A stretch of 64,000 bases of DNA. Source: Owenia fusiformis (lineage: Eukaryota). Numbering within the stretch: position 1 is the first letter of the stretch; every line of letters starts with the position of its first letter. The notes beneath the pieces are model-generated. The model saw only the letters and a list, made by a program, of their open reading frames with translations. It searched no databases and was not told the origin of the DNA. The stretch is from NCBI GenBank assembly GCA_903813345.2, contig CAIIXF020000001.1, positions 17,298,001 through 17,362,000 of the forward strand, in the 5' to 3' direction. A program made the position numbers and the translations under genes. Shown piece by piece: positions 1 through 64,000 of the stretch.

Positions 1-453
1 GAACTTTATGATCTACCCTCGTATATGCTTTTTTCTTGATGGCTGCAAAAAATATAACAAAAATTGCTAGTTCTATACCTTCTGTTCAATGCCATGTTAC
101 AATATTTGCGTTGAAATTTACATTTGTTGGGCTGTAAAATCAATTTGATTAAGTTTTCAGTCTTGAAAAATAAGAATTTTAACTTTCTATCGGAAATTAT
201 GCATTTTTCAAAATGGCCACCAAAAATCACCTTCGCATCTGTGAATGCTACAATGATAAGATTGGTGTCAAAATCTATACAAAAAGGTTTCGAGTCTTAA
301 AAAGCTTTGTCACCTTAACACGACAGCAAAATGGCTCCCAACAAACATCATAGTGGTCAGTATGTTTAATTTCATCTTTTAATGTTCTTTTTAACGCAGG
401 TCCTCGTCATCCAAGAGACACCAGAGTATCTTTTAATAACTCGCAATGAACCT

Positions 454-1302
454 CACCCTATGCAGACAGAGCCTGTGGGAAATATTGGGTGCGGAGCAAA
501 TGAGCAGAGGGTGCGGAGCTAACGGTCATTTTTGAATTTAAAATTGGGATATTTCTGAAACTAAGCCGTTTTGGGACTTCAAATATACCAAGATATGTGT
601 ATTTGACACCAAATATCAATACAATTGTGAAAATAGTAGCGCAATTCATTCTATAGCGACGCAGTGTGCCTTAAACCTTTCCCAGACCTATAAATTTTGA
701 AATTATCCTTTTAATACTGAGTCCCCAGCATTCATAAAAAATGGTGTTCAAGGTGCACTATCTATACAAATTATTTTTGCATCTTGGAAGCCAGGCAGTA
801 TCTGGGTGATTTTATAAAAATTCGGAAATTTTTTCAGATATGAGCCCCCTCTAAATATTGGGTGCGGAGCAGCTCCATAAACGTAGCTCCGCACCCAATA
901 TTTAGAGGGGCTCATATCTGAAGAACATTTCCGAATTTTTATAAAATCACACAGATACTGCCTGGCTTCCAAGATGCAAAAATAATTTGCATGGGTAGTG
1001 TATCTTGAACACCATTTTTTATGAATGCTGGGGACGCAGTATTAAAAGGATAGTCTCAAAATATATAGGTCTGGGAAATGTTTAAGGCATACTGCGTCGC
1101 TATAAAATGAATTGCACTACTATTTTCACAATTTTATTGATATTTGGTGTCAAATACACATATCTTGGTATATTTGAAGTCCCAAAACGTCTTAGTTTCA
1201 GAAATATCCCAATTTTAAATTCAAAAATGACCGTTAGCTCCGCACCCTCTGCTCATTTGCGCCGCACCCAATATTTCCCACAGGCTCTGTCTGTATAGGG
1301 TG
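454..1302. mobile_element. Palindromic (foldback) MITE, CACCC...GGGTG ends, 6-bp TSD
   Basis: Arms 454-870 and 886-1302 (~417 bp) are near-perfect reverse complements around a 15-bp spacer; GAACCT flanks both ends (448-453, 1303-1308). The mirrored ORFs 458-649(-) and 1107-1298(+) are a by-product. Confidence 0.9.
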
Positions 1303-1339
1303 GAACCTGCACCTGCAATGGTGAACAATGTACCATATA

Positions 1340-1952
1340 CAGGGTGGGCCAAAAAAAACGCCACTTTTTTTTCAAGACACTATTACTTTTTTATTTTCCA
1401 ACCTACATACCCCTTTTGCAGTTATACAGTGCCAAGGGTTCTAAGTAATAATATAATGTAACAAGTCCTTCAACTGAGATTATATTTGATCTAAAAGAGG
1501 AGTCCAATTGGTCCGCCACCATATTTGATGATAGATTTTAGTTTAAGTCGCCTTGCTGAAATAGCAGTATCAATGAAATGTTAGCATAATTTTTTTCACC
1601 ATGTCTTAATTGCCAGCTTTAGTTGAGCAATTTTTTAGATTGGGTGCCTTCATACCATCTCCTGGAAATCTTCCCTATACTCACTGGGGTTTGCATCAGG
1701 GCTATTGGCTTGGCGGTCATCAGGCCATATCAGTTCAGGAACATTTTGCAAATTATGCTTATTTCTCTTGGCGCACCACATGTTTAAGTGAGACGCTGGT
1801 GACATATTTTATTCAAGTAAAAGTGTATAATTCATGATCCATGGCTAGATAACAACCTCAAGTTTCATTTGCTATGCAAATTATGATTTTGCATCATAAA
1901 TTAAAAAAGTTATAGCATTTTGAAAAAAGTGGCGTTTTTTTGGACCACCCTG
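1340..1952. mobile_element. Tc1/mariner-type non-autonomous element (MITE)
   Basis: TA|CAGGGTGGGCCAAAAAAAACGCCACTTTTTT ... AAAAAAGTGGCGTTTTTTTGGACCACCCTG|TA: ~30-bp TIR with TA target duplication. Confidence 0.85.
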
Positions 1953-2555
1953 TATATCAGCTAATCTTATCATTGTAACATGGACAGAAGCTACAGAATT
2001 AAATATCATTTTTTGTTATATTTTCCACAGCCATTTAGAAAAAGCCATGCATTTTCAATAAAAAGTGAATTTTTTATTATGAAAGACTCGAATGCGAATT
2101 GACATCCTTCGAAGAAATATCCTGCTAACAAATATAAAGATGTCACTGTAAACCTCAACATATATCCGAAAACGTCCAGAGTCGGAATCTTTGTGTTTGG
2201 GTTTACTGTTCTCGCCCAATCAGACAAATAATTCAGTGTATAAGGCTTCTGTCAAGCATTGATCCCCAACTCATTCTTAAAATGATTAAGTGTGTGTCCG
2301 TAATTTCATATCCAGAAATTGTAATAATCAGACATATTCTTATTTCCTAATTCAAGGTTCGTACACTTTTTTCAAAATGAAATTCCCTGACATTTCCCTG
2401 ACATTTCCAGGCAAAAAAGGAAATTTCCAGATAAAGTTTTGCTTGCACGGCCTGCTAAAAAGTCATACAACTGTATTATTTAACATTTTATGAAACATTA
2501 TGGTTTGCACCACTGCAAGCGAAGGAAACTCAAAAGGGGGAGGTTGTTACAAGAA

Positions 2556-2635
2556 GGGCAATATAGTGAAATATTGGACCGAGGGCCGAAACTTAAGGCC
2601 GAAGGCCCAAGGTCCAATATTTCACTATATTGCCC
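2556..2635. repeat. Hairpin with 25-bp arms, probably the palindromic end of an interspersed repeat
   Basis: GGGCAATATAGTGAAATATTGGACC (2556-2580) and its exact reverse complement (2611-2635), with a GC-rich GGCCGAAGGCC loop. Confidence 0.75.
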
Positions 2636-2931
2636 GCAGAAATGCCGTTATTAGTATTATTACCACCGTTAATGACCAGGATTGAAATAGCAAGAAAATC
2701 GTACGCACTGAACAATATCTAATTTCCCGGGGAAAAATTGCCGGTCATTAATTGCCGGTCATTAATTGCATTCTTGAATGGAAATATTGACCACCACCAT
2801 TACGTCACATATTGCTCAGGTCGATATAGTAAAATGAATGACTTCTAACCAGCACTAAAAACCCTAGAACTGGCCCGGCAAAGTGGTAACAATACAGAAT
2901 TGTGTACCTTTTTGTTATTTATGAGTTAAAT

Positions 2932-5147
2932 CACTGGGGGGGGGGGGTATCGTGATGCAACAACACCGTGTTGTTGCATCAAGATGGCCAGACTTCCGGT
3001 GATAGATTTTCGTACAATATTTTCTTTTCCCAATTTAAACCCATTTCTCGAACGAGTTGATCAATAATCATACACATGCAGTTATCGCATGATCTATATT
3101 TTAAAAAACTGTCATTAGTATACATGTAGCATCATCAAGAAGCGATAAATTCGCGGTTTTAATTCCTCACTATTGATGCAACAACACCACTCTGTTTATT
3201 ATCGATGATGCAACAACACCAATGTGCTGATGCAAAAACGCCAATATAATGTATCATTGAACAACAAGAGAAACTGTTTTATGTTCTGTTTCCAAGTGTT
3301 CGGGTCGGGACATGAATAAAACGCGCGAGTCAGTCATGAATGAAACGTATTTTGTTTGGTTTCAATGATTTACCGTATGGAAATTGTTTACAAATAACTA
3401 ATATAATTATGGAAAGACAACAGATATCAGTCATTTTGTGTTGTTAGTACCTCAATTAAAATACTCATTTCTGATTGGTTGATGAGCGGTCAACAATTGT
3501 ATATTGTAGTACCTCAATTGAAATACTTAATTCTGATTGTTTGATGAGCGATCAACAATATGTACTGTTGACCGCTACTAGGTACTGTTGGCTGCTACTT
3601 TTGAAAAAAATGTTTTTGAATGTTGGAATTTTCTTTAATTTTGAAAAAATAAGTTGTGTAAAAAATTACAAGTATTCGACGGTTTGGGGATTTTTTGCCA
3701 AAATATGATACCTTTACTTATCAAATATGTTCACGTGATATTCGATTATATATTCGTCCAATTATTATATTCTTTGGACTTACAAAACAATTGTTAACCT
3801 CTCTTTTCGGTCAACTGGCAAAAGTGTATACCTCAACAATAAACCTCGAGAGAACTGTTGACCTCGACCTCCGGTCTCGATCAACGGTACTTTCAAGGTT
3901 TTCAGTATCGGTATACAATTTTGCCAGCTGTTGACCTCAAGAGAGGTCTACAATTGTATACTGTTGTCCGCTACTAGGTACTGTTGACCGCTACTTTTGA
4001 AAAAATGATTTTTAAATGTTGATTTTTTTTTAATTTTGAAAAAATATTGAGAGGGATTCAATATTGGTTTTATTCCGAGAGACAATATAATATTTCCCGA
4101 GGGCCCGGGAGAATCTGGGATTACTGTACTGTACCCCTATCAATTTACCTTTTTGGGCCTTAAATCGTATCACTTTTTTAACCTTTTTACTCAGTCGGAG
4201 AGAATGAATCCAAAGAGAGCAATACTTCTACATGCGCGCCGTGCAAGATTTTCATTAAACGTGTAACTAAACCCCCCTAATAAAGTCAATTAGACGCTTT
4301 TACACGTTGGCTCTCCAAATTGGAGGAAATAAAGAATTATATCATATCATATCATATCATAGATGAAGCAATCATCCCATCAACATGCTTTTTGAACAGT
4401 TTTAGTTATATTTTGATAAACAGTGATAACGTACTTGCATCTACTAGTTTATCACTGTTCCACAGATGGATGACAGATAATTTCCAATAGCTCGTCATAT
4501 TTACCGAGAACGAAAGATGTTTGTCCATCATCTTGAATGGTACTATCTGGAGTCAGGGTCATCAAGCTATGGAACAGTGGTTTATGAAAATAGATTGGGT
4601 AACTATAGCTTGCCATGTTAAAGGCGATTGAACTATGTCATAGAACAACGTCCAGTACATTATGATACTAGTATTTAAAAGAATTTTTGAAAATACATAT
4701 AAAAAAAATCTTCGCCCGCAGGACGTGTATTTTAGAATGCCTTGAGAAGAACGCAAATGGGTAATGGGTAACGGTGTAGCAATAGTAGCTTTAAAATCTG
4801 TTCCTCTCGAGATTTATGGTCTTCTGAAATTAGTTATTAATTGGTGTTGCTGCATCATTGCTTAAATCTAGAGGAGTGTTGTTGCATCTTCGGTTTGGTG
4901 TTGTTGCATCAATAGTGAGGAACTAAAACAGTGAACTTATTGCTTGTTGATGATGCTACATGTATAATAATGACAGTTTCTTTAAATATAGATCGTGCGC
5001 TAACTGCACGTGTATGGTTATTGAGAAACTCGTCCTAGAAATGGGTTTAAATTGGGGAAACAAAATATCGTACGAAAATCTATCACCGGAAGTCTGGCCA
5101 TCTTGATGCAACAACACGGTGTTGTTGCATCACGATACCCCCCAGTG
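2932..5147. mobile_element. Non-autonomous Transib-like DNA transposon (CAC...GTG, 5-bp TSD, ~260-bp TIRs)
   Basis: CACTGGGG...TATCGTGATGCAACAACACCGTG at the left end is mirrored at ~4895-5147; TAAAT is duplicated at 2927-2931 and 5148-5152. CAC termini with a 5-bp TSD are characteristic of Transib. No transposase ORF is visible. Confidence 0.75.
3440..4050. repeat. Hairpin-bearing repeat nested in the Transib-like element
   Basis: Direct duplications (AGTACCTCAATT.AAATACT..TTCTGATTG.TTGATGAGCG twice; TACTGTTG.CCGCTACTAGGTACTGTTG at ~3583 and ~3959) and an imperfect palindrome at ~3795-3950. Confidence 0.55.
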
Positions 5148-5906
5148 TAAATGAGTTAAAGTTAAATATGAAAGTGAATCTCAATAAAACGTGTATTAAA
5201 ACTTATAGATCTTGATACTTATACAATACAAGACACCCTTCAAGTAACCATGCTCTTTATATAAGGAAGGTCAGTCGTGATCATGAAGAATGTAGGAGTT
5301 CGCGAGTGAAACACAAGCTTATGTCAACTTGTTTTGTTTGAAGTATACATGGAGGCTCTCAAGATTTAATTCTTCAGTCCAGAGTGGACACACCCGCTAT
5401 ACAACAACTGCTCAATGTGTTTTTGAATAACATAATATTTAAACAAAGTGAATTTGAATAGATCTGATACGCTTAGAATAAAGACAAACAAAGATTTGAC
5501 GAATCTCGTTAGATACTGTGAAAATAGTGTTGTTCACTTTTTTTATTTGAAAAAAGGTTTATCCAAACAAATTCTTTTGGATTCGAAAAGATGATCCGAA
5601 TGCAAAAAAATTAAGTAATATCAATTTTCGCAAAGTAACAGTTTATTCGGTGAGGACACCTATGTTTTATTCCGTCTTGACAGAACACAGTGTTAATATC
5701 ATTGAGGGTATTGAGAATCACAAGGCAGTAAAGTACACATCACTCAAAGTGTAGTTATACACATACACATATACCCGATTGCTGGATTTGATGGTCTATA
5801 GGTGTGGAGTGGATACCTACACATACTTAATTATTAAGTCAAATCAGAAATGTAAGATTTACTAGGACAGGAATCGTAGGTTTTTCTGAGAGAAACCATT
5901 TAAAGG

Positions 5907-5936
5907 ATGAACACAATCTTATTTGTGCTTTTGATG
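5907..5936 (+). CDS. Exon 1: start of signal peptide ([10 protein letters not shown])
   Basis: ATG at 5907, strong donor GTGAGT at 5937; joins in phase 0 to [13 protein letters not shown], giving a typical signal peptide. Exon 2 has an in-frame stop just upstream (7902), so it needs an upstream exon. Confidence 0.75.
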
Positions 5937-8900
5937 GTGAGTATTGGAATTTTTATTTTTTTAAACAATATGTTAATCGTAGGCATCGTGTTACATAAAC
6001 TTAATAGTTCTTCATCTTATGGTACTCGATATAATTTGCATTGGTTACTCTTTCAGCGGTTGCTAGGGCTGCATCCAAAAATAACGGCGACAAATTTGCA
6101 TAACATTGATTTGTAAAATTCGTTAGGGTGATCTTATTTTTGACGTCTTTTATGTCTTATGATGATGAACGATGTCTATCTCAGTGATCTTTATCGTTTT
6201 GATAATTTCAATTATTTTACATCGACAAATTATTTTAACAAACTACATTGGGACGGGTAAACTACAATTTTGGATCGAATGGGAGCTGGGCTGATGTGGG
6301 AGGGGATCCTGGCGGGAGGGGATCAATTTATAAAGTATATACACATATCTGTACACTTGCGACCACATATATTTGCTTGCGACATTACGAAGACAGGACT
6401 TTATATAACACAACATGCAAACAATATCGATGAGCGTATCAAGTATATATGGAAAATTGGAAATTAAAGATGTTGATAACAGATGGGAAAACCACGATGC
6501 AATTTTAATCTTCTATATGGTGTTGTAAGTACATGAATCATGTTCAGTTCAAAGGACAACAATTCACTGAAATCAAAAGGACGATGGGCACCTTAACCTG
6601 CAAATCCAAACATTAACGCAACTTGTTCAGTATAATACCCTGACTGATCTCCATTCTAGAACGTTTGTTTATCCTTTTACGTGTTTAAACTTACATGAAT
6701 TAAAGACCAACCCATATGTGTGTTCTGTTTGCCGAATCTCGTTAACTCAGTAAAAGATTGAATAAGTGAGCTTGTAGCTTACTCGGGATGAGTAAATACT
6801 TGAGATTCCGTTTCGGGAAAATTTTTAGGTATCAAAGGTGTTAGTATAATATATGATTTAACATTTTGCTGTAAAACTATTTGTTTTGCCCACCATGTGT
6901 CGTTTGCCGCCCTCTGTACCAAAGTATTCACACGTTGGCGAATGTTGAGCCAATATACGGTCTAATGTAACAGCTCCATAACAAGGAAGTACAGTCACTT
7001 TTTACATTACAATTGCTAGGTTTTTTTGGCTAAAATTCATAAATGCAAATAGTTGTGTTTCTTGGGGGGCCCCCTTTCTTGTCTGTCTATCACATTAGAA
7101 TCGTAACAAAGACCTCGATTAAATAATTTATGTCAAATATAGGACCTTTTTTAACAATGAACAGAATCAAATTGTCGGTCATATACTACACCATGAATTA
7201 TAAAATCTCGGTCTTTTTTCCTTAATTATAGATTTTTACTTTGCAAAATTATTTATTCAATTTTTAGGTTAGAAACTGTGTTTTGCCTCCGCTCCCCCAT
7301 TTTCGATATTTCTTTTCTTCAAAGATTCGACCAAACAACTAAACCAGATTTACCAAATCTCGAGCTCTAGAAAAGATAACTACCCATGTTTTTTGTCCTA
7401 AAAAGCTAGATCCTATATACACCTATCACATTCAATCATTACCCTTTCGGGCTAACATAGCATTACATGTTACTTTTTAATTGAAAAAGAAAAATACACC
7501 AAAAATAGCCCCTATGATACTTTGACCTATACTTGACTCCATTTGACCTACTTTTTGAGATCTTAATACACTTTCCTCGAGAGTTTGGAATGACCTATAA
7601 TACGGTACCTCGGTTTTTACTCAATCTCTTCAACTTTGGAAACGCCAAGGGAGGGAGGAGGGGGGTGGGTCATCAGTCCAATAGTGTTATGAAAAATACG
7701 TTGTACACATTAGGGTGGTTGAATTGAATGATCTCTCCCAACGTCGTATTGTGGATTTTTAATTTAGCATCTATTCTCTTTTTTTGCTTCGGCCGAGCCA
7801 TTGATGCGCGCGCACTAAGAAATCGGGTCGTTTCACTTGATTTAAACGAACAATGTCAAATACCGACCTAGGCCATATGTGGATTTTTAATTTGACAATT
7901 GTAACTTATTCTTCACTTCAAGGTCATTGGAACCACAAGAGGAGATGGTCGATTTGAACTGAAAATGTTGAGTTACAACAACACCGAAGGCCTAGATATA
8001 TCTGAAAGCTGCTGTGATAAGCCCTGTGATGGAACTACAAGTTGCGATCATATCTTTACTGTGTGTATCTCGTCGTCTAGGTAAGTAAATAGGAGATGTT
8101 TTGCTGTCACAGCAAGTTAGTTACAAATGCAATTGCTATTCTTGGTAACATTAACGTAGTTTATTGTACATCATTATCCGTCCATGTCATAATTAACCCC
8201 TAGAGGATAAATTGAAAAAATAAATCATAGTTTTAATCATATTTTTTTGTCGATTATTTTGCCAATTTAGTAGTAATTTAAAGCAGTTTGTTGTTGGTCT
8301 TGATCTTTTCTGGAATACTCGTTTTTTATCATCACTGTCTGTCCGTTCTTCCATCCATCCATTGGTCCATTCAACATCACCTATGGACAGATGGGAACTG
8401 CCTACTATCTAAATTCTCATTTTCATTTACGAGAGTTTATACTCGTAATTTGGTTGTGTCATTTTAAGCAAATTCCCCAATAATCATCTTATACTTAGTG
8501 TATTAAGTATAACATGAAGCGAAAAAAGTAGATAGCATTGAAATGTGAACATATGAACTTGAATGGCACAATAACGTTTCAATACAACGTTCATCAAAAT
8601 GAAGAAGACAATTTTACATAAGAATTAATATGGTTTGACAATCGATGGCATCGTATAATCCATGAGTTTGGAACACATATATAGTAGTTGGAATAAGTCG
8701 CAAGTAATATTTAGTCTTAATCATAATTAGTGTTTAAATGAATTTTGGAATATTTTTATTTTTACACAATAAACCCCTGGGGATGAAAGGATTAATTAAA
8801 ATGTGTAGACACAGGGGCTCCGTTATCTTATCTGATCAATATTTCTGACAACCGCCGCTTTCCATTGGTGTATTCAAGCCCAGGGACAAAACTGCTCTTT

Positions 8901-11900
8901 CTTTTGTCACCCGTTTGCTCAACCATATAGTAATAATTAATGATTGATTTTGTTGTTGCAGTAATCATGATTGTGATTTGATTGAGTATTCCGTGGGACC
9001 ATTCGACAGCAAGGATTTCGTTTCCGAGGACGATTTCAACGAAAACCCGGATGCTTCTAAAATAGTTACATTTGAAAAGTGGAATGTAAGTTTTTATTTT
9101 TTATTTTAAATTTACATGAGTATAACAATGGGCAAGCTTAAGAAAAACTAGATGTATTAACATAAATCATTAAAATCGATTTAGAATTTTAATAATAATT
9201 TAAATGTATGTGCATTGTTAGAAAAGATTGTCCAAAATCGGTTGCGCTAATTTCCCTCCTCCTTTATGATTATTATTTAATTTCGCGCTATACATTTAAT
9301 AGGATATCGCGATACCTGCTATCTTTGGAAGCACATAGGTTCAGTTGGAGATAAGTTGAAAAATTGTTTATCCTGATTAGGTTTCATCTGAAAGAGACTA
9401 AACGCCCATAATATTGTGACTCTATATGAATATATATTGGGGATTGGCTTAGGTACCTAAGGTATGTTGGCTTAGGTACATACCTGTATATACAACACCC
9501 ACTCGTTCCTATTATTCACACAACTTCCTAATTTGCCAGACATTTACTTGGAACAAATCCAAGGACAATTGAAACTGAAAAAATGTGATCAAAAGATTAT
9601 ACCATAATGAAAAGACTACACAATTAATTTCCATTAAACTTATGTTTAAACATAAACGTCATTTGCCGTAAACTCTAAAAGAGTGTAACATCTTTTTGCA
9701 GTCACACCCAATTTTTATAGTATTTTTTTTAATATTGAATAATATAATGAATAACACATACTAATACAATGAATAAAGGTAAAAATATTGCTTTACGCCA
9801 TATTATCCGAGAATATACTTTTAAGTATAAATATAAATATTTGTCATATATGATAATGCATTGAATATCAACCATACAACCACTTTCAAAATTCGGATAG
9901 TCATAAACCAATGCAGCTAATATATTTTGAATAAGAATACTACTTCACAATAGTATAGTCTGGATGTTTTTGTCTCAGACGACGCATACTGGAGCCCAGA
10001 ATGAGGACAATGAAAAGTAATTATGAAGTAAAGTTGGGATCACAAATTCAGAAATTGATCAATATCATTTACATTCACGATGACAAACAAATGACACAAA
10101 TGACAACAAATAATCAGGAAGAAAGCAAAATTTAAATCACTATATTGTAAAAAGATAAATATTCAAGCAGTTATCATGACCCAGTATTCATGGCCTTGGA
10201 ACCAGGAGTTTATATTTTTAATTTATAAACCATTATAAAATTACCCTTTCGATTCACTTAAGCGGTTAATAGATCAAGACACTTCATGTCATCTCTAGGG
10301 AATGTAATACATATCCAAAGGTATTTCAACTGAAGATTCAGATCTCAAAATTAATGCCGTGTAAATATGTAATAAATTTTCATTTTGATCTGCCTATTTC
10401 AATGCATCATAGCTTGCGATTTATTAACATTGAAAGTTGAATTTCGATAAAATAATGAACATTAAGATGAAACATTGGTGAAAAATAGATGACTAGAAAT
10501 CCTAAATTACCCACAGTAAGGCACTCAAGTACACTTCTTAACATTGCGTGGAACACTGCGATTGGAGCCCTTGAGATTTTGACCTATGGGACCCCATGGA
10601 ACCTTGTGGAATATGGGATGTTGCCCCGATATGTCCCAAAAAGTCAATTTCCTCACGAGGCAGACACAAATAGTCAAATAGAATCATACCAAATCATATG
10701 ACGTTCCACAGAAACAATGTTCGTTGTACTCATGTACCATAGCCACGAGGGTATAGTTGGTAATCGAGACTGCATGATATATCCATGTCCTGATGAACTA
10801 GATGAATCTAAATTAAACTTCATAGGGTACTTAAGGGCCGTTTAGTGTACATAAATAAAAAAGAAAACATCTATAATGAAAACAAATTCCAACTATCCCA
10901 AATCATAATTCAACATGAGTTGAAACAGTGTCTAATATCACCCCACCTTTCCACCATACCAATATCACAATCCGAAACCATAACACCAAGGGACATTTCA
11001 TTCATACTAAATTACAACTGTTTACGACTAATAATTAACTTTTTTCAGGGAGAAATATATATAAAGATAACCGTTTCTGACGATGATACAGCAATTGATA
11101 CAGAAGTTGATACTCTGCAAGATATCTATACTCTGGCCAATGCTTCGGCAATAGGCCAGAGTCAGATTGAGCAAGTGGATGTTACAGGTACAAGGGCTGT
11201 TTCTCCAACTAGGTGAGTAAGCCTTATTTTTAAGTACGTTTTTTTTATTTAAGCAATTCATTACGGGCTTTGTCCTATTTGGGCATTATAGCCAAAAGGG
11301 GACATGCCATTAAGAGGCCATTCTCTGACTTAGTCATGTTTTCAAAAGTGTGAAAATAAAAATATTCATGAAAAGTTCTTAAAATATTCTGAATAACAAG
11401 TTGAATATATATATTTAATGATGGCACAAGCAAGTCTGAAAATTAACATGAAATGAAGGGTTTTGACAGATGCAAAAGATGGTAGATTTGTGATGAAGAA
11501 ATAGAGGTTTTTGCAGTAACAACACAATTACCTCGAATTTATCGGTTATGAGAGACTGAGGACTAAACTTGACATAATTTTCAATCTCAGATTATCAGTA
11601 GTATCTAACTTAAGCCGGACAGCCACTCAAAATATATATGGAGCCCATAAGATTCATTTTTCTCAATTGAAGTCACTATTTCTGTTTTTAGCTTCAGAGG
11701 ATAGGAGGTACATGAACATGCTAAGTTTACCTAGATCACAAGCCTTACCACAAATATAAAGTATATAAGAATAGAGTTGATATGTGTGAAAACCTTAAAC
11801 TTCCCATTTTATTGGGGATGGAACTTGTGGACCATGTGTATTTCTAACTTCTTCACATGTGCATGGATCCAAAATTGTGGCAGCCATCTTGGATTTGTCA

Positions 11901-14900
11901 TATTATGTGGACATGGTTTTGGTTGTGCTGAATTTGTTTCAAAATAACATTTCTTGTATACCTTCGATAAGTGAGATAAGCATTTGAAATTAAATACAGA
12001 TAGTACACTTGACATTTAATGCAGTAAACAGTAATACAATTCATTCTTACATAATAAGTGAGTCCAGACAAAAAGTTATTATTGTGTTAGTTTAACTGGG
12101 CATAAATTACACTCATTGGCCTTGGTTTTCTTAATTGGCTTGGATAAAATGTTGTTCTGTTTATTCAGAAAAGGAGTATAGTTCAATATACAAGTTCACA
12201 TTCGTTCCATCCTCTTTTAGCTTCAGAGGATAGGAGGTACATGAACATGCTAAGTTTACCTAGAACACAAGCCTTACCACAAATATAAAGTATATAAGAA
12301 TAGAGTTGATATGTGTGAAAACCTTAAACTTCCCATTTTATTGGGGATGGAACTTGTGGACCATGTGTATTTCTAACTTCTTCACATGTGCATGGATCCA
12401 AAATTGTGGCAGCCATCTTGGATTTGTCATATTATGTGGACATGGTTTTGGTTGTGCTGAATTTGTTTCAAAATAACATTTCTTGTATACCTTCGATAAG
12501 TGAGATAAGCATTTGAAATTAAATACAGATAGTATACTTGACATTTAATGCAGTAAACAGTAATACAATTCATTCTTACATAATAAGTGAGTCCAGACAA
12601 AAAGTTATTATTGTGTTAGTTTAACTGGGCATAAATTACACTCATTGGCCTTGGTTTTCTTAATTGGCTTGGATAAAATGTTGTTCTGTTTATTCAGAAA
12701 AGGAGTATAGTTCAATATACAAGTTCACATTCGTTCCATCCTCTTGTAGAAATGAATCTCATTTTATTTCATCTCAAATATAGAACACAAAAATATATTT
12801 CTATTAATTGCAAAAGTTAGCTTCTATGTTATGACTGAGTTTGGGTTCCGCTTCTAGGGAAAAAATATTCATCTGGAAATATCGTATTGACCATTGCTAT
12901 ACACTCCATATTTAATCCTCCCAGTAAATAACATTGATATACAGTATACAAGTATATATGACATCGAGGATCTGGGTTATGTGAGACATGAGGCCACTTG
13001 TCTTTTTGAATCTCATATTCAATATTCTTTCTTAAACCCTCATATTTAATATTTTTGGAGTGGTAATTCAATTATGTACCTATTTTTTATTCTTTATCCC
13101 ATAGTTGAACTCTGTTCCGCTCTGTTAGGTAACATGAAAACATATTTATGATATTTTGCAAATGCGTGGAAAAAGTGATATCTGTGGAATACGGAAAATA
13201 TTTCACAGATATCACCTTTTGGCAGGGATTTGAAAACTGACCACCAATATGATGTGTTTTGTTACATAGTGATTTCATGACATCACGGGGATGAATGAAT
13301 GAATGGATGTTGTTTTGATATGCTTTGTTTAGTTTTAGAGGTGAACTATGGGAAAAATAAAACATCCTATGAATTTTCGTGATATTGTGTTAATCTAACT
13401 CATTGATATCAATATCTGCGCTAATTCGCTATGCTAACTTGGCAAGATATTGATATCGACTCGGAGATAAAGATAAAATCATTTAAAATCATATGATATC
13501 CTATACATATCCTTTACTGTGCCACAACTTTCTCATATGTTATATATTTTGGCACAGGCCATCATTTATTTTCCGTGAATTCATGCTTTTGTTCCTCTTT
13601 TAGAAATGAGAGGAAATCTTTGAGTTTCCTTGTATTTAAGTTGCTTAAATGTCGCCCTGTGATGTTGATAAAAGTCAATAGTAATCCATTACAGTCACAG
13701 TTGAAATGTACCCATTGCTAGCCCAGAAACTACCAAAATAGCATTTGCATTTTGTCAATATTGCCCTATGTGCTTTTCCATGAAAATAATTTTAATCGTA
13801 TCTTTTCTTCAGTATATCATATATTACATTTTAATATATTTAAATTGGTTGATATTTATGTACTATTTACTTAGACAACAATAAATAAAGATTTTTTTGT
13901 AAAAACACCAAAAATGGTATATGATCTTTAAATGACTGTTGTGTGAACATCAAAGGTCAAACTTCGCTGAAATTGTATTTTTATAAAGCACAAATGATTT
14001 TTCTTCAATATGATATGCATTATTATCAGATATCTTTGGGGGCTAAAAAGGGCCCTTAATGACACCCGTCCTTTAACAAAGTACAATAGGCAAATAAGTT
14101 CCCAGTTGACATTCTTTGCTTCCCATGTGTGACATTCTCAGAAATATAAGCTCATACCGGTCACTGATGGCCATCTCCAGATATTTGCAGCTTAGCATGA
14201 ATTTGGACCTTTTAAAGGTAGTAGAATGGAAAGAAATGATTTGTGAGTCAACGACGACGTTGCAAAAGTTTCTTTTTGCATAACATACAACAGTTCTGAT
14301 TTTCCCAAAGGAGTATGAACATATTTGACTAAAGCCAAAAACTTTATTCAGATATGTTTATGATACTGGACTCATTTGAAAAAATCATAAAATTAAAGTA
14401 GAACTTTCTTTGAATGAAAATCCTATAAAAAAACTCCAAATTACCTATTAGTATGTTGCTTTCATCTTCAATATTTCCATTCACCCTCGTAGCATTGCTA
14501 ATGCCAAATCACACACGTGTCATTGTGGAGACAATCGTGAAACCACTTCAATTTTCACATTCCAACACACTCAGCAAACAATATTCTGGACTGAACTTGA
14601 AATAAATCCATCTCTCAAAACCCAAAACACTGAGAGCAAAAACTACCTTATAGAGCCTCGGACATGAATATTCCAAAGAAAATTATTTTTGAAAAACTGT
14701 AAATATTGTTGTTATGGATTGAACATTGAATCGTTATAACTACCTAGTATTTTGTGAGTTATGAAAACATATCTTTAGAACCAATCAACACATTTTTTAC
14801 ATGTACTATAAGAAATGTAATATATTAATAAGACATGGTATCATATCAAATTATTCATTTATAAAATAATATTAACATTACTTTTAAAAATTTTCAAAGT

Positions 14901-17900
14901 GATATATTTTGATATCCGCATTTATTGGAAAATTAACATACGAATTCCTTCATATAACTAAATAAGGTGTAATACTGTCTAAAGAAATAAAGCAACGGAT
15001 TTAAATTGGATTCCTTTCATTTTTTATTTACATGTAGCCTTCATTGAATTTACAAGCCAAAGTAGTTTGAAACTCATAAGTTGCGGTGTGACCCTTTGAA
15101 TTGAAACAATTGAAACAAGTATTGAAAAAGTGAACACTCGTGTATACGTACTTCTCTCTGATTTTCTATATTAAACTGCACTCTGATTTAAGAGTTTGAA
15201 ACACTTACTATAATGTTATGTGTCAATATGGTAATACAAATCATCAATGACATATGGCATCTCGAGTTGACAGTGTTTCGGGGAATAAACTTTGCTAGAA
15301 TTATTAAAAGTGCAACAGGTATTCACCTCAATAGTATAGATATTTGTATAGTATTCCTAGCAAATATTTCAGACCTTGACTTTTGACACCAAATCTGTAA
15401 GCTCAATGCATGGCGCCTCGTTACAAACTATGTAGTTTCACATAACTATTTTGTGCCCTTTATTGAATATCTAAATATTACGTTAAAAGCTAGCAGTCTT
15501 TACACAATAGACTATATCACGGGATACTAGAGTATCCGCGTATATTGAGTATGACCGGTTCTTAGGCTACGAATATGACCTGTTTTGGAAAGTCATGAGA
15601 GGCACAGCTGCTTAAAAATGAAAAATAAAGGTTAACTTCTATATTATCCTTTTTGAAATTGTGTTTGTTGAATATAGTTTATGCTGTATTTAATAGTAAT
15701 GTAACAATAAAATGTTAAACATGAGCTATTTTAGCAATGTAACTGTTCATAATGGAATATCAATCAGAAAGTACAGATTTCTCGCCTTAGAGCCAAATCA
15801 TTAATATCACAGTAGAAAAAAACAAATCCCAAACCTTTTTATGGCTAACCTGAACAAGATCTCCAAATCTCAGTTTATATGATCCCCCGTAGAGTGAGCA
15901 AGAGAAGGATTTATCTTTTCCCAGAGGATACGCTTGTGAAATGTCATGGAAACGAGTGTAACACGGCCCACTGATTGATGTGATCGGAATGTTACCGGTG
16001 TAGAATACGAGTGTATGTATTGAGAGCACCTAAACTCTCCATTATGGTACCCCATTCTGATACTCAAACCATCTCTGCTATGCACAAGAATATGCTCTAG
16101 AAGGACACTGAGAGAAGGCTGTGATATCTCACGATGATGGTACCCTCGAACGTGATCGTTCAAGGTGTCCTTGCTTTTATAAATCTTGCCACACTGATCG
16201 CATTCAAAAACATCATAAACAGAGGTGTGCTTTCTGGACATATGCCTTGTAAGACTATTTTTGTGTGTGGTGTTAAATTCACACAACGCGCACAACAGTA
16301 TCTTGCGTTTTGTGGCATTGGGATCGCTAGTACCAATCAGCTGTTGAACACCTTTATAATATGTTTATATTTTCAAATACATGATAAACTTTTCTTTCCA
16401 TACATTGTAATGTATTGGTATAAAACCTGTCTTAATATATTACTGAAATTCGATAAAAATGTTCTAAAAGCATATTTTGCCATTACTTTCGCCAACATTC
16501 TGAAATCGGGTCAACTGATTTAACCACAAATCTACAAAAGGTCTGAAATGGGACAACATAATTATAATCAAACAAGGCTATTGTTTTCGGTCTACGTTTA
16601 ACTGAATTCTTTTGGAAAAAATAGGCTCTTGACACTATAAGTCATCTACTCTTATTTAGTTCTTCCCACTTTATATTGGAGACCTACTGCAAGCGTCTGA
16701 AGAGCCTCAACATTCTGGTATTTCGAATTACCTTTTGCATCTGTCACCGCTAAAAGTCGTATCCAAACACCGGTTAAATGCCGATCCAAGACATTTCACA
16801 ACCGTATTCTCCAATAATGGGGCACCAGTGACATTCGTATTCTCAAAAATTCAAAGATGTATCATATTTGGACAGAGCAGGCTAAATTATTTAAAATATT
16901 CATGACTAATTCGTAGATCTAGCTATATATTATACATAAGATGTGTCATCCTCTTCGGAGTTGCGTTGTGTTACACAAAAACTGATCAAAGATGCTGGAA
17001 ACTAGGATTTTACGGCTTCAATCTAATGTTAATACGTTTTCTCTTGATTAAGGCCCCTTGTGATATGCCTGGCATTATAAGTATACCAAGTATCATTCAT
17101 TGACCAAGTAGGATAAAAAGAAAACGTTCGAAAGTGTTCATAAAAAGCAAGTACTCACCTCGTATGTTTATAGGAACAGAAATACGGTCACACTCGTAAG
17201 CTTAGAACCGGTCATACTCAATATACGCGGATACTCTAGTTACCCGTGCTATATCATGAAAGGTGATCGATCGAATCAAATATTTTAAGTTGGAAGGGGA
17301 TAAGAAAAGACATAAAGGATAGAGAGTGTAAATTATCGAAAGCAATATATTTTAAATGTCATGCCTAATCCCTCACAATACTTAATATTTTATTAAATGA
17401 CAAAAACTGATATACCAGATCAAATGTGTAGCATGATAAACAGTGAGAAAGCGGCCATATCTGAAACTAATCGAGGAAAAATAGCGGTGAAAAAATGCGC
17501 CCTGATTTCATTGAATACGTTTTCAATTTAAGCGAGTTCACCACCACCACCCCAAAATTCTCAAGGGATTAGCATAAACATGTCATATAGTTTGAGATTA
17601 TGACACGATGTCTTCGTTTCAGCATAAAATATATCATATATCTTGTGACTCTAGCTTGTTTAATCTGATCATGGAATTCTACGAGTACATCCACATATAA
17701 AAATTATACTTGTAGTATAAGAATATGACTTGCGTCATATGGAAGAAAATATAATAAATAATATTTTACTTTGTCTAATCTAAGCCTACTTACTCCCTCC
17801 AAGTTTTGGTGTAAACGGATTTATCTTTTACTGCATAGATCAAAAGTACATGTACATGTACCTGGTATGTCACATTTTATTCACATTTGCAGCAACGATT

Positions 17901-20900
17901 TGTACTTGTTTTTCCCTGTAAGAATTTCGACATTCATTATGAGAGAAAAATATTTTCTTTTGTTATTTTGCACATGGGAGAGTGTATCGAATACTACAGT
18001 TGAAAGGTTTTGGGCCCTATATTCTAGTAAGCCGTTTTAGAAGTTTTCGAACGGTCATGCCTATTCAGAGAAAACCGCTCATAGGATTGTCTTCACATTG
18101 GCACTTCTGTTAGGGAGAGACATATTGGATGGCTTCTTGGTGGAACGATGTCGTTTCCATCATGTACTTTTACATATACAGTACATATATAGATCATCGG
18201 AATATTTTCCATTTACCTGGTAAATTGTTCCTAACTGGTCTCCACATTCTTTGTTATTTTAGCCTAACCTACTCCATATCAGTGTGGTGTGATGAAAAAT
18301 CCTACGGTGGTGACTGTTCAGTGCAATGTACAGAAGAAAATCATTGCGAAGGACACTATTCGTGCGATCCACAGACAGGAAGCAAAGTCTGCATGGACGG
18401 TTGGATGGGAGAGAATTGCAAAGATCCATCGAACGTCACTGAACCTTGTACTTCCTGTAAGAATACATAACATTATAACCACTTGTTTGTAATAAGTTAA
18501 AAATGCAAGGAAACAGATTAAAATGATATTATTATATTCATTGAAATACGTTTTACTTTCCCCGACATTTTGCAATGATTTACCAATGAGAAAATGATGA
18601 TTTATTGAAAGATAACCAAATACAAAACTTGAATATTATAATTACATTATATTTCAGCCTCATGTGATAATGGAGGGACGTGTTTTCCAAAGGACGGTTC
18701 ATTCTCTTGTTGTTGCATACCAGGTAAAACTTAAAGACATCATACACTTTTGAGAGAATTGACTTTCAACTGGATCTACTTTCAAACCTTTATACGTTGA
18801 ATTCATGAGGCTTTTATACTTTAATTTAGGCTTTTATTAGAATAGAGTAGTAAGCTTTAGTAGGACATATATAAGTGTATATGAATGATATATCACTGTA
18901 TCTAGGACAATCTGTATGTACATTGTGTCACTATTAGCTAGTGGAACAAATGCACAATGTTGAAAGCGATCTTTTAATACGATGTATCCATTTTAACCAT
19001 ACGCTTTACACAATTTTATTATCTAAATACTTTTGAAGTGTCTGAGTAAAATTGAAACTCTCCAAATATTACCCCCAACTCATTTCTATATCTGCATGGT
19101 TAATATGTACATTATCTGTCCTTATGAGGGCATTTATGAATAGATAAATGTCATCTTCACCTTTTGATACAATTCAAGAATAAGTTCCATGTGACACTAA
19201 TGAAAACATCCGAACTCTAAAATATATTTTGTATATTTTAACATCTAACGAATTGTATTTGTTTTGTTTTATATTATAAGTGTCAAAAATGTCCGGTCCT
19301 AAACAAATTTCCTGTAATTACAATGTATAGCCAACGATTAAACTACCCCCTTCTAACATATGGTAAGTTAAAAGTTCATGCAATAAATTATTCTTTTTTT
19401 GAAGTTTATGATGCGTACTATACGACACATTTAATATCTATTTTTTGTCAGTGAAAAATCTAACATGCGTAAACATTAACCAACTGAACTTAAACTCATT
19501 GTACAGTAAGATGTACACGGAGGATCAATGACTGACTGCTTTCATAAAAATGTGAGGTGTTGACTTTTAGTATAGTTTCATTTGATATGATAAATGTTAA
19601 TGAATGGTGCTTTAAATAACTGTATTTCGGTTGTTGGTTGTACACTTACATACAACGCATAAGTCATGTGTACTCATCTCAATAAATTCATGTATGCAAC
19701 TTTAACTTCGACGCGTTTGGCAAGTCACATAAGGGCAAGGGGCTTGGGGAGAGGTAGAGGTTATGATTATACACAGTATATTTTTTCCTGGCCTACGCTA
19801 CTGAATTATATCTCTGTTTTTTTTTGCAATCGTTGCAAAGTTAAACTTACAATTAATATACCCTATATTATATGTATGTGCTTATGTGTATATGTACTTC
19901 GCTATAATATGTGGTACTGATATTTATGTGCATGTCGTCTTCTTCAGGGTTTGAAGGTCAAATATGCAGTATTGATATTGATGAGTGTGCCGCGAATCCC
20001 TGTGACAATGATGGCACTTGTATACAAAAATTAGGAGGAGGTTTTACCTGTCAGTGTAAATATGGGTAAGCTATAGAAACCCATATTAGTCTAAAAGCAG
20101 TGAATCTGATCTGGATACGTTATTTCAATGATATTCACCAAGAGCCAATATTGAGGAGGTATAGAAGGCAACATCTGCAAAACAAAAAAAATATAAACGA
20201 GTTTCAATCTTGCTTACGTATACTTATAAAATATACTCATAAAATTAAATAAACTTTAGCGAACAAAGTACAATTATACCGTTAATTATAAGATTATTTT
20301 AAGAAATGTCAATTCATAACTTCTCGATCAAAGTCTAAATTGATTTACTGGAAGTGCAAGTTGTAAACTCAAAAATATAACTTGGTGCAAAAACGGTCTT
20401 TCCCAAAACCACATCGTGAATTCATATTCTCTTTATTCATTAAATGCTCCAGTTATGAGGGAGACTTTTGTCAGAAGAGGGTGTGTGTCAGCAACTTCTA
20501 TGGTGAAGACTGTAATACATATTGTGTGGCACAAGACACCTGCTCTGGCCATTATTTATGTAGCGACACCGGAGAGAAAATCTGCATGGACACTTGGAGC
20601 GGCGAAGACTGTAACATGAACGATGACTCAAAAGTAATTTGTGGAGGAGGTAAGGATTTAGGTCATTGCATGATTATTCCTCTGACACAACAACAATTTT
20701 ATTTTGAAAATTATAACATTTTATCTAAGGAATCAAAGTGCCATGGAACGATAAATCTACATTGCAAGCATTCAATTTATGATGGGAATTGACGTCTAAA
20801 ATGGTAAAGTGTTTTATATTTTTACATGTCTTACTACAATGTACTTGATGTTTGATTTCAACATAGGTGTAGGCACGCTGTGTTTCAATGATGGTGTCTG

Positions 20901-23900
20901 CGACAATGACGGTGATTGTTGTTGTCGTAATGGTTATACGGATCCGAACTGTGGAACTATATTGAATACATGTGATGGTGTAAATTGCTCCAATGGAGGA
21001 CTGTGTCAGCAACTCGTGGGCTATTATATCTGCAATTGTGCGGACGGTAAACACTTTTTAATATTATTGTCTTAGCATCGATTGGAAATGTTTCCTTTAC
21101 TTAAACTTTGTTGGTTGATTTGTCATGCGAATACATTAGATTCATATTTTAATTCTGTTACCAATTATACAGTCGCAAGATTTAAGACATTTGTTACGTT
21201 ATATTATTAGCGCTCCATTATTAGCTAGAGATTCAACATTAATGTATTAACATTTCCTTAGGATTCACTGGCAGAAACTGTGAAGTTGAGATTCAACACT
21301 GCTCCATGAACCCCTGCAAAAATGGGGCCATTTGCCAAGAGGTACATTCTAGTTCTATATCAAACCAAGCATATCATCACATAAACAAGTTATGAATATC
21401 TCATGCGTGTCTGTGTGTGTGGGAATATATAAGCGCAAATGCCAAAGGGATAGAAATGTCAGCTGTGCTTCCTCTGGTGTGTTCGAGCGTTAACATTAGC
21501 TGCCTCTAGTGTCAGATCGACTGACAAAACAACCTTTTTTGGGGTTGTCGAGTTGGCCGAGAGGGCTTTCAGATCGACTGACAAAACAACCTTTTTTGGG
21601 GTTGTCGAGTTGGCCGAGAGGGCTTGAGCGCCGGCACGTTCAAGCTGGGCGATTGGGCGCCGTAACCACGAGGTTGCGAGTTCGAGACGCGTGTGTTCCT
21701 TGTGTTTATTAATTCAATTGATCCCAAAAAGTATTTCAATGAACAGGGACGTATTAGTCTGGACTTCATTATTAAAGAATGATAGTAGATTTGCTTCAAG
21801 ACTTTGGACTCCCCTTGACCAACACAACAGTAGTAGGGGCTTTGGGTCACGAGGGCTACACTAGACAGGACTAGACTAGAAAATGATATATTATATTGAA
21901 TAGTTAATTGTATTTGTGTATAACTTTTTGTTGTCTTAAATCCCAGTCCTCTACTGACGACTTTAACTGTACCTGCACTGATGGGTTTGAAGGAAGGCTT
22001 TGCGAATTGAACATTAATGAATGTAAGACGAATGACGTGTCCCCGTGTAAGAATGGAGGATCATGTGAAGATACATTTGGGTCTTACAAATGCACCTGCC
22101 CAGATAGTAAGTATTTCCGAGTTTAATGTGAGAATTCGGGGTGTACTGTTTCCATTAGATATACGCTCGTATATTATATTCGATTGTGCAAACAATTTAA
22201 TGTACTATGCACATATAAGTAAAATGTAGTTAATGTATTTTCTTGAATTTCAGAATATATTGGGAAGGACTGTGAGCGCCTTGTAAGTACATTTTCCGCT
22301 ATTTATCATTGGAATTATGTAGTACTAGTATGTAGTATAGAGAAACATGCAATTCTTTGTTGAATTGTTTCGGCATTTAAATTGTCAACGACTCTAAAGA
22401 TCATTGGAGTTGGATTAGGGGAAGGGATGGTGTATTCAAATCATGATATCTTACAATTGTGTGTATATATTTAAAGATCATCCAAAGACCCAACCCACTC
22501 TCTTCAACTTCAACTCTTTACACATCACCATTTATTTCATTAACAGCAATGTCAGAGTAACTTCTATGGACCGGAATGTACGGTAGAGTGTACATCCCAC
22601 GATGACTGCGCTGGGCACTACACGTGTCACAATGAAACAGGTAGAGCTACGCATTACATTTAAGTGTTATATTTTTTGAAGTAATATCTCTAAAAATCAT
22701 CCAGATGTTTCCCCGTATAATCTAATTTTATCAAAGATAAGGTTTTAGATGTAGAAATGCCTTAATAATACATTAAACTTAAAAAGGAGAGAAAGGATTA
22801 TGCTATCTGTTTAAGAACTAGTGATAACAACGTTCTAAAACTGATATGCTGTATTGCAACTTAGGTTCGAAAGTTTGTTTAACTGGTTGGAAGGGATTTG
22901 ATTGCACCGAGCCAGATGATATGGCAGTGACTTGTGAGGGTAAGATACTGTATGGTGATTTTACCACATAATCAATTTCATGAAATTTGTTATAGTCTTA
23001 TTTTCTAATTTTTTAACTGATATTAGTTTAGTTACACATTAAACCTTGGTTGCATTTCTAGAATATACCAACCATAACATATGTCTCGCTGTATGTAATT
23101 AAATGACGTTCGTTGGGTTGTGTTGTAGGAATCCATGGTTTGTGGAAAGGAATGCTTGAAATTAGCTCTGAAGAGTATACCTTCGCCATGGATGTTGTTG
23201 AGCGATCATCAGACCTGGAAGGGAAGGTATGGATAGGCAATCAATCTGCCCACGAAGTTACTGGCACAATATCGAACGTCCCAGGACAGAACTCCTCGTT
23301 TGCATTGATAGCAGGACCATGGCTAGGCGAACCTGGTGAAATATTGGTTTCATTCCTAGGCCTTATACACGAAAATCGTATATACGGAGAATTTATTGCA
23401 CTTGGATCTGGAATTCAACCGTTTCAAGCTTTTAAAGAAGGTTTGTAACAAGTCCACGATAAGTGGTACGACATACACTATTTTATATTACATAGTAGAT
23501 GCAGTACCCAGCATTTCCTATGCCTAAAATGAAACACTCGTCTGGGAGTTCTCGTAAAATTGGAGGGTTCTTCAATAAAATGATTATACTAGAATTTCAT
23601 CTTGTTCTCAAGGTAAACGACAATTGAACGTTTCATTACCTTACTTTACCTAATACATGTTTTGTAGGGAACTGTGATAGTTCTCAGCTGTGTGTAAGAA
23701 ATACCTCTGGTGGATCGTATTGCTGTAGTCAAATTGAAAGCACATCGACCCTTACACCAGTTCCTATGTCTTCCACTCGAGTTAGGGTAGAGCCGAGTGA
23801 TCTGTTTAGTTCCTATTCAAAATCAATGGACAGTCTCATATCCATCATGGAGACTCAATCCATGGAAATATCCAGTTCCAGCATGGAAGCTATTGATATA

Positions 23901-26900
23901 TCCAATTCACTAATGGAAACAATGGACATTTTCAGTTCTCAAATGGATATGTTTACTTCTGTGAAGGAATCAATGTCATTGGAGGGTGTATCAATGGAAA
24001 TGTCTGCTTCGAACATGGCATCTATGGATATTTTCAATTCCGAAATGGAATCTATGGATATTTCCAGTTCGCAATCGGATGAAATAATGATTTCTCCAAC
24101 TAAATCAATGGACATGGCTAGTTCTGCTATGGAATCTACGGATATTTCAGGTTCTCAAATTGAAATGTTTACTTCTGAAATGCAATCAGATGAAATAATA
24201 ATTTCTCCAACTGAATCGATGGATATGTTCAGTTCTGCAATGGAATCTATGGATATTTCCGGTTCTCAAATGGAAATGTTTAGTTCTGAAATCCAATCGG
24301 ATGAAATAATGATTTCTCCAACTAAACCAATGGACATGGCTAGTTCTGCAATGGAATCTATGAGTATTTCCAGTTCTCAAATGGAAATGTTTAGTTCTGA
24401 AATGGAATCGGATGAAATAAACATTTCTCCAACTGAATCAATGGATATGGCTAGTTCTGCAACGGAATCTATGAGTATTTCCAGTTCTCAAATGGAAATG
24501 TTTAGTTCTGAAATGCAATCGGATGAAATAAACATTTCTCCAACTGAATCAATGGATATGTCCAGTTCTGCAACGGAATCTATGGATATTTCCGGTTCTC
24601 AAATGGAAATGTTTAGTTCGAAAATGCAATCGGATGAAATAATGATTTCTCCAACTGCATCAATGGATATGTCCAGTTCTGCAACGGAATCTATGGATAT
24701 TTCCGGTTCTCAAAAGGAAATGTTTACTTCTGAAATACAATCGGATGAAATGATGATTTCTCCAACTAAATCCATGGACATGCCGAGTGATACAATGGAA
24801 TCCTTGGATATGTTTACCTCTACAGCCACAGATTCAATAGATATTTTTAGTTCTACAGTTGAATCTATGTTTGTTTCCAAAGTAAATACGGAGGACATAA
24901 GTACACCAACAGAAACAATGGATTTGTCTAGTTCAGAAGTGGATGTTTTTAGTTCTCAAGTCCAAAAACCTGCCTCGGCTTCCGATTCTGTAACACCAAG
25001 TATAGGAGCAAGCCCCTCAGAAATTGCCTCACTTCGTGATACTTCAAGTATAATGTCTATATCACCATCAAGTGTCGTGCCAAGTGTATCAGCAAGTGTC
25101 TTGCCCAGTGCAATTCCAACCACACCAAGTGTCCAGACAACAAAAAGCTACTCATCTTCTATACACGCAAACTACTTCACATTGCTGAAAGAGATAAAGG
25201 AATATCTTAAGACAAGTGATATGGCCGATGTTGAGGCATTTGTGTCTAATATTGTAAAGGACATTTGGGTCACACTTATCGGAGCTGATGGCTGGCTGGT
25301 GATCAATCTTGAGATAAAAGAAGCAATTACACAATATGGGTAAGATGCATTTTTTCTTGGTCTATTTTATTTTATTATATGAAATGGCGTTTTAAAAAAC
25401 TACCAAGTAGTCACAGAGAAAAAAACACTATGTTAATATTTCAATTACCATATTAAAGGACAGTCGCTGTGGCTACCACGAATCATAATGTATATTATAG
25501 ACGATATGAATGTATTATGTGGCATGTGTGATATGATTGTCTGTTATTTCAATGTACTGTCAATTCTGTTTAAGAATCGATGCTGTACAGATAAACTACG
25601 ATATTGAGTTAGTTGATGGCAGTGGCCTTAACATAGACACACTCCCAGAACCGGATATCACCAGAACCTTGGTTACTGATCTTACGACTGAAGTGATCAA
25701 CCTAGAAGTTATCAGCATAGATGATGAGTCAGTGTTGGTATTTATGATGGAGCACGCCTTTAGGTTAGATGTCACTGATATTGTACTTGATGTGAAAAGT
25801 CATATGAGCATAGCAGCGCAGATAAAACTTGTGTGGGAGACTATGGATAGTAGTAAGACTTTTATAACATTTTATTTTTGTAAAATAAACAGTCCTGTTG
25901 TATTTAAAGTACAAAATAAGAAGATGACTTTTTTGTTGGAAATGAATGCATTGCCTCGAATCATGTGCTACATATATTGACTGTGAGGCAAAATCATAAA
26001 ATAGCAATAAATGGTTTCCGAACAATATACCAACTCTCTTATGTCATATGTGAGACAATTTTTACTGCGTGTATGTTTTCTTTAAGGCTACTCAGCTGCC
26101 ACATTTACTGTTGCTACCATACCAGAATACATTGGTGATGATGGGTAAGTATTCTACTAAGTGCTGATACTAATTGCACATTAATATTTTGCATTAATGG
26201 AAATTCATACTCCTACTTCAAAACAATCTACCTCGACAAGTTTAGTGAATTATTTCAAATAATTTAAATTATGCATTTTAATATCCATTTGCATTCAGTA
26301 TTGAAGTCTGGGCAATACACTACTTTATCACGACTGCAAACGAGGTGCCCGTAGATCCATCAATGGTTGATCCTCCAGAGCCAAGTGATCTGGTAGCTAA
26401 GTTGTTAGAGTTACCTCAGTTCACTGGTCTCCAGCTTTACACTGGGGAGAGTGTCAGCTACCGATACAGTCAGTCCCTGCTGGTTGAAGGTGTGGTCTTT
26501 GATGAGGACGTAGACACAATTAAGACATCTCTGATGAACCTCTGGGAACTTGAAAATCCAGGTACATCTATTGGGAACCAGTATAGGCGGTGGGGTTCCT
26601 ATATAAAAGGGTTTGGTTGTTGATAGGCAAATTTCATATTCCAAAATGATCTTGAATCTTGTGAACATTGCATATCAGGAAAGTTGTCATTTCTCGTCAG
26701 TGTAAAATACTTTTGATGATATATCTGATGTTGATATTTTTGATTTGGACAAAGCTTTCGGTCCTAAAAATCGTGGATAGACTCATGCAGTAACTAGTGA
26801 AATGTTCCCCCATTATTCGCTAGATTGGTATTATACCCAAATTGATAGCTGGTAAGCACATCAAATGGAAACTAGTACATCAGATTGCATATTATATTTG

Positions 26901-29900
26901 TAGGCATGGCAATAGATGTTGACATAAAGCTGAGAGAGAAGGTTTTCTCCAAAAGGTAAGTAAATTATGACTAGACAGAGAAATTTTCCTATTTTCAAAA
27001 TGATTAATTCCAATAAAATGTATTCCATTGGAATTATACATTTTTAAAATTCATTACAGGACACAGCACACCATAATCATGTACAGTGTCAACGTTGAAG
27101 CTGTTATTGCTAACTCTTTTGAGACTAACATTGACTTTGCCAGCATAAGTCGTCCAAGTATTCTGAATGACATAGAGTGGCCAGACAGATATGATATTGT
27201 GGATATACAAGTAGTTGATGTGTATCGATACAAACATGCTACGAAGTTCTCCGTCGTTGGAAATATACTTGATTCGAGTATTGATAATTTACAGCAAGCG
27301 ATACGGACATCTTTAATAGCAGGTAATTCAATTTATTATTTTTTTAATCAAGAAGAATCCAAGATGTGTATGCTATGAACTCGTCAGAGTTATTATCATA
27401 AGTGAAACATAACAGAACACAGTTCAAAATATGTTCTCACTAGTAAGCTATTAGAGAAATATCGGTCCTTTAAAAAACGTCTGCGAGCTCAACTAGCCCT
27501 AAGGAAAACAAACTTTCAATGTTCAAAACGATGATCTAACAAACATCAAATAATGTCTACAAACCTCCTCCCCAACCATTTGCTATGATAATCGAAGATC
27601 ATAGAACATCTGATCAGGACATTGCAATCATATTACAGTCATAACAATACATCAACGTTGATATGCAATTGTTATTACAGAATATAAAGCCAGTGGTATA
27701 GATATTGGGGTTGGCTCCTCTCCAGGTGCAGTAGCAAACCAAACCAGCATTGACATAATGATCATCTCGATTGAACCAAGCATCGATGTATCTGGGTAAG
27801 TCGTCTATTTACAGATCACTAGCAGTATGCAGTATTCTTTAATTGCTGGTAGATCTCTAGGATGAATCAAAATACATGTCAACTTTAATCTAGTTGAAAA
27901 TTACCCTGATTTCACCAGTAATTTCAACAGTAAATTTTCCTCGAATCAATTGTGTTGCAGTTAATATAAGAGAGACTGGGTGAAATAAATTGGGTGTATA
28001 ATTCATATGTCAATAAACATACTGTCATACAGTGTATATGTTTATTTTGCGTTCAACTATAAAGAACTGATCAAATACTCTTTCAGGAATTTTGTCACTA
28101 AAATTTCTTATGTGATGACATACATGAATACAGTGTCGGACAGTCGGTCGGTTGGGCATTCAGCTTTAAGTCAGGCATCTACCAGCAAGGCCTTCTGTGA
28201 CTCATCCAGACCCAACATAGCCCTATGTAATGTAATCGATGACAGTGTTACACCAGATGATGATATCTATGTATTGGATAACGTATTTAGCATAGATATT
28301 ACTGGAAATGTGTTTAAAGATGATTACATCAAGTTTGAGGAAGGAATAGCAGAGGCATATGCAACAAATCAAGGTAAACTATGTGAAAAAAGTGATTGAC
28401 ATTATCATTACATGTGAGGTTGAGTGTTCACATTGTTGATACTATCCCTTTAGCTTACTTTGAAAAGTAAATAAGCTTACGTTTTACTTTAGTGGAGAAA
28501 ATTGTTCTTATTTCAATATCAAACATAAGATACTGAACATGACCTATAAAATGTTAAACGTTTTTCTAGTTTTCACAGGAAAAAGCATTGACGTCAAAAT
28601 CCTAGGTGCGGATCTCCTCTTCACATCTTCAAGGTATATACACAATGAATAGGTGTATCAGTAGTATTTACAAGTGTTCATCCAAACCCATACCTTGGAA
28701 ACACAGTTGTGTTTCGAGGCAGGATATTTATATTGACTTTCTATACGATATTGCAAAAGTTAGATTTTTATATTGTCTAAATTCTAAAATAAGAACCCGT
28801 TATATGAATCTTGGGATAACATTATAACTTTACTTATTTACATCTGTTCAATGTACAATGCCTTTTAGTGATGTGTTGGAGACAACTAAACTTGTGTATA
28901 CGGTAGAAGCTGACGGAGTTTACCTTGATGCATCTACTTCAACAGCAGCAAATATAGATGTCACTAGTATCTCAAATGTACTTGGTATGCTCGAGTTCAC
29001 ATCTCAAAGGAAGTATACAATAGCAACTACAGATGTCACAACAAGGTCATTTAGAGAGGCATTGGATTTCTCAATTACCTCCCTAGTTTTGAAAGAGGAT
29101 CTTAACGATCTCAAAGAGCAGTTGAAGATTCTATGGGAGTCTAAAGGAGGTATGAAGGCAGAGATAACATATTTACTAAAGACATTTCTTTGTCATATTC
29201 TGTTTTCTTATTGGAACCTGTGTATTGATAATATTCTTTGTCATCAACACATTCTTGTACAAAAACATGCATATCAATAATGTTCCTTGGTCATTACGTT
29301 TTCTTTCAGTATGAAAACATGACAATGTTCCCTGTCATTAACACATTTCGTTGTATGAAAATATGCACATCAATAATGTTCCTTGGTCAAAAATACTTTC
29401 GTATGAAAACATGTATATTGAAAATGTTACTGAATGCATCATAATACGTACATACTCTGGATCAGAAGCAATACGAAGCTCTAGTATACAATGTACATGT
29501 ACATATATTCTTTATAATTTCAGTATCAGGCGTGACCATCACCATTGCTGATACATCTGACGCGTTGTATGAGGGGTGGGTAGATATTTGTTTCTTGTTT
29601 ATATGTTATGATACATTATTCGTGCACGGATTTTATTTGCAAATGGTATCACTGGCCTTCTTATTGATTAGATTTTGATTTAGCTTATTTATCGTCATCT
29701 AATGTATGAGTATTAGATGTGTGTGTTGTCATTGTCATACACATTTTCCATAATCATGCAATTTTCATATAAAAATGTCCTTGTTTATTTTCAGAAACTT
29801 CATCGTTGTATTACGCTACTTCATTGAGTCGTCTACGCCTCGTGACGTCATCGATAAATTCAGCGCACCTTTTGTTTCGTTTGAAGAGCTCAATCTCACC

Positions 29901-32900
29901 ATCTCTGAAACATATCAGCTGATCAATATAGAGGATGTGACAGAATTATACTTCATAGACAGCTTGTTTGATGTGACGTTTGAACAAATGGTGGCTGTAG
30001 TTGATTATCCTAAGATTACATCTTCACTTCAAAATATATGGACAGGTAGGATGTGTCTGTTTCTTTAAATATGTGTTCAATATTTTTAAAAACATTATTC
30101 ATATTACAACTGAACAAGAAATGTTAATTTTATATTAGTATATTGTTATGCAAATAATCATCTTTAAGTATCTTCTTGCTCATCAAACTTCACTTTTAAC
30201 TTTGAAATGGTATATCGCCTAACCCCTTACAATAATCCAGATGTATATATTTTGCAATACTACAAACTAAGTACATGTACGCAATATGATGCATCATTTG
30301 CTATTGTTGATATTGTATCATTTTGTCCCGGCAGATGTAACAGAAGCAAAGATTGAAATCCTGGCTCAAAGTGAGATGCTAACTAAATCAGGGTAAGTAT
30401 TTCAAATCATTGTTTTCATTTTGACTGCTCAAAATTCAAAACTAGATGTGTTACAATTCAGTTGATTTTCTAAAACATTTACCCAATGTATCGCCATTCA
30501 GTACAAATAGAACAATTAAACAACTATTTACAATTCATTTGCAATATATACTATATATATATTGTATAATATGAGCATAATTAATTTAATGATTAGTCCC
30601 ACCTGAAGTTATACGTTTTTCATAGCTCCATTTCTGTAAATATAAACGCTATATCTTACTATTATAACTATATTTTATCTTGGATTTTGTAGTGAATGGA
30701 AACACAAACTCTGGTATAAGGTGACCAATGAAGAATCTGGATTGTTATATGATGCCCGCGTGCAACTAGGCATCACATATACCAGTATTGCCTCAACGCT
30801 AGATGTCACAAGTGTTACAACCAAGACGTATACCACTGTAAACATAGACAAAGTAAGGAAATATGATTCTCGCTGGTATTCAAAACTTGCTTTTTTCAAA
30901 TAAATATATGGAATATGAAATACCTGCAATATCCCTTTTATTTTGTCTTCAAGTCAACTGGTGTCCGCTCTTTCATCTTTGTATGCGTGTCACATGATGT
31001 GCCCCTAAAATGAAAGGTCGTTTATTCGGTACACAAGTCCTGGGGGTAAAAGGTCAAGGTAACGGTAATGATAACCTAAATATTTTGCATGCGATTAAGA
31101 GTGATGCTTTTTTATTTTCCAGAAAGAGATGACTTTCAAGAAGAATTGTTTTAGCTTCAACCTTGATAAACCTGTCATGTTGAGTGATGTAGAGAACGTA
31201 AAGAAAGGAATAAAGGAAGCCTTTACAACAATATGTACGTATGCCTTATGAAGTTGAGGAAATACTTCAAGGAAGGCATATCGAAGCCAGGCACATTCTT
31301 CAAACATTGACTTGTTATGGCCATTACTTAAGAATTACTCGAGTAACATAGATGGCAAAAATGGCTCCACTTTTACAATTTTGTCATCAAGTGATTTTGG
31401 TTGAGTCATAAACATTGTTACGCTTTAACGATGATTAAGATAACCTTTTTAAATGGCCATCAAATTCAAAATGGCCTCACTGTGTATAGAAGTCTGATTC
31501 ATTTGTCGTCATTATTTGAACAAAGTACGTCGTATTGTTGGATAGTATGAATGATTCTTTTTGCCTTAATACATCTCATTTTTTCCAGTTTCGTTAACCC
31601 TTGAAGTTCACATAGGTGTGCGTATGCAGTTCAATACAAATAGGTGAGATTTTCATGTATGCACAAATGAAGTATACTACAAGATACTATAGATATACAT
31701 GTATATCTTATGTATGTAAGATGTACCAACTTGAAGGTATTTCCAATGGGATCTCGTTAGATCGACATGAAAATTGCAGTAGCTGTCTTGTCTATTTTCT
31801 TGCATTATCTAACTTAAGAAGACAATACTGCATTATCAAATGTTGTCTTATTTTAGCGATCGCCTCTATTCTGTGTGGTTTTTCTTGGAAAGTGATGATG
31901 GTATCATTCAGCCTACTACATTAGTAAGTTCTACCATAACAGCTATACAGAATGCAATCAACAAGCTGACTGTGACACAATACACGATCAAAAGCGCTGA
32001 GGAAGTAGACATACTGCCTGATATGCTGTTCAAACTCTATATGAAGACAGAAGTTAGGCAAAGTGATATAAGTGCTGTTATTGAGGCAACCAAAACCTCA
32101 TTCAGTGAGGCAAACCCTGGTAAGTTATAGTAACTGGCTGATAAGACGTTGTAAAGTTTGAATAGTTGCCTTTCTCTTGACTCCAACTGGATTCTCATTA
32201 GGATGTTAAGACATGTATTAGGCGCAATGTTTTTTCTTTCTTAGTGGAGGTTAATGCTGGGGTCATGTCAACAATCCCGAACGAGTGTTGTCGTTTTGTG
32301 ATTTAGTGCCTGGTTTTCAAAAAGTACGAGTGTCGAATATATTTCGATGCTCTGTTATGATTTGATATGATTTGATTTGATATGATTTGTTAATTATAAA
32401 GTATCCGTGTTATATGCATTTCAGACGTTGAGACTAGTACCCTGGAAGTAAAGATAGTTACTACAAAAGAAGTGGTCATAGACATTGATGATAGGTAACA
32501 AGAATACATTACAATTCTATAATTTACTATGTTTATACAAATCAAAATTAACTAACCACATTGATATATTTGCGAGTGACTTCCAAACATTGTATATCAA
32601 ATCTAGTTTACTATAATACCTATGAAGTTCAATTTATTGAATATGTCTTTGATTGTAGCTCAAAGGTGGTGTATGAGTATGCCATATTGATAACACGCGT
32701 GGACACCGGAGTTATAGATGCACGTAAAACAGAACCTCTAAAACTCCCCGAACTACCAGATGAGCTCAGTTATGAATTCATTTCTGTGGACGTAAACACT
32801 GTGATTATTGTACTGGAGGAAACTTTCTCCGTGGTCTTAGATTTGAAGATTCCTTTCTTCAGTATAGTATCAGTAGAAGAGAAGCTCACTAACATAATGA

Positions 32901-35900
32901 CCTCTACAACATCAAATATTGGAAGCCTACGGGTCAGCACTAAAATTGTCTTCCAAGAGGAGTATCTTACAATTAGTGGGTAAGATACGAATTTGTTATT
33001 CCCCTTTTATGTTGCCTTTCCAAGGTTCTATGCGTGGAACAATTTGTAAGGTTAACTGCGCAAAATCATATGCAGTCAAGCTCTCAGCTTCATGGAAATG
33101 CAAGTAGTTATTACATGTAATGACTGTATTTTAGGTTAAATAGTTGCCCTTAGGGAATCTAGGTATAGTCATATTCTACGATTATTTTTACAGGGACACA
33201 GTTGTTAAACTCCATTTCATGACTTACGACCGGTCTAAGAATACTACCATATTACCTTACACGGTGAACCCAATTGAGTTTACAGTTGTCGAGGAGGAGA
33301 TATCCAACCTCAACATTATATTGAAAGTTATCAAAGATATTTACGTGGTAGCCATTAGAAAGACAAGCACCATATATCTATCAAGAGCTATTATAGATGA
33401 AGACGTTGAAAAAGTGGAAACATCGATCAAAACAACTCTAAGTAAGTAATGTTGTAATAACATAGACTAGTAAACAAATGGAATGTTTTGTCCGAGCTTC
33501 ATGTTTTTTATTGTCTTGTCACATATATACCACTCTGTTAAAGTATAAGAATCGTATACCGGTATTACCGAGACACGCAACTGATGGCAGCCACTGCTTA
33601 CCATCCAAACGATCTCAAAAACACTTATTAAATGATCAGAAGTAACCATTTACACTAATTACTGATTCGATTCGAGGAGTCCTAAGTTCCTATTATTTGT
33701 TTTAGGTATAAGCGATGCAACAGTTTCTATCCTGTCTCAGCAATTGATGATCACATTGGAGGGGTGAGTACTTATTATTAAGTGCCGGGGTAAAGTCATA
33801 TGGGCGGGCGAATACATTTTGTACATTAAAATAATATGTAAAAAGGCAATTATCTACTTTAATTAACCATATGTGAAAAATTGTTTACATTGATATGAAA
33901 ATTTATTGAATTCAACTGTTGATGGAGTAACACGTCGAACCAGGATATGCCATAAAAAAACCCCCCAAGTATCCCGGATCTTGTGATATAGGTCAGCAGC
34001 TGAGCAAATTTAAAAAAATAAGTTTGTCCCCTAAGTTTCTCACTGGATTCATGTAGAGCAAGGTCTTGGGCTTATTTTGAGCTTGGGTTCTCTGTCCTAG
34101 CCCCGGCAACGAATGTGAAAACTGGTCCTATAGGTGGCGCCCCCTACAATTCACCCCCAAACTTAAAACTAATTATTATTTTCATAATTTAAACATAAAG
34201 ACATCTCAAATAGCTTAAATTGATCAATGGTACATTGAATTATGCATTAAAATTTTTTTCAATGTGTGAAAATCATGATTTATGGAGAAATAGTTGATTA
34301 ACCCCTTAAAACGCCCCTATTTTAAAGGGGGTACTTAAGTTAACTTCCGTAACTTTTGTGTTATTCAGGATTCTGGCTTAAAAATATTCCTGAATATGTA
34401 TAATTATGCTGTTGAGAGACTGCAGTAACCCTATGTTCATAGCTTTATCACTTTTTGAGAAAAAAAATAAAACGTATTTCCATATAATTTGGTTTCGTAT
34501 TATTTTCATCTATACTTTTTAATTTACTTTCCACACCTTATACCCATGCATAGTATTGATAGTTTTCTTTCATTTTAGACCAATATAGATGGCTGGAGTT
34601 CATAATAGTTCATAATAATAAATAATAAAAAAAATTTAAGCAGAAATAATTAATTTACCCCTTAAGATGCCCCCTATTTTAAAGAGTGTGTGTGGGAGAC
34701 TAAGGAAATATTTTTGAAATTCACATTCATTGAAAGCTTATGATGTTTGGCAATGGATGTTTTAATATGCTGATATTCATAATGGTGAGTTTAATATTAA
34801 TAGCAAATGTAAACCATCCAACATTTCTGAATAAAAGCAAAATTATAATTGATTTTACATCATGAGACAACCCCAAACCTGATATATCTCCTAGCGACCA
34901 TTAAGTCCATGTTTTCACCAAGATCCACAATCCAATAACTGAGTTTTAAATACTCTAGCATGCATTCCAAGAGGATGAACCAATGTATGGGCTTATATAA
35001 TTAAAGATTCAATCTCTCCTTGCAGGTAACTTACTAACATGTAAAGTAATTAAAACAATTACTACTTAAAGGAACATTCCTGGCCAAACCTTTTCTATCC
35101 TGATGTGATAGCTATAATCATATATATACTTTCCATATTTAGCAAAACATGGGGAAATGTTTTAATATAGTCAACATTGATAATTTAAAAATGTAGTGCT
35201 CATTTCCAGTAAGCTGCCATCTTTTAAGATTTTACTCAGGAAGTGATGTCATCGACTCTCAACTTTCATGACCTTGCATATAACAGTATAGGAAAATAGC
35301 TCAATATCACTTCTAGACGAGTGATCCTTACTTTATGCGCAAAAAATATGTTCAGAGCTTGTCAGCTTAGAATAAAAGAAGAGACTTTTAGAAGGATTAA
35401 ATCATAGACAAAATTGAAAAAGAATATTCAGCTGGTTTTGTAATTCTTAAAATAGCTCCTTATAGTGTTATATGCAAAGTTAAGAGTCGATGACATCACT
35501 TCCTAAGTGAAATATTAAAAGATGGCAGCCTACTGGAATTCGGCACTACATTTTCAAGTGATCAATATTGACCATATCAAAACATTTTACATATATGGTT
35601 ATAGCTACCATATTAGGAGAGAAATGGTCTGGCCAGGAATATTCCTTTAACATATAATGTTTTTTGGATTGTGCTGTTACAATGACTGAATTGTGCTGGC
35701 ACAATCACGTCAACACAATCAAGAGGTACATTTATTTCTCTTTGTTTGCTTCATCAAGTGATCTGAAAGATGAGAAGTAATAATATACATACAGGGTATT
35801 TCATATCTTTGCACCCCTCCCCCCCATAAACTCATACATCTAGCATTGCTACCCTATCATTTTATGTATCATATCGAAAGTTACATAGGATTGCAAAGTT

Positions 35901-38900
35901 TCAGAATCAAGGTGTATCGCTGAAAAAAGATACATTGTATCAAAGATTGTGGGTACGGGGTCATTTAGAGGGCATTTCCTGGTGATTTTTCGACTCAGGT
36001 CGGTGATCTGTGCACTTTTTCTCATATCCATTTTTAATGATAGAGGTCGCACCAGGGTCACTGGCCTCTCCATAAGCCACTGCAAGAATCCTATCTATAC
36101 ATCTTTGCGCATAACTGTCACACTCATGTGCACTGAACTCTGCCATGATGACAACTGTTTGAAATTTGCAATACAGAAACTCAATTTCCCCTTAAAAGTG
36201 CCTTCAAACTGACCAGAAATTCCCCTCGAATGACCCATACCCACATACTTTGATAAGGCATTTCTTTTTTCAGTGATACCGCTGGATTCTGAAACTTTGC
36301 AATCTTATGTAACTTTCCATAAGGAGCAAGATATATATAACATGATGGTGTGGCAATATGACATGTATGAGTTTATGGGGGATGTATACATATGAAACAC
36401 CCTGTATGCATTTATTAGTTAAAGTGTACAGATATAAATATTTCTCCATACAAAGAAAGATATTTACTGGTTGTGTTGAAGTGATTGTGCCAACAAAACC
36501 CAGTATATTGTGTCAGCACAATACAAAAATGATAAATAGATAGCTCCAATTAGCTCTTCTATAGCCTTTGGTGATTCCCTAAAATGCCATGGAGGTGCTT
36601 TAATAGCCCCCTTTTATTCCTTAATAGCTTTACTGATAACCAGTATGCCCTGGTTGTGCTTTAATAACCCCTATTGATTCCTTAGTAGCCCTTGGGGACT
36701 ACTTAGAATGCTTGGTGTTGTTTTAGTAATCCTGATTGGTTCTTTAATAGCTTTAGTAATGGCCTTAGTGATAAGATCACATGCCCTGGTTGTGCTTTAA
36801 TAACCCTTATTGGTTCATCAATAGTCTAGGAAATAACCCAGTATATCCTGGTTGTGCTTTAAACATATGGTTCCTAATAGACCTTTGTGATTCCTCTGTA
36901 TGCTTGGTTGTGCTTTGATTTCCCCCATTGGTTCATTAAATAGCCTTAGCAATTACCTACATGTAGTATGGCTGGTTGTGGTTTAATATCTCAAATTGGT
37001 TCCCTTTAAAGTGATAACCTAGTATGCCCTGATTGGCTCTGATTGAACTTGATACCCACAATTGGTTCCTTAATAACACTAAGTGATTCCTCAGTTTGCT
37101 TAGTGATGCTTTAATAATCCCTATTGGTTTCTAAATCTGCCCTAGTACTCCCTAATATGCCTTGCTGGTGCTTTGATAGCCACAATTGGTACTTTAATAT
37201 CCATTAGTGATTGCCAAAGATGCCCTTGTTGTGCTTTTGTCACCCACATTGGTTCCATGTAGCCTCTAGCGATTCCCTAGTATACCCAGGAAGTGTTTAA
37301 ATTCATAGCTCTTGGAGACCCCTAGTATGCCTTGTGGTGCTGCAGTATTCCTTCATGGTTTCCTAGATACCCTGATTGGTTCAATGGGCTTTCTCTTGAA
37401 AGCTCATGATGGTTCCAAGTAGGTCATCATGGTGTTCTGTTAGCCCCTAAAGAGCACTACAATGCATATTAGGAAGCACTAATGGGTATTTAGAAACTAA
37501 TTAAAGCTCTCTGGGTATACTAAGGAATTGATAAGGGATATAATGAAACACATATGAGGTATTATGGCACAACCAGTGCATATTATGATAGCACTAAGGC
37601 TATAAAATAACCAAAGAACCAAAAAAGGATATTAATTTAAAGCACTCTTTCAGTCTTTAGCTTACTAGGGGTTCAGTTAAGACTATTGAAAAACCAACTA
37701 GGGATATGGTATGTGTAATATTTTTGTATTGTGCTGACCTTATTGACAGGGTTGTGCTGGCACAATTCGTGCAACACAACCAATAAATACCTTTCTTTGT
37801 TTATGGAGAAATATTAATGCATGTACACTTTAACAAATATATATATTATTTCTCGTCTTCCTGACCAATAGATACAAAGATACAACATACGAAGAAAAAT
37901 ACTTTCTGCTGGTTGTGTTATGATGATTCTTCGAAAAAACATACATGCAGTATCACAGTGACATCAGATTAATAAGTTCATGCATTACTTACAACACTTT
38001 CTAAAAGCTTGATTAGATGGTAATTACAGTTACCACTTCCCTTGCACTTACAAAACATGCAACAATTAATTTTGTTCAGTTCACATAATCTGTTTTGTAC
38101 CACACTTACTATAATAAATTAGATGGAAGTAGAAATAATCTTGATTTGCGCCATTAAAAATTCAGTCAAAGTGATATCATATTTGAAATCTACATGTAAA
38201 ATTGCATCTAGGAATGTGTTTTTGCAACTTTGAAAATTTAATTTTCTTTGAAAATGCAATTTCTAGGTCGAAGAGATTCTCCATAGACCCCATGTTAATA
38301 AAATCACAAGAAGTGAAATATCTTTGCTTGTATTGGACAGATATAATTTTCTTTTACTGGGCATATTTTTTAATTTGTACTGTATATAACTGTCAGATAC
38401 ATAAGGTGATATGAAAATTGAAACACTAAAGCTGATGAATATTCAAGTTTAGGGGAACTTTCTAATACCCTGCCATGTTCGGCCCCGAATTAGCCTCCTG
38501 GCGGTGAAACTGGTAACTGCCTATTCGCATCTGGTGTATTACATTGTAAAATCAGATCATCAGGTGATATACAGAATATCCTTTGTATCAAGATCATTTT
38601 CAAGAACGAAGCCATATTTCAATGGGTCAAGCTGAGTATTTGATAAAGTCAGATACCGTTGTCATAAATGGCGGACATAACTGTCGCTTCAACTCTTTAA
38701 TCACTTGGTCCTCGTTTCTCATGGGATTTTATCATCACTAATTCTGTGCATGTATTAAGCTCATGTGATGATGTATTATATGAAATCCAAATTTCTATCA
38801 AATGGGGTCGTGAATCGCCACAATATATCGTCTTCGATATCGTCAATGACAACAGAATCTGAATTTGAGATAATTTACAAAGACAACAGCATATGGTAAA

Positions 38901-41900
38901 TTATTTATTTATTTAGGAGCAAAGGTTAACTATTAAGTCTCCCACACACACAAGTCTTCAAATTCAAGGATATTTTCAAGCCTAAATCTTGAACGAAACA
39001 TAAGTTACAGTGAGTTATAGAAGCTATAGTATATGTATCCCTATATAAGGGGTGTTTTAAGAGGTAAATCAATAATTTCTGCTTAAATTTTTTATTATTA
39101 TTTATTTTAAGTGAACTACAGTCATCTATATTGGTCTAAAATGAAAGAAAAGTATTAATACTATGCATGGGTATAAGGTGTGGAAAGTAAATTAAAAAGT
39201 ATAGATGATGGTTTATCTGAAAGTAATACAAATCCAAATTATATGGAAATACGTTTTATTTTTTTTCTCAAAAAGTTATAAAGCTATGAACATAGGGTTA
39301 CTGCAGTCTCTCAACATCATAATTGTACATATTCAGGAATATTTTTAAGCCCAAATCCTGAATAACACAAAAGTTACGGAAGTTAACTTAAGTATCCCCT
39401 TTAAAATAGGGGGCGTTTTAAGGGGTTAATCAACTATTTCTCCATAAATTATGATTTTAACACATTGAAAAAATTTTTAATGCATAATTTAATGTACCAT
39501 TGATCAATTTAAGCTATCTGAGATGTCTTTATGTTTCAATTATGAAAATAATAATTAGTTTTAAGTTTGGGGGTGAATTGTAGGGGGCGCCACCTATAGG
39601 ACCATTTTTCACATTCGTTGCCGGGGCTAGGACAGAGAACCCAAGCTCAAAATAAACCCAAAACCTTGCTCTACATGAATCCAGTGAGAAACTTAGGGGA
39701 CAAACTTATTTTTTTAAATTTGCTCAGCTGCTGACCTAATATAGAAATGACGTTCATCTTTTATTCTTTTAATAAACTTGACTTTTTACGTATCCTGAAT
39801 AAACAACCATTGCGTATTAATTACACAATTGAGACTTTAAGCTATGCATATGAAATCGGTACGTCGACCTGTACGCACAAGTTGCACTATACAAATGCAT
39901 GTAGGTTTCTCACATACATTACTGTATTTATTCATTGGTTTTGCGTCCACGGTTCCGTTGTGAAAAATATCGCTAACTTAACCTCTCGATTATTTCCGAC
40001 CCAAAATGTAAGTAAACCCATTTGATGTGCATTATAGGGAATTTACGTACAAAGTAATCTACACAGTGACTGTAGAACAAGAGGTGGTCAATCCAACATT
40101 TATTGTCGCCATTACTGAAGAAAAATTGGTGGAGATTTTATCGAGTGTCAAAGTGTCATCTAAACTTGACATAACGTATGCCGAAACCATTACAACAAAG
40201 GAAATAGTTGATGCTAGCACTATTGTTGAAGGGAGCACTGTCTTTATTTCAAAGCAAGAAATTGCAGTAGAGAAGTATGCAGCATTCGAAACAATCCTGA
40301 AAAAATCTATATCAGAGCAATTAATCGGTAGGATACATGCAAACATTTCTTTTGTTTACCGTTTAACGGAAGTGAAAATAGTATTACATGTGCACAAGCT
40401 TAGTCGGCACTGTCTGCAATAATGGTATTTTGTGTTCACTCTGTCAAATGTCTATTAATAACTCGGGATTATGACTTCTGATTCAGGATTTCAATTGAAC
40501 CTATACTATTTCAAGTGATAATATAATGTTAAATGTTTAATTGAATTATATTTCAACCGTTGTAATTACAATATATATGTTTGATGTTAAACACTCTTTT
40601 GTTACCCATCCCAGCGTATCCAGACATGTCCTTTACTTTTATTGGGAAGGAAGAAGTTGTTCATAAGACTACTGGGTAAGTTGTCAACCTACCAAGCTTT
40701 TTAATTGATAGAGCCGATTTAAGGGTATATAGTTGAAATAATGGTCGCAGTTTTACAGTTCATTATGCTTTGCTCGCGGTAATCCTGGTCGTGACTTTAT
40801 TGCAAACATACCAAGAAATCCGATCATGCTTTGATTTAAACTTTATAGCCAGTATGTTTTAAAAGTGGATGTTCAAGTTTACTTCAATAAGTTCCATATT
40901 TGGTCAGATAGGTCATGGTATTTTCGAGATTTTAAATAAGATCGCAAGGAAGCAGAGATCATTGGTAGAGGTTCCTTACAAATCCTTTGCAACTTCTACT
41001 TTAAATTTTAACAAATAAACTTAAATGCATAATACAGAAACCTAAATTCCTTAATACTGAACATATATATTACACGATAAACATTTACACATTTCAGGAA
41101 GACATTTTGGAAGATTTATACAAGTTCCGCAGTGGACAATCAGATTATAGATGGAAGAACAATTGCAGACCTTAACCTTAATGGTACAAAAGTGAGACAA
41201 AAGCTAAATGATGCTCGGATATCCAGTCCCGACGGCTCAGTGTACGAGATTGTTGTAAGGCCGCAATACGATACTTATATTGAAACAAGAAGTGTTTTCT
41301 CCAGTGTTCTCAACATTGCTGTCACTATTGAGGATAAGACTGAATTTGAGGCCGTTTTGAAAGAATACTGGATGACAAAGCTTACTTCAGGTAAATCATG
41401 TCACAATTCAGTTAAACTGCCAGAAACGGCATATCGATTATATCTATCATTATTGTTTATCACAATTTGGCGACAATTACTGATGTGTAGATATGCAAGA
41501 TTCTATTTGCAGATTTTATATTATTTTTATGTTAGGTTCTGTTTGCAGATTGTGCATTTTTGTTATGTTAGATTCAGTTTGCAGACTTTACATTTGTAGT
41601 TATGCAAGATTCTGTTGACAGCTTATCTCATGTAAAATTCCGTTTGTAGATTATATATTATATTTCAGTAATATCTAGTACTTTGGCTGTCTCAATAGTG
41701 AGGTCACAGGAGGTCATCACCGAGGAAGGGTAAGTTTAAGCCAACATTTACTCTAAAGCAATTAAGAAGAGAAAAGGAGGTTCACACAAATGACATTTTG
41801 ACACATTTTAATGGTATTAAGATCGCTCCATTGCGACTATTGTATTCAGGTATATACTTTTTGTGGAAACAAGCTTAAAATGATAATATTTTGTACGACC

Positions 41901-44900
41901 TTAGGAATGTCGCCTGGAGTATAGACTACACTCTTACCGATGATACCCAGTTACTTGAGTCTGTTAGGTTCACCTTTGTTGATACTACAACACTCACTGT
42001 TAAATTAGAAGCAACCTTCGGAGAGAAATATAAGGTCCTGGATATTGACAAAGCTACAGTAGTGAAGTATGAGACATGTTCCTCTGTCTACACGTCTGTT
42101 GTCGTATCAGAGAAGGATGTCGTGGACTTCCAGGATTCAATTAAGTTCGTTCTTCTGGAGGAGAATCAAGGTATTGTTAGTGCTTGTAAAATCTATGATT
42201 TGAATAAGCTTAAATTCCCTTCCCGATGTTCATATAGAGGAGAATTGTACGTTGCACTCGATATCATTTTATCAATCTATAAATATTGAAAATGGCATTT
42301 AATTTTGACTTGTGATGTTTTGATATTTGCAGTTCTGAAAACGAAAATTGTGAAAGTGAAGATCTTACTACAGGAGGAGGTGATAGTAGCAGGGTGAGCT
42401 TCTTTACTATATTATATTTTGTATGTGTATGTTATTCCCTTTTCATTAAACTATAGCGCAAAAATAAAGCATGTGTACATCCATAGTTTAGTACTTAATA
42501 ATGTGTGTTATAGTTTATACCTGAACTGCCGCAGAATAAGGACAAGTAGATTATGAAATAAAATTGTCACACCCTTACATGTAATTAATTTAAGTGAAAA
42601 TCATTTTAGTAAAATTGTGAACAAGATATCATACAGCGTGACAGTGAATAAAGTTGTCAAATCGTCATCCGTGCTGATCTCCGTCGACACTGACAAGCTC
42701 ACCAAGGAGATAAAAAGCATAGAGGGTCCCAAAGGCGTATACGAACTCATTGTGGTCAGTAAAACGGACAAAGTTGTACGATACACACAGACGATGTCCT
42801 TGATTTCCGAATTAAAGGTTGCAGAGGAAGATTTTCAGTCATTTGCCTTTAATCTGACCGAATCTTGGAACGAACAACTTGTTTGTAAGTGCATTCCATT
42901 TATTATAGGTTTTTAAGTATAGTTTGTTATAAGAGTAATCAATAATTGAAATTCAATAAATTAAAAATAACAACTTATGGAGTATAGGCAGTATTTGTAT
43001 TTGCCAAGTTCTATTATTTAGTTGTTTTTGTTCAGTATATTATGCCAGATACGTTATCTTGTTACCCTTCATACAAAATAAAGTAATTGTATTGTGTACA
43101 TGTATAATAATTTGTGCTTATTCTTTCAGCTAAATCTATTTCTCTCAGAGTCATTATTTCGGTTGTTTATCAAGAGGAAGTTGTTGTTGATGGGTAAGAA
43201 AACAATTGGTGTATTATTACAATTTATTAGTGTATGAACCTCAAAAGGCAAATTTAAATACACTTAAAATCAGTTAATAGATTAGTAAAACAAAACTGTA
43301 ATATTTATAGGATATCCTATGATTTTGAGGAATATCATTTTTATCTACGAGGTGATTGATATCTGCACGAGAGAGCGAAGCGAACGAGTGCATATATCAA
43401 TATCACCGAGTAGATTAAAATGATATTCTGAAAAAATCATAGGATGTTCTTATTATCCTACACTTACAAGGAGTGTACTAAATGCATAATATCATTGCAA
43501 AATGAATTCCATGCCAAATAGAGTCAATTTGGCGGGAAATCAACAAGCGGAGTATATCGTCACAATATCCTCCGCATATTGGTGTTTCCGGAGTATATCG
43601 TCACGATATCCTCCGCCCGGAGTATATCGTTACGATATCCTCCGGATATTCATTTTGCCAATAAATATCAAATTTATTTTTTAATGTTATTATATATTTA
43701 GTACACTAAGTGTAGGATAATTTATCATAACCTTGTAGAAAATTTGCCTTCAAGCTGTGTTACACAGTATCATCTGGTGACGATGACAATGATATCATCA
43801 CTCCCATCGTGTTACCATCCCTGTCTGTATCAGTGTTCAAACTGGCTATCATTGCTCAGAATGGTGTGTCCTACACACTGATAGATGTGACTAGTAAAAC
43901 TGTGGTCAGGACCAAGCAAACATATGGAATATACATGAAGACCACTGTACTTACAACTGATGTTACTGCTGTAGAGATTGCCATGGTTGAACTTGTATCT
44001 ACGACAGTGCGTAAGTACATCAATGCAATACGCCTTAGTGGCAGAAGCACATTTCCAAAGAACAAGTCATTGTTTTGGATATAATGGGTTAGTGTTTGGC
44101 TAGTTGTGTTCTTCGATGTTCTAGTCACTGTTTTGTAATAATCTTATCTTTAACACTTTGACTCTTTTGACAGCTTTGGTGTTTGGGAAAATGTTTGAAC
44201 AATATGTTTTTCGTACTTTTTCAGTTATTTCTAGAAGCAAGCTTGAGGTTAAATACATTGCAACTCAAGAATATGTGCAGGTTTCAGGGTAAGCTTTTTA
44301 GTTAAATCTAAAGTCACATAATACTGAGTAAAATAACATTAGAACATTCGATGCATAATCATTCAAGTTGTGTGCATTTAAGATGTTTTATTTGTCCCAT
44401 ATTTGTTACAACGGAAATATTATAGTGATATGTAATTTCGTCAGATGTTTATTTCATTTTACAGAGAGACTGTATACAAGGTCCTGTTCTCAATAAAGAC
44501 ACTGAGCACCATTGTGAATCTTAACAACTATAAAGCTATCAGTGAGGAAGACCTAAAATTCACACTGAATATCGATATAACTTCTAGAGGGATTAAGTAT
44601 TCTGATCTTCTGGTTGAGTCAACCTCAATATCAAAGCTTACACGGAAAACTGGACTGTTTAGTTTTGTTTGCACCGAGCTCATAGATGTGGACTCATTGG
44701 AAAGGTTCAATACTGTCATTGTTGAATCTTATTTTGAATCCTATTCAGGTAGGATGTATAACCATCCATAACACTACATTAAATCAATGATTCTAAATAA
44801 TGATACAAGATATATTTAGAATGCATATGATTTATGACAGTTCTATGTTAAAGAAACAAAACAAAATATCTAAAAATACGTGATCTCAATAACTAATCTT

Positions 44901-47900
44901 GTTCACCTAAAGAAGTGAATGTATCTATCGTACATTTATCTATCGTATTTATTTATAGCTATAGTAACAACAGTTGTGATTGGGGACATTAAAGCAACGA
45001 TAACTGGGCAAGAGCGTGTCTATGTTAATGGGTACGTTATAACATTATAATTCAGAAATATTTCAAGCTATTTCAAATGTAATTTATAGTATAATAACTG
45101 AATAATTTGAATTAATTCTCTCTTCCAGGAATATATATTACAATGTGCTCTTCAAGATTTCGGTTTCTCAAGTGACATTGGATTCTCGTACATCTATTCG
45201 AATTAACCAGCAGAGTCTGAAGGTGAAGATTGAAACTGCAAACATCACTTCACTTAATGAACTAAAATACGTGGCTGTTATTGTAGACGAAACAACTATT
45301 CTGAGAGAATCAAATGCTTTCTCGATTATTCTAAAGGATAGAGTAATTGATACAGACTTAGTTGAAATGGAAATTCAGTTGCAGAAATATTACAAGGAAA
45401 CTCTTGGTTAGTCTACAATCCAAGACATTTTCAAACTTTATTTTCTTTTCAAAATGAGGAAAGACTGGTGCGTTAGATATAAACATGGAGTAGATGTCTC
45501 TAGTTTCAATTTCTCAAGCTAATTTTAGTATTATGTGTTGGTAGTCTTATGACTGAGCAGTTTTCTTCTATCACATGTTTAGGTGTAGACTTGGTTTATA
45601 TTAAACAATCTCGTTTCAGGTTTGACCATAGATATCAAAATATCTCAGCAAATAGAAGTTGTTACAGAAACAGGGTAAGTTCATGAACAGCAAATGAAGT
45701 ATCCATATAATTATTATGTCACCACCAAAAGTGGTGACATATTGTTATGGTCTCCGTTTTTTTGCGACGGCGGTTGGTGGTTGGCGTCCGGCGGTTGGTG
45801 GTTGGCGTCCGGCGTCTGTAACAATTTCTTACAACTTCCTATAACTTAACAAATACTGTTTAGATTGACTTCAATTTTTTTCTAAATCATCTACATGTTC
45901 TCAGAAGTTCAAATCTGACTTTAGATTTGACATTTGACCTTCAATGACCTTCTCAAGGTCAAAAAGGTCTTTTTTCAACTTGCTTCAAATTTACTTAATT
46001 TTTTTTCAAAATCATCTACATGTTCTCAGAAGTTCAAATCTGACTTTAGATTTGACATTTGACCTTTTTAAGGTCAAAAAGGTCTTTTTTCAACTTGCTT
46101 CAAATTTACTTAATTTTTTTTTCAAAATCATCTACATGTTCTCAGAAGTTCAAATCTGACTTTACATTTGACATTTGACCTTCAATGACCTTCTCAATGT
46201 CAAAAAAAGTCAAAGAGGTATTTTTTCAACTTGCTTTAAATTGACCAAATTGTTTTAGGTGGTGATATTTTGTCATGTTAATGCCTTGTATATTAATCCA
46301 AGTATCTGGACTGTTGTATTTGCCAGATGAACGTATATCATGGCTGTGGCGAGTATAAGTTATATACCCCCACCCTTGGCCAAAAATCGTCAAATTCAAT
46401 TTTCACAATTTCGAGCACTTCTCAAGTTGTCTTGGACCAAAGTTGTAAAATGTCAACCCCCTGGAGTTTTTAGAAAAGTGACCCCCAAAAGCTGGCTACA
46501 GGCCTAATGTGCATGGTCTTAATGTGCTTCATTTAAACCCAATGATTTATTATATGCCTATTACAGAGAGACGAGATGGAAACTTGTGTACAGTGTTAAA
46601 AAAGATACAATAATCATGTCATCCATCTACTATACAGAGGTGAACATTAACACATTTAACATACAACTGATGGCCGTGTCATTTACCAGTAAACGTAGTT
46701 ACACTTGTATCAGCAAGTTAGATGTAGTTACAGTGTCACGAGACAGTCTCCTCAGTTTCGGAGTCAATGTCGAGGTTGCTATGGAAGACATTGCAAAGTT
46801 TGAGACCCTCGTGAAAACCTCACTTTTGAAACAATCGTGTAAGTACAAATTAACTAGTTTCAATTCATGGACTTCAGTTTTGTTTATTCATTGACCACAA
46901 TAATTATATTTCCATTGCGTTTTTATATACTTATTTAAAAAAATATAAATTATTCTTTCTGAAATAGCATCATGTTAATTCAAGAAATTGTTGCAAGTGT
47001 GGCCTTATTTCTTAACATATATAACGTAGTGACTTTAGTTTTGATTGATCTACTTTCAGCGTTTAAGAGCTTGAGAGTGACAATCCTGAAGGAGGAGATT
47101 GTAGTATCTGTTTCTAGACGTACACGGATGCTCACTTGTCTTTTTACTGCTCGATCTTCTAGTGCTATCATCAGATCAACCCAGTTGCGAAAGCTTCGAA
47201 TATCACAAGTTGAACTGGATACTGTATTTCAGACTAGAAAATACAAAATACTCGAAATTGAAAAAACCTCCATAAAATTTGAGCAGAAATTCAGTCTTTC
47301 GTTTGAATCTAAGATTCTAGAGACTGATTTTGATCTGTTCCAAACGAAAATACAATCTTTCTGGAGGTCATATAGAAGTGGTAAGATACCTTTTGTATTG
47401 GTTATTTGGTCTTTAAATGATTAGCATGATATACGAAATCGCAAATGCTTAATTAATACAATGTAGTTGTTGGACGAATAAATTTGAACTAGCACCTATG
47501 CAATGGATCAATAAATCATTACAATCTTGGTTATGCAAAGTATATTTCTCTTTGATATTGCAGTATACTCCAATGTCAGATGTGTGGTATTTGGCCAGGA
47601 AAAACGGATAACACTTGGAGGGTGAGTTGTATGCCTTCGAAAATCGCATAATATTATACGTTAAATGACAAATGCATTTGTAACTACCGATTTGCTTTAT
47701 TTGATTATGTCTATGAAATGGTTTTCATTTCAAGTGTAGGTTAAAATGAAGAATAAAAAAGAAACGAAAGAAAAGCTTTGTGTCACCCTTCGTGGATTTA
47801 TTTTGAAGGATTGTATACTTGTATCTTGTTAGTTTAGGTACATTTTTATTTTCTCAGGAAAGTTCGATGGGAGTTGATATATTTCTTGGACGTCGGTGGT

Positions 47901-50900
47901 GTTTATCTGAATCCCCGCGCTATCAATATCCCTGATGTCTCTGTGTTCAAGTCCAGTCTTAAAGTCACATCGGCAACAACATCCAAGACGTATGTTGTTG
48001 CATCAAACGAGGTAGCAGTTCAAGTTAACAAGCTAGTGTCGTTTGTTTTGTCAACTAAGATCCAGACGAAAGACATTGCCAAGATCCTAGCTGCATACAA
48101 GGAGCTCCTTATCAAAGAATCCTCAAGTAAGTATCCGTAGGTACAGAAAAGTTGCTATGTGTAGCAAACTAAAGTTAGGATCAGGCCAGACACTGTTCAA
48201 TAACCTTATACAGTTGGGAAAAATCTTGAAAACGCCAAAAATGTATCATACAGACAAGGCCAGTGAGTCATATACCCTGTCTATACTATTAGCCTTAGTG
48301 CTGTAGGATTAACCTAGATTAAGGATGTTCCCTGGACGAATTTTAAGTCTCCCGCCAAGGAGGATTGGCTCCCAGAGTGCACCACCGATATTCTGTCCCA
48401 TATATGGGTATGTCGTAATACAAAATTCGAATTCAAACAGCCGCCATTTTGTTCACTTCAACATTTAAATCGTGAATTTTGGTCTTATTTCCAAACGAAA
48501 AATTCCAAAACTCACAAGAAATGATCGAGATATTGGTTCGAATCTTTTGAACTGTTTATTTTGAATTTATAGTCGGTTTTAATTTCAGAAAATAACGACA
48601 TTTCGACGTTTTCATTGTTGGAAAATATCGAGTTTCGATCCTGGGAGCCAATCCTCCTTGGTCTCCCGCGCAGTTTCTGCGCAACGTAACTAGGTCGCAA
48701 TTACGACTTCCTATTTTACTTTTTTTTTATATTTCTAGTTCTAACTGCTGACAGTTTCGATGTGGAGTTTGTCTGTCAACAAGAGATTGTTAAGGGCACT
48801 GGGTAAGTTGACCAAGCTAAACAACTGCCGATTCTTTCAGAATATTCACATATGTTTTTTTATAGAATCCAACTAGAAATGCATGTAGCTTAATTGTTTG
48901 TGCTCTCTGTGTAATAGATTTATTTGGATCCCAATAAACGATATATAATATCAATACATGTATTTTACTTTCAATGTTTATAGTAAAAACAGAATCATTG
49001 TATGGAGAACCCTGATGAATAAATACTTTTACTTGCAGAGAAAGGGCATATAAGATCTTTCTAAAGATCATAAATAAACGTGGTCTTACTATAAACCCCG
49101 TGACTGTATCTGAAATAACGTTTGCGTCACTACTTACCAAGTTGAAGACTATTGAAATAACGGACAGTACTGAAACATATGGTGCATCTCTGATAACTGT
49201 GGAAGAAGAAAAGGAGTTCCTGAGTGTTGATAATATATTCAGTCTCAAGATTAATCAGAAGATAAGCATCGACGACACTGAAAATATAACAATTGCAATA
49301 AAGGAATCTTTGGTGAAACAATTTGAATGTAAGTTTAATGATTATGAAATGGATAAGTGCTTGAAAGGTAAAAGCAAATTGTAGGTTCTTATTCAAGACT
49401 AACGTTACAGAGACCAGCTTATCCCAGAATCCATTGCGACACATACCTACTTAAAAATCCGTTAAAATGTTATAGAATTTGTTTTCCTATTTTCAGCAAA
49501 ATGGACAGGAAAGCAGGTTGATGTGAAAATTATCAAAGTCGAAGAAGTGGTTGATGGGTTCGGGTGAGTATATGTAAAATCATTTAAATCTATATCACTG
49601 TACCATGTGGTACCATTCCATATATATTGATTGCCCTTGCATTTTTCAGACAAGTCAGCTATAAGGTGGATTACTCTATAAGTGTTGATGGTAAACTTCA
49701 AGTAACAAATGAGATAGAATCTATAGATATCTCCATAATTACAACAACCATTGCTACAAAGGATATACGTGGACCAAATGGGGACCTGCTCGTCGTGTCG
49801 AAGATAGACGTTGATGCAACAAAGACAGTGAAAAAGATTGAAAACTCATTTTCGTTTTTCACAAGCTCAAAAATGTCTTTTGTTGATATTAATGTCATGG
49901 AGATAGAGCTTAAGAAGCATTACGAGAATATTCATGAAGGTAAAATGGTTCACCTTATGCAGTTTATGGCATCTCGATAATCCCAAAGGATATCATGATA
50001 AGCAAAATACACTTTGACCCACGTTTCAGTAGAATCTTTGCAACACAAACTTAAGTGAGTCATTTGTCCATTAGAAACTATTTTATATACTGTAGAATGA
50101 AATAATTGTGACAGAATTTGTGAATTCTTGTTTACATAAATCTTATTATCATTGTATTAATACTTACTTCCAACTCTAGAGCATATACCCAATGTTGATA
50201 TCATTCATGTTTTGCACGTCAGCATAATCTTTTTTGTAGGTTCCAAGATCAAGGTAGAAATCAGTCACCAAGAAACAGTCATTGATGAATTTGGGTGAGT
50301 ATGTTAGCTATGATATATTGAAGTGATATCAAATCGTCATGGACATTACTTGACACCGAACAAGAATGGAAATAATTTTTATAATAATAGTTCTGTGTTA
50401 TGATGCCCCTTTATTAAACATGGTATTTTCACTACATTACAGGAAATCTGTGAACAAGATATTTTACTTTGTGACAAAAGATGATGTGATTATCGACGCA
50501 TCCATAGATGTTAACATAGCAACATCTGTAATAACGAATATTATTAAATCTACCACCTTTCCAAGTGGAACCACCTACATCGTACAAGAAGTCAATATAT
50601 CAAAATTGATCACAAAATCAGAGATATTCTCTCTTGTGATATCTGGTAAAATCACAACAGAAATGGAACTGGAAGTGAAGAACGTGATCATTCGGTCAAT
50701 TATCGAGGCAAATCCAGGTAAGACCACCATACATTGACCGACATAATCATCAGCCTCAAATTTATGAGTTAAATGTGTGTTCCAACACACTCAAAACCAA
50801 AATATAAAACCTGTGTATCCTCTATTGAGTATACTTAACCGGTTCCTTTATAATTTGATCGTGCCGTTAATATACACTCCTTATAGTGACACAAAGCAGT

Positions 50901-53900
50901 TTATACTTTCAATAACACCATTTAATCTCAAATAAATTGTATATTTATATTGTGACTTATTTTTAGAGTTACTTGGGAAAAACAATGAGATCACCATCGA
51001 TTTTATCTCTCAGACTGATGTACAGATTGGACGGTATGCATAAATATCAACAATTTTAGCATTTTTATATATAATTATTTACACCGCATATTTACTATCT
51101 TGTAACAGTTTAAACATCAATGTATTACTTATGCCTTAGAATTGTACTGTTCTGTATCAAATCAGAGATGTATTGAATGACGTCAAATGTATTACAGGGA
51201 AATTGGCAACAAGCTTAGCTTCACATGGTCTCTAAGTGGAACCAGAGTTGACATATCATCCTACAAAGCCATCAGTACATCCTTCTTCCGTCAGCTTCTC
51301 TCTACTACTGATTCCATTAACATAGTAGGGATTGACGTAAAAATATCCGATGTTGTAGATTTGTCCATGCGTTATCAGTTATTTATTAAACAAAAAATTG
51401 ACATTTCTCACCATAGTAAATTCATCAAGGGTTTCACTGATACTTGGAAGGAATACATCAAAACTCAATCAGGTAAGGTCATCCATTTTATATAGGAAAA
51501 TGACATTACTAAGTATATGTATTAATAAGTAAGTACTGTATTATGTTTTCATCAAACCACGTGTAATAGACGGCGGAATTTTGATGATAAAATGTAAAGC
51601 ATCATGCATATGGATGTGTAAGATATTGGCACAAATTACTCACTGTATAACTCATATCATTTGATGTATATTTATTTCAGTAATTGCAAATACCATCTCC
51701 TCTATCAACATAGATGTTTATTTCACTGAGAACCCGTTCTTCAATATAGATGGGTATGTATAACATGGTATTTAGAATCCACCCGAGAGGAACTCATTTT
51801 ACACGAATAGTAATGTTTTAGGGGGAGGGGTATATGAAACCTAATAAGTCCAGCTGGATCATTTTGCAATATTTAGGTAATCGTACGCATTGATGCATGT
51901 CTTGACATAGTTGTACATGTTACGACTCAATAATAAGCATCCGCCTAATTTAATTTGTATTTTCAGAGAAACATGTTGGGAAGTATACTTCTTTGTCTAT
52001 ATTGACGATAAGCTATATGAACCTGGCGTATTGACTGGTCCAGCACTGATCCAGTACCGCAAGTTCATCACATTTGACTCTGTGAGCGCCACGAGGTATC
52101 AGATTATGTCAAGTAAGAGGTTCATCCAGGCCAGCAGAACCCTTAAGTTCTATCTCTCTGTGGATGTTAATGTAGCCGATTATACTTCAATTGCACGAGC
52201 CTTGGAAATACTCTTCAGCCAAGAGTGGGGTTTGGGTAAGTCGAGTCGATTTGTTTGAGTTTTTGTATATAGCTTTGATGTTAATAAACTGCATTGTAAT
52301 TTGTAACCCTATTTGTTTGAGTGGTGTTTTGCGCATTTTCACTCGCAATTGATAGGAAAGAAACCTCATAATATAAGATATTGATACGTTTAAAAGATGC
52401 AAGCTGCATTTGATCATATACCAAAGTTTAAATTGGTTATATGAGACTGGTATTTTATATGCAATGTATTTCCAGATTTGGCACTGTTAAAGGTCAACAT
52501 AGTCCGTAAGAAGATGTACACCAGTAAACATGTAGGGTGAGATAATATTCATTTAAATATCAGTGTTTTTCTCGACATACACAACCTTGGTTGATTTAAA
52601 GCACTTCTGTGTCAACATTCGTATACTAGATTATGTTACATCATTAAGTTGATTGTGCTATTGTTGTGCTATTGTTGTGTTATTGTGATATAATGTTACA
52701 TTAGCCGATGGATGGCTGGTAGCATAACGAAATCGGAAATAATACAATAAAAGTCGAGTTACAATCTTCAATTCAAATAGGTTTTATGTTAATATTCAGT
52801 TCTATTGGTGGAGCAACCTATCAATGATTACGTAACGTAACTAATTATTCTGTTTATATTATATTCAAATTGTTTCATTTTAGACCTCTAATCTCAGAAC
52901 TGTCATTCTATGTGGACTGGGATACACGTGGAACAATAGACCCTGCATTATATACCTCAATCTCCTGGCAGAGAATCAAAGCAACATTGATGTCCCAGAC
53001 GTATGGACAATACGTACTAGATGATACAAATCTGAAAGAACTAATCCCAATTGAGGGCTACTACACCATTTATCTAACAGAGGAGATCCAAGTGGGATTG
53101 TATAAAACATTGTCCCTTGCACTTGTGGATGCATTCATTGAGGGAGGCTATGGTGGGAGCAGTGTATATAGAGGTATACGATACAGTAGAAATGTGTACA
53201 ATCTATAGAATTCAACCTAAAATAATGACTCAAGGATGATACTTGAAAAGATGTTTTATTTTACCAGTCGAAAACTACAATTTTACTGCTGCTGAGTATT
53301 TTCATTTTTTGTGGACTCCATTTGATCTTAATTGTTAATGATTATTGTACCACCACAATTGTAAACGTTTTAATGGTACAGTTATCAATGTTTTAGCATC
53401 TTTCAAGGTCATTCTTGATACGGATAGTGAGCACTTCTTGGGGTTCATCACATATCCAAAGTCTAATAATATTTGCAACATTGAATGTTTTTGGCTCATT
53501 ATTGGAATATGTTTTCTCTGTTTCAGCACAAGATATATCAATAGAGATATCGAAACAAGATGAAATGATACCATTTTTAAGGTAAGTAGCTTCCGTTGGT
53601 AGTTTAGCTACAGCCCCTTGTGACCCCCCTTCACTACAACATTTTGTTAGTGAAGTAGATAAGAGGGTGGGGGGGGTCAGGGGGTTACATAACATGGTAT
53701 TTATTGAAAACGACTTTCCCATTTTGAATCACAAAGTTAACCAAACGCCTGGATGTTACACGTTATACCGGTTTTTGTGCAATGGTTCGACTGTACGGTA
53801 TTACGATATATTATTATATGAAAGTGAACAAGCTCAATTCATCAAGAGAGATGAGTGTTTCAAGAGAGTGAGTTTTATTTGACTGTATTTCTATTTTATC

Positions 53901-56900
53901 ATTATATGCTTTTAGGAATAGCGTGTTTAGAATCCAGTTTAAAGTTTACGTGAATAATACCCAGATAGATGGCACCACTGCTATAGGTTTCAATGCAACA
54001 TGTGTTTCTAATGCCCTGACCAAATTCAACCTCAGTGGAATATTGGACAAGGCTTCAAAGGTAATGTCCAACTCTGAATATGCGAATACTTAACTTATAT
54101 ACTGTTTATATTGGGTTTGGTTTTCATAATCCGGAAAGAGAAGATAAAGAATTTCCTCTAAATGGTCATCAGAATGTAAAACGTTTAGAAGTTAGATAGA
54201 GAGAAGAAAAAACAATTATAAAGGCACAAGCAGTGAGAGGGAGAGATACTAGCTAGCAATTAACCACATAATCATCTATCCATGTTATGCTCTTTCTTCT
54301 TGTTTTACCCGATGTAAGCAATATTTCAATATATAGACTTCATCTCGTAACTAAAACTGATCACTTTATACCTAAAGAACCTAAAAGCAGTCTCGGTTGA
54401 TGAAACTTCTCTACGACTGGTTGAGAAGTCACATAGAGTAGTGCTTGAAGGAACTGCTGTACACTCAAAGGAAGACATAGATGAGGTTGCAGAATCAATT
54501 CTAGATAAGCTAAATGCATTAACAGGTACACATAGATCTTTGAAGAATGACCAATGACATTCAGCAAAGCAATGTAATCCTCCGTCGATGTTGCTAACTA
54601 GAACAGTTCAAAAAGAAAATAATAAATATACTTTTGTTTAATCGAAACTGAAAAATTCATAGTATTCCCTTCGATTGATGTTTAAATGAATTAAAGTGTT
54701 TCATAACTCAATGAACTGATAAAATTGTAATACCACTCAATTCCATATCAACTATAGGCTTGCACAACTGCACGAGTGCAATGTATTTGTCATAAATATA
54801 CATGTCTAATATACTATATTTTAGCTGGTACTGAAGCTCAGATCATAATTTCACAAGTTCAACAACTTATAAACACAATTAATGGGTATGTATTATCAAA
54901 CCAGGAAACGTCAAACCTTGCATCATCAATAACATATTCACTATAAAATCTCTGAGATTTAATTCCCCATGCCCAAGATAAAAAAAATACAGTACAGATA
55001 ACTTAGGTAATACTTTTACTTACTGTAATGTAATGTTCTCAATCAAGGAGTATTCAGTTATTCACAAAATAACATTTTATTTCAGAGATAAGTATGTGGG
55101 ATTGGTATTCTATATTGTCAAGAAAGGTACGGAAAATCAGTATGTGAATGTGAGCCAATATGAGGTCCTTAATGCATTAGAAGAAGGGGGTATTTCTTTG
55201 GACACTTCATCACTTGACCTGGTGAACGAACGATATCTTTTCAATGAGATATTCACCAAGCAAGAATTGACAACCGACGTCTTACAGTTGTTTACTAACG
55301 AAATGAAAGCTCAGCTTATTTTGAATAACCCTGGTACGTGTTAAGTATTATTCTGGCTTATAAATATTCTGGCTATAAAGTAACAATCGTCGAATGCAAA
55401 ACTCAAATGTTTTGGCTGCACTAAACGCTTGTTATCAGCTACTTAGGTTTTGACAGTCTTTAATCCGACATGTACGAGGAAGAAACATATAGCTATATAT
55501 TCGGTTTTGTAGGTATTAATTTCACAAATGCACTGAGTGTAGATGTAGTGATAAATGAAGAAGTGATTACAACAAACAGGTACAGACATATTTCCATGGG
55601 ATCTTTAAAAATGTAACATTTCATTTGGAACGGCAATATTAAGTATATTCGAAGGAAACACATTTCCACATGTTTAGAAATATATAGCTAATATAAAGTA
55701 TGTGATTGTAATATCCATCATAGTAACAATTAATGAACAAAAAATAACTGTTGAATGACTTATTTGTGTATCGTAATTGTGGATTTAAGTTCACATAAAA
55801 AGCATGTGATATTATTTTCTCATATTACATGTAAGTTAACATATACCATATGCAGTATTTTATGTAGATGCTATTTTGTTTTACAGGGAGACCTACTACA
55901 GGATTGTCTACATAGTGCGAGACGGTGATATAAAATACAACTATTTGACATTGTCGCCGGTTACATCACTTGAAATCACTTTTGGGAACAATACATATTC
56001 TCTGATACAGCTCAGATCGAGTTCAAGTCCAACCCGTATGGTTGCTTTAAAGCGATTTGATAGATTGTCAGTCTTTGTAGATCAGTTTGTTGTTGCGCAA
56101 CATTGGTCCAAATTTGAAGAGGCTTTTAGGATTACATTTGAAAAGATAATTGAAGCAGGTAAAGTGTATTTTCTACTTAATTAGTCCATAATCCTTACAT
56201 AACACCATTCAATTATTCCAAAGAATCATTGTGATGTAGTTAGTAGTATAGTGTATCAGTCAGGCAGAGTTATGGTGTGCAATCATGCTCCAAAGTTGTC
56301 CAGCTCCATATTGGTCTATTAATTTTTATATGCTGCTACATATTATTTTTACATTTCAGAATATGGAGATATCCTAGAAATGATGAAACTGGAAGTAAGA
56401 ATTATGCATCAGGAGAAATGGCTTGGAATCCTGCAAGGGTCAGTATATAGTAAATATTGACGCTTTTTCAACTTTTATTTGTTTTGTATGTATCTCCATT
56501 GCATACTTACACATTTTTTATATATTACCCTCAATAGAGCATACAGGACTTTTTGATAGAGGAGGGTACAAATTGGTATTTTTACATTCGAATAAGAACT
56601 GATTTTAATTGAAATGTTCAAACAAAGCTCTTAACCTGACTCTGATGAAAATTGCTGGAATTTATTGTAATTGTGTGTGATGTTAACTATTACTAGAAAT
56701 TGCATCAAATTGGATTGATCTAGCCATGTTCAATGGGCGTTTCTAAAGCATCGGTTTTATTGTAGAGACTTTTGGGAATTGGCATGCCTGATTCGGCTTA
56801 ATGGTATGAGGTTAAATCCTTTGCTACTCCCAAAGTTAACAGTGAACTTCGTCAAAGAGTTCCAAGAATACTTGTTGATCACATCAGTTAAGAAAACAGA

Positions 56901-59900
56901 TTACAAGATTCTGTTGGAAGACATCACTACACATATTCGGGCAAGGACGACATACAGCTTCTTTCTAAAAGAGAAGATTAAACTATCTGATAAGGCTGTG
57001 ATTATCGATGCACTTAGGATGTATTTTAAAACAGGTATGGTGAACCTAAATCATTTTTACATAAAGTAATACATAACAACAAACTAAATAACAATTGAAA
57101 GTTACGAAACAAAATAACAAATGAATAACATCAAAATTAATACAGCTGTAATTCGGTAAATGATGCTATTACATGTAATTATCAATTTTATAAGGTGTAG
57201 TAACGCAATGCACAAATTAAGCAAAATATACCCCGAACTTATAAAAGACAAAATCCAGAAAATACATCGATTTTACAGATACATTTTAATTTGTTTTCCA
57301 GATTTCACCTTAACTGTTGATGTTACATTTGTTCGACAATACGAGAGAATAAAACTAGGATCTAATGGGTAAATATTATAATAATGTATCATCGAGTTGC
57401 TAATGAAACTTAGTTCTGATTGCCTATGAAGGAGCCAGAGGCATTTAAAACACTGTCATTATATGTCTCCGAGAACAGACATCTTTGAAATGTAAACACT
57501 TGATATACGTCCAATGGATGTAATGTACATATAAGTGGAAATGATGAGGCATAAAATAAACCACGAATCCTTCCGATATAATATGACAATTTACCTACGC
57601 CTATTCAAATGCAATGTTATAATTGTTATTTGATTTTGTATTGAAGCCTAGAAACCCAGATTGAAGTGATTGTCTCGGTGACTTCCAACAAAAGGGCCAT
57701 CAATACTGGATTCTTCAGGAAGATCACCTACACAGCCCTTCGAAACATACTTGATATCACTATCAGTGGCTCCTCCTCGACGTACTCCTCCTTATTACTG
57801 GACGTAGATATCAGCGCTGATACAAGGCTTGGGTTGTCGATTACATCAGACTCATTGTTTTCAATTGTATTGTCAGAATTCGACGTTGATGTCGATTCTT
57901 CATCAGTTATTGATATCTTAAAACAAACATTCGTTCGAACGAATACAAGTAAGTCTGTGCTTTATTCAACTGTAAGTTTTGAAGGTAAAACGAAGTAAAG
58001 ATATACGGTCGAGGTATACTATAAGTTTTACTAGTATTAATAGACATTACTAAGATAAACATGGATGCGCCTCATTAACAGTTATGTTTGAATATTTCAT
58101 CACAGCATTAAAAAAACTTTTTGTGTCTTGTTGCATTTCAGCTAATCACTTTGTATGATTTATGTCATACCAACTTTACTTTGTAGAATATTCACTAGAT
58201 GAACTACAAATCAAGCTTCTGAAACCGAAAACGATTATTACCAAATCTGGGTAAGATTTTGTAAAATATGTATTGGCTGGGTGGGTAGTACATAAGTAGT
58301 GTGACAATAGTATAAGTTGTACAAACCTGATATTGCAAATGAGATGTCGATTTTGCGCCATACTTAATGCACGTGTATTGTTTTCAGACTGACTGTCACT
58401 AAGCTTGAGTTTGCTGTTGTTGTTGACGGAAAGCTGATTTCATCCATTAACTTCCCTGATGTAGATTTCGACGTAGCAAGAACCATCATAGAAGAAAGAC
58501 AAATAAGTATCAAGGTCTTGGATGTTGACATAAGTACTAGCATTGAAACCACATCAACACGCTCTGTAACCTTCACTGAGAAGATTGATATTACCAAGAA
58601 ATTAGTAGTAGAAGAAAAACTCACTCAGTATTATAAGGAACTTGTTGGGGAAAAAGGTATGTGTACGATACAGAATAATATACTGCTAAGAATGTATTCT
58701 ATCCGAAGAAACATCATAGCTGTACATGTTCACTCTTCAAGATGATGGAATGACTGATTCAGCTGATCTTAAATGTACATGTAAGGATACATTTAAACGA
58801 ATCTAAATAAATTATGTTTAAAGTAATGTATCTTTTAACATAACAAGCATTTTTACTTTATATTTTACGTCTTGTAGATACGGAGCTAAAGGCATGTTTA
58901 AAGGTTGAGTTTACCAATAGTGTTGGCAGTCTTGTAGATAACACCCTGGGGTAAGTTTAATGGAAGCAGTCGGTGAACATGTAAAGTTTAGGTTAGATAT
59001 ACTGTGACATGATTAATTAACATACATGATTGAATTGACTGGCACATATAGCAAAGTAAATTCTAAGCACAATATGATAGCAAAATGAGGATATATGAAA
59101 TTCGACAAAAAGCAAATTCATTTATGCCATTTGAATCATTCAATTATGTAAGATATGATTGAGTTCATTTTGACTTTTCAGCACCAATTTGTTTGAGTTT
59201 AACTATGCTCTTAAGTGCAATGGAAAGGTAGTTGAGCCAGACGTTTTGCCAGACGTGGATCAAAAAGCAATCATTGATTTGTTGACAAAAATCAAAGTGG
59301 AAAAAGGAATCGATATAACTGTTGTGGACACTACAAAGCTCAAACTTGTTGACATTACAAAGGTCCTCACATTCACCAGTAAGAAAGTGATCGCCATTGA
59401 AAAATACGAGAAAATCAAAACTGCTATAAAGAATGTCATCCAGAATACAGGTACACGTAGCATTATTACATGTATGTATATTTGTTGAACTAGATTATAC
59501 AAAATGTACAGTTTGGTAGAACAATGTAAAATAGTGACTCATGATTGGTATAACAACTGACATTGCAGAAGTATATTATAAAATCAATATCTAGGTAGAA
59601 TAACTACGTGCAAATCGAAATCCAAATTACAAACAAAAAATATAACTTTTTTCGTAAAAAATATATTTCCTATTATTCTAGGAATAACAGTGGATTTTGA
59701 TGTTGTCATTGTTAGTCAAAAGGAAGTGATTACAACGGAGGGGTAGGTTCTTACATCTTGCTTTTCTCTAATAGGCATGTGTATTGAAATACATCTTATT
59801 TTCCTACATATATCATATTTTGGTTTGTTCATTTCATTCTTTTTTAAGATATGATATTATAAGTTGTGATAGAGAGGTTGTTATAGCTACTTAAGATTAT

Positions 59901-62900
59901 GTATTATTGTACGAGAGTGTACTAGTTTAAAGGTAATGCGTTACAGCTCGGCATGGACCCTTAGCTACACCCTCAGTGATGTATCGTTACTGGATCAAGT
60001 GTCCATCTCAGCTGTGAAACTGCAACAAGAGTTTGAATCACTCGCTGTGGATATCGAAATTGTGACCCTTGTTGAGAAGTTTCTTCAAGTAGAGCAACAG
60101 TTTAGAGTGTTTGTTAATGAAATTATTCGCACAGATGACCTTGCTATCCTTCAAGGAGCAATAAAGGAAACATGGCTTCAGTCTGATCAGAGTAAGTAAT
60201 CAATGTAATGTTTAGTTCATTCATCACATTTGTACAGTATACATTTTAATTGTATTTACTCTTCACTTAGACATATAACGTTGATGCCGAGATTTAATGC
60301 CTATGAATATAAACATTTAATTACAAAAATATGATTTTCATTTCTATTTTGTAGGTTTCACTAGTCTTGGAGTTGAATTACGATTTACACCTGTTGAAGA
60401 ATACTTCAAGACCGATGGGTATGCACTGTTATTCCTTATGGTCTATATCATCCCTAAATTAGATTCATTACTCTCCACTCACTAAGATTTGTATGAATGT
60501 CAGACACATCATTACAAATACGCGTTTTCATTGTTTTGGCAAACAATTCTAACTTTATTAAACATGAATACGTTTTTTTCTAAGATATGGGATCTTATTT
60601 TCTGTATACTTTACCGGGAGATAAATAATAAGCACTTTATCAGTGGCCCTTATCAGTCACTAATGCTAAATAGAATTCCCCATTTGTTATACATCGTATG
60701 AGCTTTAGGATGATAAATATATATTTACATCATCAATTTAATTTACAGACTTAATGGTCTTCTAAATTGGGTCAACATTCAAAAATTAAATAATTTCCTT
60801 TAGCAGTCAAACAATTTTGAGCAATTAAGTGACCAACCGACATTATGATAAATTATTTTAACTCCTGTTCTTTTTATCCTTCAGAACACCAGTGTTCCTA
60901 TTATCATACTGTCTGTGGTTGAATGATGTAATGCTGGATCCTGCTGTAATACGAGGGCCTTCCCTGATAGCCTTCAACACAAAGATTAAACAAGTCTTGT
61001 CCACATTTAAACGTGACTACACATATACTTTAGAAGTCGAGCGTGGATTTGTCCGCCGTGCCTTTACTTCTGAGGTGTACATATCTGTTTCTCTAAAAGA
61101 TGAAAGTGTAGTTGAATTTGAAACAGCCATGTCTATGTTCTTGAAAACTTTACTGGGTAGGTTTATTTGGATTAACTAAATACAATCAAATGGTGAAGAG
61201 CATGAATACAATACATTTTATGAACATTATTGTTTAGGATCTAGTCTTTTTAGACAACATTTGAAGGCAAATAAATATAACTTGCTATTGCTGAAGTACC
61301 GATCTTTTAAAGTTTTTTTTGTATTTGTAATTCTGTATATTTCAGCTGATGATGATATCAAGGTAAAAATTACAACCCAGATAGCGTTACTTAGAACGAA
61401 TGGGTAAGATTAACATGAATACTATATTAATCAGGCTATTAAGTCACCTTAAACAATTGCGTGATTAAAAGATACGAGCATGTATTTATTTAAACATTGT
61501 AATGTACTAATTGTATATTATGTTTCGTTAATAGAAACAATCTGTATTATTTAGATAAAAATACACATTACGCGTTTGAAAAGTGAAACATTGAAGTAAC
61601 TACACTATCAGAATAAAACAAACATTAGAAAATATTCATCTTTATATTTACTCTTCATCAGGGCATCTGTGAATCACCTTCTCTACACCATAAACAGAGA
61701 TAAGGATGGCAAACTGATCACAATGAATCCTGATATATACAGAACAATTACAATAGACGAGTTGAAACAAGCCGTGATAAATGTGACGATCACTGGGGGT
61801 ATTTCCCTAAAGCAGGCAATATTGAAAAGATCAGATTTGGGAGACCTATTTGACTTGAAATCTCTCTTCACTCTGACATTTACAGAGGATTTCACCTTGG
61901 GAGAGAGTCAACTCATCGCTGCTATCTCCTCTGCTATAAATGGTAGGATTCTCACGTATGATAAAGTAATTTGATTCAATGCCTTGAAACTCTGAAACTA
62001 TTCTATATACAATTACAAGGCTCCTGTACTGCTCATAAAATGAAATAGTAGCAAATACGTTTTACCGAAAGTTTACTTTATATAGACATACGATATATGA
62101 TGAAAAAATGATTAGAAATGTATTATGAAGATTTTTTGTTTTCAGAAAGTAATATTGATGTGACAATCCTAAAGTTAGAAGAAACAATAACAGTGATTGG
62201 GTGAGATATATAATTATGCTTCAAATCAATTTCACACAATTCTTCAGATGTTAGGCCAATTGTTCAGTTCCAGTATTCTCACTCTAACGTATTTATCCAA
62301 GCCGTGATTAACTTGTTATTTTCATTTCGTATTATCTATTTTTATTTTTATATCGTTTTTCATTATTGATTAGAATTTGTTAATTATTATCAAGACTATG
62401 AAGTTATGCTTTTGAGTATTATACATGAATACCATTTGATCTGCATACTGCAAGCGTTATTTCTTACTTTGTCCTTTAAAGAACATACATAGAAATAATA
62501 TTTTCAGGTCAAGGACAAAGAAATTGTTCTTCACAATAACTATTGATGGGGACAATGTCGACTCTAGAACTAAACCGGATAACTTCATAAACATTGAGCT
62601 AATCAAGCAGTACCTCTTGGGTATCAATGCAGATGGTGGTCTTGTAGATGATGCTACATTGGATGTAGAAATTGAGTTTACTATAGCATTCCGAGGCAAG
62701 ATTATGCCAATTGATATAACAGCTGTGGAGGTTATTTTAAGAATGTACCATGCATCTGTTGTGACAGGATATGAAGAGTCTTGTGTTACTTCTCAGATTG
62801 TTTCTCAGGATCTTGTTGCAGATAGACAGTAAGTATGATATGACCCCTTGTAACTCAGTAATTTTAAACAACGCATCTAAACATGTGACATCCAAATGAT

Positions 62901-63777
62901 ATCATATATGACAAAATTTAAGTGTAGACAGAAGATATGTTTTTTTATATTTTAGTCGCAAGTTGAACAGAGTGAGGTACACTGTTGGCTGTGGAGACAT
63001 GAAGATTACACCTGATTCACAGACTAGAATCACATTTGAAACATTGCATGAGAACTTTGTAAAGGCTGGGTCAATATACGAGCCTATCGATATAAATGGA
63101 TTGGAACTCATCTCTATTGATAGATTGTTCTCAATCTACGTTGACAGTATTGTTGATATTCATGAACACCTGCCAAAGCTGATTCTAAGATCTATGAAGA
63201 GCACTTACATTGGTATGCGATTCACTGAAATTTGTTGGTACTTTTCTGAAATAGTTCAATATGTAATAACAATAATTGAATATGTGACATGAATAATGTT
63301 GCTTTCAATGACATTGCCTTGCAGAATAAACAGGCAAAGAAGAATTATAAATATCTAAGCACGGGTGCCAAAAGTTGCAATGAAACCTAGCAAGAAAAAA
63401 GCTCTCGGTGTTGACCAGTCATAAGAAATACAAACCAAACCCCACATAACACGAAACAATGATCGAGCTTAAAAAAACAATGTATAATACCCCTTCCCCC
63501 ACGCCATTCAAGGCCATAACACTAAGGGTTATTTCTTTCAAAGTGAAGTCATTAAAATACAAGTTGAAGAAAAAATTTGAAATTTATAGGCAATACTCAA
63601 CTTCAAAAACCGAATATGAAAATATAATATTTAAACATTGAATTGTGTCATTGGGGATCACTCATTGTGGAAAATGTGTCAAGAATCTCACAGACATACA
63701 CAATGTTTTATTTGCATTCCAGATCTACAGGATGCTTCGTTTTCAATTAGCTTACACTTCATAGAATCCTACACCAA
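5907..63777 (+). CDS. Giant multi-exon Delta/Serrate-like extracellular protein: SP-MNNL(C2)-DSL-2xEGF-DSL-4xEGF-DSL-split EGF/beta-barrel-Ser/Met repeats-(>=38 SEA-like domains); 3' end lies beyond the window
   Basis: About 91 exons joined manually at GT-AG sites; the phase of every junction is consistent (~16,410 nt, ~5,470 aa). Domain motifs are listed in the sub-features. Confidence 0.85.
7923..11212 (+). CDS. Exons 2-4: MNNL / C2-like N-terminal domain of Notch ligands
   Basis: Exons 7923-8080, 8962-9085, 11049-11212: [43 protein letters not shown]...[18 protein letters not shown]. This matches the Delta/Jagged pattern G.FEL.....N..G......CC....C...F.VC...F.WPG.F.LII. Confidence 0.85.
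11686..12745. repeat. Recent tandem duplication, 529-bp unit x2
   Basis: TTTTAGCTTCAGAGGATAGGAGG...CGTTCCATCCTCTT repeated with a 529-bp offset; I saw only ~2 substitutions; the duplicated ORFs at 11809 and 12338 are also 529 apart. Confidence 0.95.
13087..13505 (-). mobile_element. Hairpin/sub-terminal-IR non-autonomous repeat, same family as 43309-43720
   Basis: CCCATAGTTGAAC (~13098) is inverted with GTGAACTATGGG (~13341), followed by the palindrome CATCCTATGA...TCATATGATATCCTATA; the layout mirrors 43309-43720. Confidence 0.55.
15518..17248 (-). mobile_element. DNA transposon derivative with ~60-bp TIRs (CACGGG...CCCGTG), 6-bp TSD, carrying C2H2 zinc-finger coding sequence
   Basis: CACGGGATACTAGAGTATCCGCGTATATTGAGTATGACCGGTTCT is mirrored at ~17205-17248; CTATAT lies at 15512-15517 and 17249-17254. 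Confidence 0.85.
15870..16350 (-). pseudogene. C2H2 zinc-finger coding fragment inside the transposon
   Basis: [22 protein letters not shown] and [24 protein letters not shown] are two canonical C2H2 fingers; the frame extends to a possible acceptor near 16350; the downstream part looks degenerate. Confidence 0.7.
18263..20065 (+). CDS. Exons 5-7: DSL domain 1, EGF1 and Ca-binding EGF2
   Basis: Exons 18263-18456, 18658-18723, 19948-20065: [64 protein letters not shown]...[28 protein letters not shown]. Confidence 0.9.
20453..22282 (+). CDS. Exons 8-12: DSL domain 2 and EGF3-6
   Basis: Exons 20453-20649, 20867-21046, 21262-21341, 21947-22106, 22254-22282: [44 protein letters not shown], then four EGF repeats including [19 protein letters not shown]. 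Confidence 0.9.
21512..21880 (+). mobile_element. tRNA-derived SINE with a 57-bp duplication spanning its 5' end
   Basis: A-box-like TGGCCGAGAGG, B-box-like GTTCGAGAC, tRNA-Leu-like head (GTCGAGTTGGCCGAG...TTCAAG), CTAGA-type tail at ~21860-21880; 21512-21568 is repeated at 21569-21625. Confidence 0.7.
22547..22939 (+). CDS. Exons 13-14: DSL domain 3
   Basis: Exons 22547-22640 and 22865-22939: [56 protein letters not shown]. Too short for the ORF track. Confidence 0.9.
23129..23440 (+). CDS. Exon 15: 104-aa Cys-free all-beta (avidin/lipocalin-like barrel?) domain, symmetric phase 1-1 exon
   Basis: [37 protein letters not shown]...[20 protein letters not shown]-x-W-x-G start and alternating beta-strand pattern; 312 nt between AG and GT. 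Confidence 0.7.
23668..25339 (+). CDS. Exon 16: truncated EGF end, Ser/Met/Glu/Asp-rich repeats, Ser/Pro/Thr linker and start of the first SEA-like domain
   Basis: 1672-nt exon containing ORF 23766-25343; acceptor TTGTAG at 23667, donor GG|GTAAGA at 25340. Confidence 0.9.
24072..24810 (+). repeat. Coding minisatellite, 111-bp (37-aa) unit, 6 full copies plus 1 partial
   Basis: [37 protein letters not shown] repeated; GCAATC.GATGAAATAA recurs every 111 bp. Confidence 0.95.
25575..33763 (+). CDS. SEA-like repeat units 1-10 (long/short exon pairs)
   Basis: 25575-25852/26087-26144; 26299-26561/26904-26955; 27060-27322/27681-27795; 28087-28373/28570-28633; 28869-29149/29524-29575; 29795-30045/30335-30392; 30693-30852+31123-31234/31589-31643; 31857-32119/32425-32494; 32659-32979 (fused); 33194-33441/33706-33763. 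All phase-consistent. Confidence 0.85.
35070..35646. mobile_element. Kolobok-like palindromic MITE (TTAA TSD, AGG...CCT ends)
   Basis: TTAA|AGGAACATTCCTGGCCAAACC ... GGTCTGGCCAGGAATATTCCT|TTAA, with long internal inverted similarity (GGAAGTGATGTCATCGACTCT / AGAGTCGATGACATCACTTCC). Confidence 0.8.
35792..36404. mobile_element. Tc1/mariner-type MITE (TA TSD, ~190-bp imperfect TIRs)
   Basis: TA|CAGGGTATTTCATAT ... ATATGAAACACCCTG|TA; internal GATTGCAAAGTTTCAGAATC is mirrored by GATTCTGAAACTTTGCAATC. Confidence 0.8.
36410..37840. repeat. Foldback-like element: ~130-bp inverted arms around a degenerate ~60-bp tandem array that switches orientation
   Basis: 36412-36540 is inverted with ~37715-37840; units like GTATGCCCTGGTTGTGCTTTAATAACCCCTATTGGTTCC at 36560-37400, and reverse-complement units at ~37440-37700. 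Confidence 0.7.
40038..50294 (+). CDS. SEA-like repeat units 11-22
   Basis: 40038-40327/40615-40675; 41098-41390/41669-41729; 41905-42170/42333-42393; 42610-42884/43130-43193; 43739-44010/44225-44288; 44465-44748/44959-45031; 45129-45406/45620-45674; 46567-46838; 47060-47380 (short+long fused)/47564-47621; 47858-48126/48739-48802; 49039-49328/49497-49563; 49650-49939/50240-50294. Confidence 0.85.
41490..41660 (+). repeat. Degenerate ~35-40-bp intronic minisatellite
   Basis: TATG(C/T)(A/T)AG(A/G)TTCxxTTTGCAGA repeated about 4-5 times. Confidence 0.6.
43309..43720 (+). mobile_element. Hairpin/sub-terminal-IR non-autonomous repeat
   Basis: Palindrome ATCCTATGATTTT...GCGAAGCG...AAAATCATAGGAT (43315-43445), IR TTATCCTACACTTA / TAAGTGTAGGATAA, and three copies of GGAGTATATCGT.AC.ATATCCTCCG. 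Confidence 0.6.
45714..46290 (+). mobile_element. Helentron/HINE (DINE-1/pearl-like) non-autonomous element
   Basis: 5' TATGTCACCAC/GTGGTGACATA hairpin, GGCGTCC/GGTTGGT microsatellite-like block, three ~120-bp tandem core repeats (AAATCATCTACATGTTCTCAGAAGTTCAAATCTGACTTT), 3' GGTGGTGATAT sub-TIR. Confidence 0.7.
48311..48695. mobile_element. Small inverted-repeat element (MITE-like), family unclear
   Basis: Perfect 21-bp IR CCAAGGAGGATTGGCTCCCAG (48355-48375) / 48641-48661; ACCTAG...CTAGGT outer ends; GCGCAG...CTGCGC hairpin near the right end. Confidence 0.55.
50443..63777 (+). CDS. SEA-like repeat units 23-38 (continues past the window)
   Basis: 50443-50717/50967-51033; 51198-51472/51681-51753; 51967-52235/52476-52536; 52884-53173/53527-53581; 53916-54060+54378-54525/54825-54885; 55086-55333/55513-55579; 55887-56158/56360-56438; 56766-57034/57302-57368; 57647-57948/58187-58250; 58388-58656/58878-58950; 59182-59450/59682-59742; 59947-60191/60355-60418; 60885-61156/61346-61403; 61662-61942/62146-62200; 62508-62828 (fused); 62956-63212/63723-63777. 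Confidence 0.85.
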
Positions 63778-64000
63778 GTAAGTTAACATTCTTTTTTAGT
63801 TGTTACCACAATGTTATGGGACAATGTGCAATATAGGTTATTATTCACTATCAAAAATAATGAATTTGTTATTCGCTTGTTTTGGTCAATTATGATAAAT
63901 ATGTATGTTCCTATGTCTAATCTTCATTTTCCTTGGCTAATAGATAATATATTTGATTATCGTGGATTCATTCTCGAGATGACTAGTTGTGTAACTTTTC

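Follow-up and report, generated by a model that had tools for sequence, protein, structure and literature searches.

A predicted giant DSL-headed protein with a long repeat array in Owenia fusiformis, probably one of an undescribed lophotrochozoan family

The stretch of Owenia fusiformis DNA analysed here (64,000 nt, GCA_903813345.2 CAIIXF020000001.1:17298001-17362000; hereafter the window, with coordinates counted from its first letter) probably encodes a membrane-tethered, mucin-like giant in which a DSL head, a Ser-rich spacer and a repeat stalk are joined, and which would belong to an undescribed lophotrochozoan family. From the N-terminus, the predicted parts would be a signal peptide, an MNNL/C2 domain, three DSL domains with EGF modules, a domain termed X, a degenerate EGF, a Ser/Met spacer and at least 38 repeat units. 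The initial annotation of this DNA, which described a Notch-ligand-like head on a very long array, was confirmed as an observation and supported in part in its interpretation.

The gene model and its head

On the + strand, which carries all of the features described below, 90 exons with AG/GT borders throughout were found between positions 5907 and 63777, and in the spliced model they join to 16,307 nt, or 5,435 codons, with no stops. The G+C content of the locus DNA is 34%, yet the 16.3 kb of joined exons remain open. A phase-consistent chain of ~91 exons encoding >5,400 aa had been proposed; the phasing held, with canonical borders at 90/90 exons and a stop-free joined model, as did the length, and the exon number was adjusted to the 90 counted. 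A stricter automatic chain search with a small gene finder reproduced 82 of the 90 exons without change. It scored the + strand at 1,844 bits, the - strand at 162 and three shuffles at 18-27, a control that is partly circular because the finder was trained on exons of the same 90-exon set. The gene does not end within the window, as had been noted originally: the array continues to the window's edge and the last exon (63723-63777) closes on a donor site, which implies that more of the gene lies beyond. The window is best explained as carrying the 5' 58 kb of what would be one protein-coding gene.

In the spliced model the head runs from a signal peptide through MNNL/C2 to three DSLs interleaved with EGFs, and the Delta/Jagged-type character originally assigned to it is supported by Pfam and by matches to solved chains. 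The Pfam scan covered 10 single-exon ORFs of the head, each exon being scanned alone, and found EGF matches in four of them and no family in two. Exon 1 (5907-5936) supplies the ATG and starts the signal peptide with its first 10 codons, as judged from its sequence and from alignment with the starts of the Patella and Saccostrea relatives described below. The hydrophobic N-terminus of the model is followed by MNNL/C2, the first part of which lies in exon 2 (7923-8080; Pfam MNNL in ORF 7905-8081, E 8.3e-7, 29.1 bits against a cut-off of 22.5), the middle in exon 3 (8962-9085; phase-2 acceptor, phase-0 donor) and the last part in exon 4 (11049-11212; phases, spliced model and Patella alignment), with model residues 7-258 aligning with residues 11-240 of the Patella protein (E 1e-25). 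DSL 1 occupies exon 5 (18263-18456; Pfam DSL in ORF 18114-18467, E 3e-11; Jagged-2/-1 and DLL1/4 chains, E 5e-11 to 2.5e-5), and is followed by an EGF in exon 6 (19948-20065; Pfam EGF, E 3.6e-7) and by DSL 2 in exon 7 (20453-20649; Pfam DSL in ORF 20367-20789, E 6.4e-12; Jagged-1 chain, E 1.6e-8). These two DSLs match solved Jagged, DLL, Delta and Serrate chains with E values down to 5e-11. Exon 8 (20867-21046) carries Cys-rich EGF-type modules (phases; weak Pfam EGF/hEGF/EGF_TEN matches, all below the cut-off), exon 9 (21262-21341; Pfam scan, phases) part of an EGF, and exon 10 (21947-22106) an EGF (Pfam, E 1.3e-7) with the start of a calcium-binding-type EGF (EGF_CA, 25.0 bits against a cut-off of 27), while the 29-nt exon 11 (22254-22282), found by the chain search and required for phase, completes the EGF and brings the chain back into frame. 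DSL 3 is split over exon 12 (22547-22640; 41% identical to the Potamilus DSL; DLL1 chain, E 0.009) and exon 13 (22865-22939; Pfam DSL positions 29-46, 21.6 bits against a cut-off of 24.2, a half domain below the cut-off in ORF 22828-22968), and when joined is 47% identical to the Potamilus DSL (E 1e-12).

A ligand-like head had been claimed, and this stands for the fold (MNNL, DSL, EGF) but is doubtful for the function. According to the relevant part of a review (PMC3415683), five residues of Jagged-1 (F199, R201, R203, D205 and F207) make up a conserved face that binds Notch and is required for both trans-activation and cis-inhibition. In the alignment, these positions are Q, T, E, H and E in DSL1 (0/5 kept), Y, V, Q, T and S in DSL2 (0/5, with one F-to-Y) and E, T, H, D and A in DSL3 (1/5). 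Cysteine replaces F206 in all three DSLs, and another extra cysteine follows the sixth cysteine; the two would presumably pair with each other. The arginines and phenylalanines of the Jagged-1 face are thus missing, bar one Phe-to-Tyr, which makes canonical Notch activation by the predicted protein doubtful. Canonical Delta, Serrate and Jagged ligands share with it the order of signal peptide, MNNL/C2, DSL and EGF, but it has three DSLs instead of one, replaced face residues, a probable extra cysteine pair and, in the single-exon scan, no clear Delta/Jagged-type EGF1-2, the models EGF_DL_JAG and JAG1-like_EGF2 reaching no better than E 0.2, in a single exon that is not preceded by a DSL. Passages of PMC5356439 define canonical ligands by a run of at least 7-9 EGFs ahead of a membrane helix and intracellular domain, in a total of ~700-1,400 aa, whereas the head here has about 5 EGF-type modules followed by >4,700 aa of other sequence, made up largely of an array of >4,000 aa and including the Ser-rich tract, so that at >5,400 aa the protein is several times their size. 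A working Notch ligand or cis-inhibitor, with the stalk setting the reach of the head or its force transmission, would account for the ligand-like order of domains and for the significant similarity to solved fragments of Jagged, DLL, Delta and Serrate, and an NPxY-type motif is found in the tails of relatives. Such tail motifs could drive endocytosis. This alternative is nonetheless improbable given the replaced binding face, the cysteine at F206 and the poor EGF1-2 matches of single exons, and at least 38 folded units plus a tract of ~480 residues would be expected to overshoot the normal gap between cells.

The spacer and the repeat array

Between the head and the array lie two exons. Exon 14 (23129-23440) encodes the X domain, a conserved but unnamed 103-aa domain with a W-x-G motif that has no Pfam family but aligns with the post-DSL stretch of the Potamilus, Patella and Saccostrea proteins. 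Exon 15 (23668-25339; 1,672 nt) encodes a degenerate EGF-like Cys motif, a Ser/Met-rich tract and a repeat-like end. The tract, of about 480 aa, has much Met, Glu and Asp and little Pro; in the relatives it is Thr/Ser/Pro-rich and mucin-like. The Ser/Met repeat noted there earlier is real, with 27% S and 13% M over model residues 641-1100 and, at 24071-24811, 6.7 tandem copies of a 111-nt unit.

In the spliced model the array comprises 38 repeat units with a mean of 112 aa, in addition to the repeat-like end of exon 15, which agrees with the at least 38 tandem ~110-aa domains first reported; 38 is a lower bound, and the array runs to the window's end. A profile refined by iteration over the ORFs of the window matched 34 of them, every one on the + strand, with no match from the - strand, and on the spliced model it matched 39 stretches (34 at E<0.01). 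A phase-2 acceptor was present in all 34 profile-positive ORFs and a phase-1 donor in 32. The usual unit is a two-exon cassette, a large exon (phase 2 to 1) followed by a small exon of ~60 nt (phase 1 to 2) with a common strand-like motif, and since the cassette is entered and left in phase 2 it can be duplicated, lost or skipped as a whole with the frame intact. With an identity of 8-26% to the reference unit the units are old, yet each still matches the family profile.

Except where stated, each unit is placed by a profile-positive ORF and the spliced model, and for units 2, 7, 19, 27, 31, 34, 37 and 38 by the chain search as well. The first ten are unit 1 (25575-25852 + 26087-26144; chain search and spliced model), unit 2 (26299-26561 + 26904-26955), unit 3 (27060-27322 + 27726-27795), unit 4 (28087-28373 + 28579-28633), unit 5 (28869-29149 + 29524-29575), unit 6 (29795-30045 + 30335-30392), unit 7, with an extra intron in its large exon (30693-30852 + 31123-31234 + 31589-31643), unit 8 (31857-32119 + 32425-32494), unit 9, in which the large and small parts form a single 321-nt exon (32659-32979; chain search and spliced model), and unit 10 (33194-33441 + 33706-33763), which is followed by a 6.3-kb intron. 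Large repeat insertions are present in introns of the locus. Beyond that intron lie unit 11 (40038-40327 + 40615-40675), unit 12 (41098-41390 + 41669-41729), unit 13 (41905-42170 + 42333-42393), unit 14 (42610-42884 + 43130-43193), unit 15 (43739-44010 + 44225-44288), unit 16 (44465-44748 + 44959-45031), unit 17 (45129-45406 + 45620-45674), unit 18, whose large exon (46567-46838) stands alone with the small part fused into the following exon, unit 19 (47060-47380, comprising the small part of unit 18 and the large exon, + 47564-47621), unit 20 (47858-48126 + 48739-48802), unit 21 (49039-49328 + 49497-49563), unit 22 (49650-49939 + 50240-50294), unit 23 (50443-50717 + 50967-51033), unit 24 (51198-51472 + 51681-51753), unit 25 (51967-52235 + 52476-52536) and unit 26 (52884-53152 + 53527-53581). 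The remainder are unit 27, with a split large exon (53916-54060 + 54378-54525 + 54825-54885), unit 28 (55086-55333 + 55513-55579; chain search and spliced model), unit 29 (55887-56158 + 56360-56438; open frame 55840-56181, chain search and spliced model), unit 30 (56766-57034 + 57302-57368), unit 31 (57647-57984 + 58187-58250), unit 32 (58388-58656 + 58878-58950), unit 33 (59182-59450 + 59682-59742), unit 34 (59947-60191 + 60355-60418), unit 35 (60885-61156 + 61346-61403), unit 36 (61662-61942 + 62146-62200), unit 37, again a single 321-nt exon for both parts (62508-62828), and unit 38 (62956-63212 + 63723-63777), which ends on the donor site.

The units had been labelled SEA-like, a label that found no support in Pfam, member families, the PDB or structural matches. 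The SEA profile PF01390 matched none of 10 window units, nor was SEA found in the Potamilus, Patella or Saccostrea proteins or among the families listed for 140 members of the repeat family, of which no more than two have any family in common. The unit gave no PDB match and no structural match, and the best single-unit structure model (pLDDT 79, pTM 0.54) has poorly formed central strands. SEA domains form a beta-alpha-beta-beta-alpha-beta sandwich and, in at least some units of an array, carry a G/SVVV-type autoproteolysis motif. Membrane mucins of the MUC16 type combine a low-complexity Ser-rich tract, dozens of ~110-aa SEA units, a membrane helix and a short tail, and have a long Pro/Thr/Ser tandem-repeat domain. 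The general plan is alike, given the Ser-rich tract and the long tandem array of ~110-aa units here and the helix and short tail of the relatives, and the order of strands and two helices in the AlphaFold models is compatible with the SEA sandwich plus an extra N-terminal strand. That the units are divergent SEA domains, in a MUC16-type membrane mucin that acquired a DSL head, is a tentative alternative and rather unlikely: the window protein is without a SEA signature in the tests run, no G-[ST]-[VIL]x3 motif occurs in the 5,435-aa model or in the Potamilus and Patella proteins, and, unlike in those mucins, the tract is short and precedes the array on its N-terminal side, with a DSL module forming the tip. 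The repeat is best explained as an unnamed unit of ~110 aa with a predicted alpha/beta fold.

Relatives, the C-terminus and the unity of the gene

Searched against 1.84 billion proteins, a profile built from 31 window exons matched 207 at E<=1e-3, which supports a real, conserved domain; all of the named matches looked up among them were from molluscs or one annelid. The four compared most closely are themselves computer gene models: a 'Delta-like protein' of Patella caerulea (P0002, KAK6195844.1 / A0AAN8KE09; 3,634 aa), LOC133190156 of Saccostrea echinata (P0152; 3,593 aa), a partial model of Potamilus streckersoni (P0001, KAK3591160.1; 3,590 aa) and, from the annelid O. fusiformis itself, CAH1774350.1 (P0004, A0A8S4N0R6; 3,394 aa). 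A DSL head with the repeat array, the architecture for which orthologs had been sought, is thus present in independent gene models of three molluscs and one annelid. Local matches between the window and its relatives are 24-47% identical. By profile, the Patella protein has MNNL, DSL and 21 repeat stretches and the Potamilus protein DSL and 23; the Saccostrea protein has MNNL and DSL, with repeat-like units visible in its sequence rather than counted by profile. With these three the window protein shares MNNL, a DSL with both extra cysteines, X, the EGF-like motif, a Ser/Thr-rich tract and the ~110-aa array, and with the Patella and Saccostrea proteins a signal peptide; in collinear alignment the DSL, X domain, EGF-like motif, Ser-rich tract and array have the same order in the window and the three mollusc proteins. 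The molluscan proteins differ in having one DSL rather than three and no EGF block between DSLs, in their repeat number (21-23 profile stretches in Patella and Potamilus versus at least 38 units), and in a tract that is Thr/Ser/Pro-rich rather than Ser/Met/Glu-rich. CAH1774350.1 resembles the window protein in its three DSLs, many EGFs, repeat, membrane helix and related tail, but has 19 EGF stretches and a VWA domain absent from the window, and its repeat units are far fewer (9 stretches); it also gave a weak EGF_Mua-3 match (E 0.005, below the cut-off).

One hydrophobic helix of ~30 residues lies near the C-terminus of these four relatives and of P0006, P0028 and P0050/P0151, followed by a conserved tail of ~50 residues that carries an EHFS motif and, additionally in two species, one of the NPxY type. 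By analogy, the array of the window protein would end in one membrane helix and a cytoplasmic tail of ~50 residues, an anchor that would lie outside the window because the 3' end of the gene does.

The view that head and array form a single gene is supported by comparison with these relatives rather than by RNA. RNA-seq depth (~6% of run X7, ~12% of X9) stayed at 0 to 0.28 on the exons from 17856 to 25849, and none of 13 listed exon joints was a predicted intron in the portions of X7 and X9 read. The alternative that two neighbouring genes have been read as one, the first a short gene for a secreted Delta-like protein and the second carrying the repeat array, would fit the lack of a spanning RNA read at the linking junctions in those parts of the runs, and gene models of other species could carry the same merging error. 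Even so, this is very unlikely: the chain between head and array is open with no stop, membrane helix or tail, phases agree across both predicted linking introns (23440/23668, phase 1; 25339/25575, phase 2), exon 15 alone joins the Cys-rich EGF-like motif, the tract and the repeat-like end, and four gene models, each from another species and drawn from different annotation projects, place DSL heads on the array, three with the same linking order. A decaying, unexpressed gene copy would likewise be consistent with the near absence of RNA-seq depth in the portions read of two runs and with the repeat insertions in introns, but seems extremely unlikely for a locus with 16.3 kb of joined exons open at 34% G+C, canonical splice sites in 90/90 exons and old units (8-26% identical to the reference unit) that each still match the family profile.

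A family of giant surface proteins

No description of a protein with a DSL head and repeat array was found in the literature searched. Lophotrochozoan DSL proteins with extra domains have been set aside as 'DSL-like', and tandem DSL repeats occur in bivalves (PMC5356439; PMC8166818); the passages of these sources dealing with them describe no giant array, Ser-rich tract or unit of this kind, and their supplementary lists may include members. The window gene is best explained as a putative member of an unstudied and undescribed lophotrochozoan family of giant type I membrane proteins.

The protein was first suggested to hold its head far from the cell surface, or to be a secreted matrix, adhesive or mucus protein; since the relatives end in a membrane helix, tethering is the likelier of these and a secreted matrix less so. 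The giant apical-matrix anchors MUA-3/MUP-4 of nematodes and Dumpy of flies are comparable: they are very large type I membrane proteins that combine EGF modules with long arrays of repeats, and the Owenia relative has VWA and the weak EGF_Mua-3 match. Beyond the homology of EGF, the likeness may serve as a functional analogy only. Judged from architecture, a long cell-surface stalk would hold the C2-DSL binding module far from the membrane, and because the DSLs are without the Notch-binding face, a mucin-like surface coat, an adhesion molecule or an apical-matrix tether would be a likelier role for this protein than that of a canonical Notch activator.

Gene model and sequencing of the locus

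The gene lies in AT-rich DNA (31–38% G+C in 2-kb steps across the window), where open frames are short and separated by stop-rich stretches, the pattern expected for an intron-rich animal gene. Its model was rebuilt independently in three steps, by Pfam searches of ORFs of the head, by an iterated repeat profile, and by reading the splice sites. Spliced together, head, linker and array comprise 90 exons between 5907 and 63777 on the plus strand, all with GT–AG introns (86 to 7,050 nt, median 235), and the 16,307 nt read as 5,435 codons with no stops. The initial annotation had proposed about 91 exons and more than 5,400 aa, with head and array linked by the junctions 23440/23668 and 25339/25575; the rebuilt model agrees in size and contains both junctions. 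The observation of a giant DSL-headed array gene is confirmed. As a control, a small chain finder scoring codon usage and splice sites returned 1,844 bits and 89 exons on the plus strand, 82 of them identical to the manual exons, against 162 bits on the minus strand and 18–27 bits for three locally shuffled copies, a comparison that is partly circular because the finder was trained on the same exons. A looser chain search with a low exon penalty placed around 40 extra low-scoring mini-exons in long introns, broke the Cys-rich exons of the head, and was rejected; the final exons were chosen by phase, profile and relatives instead.

Two sequencing runs, X1 and X2, represent genomic DNA, as their contigs run uninterrupted across introns (e.g., 22402–23583), and they confirm the window sequence in other individuals at 95–99% identity. 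Two RNA-seq runs under the same species label, X7 (about 6% read) and X9 (about 12% read), gave depths of 0–0.28 over exons between 17856 and 25849, and none of the 13 joints listed from these portions matched a predicted intron. Intron 4 contains an element of about 1.74 kb (15511–17253) lying between 68-nt inverted repeats (15513–15580 and 17186–17253, 88% complementary); it is missing from contigs of both DNA runs (joint 15511/17249), has a very high word depth of 4,000–6,000, and has the appearance of a high-copy terminal-inverted-repeat transposon whose insertion is polymorphic. The same intron carries a second insertion/deletion polymorphism, at 11296–14072, where contigs of both DNA runs join the two ends at a single-copy depth of about 9 and skip 2,775 nt of high-copy sequence that includes a 300-nt exact direct repeat (11686–11985 and 12215–12514, spacing 529). 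The intron that follows exon 9 has an exact tandem duplication of 57 nt (21512–21625) within a stretch of very high depth (6,500–7,400; 21450–21700), and the several different deletion joints found there in the DNA contigs indicate a repeat-rich, variable spot.

Head, linker and relatives

Ten ORFs of the head were scanned with Pfam, all on the plus strand. MNNL was recognized above cut-off at 7905–8081 (E 8.3e-7), DSL1 at 18114–18467 (E 3e-11) and DSL2 at 20367–20789 (E 6.4e-12), with EGF-type matches at 19908–20066, 20800–21072, 21243–21392 and 21908–22123, while the ORFs at 8948–9106 and 23107–23445 matched no Pfam family. The C-terminal half of DSL3 (22828–22968) scored 21.6 bits, below the cut-off of 24.2; this domain is divided between exons 22547–22640 and 22865–22939, and shares 47% identity with the DSL that Pfam recognizes in the Potamilus streckersoni relative, P0001. 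The resulting order is a signal peptide (exon 1), MNNL/C2 (exons 2–4), DSL1, one EGF, DSL2, about four EGF-type modules and DSL3, the last EGF being completed by a 29-nt exon (22254–22282) that is required by the frame.

DSL1 and DSL2 match solved fragments of Jagged-1 and -2, DLL1 and DLL4, Delta and Serrate, and by sequence comparison the head domains are homologous to those of Notch ligands. According to a review that cites Cordle et al. 2008, the Jagged-1 residues F199, R201, R203 and F207, together with D205 from a figure legend, make up a conserved DSL face needed for trans-activation and cis-inhibition (PMC3415683). At these five positions (F199, R201, R203, D205, F207) the window domains have Q, T, E, H and E in DSL1, Y, V, Q, T and S in DSL2, and E, T, H, D and A in DSL3. 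The F206 position is a cysteine in all three, as it is in the mollusc relatives, and a further cysteine follows 8–12 residues past the sixth cysteine in both the window domains and these relatives, which suggests an extra disulphide and hence an '8-Cys DSL'. The replaced face residues and the cysteine at F206 argue against canonical Notch binding, although the head may bind in another mode. Thus, the Delta/Jagged-type head of the initial annotation stands as a matter of domain homology, but its function as a Notch ligand is doubtful.

The head is joined to the array by two exons. Exon 14 (23129–23440) encodes a 103-aa domain, here termed the X domain, that matches no Pfam family; a protein-atlas look-up related it only to unnamed bacterial clusters (0.93), with OAA-lectin (0.88) and avidin (0.84) as weak leads, none of which is usable evidence, and it may, as a guess, be a small binding domain of beta-barrel type. 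Its position between DSL3 and an EGF-like motif is conserved in three mollusc relatives. Exon 15 (1,672 nt) begins with this degenerate EGF-like cysteine motif, runs on through a tract of some 480 residues (27% Ser, 13% Met, 10% Glu) in which a 111-nt unit is repeated 6.7 times, and ends in a helix-plus-strand stretch resembling the end of a repeat unit. A Cys-rich module of head type is therefore physically tied to sequence of array type within one exon. A word-based homologue search with this 571-aa exon gave no match among candidates of 1,001–2,855 aa, a range that excludes the giant relatives.

The search for relatives used a profile built on 31 exons of the window and covered 1.84 billion representative proteins, of which 207 matched at E ≤ 1e-3, 21 at ≤ 1e-10 and five at ≤ 1e-30. 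The top matches are long proteins with many matching stretches: P0001 (3,590 aa, 23 stretches) with a Pfam DSL, P0002 from Patella caerulea (3,634 aa, 21 stretches) with MNNL and DSL, and P0004 from Owenia fusiformis (3,394 aa, nine stretches) with 19 EGF stretches, three DSL and a VWA. P0152 from Saccostrea echinata (3,593 aa), with both MNNL and DSL, came from a word search using the P0002 head, and there are shorter fragments from Dreissena, Mya, Tegillarca, Mizuhopecten, Haliotis and Gigantopelta. Their database labels are hypothetical, uncharacterised or, automatically, 'Delta-like'. None is close to the window protein, the best local identity to any relative listed being 47%. A metagenome relative, P0003 (765 aa), has six repeat units without introns on a 3,092-nt contig, which could be derived from a transcript or from a relative with an intron-poor array.

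The main evidence that head and array form one gene is collinearity. The window protein and three mollusc proteins align in the same order through the DSL, the X domain (with a common W-x-G motif), the EGF-like motif and the first part of a Ser/Thr-rich tract. If head and array were instead two neighbouring genes, four annotation projects working on four species would each have merged them wrongly in the same way. These comparisons lend good support to the single-gene reading. The relatives also have one hydrophobic helix near the C-terminus, followed by a tail of about 50 residues with a common EHFS motif and, in those of Potamilus and Saccostrea, an NPxY-type motif; by analogy, the window protein would have a membrane anchor and tail.

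The repeat unit and its array

Starting from eleven clear repeat ORFs, a repeat profile was run iteratively over the window's ORFs in all six frames and converged on 34, every one on the plus strand and none on the minus strand. In all 34 of these large exons the AG acceptor is followed by a single base that completes a codon, and in 32 the GT donor comes after the first base of a codon. With such phases two large exons are not directly joinable, and nearly every interval between them contains an exon of 52–79 nt with complementary phases; these small exons have a strand-like peptide motif in common. The array numbers 38 units (mean 112 aa), most of them two-exon cassettes. The large exon is split by an extra intron in units 7 and 27, both parts are fused in one 321-nt exon in units 9 and 37, and in one case (47060–47380) the small part and the large exon after it form a single exon. 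The units are 8–26% identical to the reference unit and, judged by this divergence, are old duplicates. A complete cassette has phase 2 at both ends, from which it follows that its gain, loss or skipping would leave the frame intact, and this symmetric two-exon cassette illustrates clearly how arrays of this kind can expand. The otherwise regular array is broken by a 6.3-kb intron (33764–40037), probably of repeats, which held no profile-positive ORFs and in the loose chain search gave only mini-exons below 10 bits.

The description of the units as SEA-like found no support. None of ten window units matched any Pfam family above cut-off, and SEA matched none of them; SEA did not match in about 20 units each of P0001, P0002 and P0152; of 140 members scanned singly at E ≤ 10, at most two matched any one family; and the G-[ST]-[VIL]x3 motif is absent from the 5,435-aa model, P0001 and P0002. 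A SEA identity is unsupported. The repeat profile gave four weak, unrelated matches against all PDB sequences, and the best score in a protein-atlas look-up (0.82; A2M_recep, bMG10) is not usable as evidence.

Structure prediction for P0005, a three-unit relative, was confident for the first unit only (pLDDT about 90 versus a mean of 63) because MAFFT had piled all rows onto that unit, and Foldseek, run on the model as a whole, returned nothing but long alignments without meaning. A single-unit model that included the preceding strand (P0101; pLDDT 79, pTM 0.54) predicts two clear helices and a long hairpin between the strand of the preceding small exon and the first strand of the large exon, with the central and C-terminal strands poorly formed. 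In this model the small-exon strand pairs with the following large exon and not with the preceding unit. In window exons 47060–47380 and 57647–57984 the small part is likewise fused to the following large part. From this pairing and these fusions, the structural unit may be offset from the exon cassette.

Possible roles and significance

To our knowledge, DSL proteins have been studied almost solely as short Notch ligands. The architecture had been called possibly undescribed, and the passages covered by full-text literature searches held no description of it, though members may figure in supplementary gene lists. One study defines 'DSL-like' proteins with extra domains and sets them aside (PMC5356439), and another mentions, from snail mucus, a jagged-1-like protein similar to mucins (PMC10475054), a lead to where such DSL proteins may act. 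The gene is an apparently undescribed variant within the wider DSL protein class, built on a new repeat domain. What the gene is can be stated with good confidence, any particular function with far less.

From its architecture, the long, probably glycosylated stalk would display the C2–DSL binding module far from the membrane, and could coat the cell surface, mediate adhesion or act as an apical-matrix tether rather than as a canonical Notch activator. It is improbable that the 8-Cys DSL/C2 tip of this mollusc and annelid family engages Notch or another EGF-repeat receptor across at least 100 nm; if it did, this would be a long-reach or force-gauging form of DSL signalling without counterpart in flies or vertebrates.

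With its DSL head on a stalk of more than 5,000 aa, the gene belongs to a family that is conserved in molluscs and in at least one annelid. It brings a new extracellular repeat domain, matched by 207 database proteins and no Pfam model, and a distinct DSL subtype marked by an added cysteine pair (the pairing being presumed) and a rebuilt binding face. For evolutionary-developmental biology the family offers a concrete test of the role of the DSL module outside Notch-ligand function, and it is a candidate for the large glycoproteins that lie at the surface of lophotrochozoan epithelia or anchor their matrix.

Follow-up and report, generated by a model that had tools for sequence, protein, structure and literature searches.

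Paired surplus cysteines suggest a disulfide clasp between DSL and EGF domains in a giant Delta-like gene of Owenia fusiformis

Each of the three DSL domains encoded in a 64,000-nucleotide stretch of Owenia fusiformis DNA (the whole of the DNA analysed, hereafter the window) carries a seventh cysteine, and the EGF domain that follows each of them carries a surplus cysteine of its own. Across homologs these two residues are kept and lost almost perfectly together. The best reading of these sequences, to which we assign a probability of roughly 0.7, is that each DSL is tied to the next EGF by one extra intramolecular disulfide.

Results

The three DSL domains belong to a giant Delta-like, mucin-like gene that we rebuilt, by eye and by script, as 13 exons from 11049 to 25338 (coordinates are window positions), every one of them bordered by AG and GT and in phase with its neighbours. 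Joined, they form a frame free of stop codons, whose DSL/EGF part encodes 64 Cys, an even number. The exons bearing DSL1 and DSL2 are separated from the EGF exons behind them by introns of only about 200 nt. RNA depth was zero over 18-25.4 kb in raw RNA runs X7 and X8, of each of which about 6% was sampled, and because RNA reads over these exons are absent the splice junctions are drawn from the DNA sequence alone; a search for an annotated protein of this gene found none. The gene reaches well past the interval 18263..23740 to which the initial annotation had assigned it, with MNNL-like exons upstream and at least 37 repeat exons up to the window end. Exon 11049..11212 joins the start of the DSL1 exon in phase, giving an AGC Ser codon, and exons 7917-8080 and 11049-11212 show weak similarity to the N-termini of the family (tblastn, E 0.002-0.06). 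The features, all on the forward strand, are as follows; a slash marks the exon border.

7917..8080, +, MNNL-like N-terminal exon (C-C-D ... C-D-H ... V-C-I motif; donor AG/GTAAGT)
11049..11212, +, MNNL-like C-terminal exon (phase 2 end; donor AG/GTGAGT)
18263..18456, +, DSL1 exon: seven Cys, 9-aa linker and C1 of the next EGF
18658..18723, +, 66-nt exon with C2-C5 of the first EGF, including C-C-C (splice sites, phase)
19948..20065, +, C6 of the first EGF and a calcium-binding-type EGF (D-I-D-E-C) with six Cys (splice sites, phase)
20453..20649, +, DSL2 exon: seven Cys, 9-aa linker and C1 of the next EGF
20867..21046, +, remainder of the second C-C-C EGF and most of an ordinary EGF (splice sites, phase)
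21262..21341, +, ordinary EGF exon, part of the six-Cys EGFs (splice sites, phase)
21947..22106, +, end of a six-Cys EGF and most of a calcium-binding-type EGF (splice sites, phase)
22254..22282, +, 29-nt micro-exon Y-I-G-K-D-C-E-R-L with C6 of the EGF preceding DSL3 (splice sites, phase)
22547..22640, +, first half of DSL3, with the extra Cys (splice sites, phase)
22865..22939, +, second half of DSL3, 9-aa linker and C1 of the third EGF (splice sites, phase)
23129..23440, +, probable phase 1-1 exon, 104 codons without Cys (acceptor TTGTAG/G, donor AAG/GTTTGT)
23668..25338, +, last module exon: C2, C3, C4 and the extra Cys of the third EGF, then a repeat stretch (splice sites, phase)
25555..63244, +, 37 single-exon repeats of a divergent domain of ~95 aa (iterated profile over window ORFs)

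The initial annotation had counted seven cysteines in every DSL, a C-C-C motif in the EGFs after DSL1 and DSL2, a shortened EGF after DSL3 and six cysteines in each of the remaining EGFs, and the spliced exons reproduce this pattern in full. The extra DSL Cys lies two residues before G-H-Y in H-C-E-G-H-Y of DSL1 (codon 18345-18347), T-C-S-G-H-Y of DSL2 (20541-20543) and D-C-A-G-H-Y of the two-exon DSL3 (22607-22609). The EGFs of the first and second modules read C-C-C, with the middle Cys at codons 18711-18713 and 20920-20922, respectively, while that of the third has C1-C4 and the extra Cys (S-Y-C-C, codon 23724-23726) and lacks C5 and C6; the other four EGFs have six Cys each. All three DSLs retain the six canonical Cys at the usual spacing together with the G-H-Y and G-W-x-G motifs, and in all three modules the linker from DSL C6 to EGF C1 measures 9 aa. 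Against the Pfam DSL model PF01414 (cut-off 24.2 bits), DSL1 scored 45.8 bits (E 7.5e-12) and DSL2 48.6 bits (E 9.8e-13); DSL3, split by an intron, was recognised by eye from its DSL motifs. In three alignments with the Jagged-1 DSL, the extra Cys falls on a Phe (Phe206 of human Jagged-1).

Between C1 and C2 of the third EGF lies exon 23129-23440, which is probably a missed exon encoding a nested domain. It has the required phase at both borders, and the frame is open with or without it. When the 1,111 ORFs of the window were scored against a profile built on the nested domain of relatives, this exon came out best, at an E-value of only 0.21, and pairwise BLAST against P0033 returned E 3.9; because both values are weak, we treat the exon as probable only. 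Since it encodes no Cys, the counts per domain are the same either way. A domain nested between C1 and C2 of an EGF is also found in the relatives P0033, P0127 and P0146; in this family such insertions consist of an unknown domain of ~100 aa, or of a VWA domain plus a long spacer. Past S-Y-C-C, exon 23668..25338 continues as a mucin-like, Ser/Met/Glu/Asp-rich tandem repeat of 550 aa, and the 37 tail repeats behind it (E 1e-11 to 1e-26 by iterated profile over window ORFs) are part of this one giant gene, whose end lies beyond the window. Searches with the repeat domain left all Pfam families below cut-off and all solved folds below Z 3 (its AlphaFold2 model has pLDDT 80.7 and pTM 0.42), and tblastn of the repeat exons against the listed relatives gave no match at E 1e-5.

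We examined the co-occurrence of the two cysteines in homologs. A profile of DSL1 and DSL2 run against 1.84 billion proteins returned 1,608 matches, of which the best 150 were examined; with a further 116 long proteins, the set came to 266 proteins holding 701 DSL-profile matches. Just over half of these (358/701) are complete, having all six canonical Cys and the aromatic residue, and the loop Cys is present in 103 and absent from 255 of the 358. Where a seven-Cys DSL is followed by a recognisable EGF, that EGF has a Cys between C4 and C5 in 75 of 78 cases and lacks it in 3; P0011, one of these three apparent exceptions, does read C-C-C and was misparsed. The same Cys occurs in none of the 10 EGFs that follow six-Cys DSLs. 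Another 180 six-Cys DSLs lead directly into a further DSL, in tandem arrays from which loop Cys and EGF are both absent, and 35 seven-Cys or other DSLs were left unclassified (fragments, protein ends, other followers). As a background we took 100 EGF-rich proteins that have no DSL; their 3,665 clean EGF matches contained not a single Cys at this position, which, at the level of sequence, makes the window's pattern something other than chance. What defines the paired-Cys family is the seventh DSL Cys ahead of G-H-Y, the 8-16 aa linker and the C4-C5 Cys of the EGF that follows; the window has this combination three times.

Among long-linker DSL-EGF modules, 102 of 106 have both cysteines, 4 have neither and none is discordant, so the two residues do not vary independently, which was one of the two outcomes that the initial annotation had named as refuting the clasp. 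The four modules without the pair (P0019, P0151, P0020 and P0054) form one snail clade (SH-aLRT 95) placed among both-Cys modules; in this co-loss clade C1 is still in place and the EGF is in other respects a normal six-Cys one. Within the clade, three planorbid proteins have gained a different seventh DSL Cys (C-R-C before G-W) for which a partner is not visible, and P0054 has a C-C-C EGF at residue 133 from which the expected preceding DSL is missing. In P0073, a seven-Cys DSL is followed by C1 of the EGF, a VWA domain, a spacer of ~110 aa and then the rest of the EGF with C-C-C; P0043 shares this layout but has a six-Cys DSL and C-A-C. The pair is likewise kept where a domain of ~100 aa separates C1 from C2 of the EGF (three times in P0033, and in P0127), and therefore the coupling is not due to sequence neighbourhood. 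Linkers measure 8-16 aa with the pair and 4-6 aa without it, but 12 aa in the co-loss clade.

The pair is conserved in named mollusc, annelid and rotifer proteins and is present across at least four paralogous module types. To speak of a duplicated module, as the initial annotation did, understates what is an ancient family feature in molluscs, annelids and rotifers. As far as these sequences allow events to be counted, the co-occurrence reflects mostly shared ancestry, with only two independent co-variation events.

We modelled one module, residues 570-661 of P0212, with AlphaFold2 from a 31-row alignment, and obtained a confident structure (pLDDT 89.6, pTM 0.73) in which the linker scores 86-87. 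Its DSL part superposes on those of Serrate, DLL4 and Jagged-1 at 0.9-1.2 Å over 47 residues (Z 8.0-8.5), whereas the whole module fits the solved Notch ligands at only 4.6-6.2 Å (Z 3.4-5.9). The predicted orientation of DSL and EGF is thus unlike that of the solved ligands and the linker appears ordered, both of which speak for a fixed two-domain unit. The surplus EGF Cys adjoins C4 in the model, at the end of a beta-strand (strands 72-74 and 77-79).

Discussion

The initial annotation had proposed that a conserved DSL-to-EGF disulfide rigidifies the module. That interpretation has gained from the co-variation of the two cysteines in homologs and from a confident two-domain model; the bond and its rigidifying effect we still infer. 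One partner would be the seventh DSL Cys, which lies in the loop that joins canonical cysteines three and four, immediately ahead of the G-H-Y strand. DSL disulfides pair consecutive cysteines (C1-C2, C3-C4 and C5-C6), according to PMC3415683. If the C-terminal half of the DSL is seen as a degenerate EGF, the extra Cys would correspond to 'C2', whose usual partner 'C4' is absent from the DSL. Its counterpart in the EGF behind the DSL would be the surplus Cys that separates C4 from C5, where the second strand of the hairpin ends; as the immediate neighbour of C4, this Cys should point outwards from the hairpin and away from the bonds C1-C3 and C2-C4. With 8-16 residues in place of 4-6, the linker might be long enough to let the EGF pack against the DSL and not merely extend from it. 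The outcome would be a rigid two-domain unit, and this giant extracellular protein, mucin-like and related to Delta, would have three such units at its N-terminus. Since the Notch-face residues of Jagged-1 are not kept, the biological role is probably structural or adhesive and not canonical Notch binding.

A link between the domains could have another connectivity, for example from the DSL loop Cys to EGF C1 with the surplus Cys bonding inside the EGF, which we regard as unlikely. Cysteine counts are blind to connectivity, and the first Cys after the linker (often in D-P-E-C-P) stays right behind the DSL even where a whole domain has been inserted. Yet an intra-EGF bond would be awkward because the surplus Cys should face away from C3 and the N-terminal loop: in the model it sits beside C4 at a strand end, where the geometry of the sheet would turn it from both. 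Moreover, that the co-loss clade keeps C1 and a normal six-Cys EGF is what a simple pairing of loop Cys with middle Cys predicts.

Bonds between molecules, joining the surplus cysteines into dimers or polymers in the manner of teneurins or gel-forming mucins, are in our estimate quite unlikely. The window protein is mucin-like, and odd-Cys EGF modules of teneurins mediate disulfide-linked dimers (PMC2185078). Cysteines lacking a neighbouring partner also exist in the family: each of eleven rotifer proteins has a further C-C-C EGF, at a place that varies among them between residues 911 and 1279, with no DSL and with six-Cys EGFs of the ordinary kind on either side, and in P0165 two seven-Cys DSLs are joined by a 5-aa linker to ordinary C-S-C EGFs. 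(The gene model of P0165 is marked partial and has visibly truncated repeat units.) However, the cysteines are paired in adjacent domains, are lost as a pair and leave even counts per module, none of which intermolecular bonds would need, and the Pfam teneurin EGF model EGF_TEN (PF25024) scores only 16.7-20.1 bits against a cut-off of 65.

That no bond forms, the two cysteines being co-inherited in one family and either reduced or used otherwise, such as in metal binding, strikes us as very improbable. Phylogenetic inertia does account for most of the co-occurrence, in which only two independent events were counted. Against this stand the rarity of unpaired Cys in secreted EGF-type domains, with 0 of 3,665 at this position, the conservation of both residues across three phyla's proteins and the paralogous module types, and the surplus Cys that persists even in the window's truncated third EGF. 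Finally, misjoined exons that falsify the counts per domain can be set aside almost entirely, for despite the silent RNA runs and the missing annotated protein, the borders are canonical, the phases match, the joined frame is open, the introns within the first two DSL/EGF exon pairs are short, and the DSL-linker-C-C-C layout recurs in proteins annotated in other species.

We consider it an even bet that the seven-Cys DSL and C-C-C EGF form an ancient clasped supradomain predating the split of molluscs, annelids and rotifers. It would constitute a class without canonical Notch binding, whose central disulfide would have been kept through the nesting of domains in the C1-C2 loop of the EGF, with its partner cysteines more than 300 residues apart.

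To our knowledge, DSL domains have been described almost exclusively as the part of Delta and Jagged that binds Notch; there they have six Cys and line up with the EGF like a rod. If the stapled variant is real, the DSL module would have a second, structurally distinct life in large spiralian extracellular proteins, with a different domain orientation and the Notch-binding face lost. It would also offer a natural case of a disulfide retained across nested domain insertions, and an annotation rule (Cys two before G-H-Y, long linker, C-C-C) that separates such modules from true Notch ligands. At present these modules are annotated as 'Delta-like' or 'jagged-1b'. The finding touches no long-standing open question.

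Comparison with known systems

Canonical Notch ligands, represented by DSL-EGF1 structures 2VJ2, 4XBM, 7ALT, 7ALK, 4XLW and 5MW5, share with the window gene the DSL fold (as tested on the DSL of the homolog), the six Cys, G-H-Y and G-W-x-G, an EGF next to the DSL and, of weak similarity, a putative MNNL-like N-terminus upstream. The window DSLs differ in having a seventh Cys where Jagged-1 has Phe206; the linker to the EGF measures 9-12 aa and not about 4-6, the EGF has the C4-C5 Cys, and the predicted module orientation is 4.6-6.2 Å off. The canonical layout is one DSL, a short linker and a run of EGFs, followed by a transmembrane segment and a cytoplasmic tail. The window instead encodes three DSLs with 9-aa linkers and interspersed EGFs, and the C-terminus of the protein falls outside it. 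According to PMC3415683, the Notch-binding face of Jagged-1 consists of F199, R201, R203, D205 and F207. The corresponding positions 199/201/203/205/207 are Y, V, Q, T, S in DSL2 (by alignment to Jagged-1) and, in the same register by eye, Q, T, E, H, E in DSL1 and E, T, H, D, A in DSL3, so that this conserved face is not kept in the window DSLs.

Teneurin EGF modules 2 and 5 have an odd number of Cys and form an intermolecular disulfide dimer, as described in PMC2185078. They are likewise EGF-type modules in which a surplus Cys bonds outside its own domain; the teneurin partner is the same module of a second chain, whereas here it would most likely be the neighbouring DSL of the same chain. 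Expansions of DSL genes in lophotrochozoans, including bivalve tandem DSL repeats, comprise multi-DSL genes and a branch that combines DSL, EGF and other domains (Sci Rep 2021, PMC8166818, accessible part, where a seventh Cys or a DSL-EGF disulfide is not mentioned). Tandem arrays of this kind are also among our homolog matches and have neither the loop Cys nor the EGF.

The closest likeness is to the spiralian multi-DSL giants of Biomphalaria glabrata (LOC106065087), Aplysia californica (LOC101859925), Nucella, Liolophura, Owenia fusiformis and bdelloid rotifers. These follow the same plan, with an MNNL-like start, several seven-Cys DSLs each with a long linker and a C-C-C EGF, and a long Pfam-free region. 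The window gene has three DSLs and the gastropod proteins examined have four, and its third module differs in its truncated EGF and probable nested domain. The window gene belongs to this spiralian multi-DSL Delta-like family as a diverged member, whose DSL parts are 35-50% identical to those of its relatives.

Structure of the window gene

The window has the base composition of AT-rich animal DNA (~34% G+C) and carries on its forward strand a multi-exon gene, whose exons we rebuilt from the DNA, deduced to encode a giant Delta-like, mucin-like protein. Within 11049-25338 there are 13 exons, all of which have AG/GT borders and matching phases and join into a stop-free frame. In a Pfam scan, DSL1 and DSL2 lie above the cut-off as DSL domains.

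Parts of the window gene in order, all on the forward strand (+)
Exons near 7917-8080 and at 11049-11212, +: MNNL-like start, by weak tblastn similarity
Next, +: DSL1, EGF (C-C-C), calcium-binding-type EGF
18345-18347, +: seventh Cys codon of DSL1
18711-18713, +: codon of the Cys between C4 and C5, EGF after DSL1
Next, +: DSL2, EGF (C-C-C), EGF, EGF, calcium-binding-type EGF
20541-20543, +: seventh Cys codon of DSL2
20920-20922, +: codon of the Cys between C4 and C5, EGF after DSL2
Next, +: DSL3, truncated EGF
22607-22609, +: seventh Cys codon of DSL3
23129-23440, +: candidate exon in phase 1-1, Cys-free and 104 codons long, inside the third EGF, between C1 and C2
23724-23726, +: codon of the extra Cys, EGF after DSL3
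23760-25338, +: mucin-like Ser/Met/Glu/Asp-rich tandem repeat, ~550 aa in units of ~35 aa
25555-63244 and off the window end, +: at least 37 single-exon repeats with a domain of ~95 aa

The segment 18150-18262 was considered as coding and rejected, as the phase-2 donor at 11212 fits the acceptor at 18262 and the upstream exon is closer to the family consensus. Just 5' of the first MNNL-like exon, 7729-7920 holds two similar signal-peptide-like starts in different frames, both reading W-I-F-N-L. Word-based searches for an annotated protein of this gene found none, whether the query was the DSL2 exon (proteins of 117-2,000 aa) or the long repeat exon (proteins of 976-2,785 aa), and the protein is probably longer than these size limits. 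The exons at 18-25.4 kb have zero depth in the raw RNA runs X7 and X8, of which ~6% each was sampled, and two further runs, X1 and X2, resemble DNA sequenced at low depth, their contigs running across introns. Inside the long intron are two high-copy stretches, 11297-14071 and 15512-17248; DNA-like X1/X2 contigs (depth ~9) connect 11296 with 14072 and 15511 with 17249, and the two stretches look like insertions missing in other individuals. Another intronic high-copy element, at 21450-22040, reaches a contig depth of ~7,000-8,000 against ~10 around it and contains an internal direct repeat of ~50 nt.

Downstream of the DSL/EGF part, the Ser/Met/Glu/Asp-rich repeat has no significant Pfam match. 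The 37 tail repeats within 25555-63244, one per exon, are very divergent (10-29% mutual identity), and their ~95-aa domain, modeled by AlphaFold2 with pLDDT 80.7 and pTM 0.42, matched no Pfam family at the curated cut-off, scored under the useful level for recognition in the ESM Atlas and reached Z 3 with no solved fold. The gene is therefore giant, with an undescribed repeat making up most of its length.

Extra cysteines in the DSL domains and the EGFs that follow

The initial annotation had described a seventh cysteine in each DSL domain, and the rebuilt exons confirm it: besides the six canonical cysteines, all three domains carry one two residues before G-H-Y, at the position of human Jagged-1 Phe206 in alignments to solved structures. 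The matching claims for the EGFs also stand, in that those after DSL1 and DSL2 have a cysteine between C4 and C5, that after DSL3 keeps C1-C4 and the extra cysteine without C5-C6, and the remaining four EGFs have six cysteines each. The DSL/EGF part contains 64 cysteines in total, an even number.

Relatives of the window gene

A profile of DSL1 and DSL2 matched 1,608 of 1.84 billion proteins, of which the best 150 were analysed, and a second search added 116 long named proteins, giving a set of 266. Among these 266 proteins, a layout comprising an MNNL-like start and several seven-cysteine DSLs, each with a C-C-C EGF after a long linker, is found in the gastropods Biomphalaria, Bulinus, Aplysia, Nucella and Batillaria, the chiton Liolophura, the annelid Owenia and the bdelloid rotifers Adineta and Rotaria, under the annotations 'uncharacterized', 'Delta-like' or 'jagged-1b'. 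To this family the window gene belongs as a divergent member whose DSL parts show 35-50% identity.

The exon candidate at 23129-23440 is co-linear with a ~100-aa domain nested at the same place in three relatives (P0033, P0127 and P0146), where this domain has two cysteines of its own. Only position, phase and co-linearity suggest that the two are homologous; sequence comparison gives E 3.9 against P0033 by pairwise BLAST and E 0.21 against a profile of the nested domain.

Co-occurrence of the two cysteines across homologs

From 701 DSL-profile matches in the 266 proteins we retained 358, having excluded 306 without one of the six canonical cysteines in the alignment and 37 of the tenascin-like G-H-G type, and sorted them by the seventh (loop) cysteine and by what follows.

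What follows each DSL domain, and presence of the middle cysteine (between C4 and C5) in a following EGF
DSLs with loop Cys (n=103): EGF with middle Cys, 75; EGF without, 3; protein end, 9; another DSL, 3; something else, 13
DSLs without loop Cys (n=255): EGF, 10 (middle Cys in 0/10); another DSL, 180; protein end, 36; something else, 29

Several of the 'something else' cases proved concordant on inspection: a ~100-aa domain stands between EGF C1 and C2 in P0033 (three modules) and P0127, and a VWA domain with a ~110-aa spacer is inserted in the EGF of P0073, with C-C-C following in each. As background, a cysteine between C4 and C5 occurs in 0/3,665 clean EGF matches from 100 EGF-rich proteins without DSL (Notch, eyes shut, crumbs and fibrillin-like proteins). 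Co-occurrence of the two extra cysteines across homologs had been proposed as a check; among long-linker modules (DSL, linker and following EGF) 102/106 have both and 4/106 neither.

The four modules lacking both (Biomphalaria twice, Bulinus, and P0054, which shows a clean six-plus-six cysteine pattern) form one clade in a quick tree (SH-aLRT 95). P0043 shares the DSL, C1, VWA and rest-of-EGF order of P0073 but has a six-cysteine DSL and C-A-C. In both proteins a whole VWA domain plus a spacer interrupts the EGF behind C1, and C2-C6 follow only after hundreds of residues (P0073 residues 144-530, P0043 residues 166-500), an unusual nested-domain architecture. Two co-variation events can thus be counted. 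The remaining co-occurrence is conservation by descent; this conservation is of long standing and extends over several paralogous module types, but it does not count as independent.

A predicted disulfide between DSL and EGF

Passages of PMC3415683 describe DSL disulfides as linking consecutive cysteines and the domain as resembling a truncated EGF tandem. If the C-terminal half of the DSL is read as a degenerate EGF, the C1-C3 and C5-C6 bonds would be kept and C2-C4 absent; in our own mapping the seventh cysteine would then fall exactly at 'C2' of a domain without 'C4'. The surplus EGF cysteine, which lies directly after C4 at a strand end in the structural model, would for that reason point to the outside and not towards the disulfides of the EGF itself. 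Linkers measure 8-16 residues (9 in the window) compared with 4-6 in six-cysteine pairs outside the clade lacking both cysteines, and a long linker could let the EGF pack against the DSL so that the loop and middle cysteines meet. We predict an intramolecular DSL-EGF disulfide, with a probability of about 0.7.

The AlphaFold2 model was made for one module, residues 570-661 of the Liolophura protein P0212, with an alignment of 30 other modules, and reached pLDDT 89.6 (86-87 in the linker) and pTM 0.73. Its DSL part matches Serrate, DLL4, Jagged-1 and Jagged-2 at 0.9-1.2 A over 47 residues (Z 8.0-8.5) and its EGF part matches single EGFs; taken together, the two parts superpose on solved DSL-EGF1 pairs no better than 4.6-6.2 A (Z 3.4-5.9), with TM ~0.5 and 6-7 A by Foldseek. 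Given the model scores and this poor whole-module fit, the model predicts that DSL and EGF form a fixed two-domain unit in an orientation unlike that of known ligands. A two-chain prediction of the DSL against linker plus EGF, in which the alignment was not used, scored 0.05, below the mark of 0.34, and so speaks neither for nor against the pairing.

The Notch-binding face of Jagged-1 is given in PMC3415683 as F199, R201, R203 and F207, with D205 added in a figure legend. This set of residues is not conserved in any of the three window DSLs (DSL2 by alignment, DSL1 and DSL3 by same-register reading), and for this reason we would expect, from sequence, a structural or adhesive role in the giant mucin-like protein rather than canonical Notch binding.

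Exceptions to the pairing

The Batillaria protein P0165, whose gene model is partial and contains visibly shortened repeat units, carries two seven-cysteine DSLs with five-residue joins to ordinary EGFs, and P0054 also contains a C-C-C EGF whose expected DSL is missing. Eleven rotifer proteins (P0155-P0163, P0167 and P0170) share a further conserved C-C-C EGF, at a position that varies among the proteins within residues 911-1279, with ordinary six-cysteine EGFs on both sides and far from any DSL, none preceding it. A surplus EGF cysteine between C4 and C5 can thus occur without a DSL partner, and so the pairing rule is not absolute. Three planorbid proteins of the clade lacking both cysteines, P0019 and P0151 (residues 698-741) and P0020 (765-808), have a new seventh DSL cysteine without a visible partner, located in C-R-C ahead of G-W; it is absent from the related P0054.

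Comparison with known DSL proteins

A full-text literature search found neither a seventh DSL cysteine nor a DSL-EGF inter-domain disulfide. Lophotrochozoan multi-DSL genes and DSL expansions are already described in PMC8166818 and PMC5356439. Other proteins in our set (P0001, P0002, P0004-P0007 and others) consist of up to a dozen head-to-tail six-cysteine DSL units and no EGFs; the last cysteine loop of one unit reads like the first loop of the next. These proteins match the tandem DSL repeats that PMC8166818 describes for bivalves.

Follow-up and report, generated by a model that had tools for sequence, protein, structure and literature searches.

Organization of the Locus

The window, by which we mean the whole stretch of 64,000 nucleotides that was analyzed (Owenia fusiformis, GenBank assembly GCA_903813345.2, contig CAIIXF020000001.1, positions 17,298,001 to 17,362,000 of the forward strand), appears to hold the front and the middle of one gene: two DSL domains, EGF-like exons, a Ser/Met-rich mucin-like repeat, and at least 38 units of ~112 amino acids each (Table 1). 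The array of units runs on the plus strand from ~25170 to 63212 and comprises, in a predicted exon model, 75 exons giving 38 complete units.

Table 1. Features of the window (positions within the 64,000 nucleotides; A, large exon; B, small exon)
Feature	Position	Strand	Basis
Exon-like ORF, first DSL (Delta/Serrate/Lag-2) domain	18114-18470	+	Pfam PF01414, E 3e-11, 43.8 bits (cut-off 24.2)
Exon-like ORF, second DSL domain	20367-20792	+	Pfam PF01414, E 6.4e-12, above cut-off
Two EGF-like exons, 20800-21075 and 21908-22126	20800-22126	+	Pfam
Long exon: Cys-rich start, mucin-like repeat, start of first unit	23628-25339	+	571-aa open frame
Array: 74 exons, 38 complete units and start of a 39th	25575-63212	+	AG/GT borders, open frame, profile
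A exons	25575-25852, 26299-26561, 27060-27322, 28087-28373, 28869-29149, 29795-30045, 30693-30852+31123-31234 (split), 31857-32119, 33194-33441, 40038-40327, 41098-41390, 41905-42170, 42610-42884, 43739-44010, 44465-44748, 45129-45406, 46567-46838, 47858-48126, 49039-49328, 49650-49939, 50443-50717, 51198-51472, 51967-52235, 52884-53152, 53916-54060+54378-54525 (split), 55086-55333, 55887-56158, 56766-57034, 57647-57948, 58388-58656, 59182-59450, 59947-60191, 60885-61156, 61662-61942, 62956-63212	+	
B exons	26087-26144, 26904-26955, 27732-27795, 28570-28633, 29524-29575, 30335-30392, 31589-31643, 32425-32494, 33706-33763, 40615-40675, 41669-41729, 42333-42393, 43130-43193, 44225-44288, 44974-45031, 45620-45674, 47564-47621, 48739-48802, 49497-49563, 50240-50294, 50967-51033, 51681-51753, 52476-52536, 53527-53581, 54825-54885, 55513-55579, 56378-56438, 57302-57368, 58187-58250, 58878-58950, 59691-59742, 60355-60418, 61346-61403, 62131-62200	+	
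Fused A+B exon, intron lost, 321 nt	32659-32979	+	A match and β2 motif in one frame
Fused B+A exon, 321 nt	47060-47380	+	β2 motif, then A match, in one frame
Fused A+B exon, 321 nt	62508-62828	+	Frame ends CA/GTAA; frame stays open when added
Exceptionally long intron within the array, 6274 nt (median 236)	33764-40037	+	Intron statistics
3' end of window	63213-64000	+	ORF and splice candidates

With regard to the head of the gene, the second EGF-like exon matches Pfam EGF above the cut-off (1.3e-07) and EGF_CA below it (2.3e-05), and all Pfam matches of the first lie below the cut-off (EGF_TEN 5.7e-05, EGF 0.0058). The mucin-like repeat, rich in Ser, Met, Asp, and Glu, occupies 24071-24811 with a period of 111 nt (6.7 copies, 90% match by TRF; seven copies at this spacing). 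From ~25170 onward the same exon encodes β1-α1-β2 of the first unit, ending GG/GTAAGA, and because this exon is a single frame, the head and the mucin part are physically joined to the array. A candidate MNNL exon (10812-11216) matches no Pfam family and has no significant BLASTP match to the relative P0002 described below; the exon at 23107-23448 likewise has no significant BLASTP match to relatives. There are no tRNA genes in the window.

The coding sequence of a unit is split between an exon of ~270 nt and one of ~61 nt, with constant intron phases: a phase 2 intron precedes and a phase 1 intron follows every A exon. An A exon carries β3-α2-β4 of one unit and β1-α1 of the next, and a B exon carries β2, so that the motif xVxIxxQEExxxxxG forms its own ~61-nt exon in almost every intron. 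Nowhere in the window is a complete unit encoded without an intron. In the spliced model, all 74 exons downstream of the mucin exon have AG/GT borders, and the product is stop-free over 4265 amino acids, with 38 profile matches at ~112-aa spacing. The borders of the B exons are predicted, the weakest being those at 26087, 27732, 31589, and 54825.

No A-profile match lies inside the exceptionally long intron, and none occurs in the window 3' of 63289, where a lone weak B-like match is seen (63533-63556, E 62). The array probably continues past 63213, one candidate frame being LLFTIKNNEFVI after an AG at ~63837. No membrane anchor was found within the window.

The Units as One Family

The peptides of 36 A exons (25576-63211) align as a single family (alignment A1). 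When each was left out in turn, the profile of the remaining 35 recovered it at E<1e-3 in 35 of 36 cases, always with a better score than 20 shuffles of the same sequence; the single miss was 55087-55332, with 3.2 bits. As controls for the full profile, the top minus-strand ORF reached E 0.053 and the top reversed ORF E 0.43. The two A exons split by an intron, kept out of the training set, were recovered by the profile, with E 0.011 and 8e-4 for pieces and E 9.3e-11 and 0.014 after splicing. A second profile, made from 25 small exons, put five more exactly into gaps still without one; these matches are individually weak (E 0.014-1.0, the top minus-strand match having E 0.2).

These results bear out the array of at least 38 diverged units of ~110 amino acids that had been claimed from the letters alone, and the mutual similarity whose absence the original prediction had named as grounds for its refutation is present. 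The claimed span of 25150 to 63777 holds from ~25170 to 63212, where the last recognizable exon of the array ends. The units were also said to be almost free of Cys and to share little recognizable DNA identity; both were confirmed, with 12 Cys in 3233 residues (0.37%) and not one blastn match at E<1e-3 among 630 exon pairs. At the protein level, the median identity between units is 14.8%. There are 10 glycosylation sequons per 3233 amino acids and no Pro/Thr/Ser linkers between units, which abut with a period of ~112 amino acids. This case shows that exon phases together with profile similarity can reveal, in raw DNA, repeat arrays whose copies share hardly any sequence identity.

Fold of the Units

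The structural evidence comes from two relatives, P0005 and P0012, linked to the protein of the window by profile similarity. They were folded with alignments of only 21 rows in register (A3), a larger set of 142 rows (A2) having been dropped as nearly all of its rows were stacked on one unit. The AlphaFold2 models have pLDDT 86.7 and pTM 0.68 for P0005, and pLDDT 72.7 and pTM 0.62 for P0012, whose core blocks reach pLDDT 80-92. In both, DSSP gives the order β-α-β-β-α-β, which is the SEA-like topology that had been proposed.

What do these models resemble? A VIA-align search of P0012 against 48,161 chains returned PCDH15 MAD12 at the top, with Z 9.8/9.6/9.2/8.8/8.3 over 103-105 residues at rmsd 2.7-3.1, followed by CDH23 MAD28 (8.2), a Nup54 chain (7.9), and CELSR1 (6.9), values that are moderate (Z 6-10), a best Z of 7-8 being typical for this tool of models without a clear match. 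The rows at Z 9.8-8.2 cover 93-105 residues. SEA domains come next (MUC16 SEA5 6.1, GPR126 6.0, TMPRSS6 5.8). The P0005 model finds the same families at Z 8.1-5.0, the MAD-type rows having Z 8.1-7.5. Across both models, the SEA domains of MUC16, GPR126, TMPRSS6, and a mouse transmembrane protease score Z 5.0-6.3, and the first unrelated ferredoxin-like rows appear at Z 5.7 (P0012) and Z 6.0 (P0005).

The proposed course of modeling followed by structure search thus gave, on the relatives, SEA-like top ranks in VIA-align, and no counterpart in Foldseek, which found nothing in the PDB at E<=1e-3 (the best being Cas6 at 1.4e-3, with PCDH15 EC11-EL at rank 24). Searching PDB sequences with P0003 or profile A3 yielded chance or membrane-helix matches only. 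The ESM Atlas holds an independent model of P0005, and its nearest structures are a cluster bearing KIAA1549 (TM 0.65), in which 44% of the members carry PF12877, and a SEA cluster (TM 0.60); the KIAA1549 match is a lead without statistics. A search of the Atlas by features gave no usable match.

At the level of Pfam, 40 exon pieces of the window gave no match to SEA (PF01390) at E<=1, and no unit matches any family. Among the relatives, PF01390 is absent from 11 at E<=0.01 and from 21 at E<=10 (with 25 of 47 families listed); among the matches listed, there is no PF12877 in the relatives and no cadherin family in the window or the relatives. The claimed SEA likeness accordingly stands for the fold, through the models of relatives, and is not supported as membership of the sequence family, with the best structural match being of the MAD type. 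The resemblance to KIAA1549 survives as a lead, without a PF12877 match listed. Divergent SEA domains have reportedly been treated by Pei and Grishin in 2017.

As predicted, the autoproteolytic motif is lacking at the β2-β3 turn: GSVVV or GSIVV occurs in 0 of 38 units. In most of the 38, β2 ends in Gly, and G-S follows in two. An Ig, FN3, or cadherin fold, any of which would have spoken against the prediction, is seen in neither model; both are α/β, and these folds can be set aside, with no such chain in the top 50 of either search. A SEA-like fold of the units is supported indirectly, by these models of relatives.

Relatives, Selection, and Expression

The profile built from the window only (A1) matched 192 proteins at E<=1e-3, so that the search of proteomes suggested at the outset did yield long relatives in molluscs and an annelid. 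Among them are P0001 (3590 aa, E 4.8e-120, 24 stretches), P0002 (3634 aa, 2.9e-110), P0004 (3394 aa, 1.7e-41), and the two modeled proteins, P0005 (E 2.2e-30) and P0012 (E 9.7e-15). Where the source is named, it is a bivalve, a gastropod, or the annelid Owenia, and all relatives are untested gene predictions called hypothetical, uncharacterized, or "Delta-like"; two bear the automatic UniProt name "Delta-like protein". The order in P0001 is DSL, a Ser/Thr-rich stretch, units with many N-x-S/T sites (by eye), a hydrophobic anchor, and a short tail; P0002 carries MNNL (E 4e-05) and DSL domains.

Word-index searches for homologues with a unit of the window, P0005, and an alignment gave nothing new, P0005 matching itself only, because the index is evidently too coarse for such diverged repeats. 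In the literature, we found nothing on molluscs that brings together a DSL domain, a SEA domain, and a mucin, and among the matches listed for tandem or multiple SEA-like domains, titles and opening lines of abstracts do not mention the family, which is not known to have been characterized.

Between individuals, 14 of 21 exonic differences are synonymous and seven are not (among 40 of 275 differences listed), where random changes would be 78% nonsynonymous (binomial p 1.5e-5); this excess points to purifying selection on the frame of the array. As for expression, two RNA-seq runs under the same species label have zero depth on the exons from 40 to 52 kb, with ~6% of each run read. The RNA runs, X21 and X22, show depth only in bins where DNA contigs reach depths in the thousands, a sign of repeats. 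Two other runs, X4 and X5, were rejected as RNA, since they act like low-coverage DNA, with contigs crossing introns. The sequence evidence is that of a real protein-coding animal gene, with molluscs and one annelid supplying its nearest detectable relatives.

Comparison with Known Systems

MUC16 (CA125) is the one familiar membrane mucin known to carry many SEA domains in tandem. Its repeats are 156 amino acids long, resemble one another, and come with O-glycosylated linkers, and its SEA domains match the modeled relatives at Z 5.7-6.3. Unlike the repeats of MUC16, the units of the window measure ~112 amino acids, lack linkers, have a median identity of 14.8%, and share no DNA similarity; moreover, the Pfam SEA model does not match their relatives. 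Canonical Delta/Serrate/Jagged ligands have EGF repeats down to the membrane. The window shares with them its two DSL domains and EGF-like exons, and P0002 has MNNL plus DSL; no Notch ligand is known to combine a mucin region with dozens of SEA-like domains, and none turned up in the literature searches.

The closest structural match of both models is PCDH15 MAD12 / CDH23 MAD28 (EL, PICA), at Z 7.5-9.8 over 88-105 residues and with 8-12% sequence identity to the modeled relatives in the structural alignments. These domains are β-α-β-β-α-β, extracellular, and uncleaved, features that are predicted for the units of the window. However, they occur as one copy by the membrane after cadherin repeats, with MAD12 driving dimerization in its cadherin, whereas the window encodes 38 or more copies in tandem, without cadherin repeats. 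KIAA1549 (UPF0606) is a type I membrane protein in which a long glycosylated N-terminal part is followed by three predicted SEA-like domains (PMC13570299). A glycosylated front followed by SEA-like domains recalls our gene, as does the ESM Atlas match, but KIAA1549 has three domains and no DSL head, against 38 units and a DSL head here.

What Could the Array Do?

Our proposed explanation, which we consider reasonably probable as a whole, is that of a real gene for a DSL head on a SEA-like array, the array being an extensible tether that arose by old duplications of a cassette. By comparison with its long relatives, the protein probably crosses the membrane once, and the array would be the stalk from the membrane to the mucin part and the DSL head, a very long spacer that holds the head well away from the cell. 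In the MAD-type fold, the N- and C-termini lie within ~5 Å of each other, and steered MD predicts that MAD12 unzips at lower force than cadherin repeats (10.1101/460097). Because the chain ends are adjacent in the fold, pulling would peel β4 off β1 and the units would yield singly under load, each freeing ~40 nm of chain. The array would then act as a sacrificial, extensible tether; of the long rod or force-bearing spring proposed earlier, both inferences, the rod half is doubtful, since the termini of the fold are side by side (10.1101/460097). As for its origin, the series stems from ancient duplications of the two-exon cassette and was never homogenized afterwards.

A bolder proposal, improbable at present, is that of a Notch ligand on an unfoldable leash of micrometre scale, with a DSL head binding Notch on another cell and ~38 mechanically weak SEA-like modules that unfold serially, capping or delaying the force on Notch and allowing signaling across a wide, moving gap. 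If this were true, the gap could be mucus or cilia, and a force-gated pathway whose own switch in Notch is itself SEA-like would have acquired a new tuning specific to molluscs and annelids.

How else could the data be read? The array may be a passive barrier or spacer that gives a cell-surface mucin bulk and height, a role generally ascribed to the SEA-containing repeats of MUC16, with no special role of force. The position of the mucin-like repeat, directly before the array in the same exon, fits this, as do the MUC16 SEA domains among the structural matches, and P0001 with its long Ser/Thr-rich stretch and the N-x-S/T sites in its units. However, the units of the window have few sequons and no Pro/Thr/Ser linkers, unlike MUC16, and a DSL head suggests a specific partner over a mere barrier; we regard this reading as unlikely. 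Or do the units hide protease sites that pulling lays bare, controlling the release of the ectodomain? Notch, dystroglycan, and PCDH15 are the model cases for such sites in SEA-like domains. A juxtamembrane SEA-like domain with its neighbor can form a force-dependent proteolytic switch in a Notch-chimera assay (PMC6586460), and furin cuts KIAA1549 in its membrane-proximal SEA-like domain (PMC13570299). One membrane-proximal domain suffices for such a switch, not 38, the autoproteolysis motif is missing from all 38 units, and the membrane-proximal end of the protein lies outside the window, so that there is only a small chance that this is what the array is for.

The extreme divergence of units that have kept their secondary-structure pattern might also mean that each binds a partner of its own (matrix, glycan, or microbe), divergence being specialization. 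Old duplicates drifting under a constraint on the fold only would give the same picture, though, and the predominance of synonymous changes among the listed differences speaks against diversifying selection at work today. The units showed no binding motif, and this reading is quite improbable. Finally, the gene might be silent or decaying, either as an unexpressed relic or as a chain of exons joining pieces that are never spliced together. The zero RNA depth in two runs is in line with this, as are a model that is predicted, small exons that are individually weak, and relatives that are all untested gene predictions. However, the RNA sample was small, and a frame of 4265 amino acids open over 74 exons with conserved phases is very unlikely for a relic; the excess of synonymous polymorphism and the same architecture, predicted independently in several species, further make it very hard to credit.

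Concluding Remarks

SEA-like domains are known from mucins, Notch, dystroglycan, and tip-link cadherins, where one or a few membrane-adjacent copies provide a breakpoint or a force-gated switch. The family of the window places 20 to 38 or more SEA-like units in series, and no Pfam model recognizes the unit. The predicted product is a natural poly-protein, joined to a head of the Notch-ligand type and built from a fold for which low mechanical strength is predicted. If it is expressed, it would offer a ready-made system for tandem SEA-like domains under load, and a test of whether a DSL head can work from the tip of a very long tether.

Structure and expression of the gene

The window is AT-rich (GC 32-37%), and a bacterial reading of it yields only three open reading frames of at least 150 aa. 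Taken together with the long run of open pieces, each of 90-150 aa, between the stops of the plus strand, the pattern is that of a eukaryotic gene rich in introns. The large open pieces of the array (A exons, coding for beta3-alpha2-beta4 of one unit and beta1-alpha1 of the next) can be aligned with one another and have regular borders: an in-frame AGN codon contains the acceptor AG and an NGT codon the donor GT, which places a phase 2 intron before each A exon and a phase 1 intron after it. With few exceptions, consecutive A exons are separated by a small B exon (beta2; median 61 nt), which ends GG/GT and bears the VxIxxQEExxxxxG motif; the original prediction had seen this motif in the units, and it proves to sit on separate exons.

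The 36 A peptides aligned have 9-28% identity to the first row. When each was left out in turn, 35 of them matched the profile of the others (E<1e-3, each above 20 of its own shuffles), and controls scored with the full profile matched weakly (E 0.053 for the best minus-strand frame and E 0.43 for the best reversed frame). Two A exons divided by an extra phase-0 intron were outside the training set, yet the profile matched them. A profile of 25 B exons put five more into exactly those gaps that had none, each being weak singly (E 0.014-1.0, against 0.2 for the best minus-strand match). Intron loss has occurred in three exons (A+B, B+A, A+B).

In the predicted chain, 74 exons follow the mucin exon, each of them bordered by AG and GT, and the spliced product of 4265 aa contains no stop and 38 profile matches spaced ∼112 aa apart. 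The open frame is partly a matter of construction, as B exons were chosen without stops, but this does not apply to the constant phases or to the profile matches. The median intron of the model is 236 nt long; one reaches 6274 nt, and no array exon was detected in it. The gene's 3' end is beyond the window. The diverged array of at least 38 units that had been predicted at 25150-63777 is borne out by these matches, as are its low Cys content (0.37%) and the slight DNA identity between units (blastn likeness in 0 of 630 exon pairs); median protein identity is 14.8%.

Contigs of other individuals differ from the window in many places. Among 40 of the 275 differences, those listed, 21 fall in A exons, and 14 of these are synonymous and 7 are not; random change would be 78% non-synonymous (binomial p 1.5e-5). 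This listed sample points to selection acting on exactly the predicted reading frame.

In two RNA-seq runs labeled as the same species (∼6% of each read), depth on the exons at 40-52 kb was zero. The mapped reads fall in bins whose depth of DNA contigs runs into thousands, a sign of intronic repeats. Three intronic segments of such depth in DNA-like runs, with many internal joints and loose ends, carry the only substantial RNA-seq depth within the 20 kb examined, and they look like dispersed, transcribed repeats.

Upstream of the array are the parts of a DSL head. The first beta1-alpha1-beta2 lies inside the mucin exon, so that head, mucin-like part, and array share one open frame. That exon contains 6.7 copies of a 111-nt repeat encoding a Ser/Met/Asp/Glu-rich stretch; its 37-aa unit is not of the usual Pro/Thr/Ser type, and it is still homogenized (90% match between copies), whereas the SEA-like array is not.

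Features of the window
Feature	Position	Strand	Remarks
Direct duplication	11686-11985 and 12215-12514		100% identical, at least 300 nt, spacing 529 nt; upstream intronic region
C2H2 zinc-finger frame	15870-16364	-	164 aa, E 2e-05; between candidate N-terminal exon and first DSL exon; probably a separate gene or mobile-element remnant within an intron
DSL domain, first	18114-18470	+	E 3e-11
DSL domain, second	20367-20792	+	E 6.4e-12
EGF-like exons	20800-21075 and 21908-22126	+	Pfam; 3' of DSL domains
Two-copy 57-nt tandem	21512-21625		Perfect, in intron; resembles by eye the start of a tRNA-derived element; no tRNA gene by ARAGORN
Exon-like open frame	23107-23448	+	113 aa, between EGF exons and mucin exon
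Long (mucin) exon	23628-25339	+	Cys-rich start, mucin-like repeat, first beta1-alpha1-beta2
Mucin-like repeat	24071-24811
Intron-loss exons	32659-32979, 47060-47380, 62508-62828		321 nt in all three
Longest intron	33764-40037
Dispersed repeats, putative	42668-44001, 45336-46669, 48004-48670		Intronic
125-nt tandem repeat	45864-46183
Leave-one-out miss	55087-55332		A exon

Relatives and fold of the unit

The A-exon profile, made from the window only, matched 192 of 1.84 billion representative proteins at E<=1e-3, of which 19 reached 1e-10 and 4 reached 1e-30. This search, of the kind that the original prediction had proposed, found relatives in molluscs and in the annelid Owenia. The strongest matches, long predicted proteins, come from the mussel Potamilus (P0001, 3590 aa, 24 matched stretches), the limpet Patella (P0002, 3634 aa), and Owenia (P0004, 3394 aa), and fragmentary ones from Mya, Dreissena, Tegillarca, Haliotis, Gigantopelta, and Mizuhopecten. 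Without exception they are named "hypothetical", "uncharacterized", or, automatically, "Delta-like protein". A bacterial TPS/DUF5649 protein (P0029) was taken as a false positive and excluded. By sequence, none of the representatives is close to the window: BLASTP identities reach at best 20-39%, over 37-100 residues, and no more than 25 of the 36 exons have a match at all.

P0001 runs from DSL through a Cys-rich piece, a Ser/Thr-rich stretch, and the units to a hydrophobic anchor and short tail, and P0002 has MNNL and DSL; the order of parts is that of the window. P0001 also has a stretch without assignment in the position that corresponds to the 113-aa frame, a frame for which Pfam gave no family and BLASTP against P0001 nothing significant. 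In P0004, from Owenia fusiformis, the units occur together with EGF (19 stretches), DSL (three stretches), and a VWA domain, so the family's head varies between phyla.

As every complete unit in the window is interrupted by an intron, AF models were made of two relatives, from an in-register alignment of 21 rows. For P0005 (Mya, 318 aa) mean pLDDT was 86.7 and pTM 0.68, and for P0012 (340 aa) mean pLDDT was 72.7, with core blocks at 80-92. Both show a repeated strand-helix-strand-strand-helix-strand, in register with the motif order first described. Foldseek against the PDB found no match at E<=1e-3; its rows were double ferredoxin-like proteins of a generic kind, and PCDH15 EC11-EL stood at rank 24. 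An exhaustive structural aligner, for which best Z values of 7-8 are common, so that those here are moderate, filled the first twelve rows for P0012 with the membrane-adjacent domains (MADs) PCDH15 MAD12 (Z 9.8-8.3) and CDH23 MAD28 (8.2), a Nup54 chain (7.9), CELSR1 (6.9), MUC16 SEA5 (6.1), GPR126 (6.0), a mouse MUC16-like SEA (5.9), and TMPRSS6 (5.8); unrelated ferredoxin-like proteins follow from 5.7 down. For P0005 the same families occupy ranks 1-10, 12, and 13 (Z 8.1-5.9).

Because extracellular SEA-like domains, a small minority of ferredoxin-like chains in the PDB, top both rankings, the unit fold is, on the models of relatives, SEA-like and nearest to the MAD type. The proposed likeness to KIAA1549 finds a lead in the ESM Atlas, where an independent P0005 model lies nearest to a KIAA1549-bearing cluster (TM 0.65) and a SEA cluster (TM 0.60), but not in Pfam, which has no model for the unit and whose SEA and KIAA1549 families match neither the window pieces nor the relatives among the rows listed. 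The likeness to SEA detected here is, as modeled, one of fold and not of sequence.

Tandem SEA domains are present in MUC16 and single MADs in the tip-link cadherins. Pfam contains no family in which a DSL head is followed by 20-38 SEA-like units that abut, have diverged strongly, and are probably uncleaved, and no description of such a family was found in the literature searched. KIAA1549 has three predicted SEA-like domains (PMC13570299), against 20-38 units here. We regard the array as a known type of fold that occurs here in a sequence family and an architecture that are both new.

How the protein may work

What is established is the anatomy: a DSL head, a mucin-like stretch, 38 or more SEA-like modules, and a membrane anchor, the last seen in relatives. 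What could such a chain do? SEA-like domains beside a structured neighbor can be force-dependent protease switches (PMC6586460). In this array a Gly closes beta2 in most units, its codon split GG/N over the B-A intron, and a Ser follows it in only 2 of 38; the autoproteolytic GSVVV occurs in none, as had been noted, and the units are most likely uncleaved. We would rank an extensible tether or spacer first, ahead of a passive mucin-like spacer, then a proteolytic switch, a binding array, and lastly a silent relic.

For the extensible tether, the account of MAD12 is instructive (10.1101/460097): in this fold no more than about 5 Å separates the chain ends, a pull unzips beta4 from beta1, and the force needed for unfolding is predicted by simulations to be lower than that of cadherin repeats, with release of >40 nm from about 120 residues. 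By analogy, with adjoining ends and unzipping at low force, a chain of 38 units would make a poor stiff rod, one of the two roles first suggested beside that of a spring, but would hold a very large reserve of length, which simple arithmetic at 0.36 nm per residue would put at ∼1.5 micrometers.
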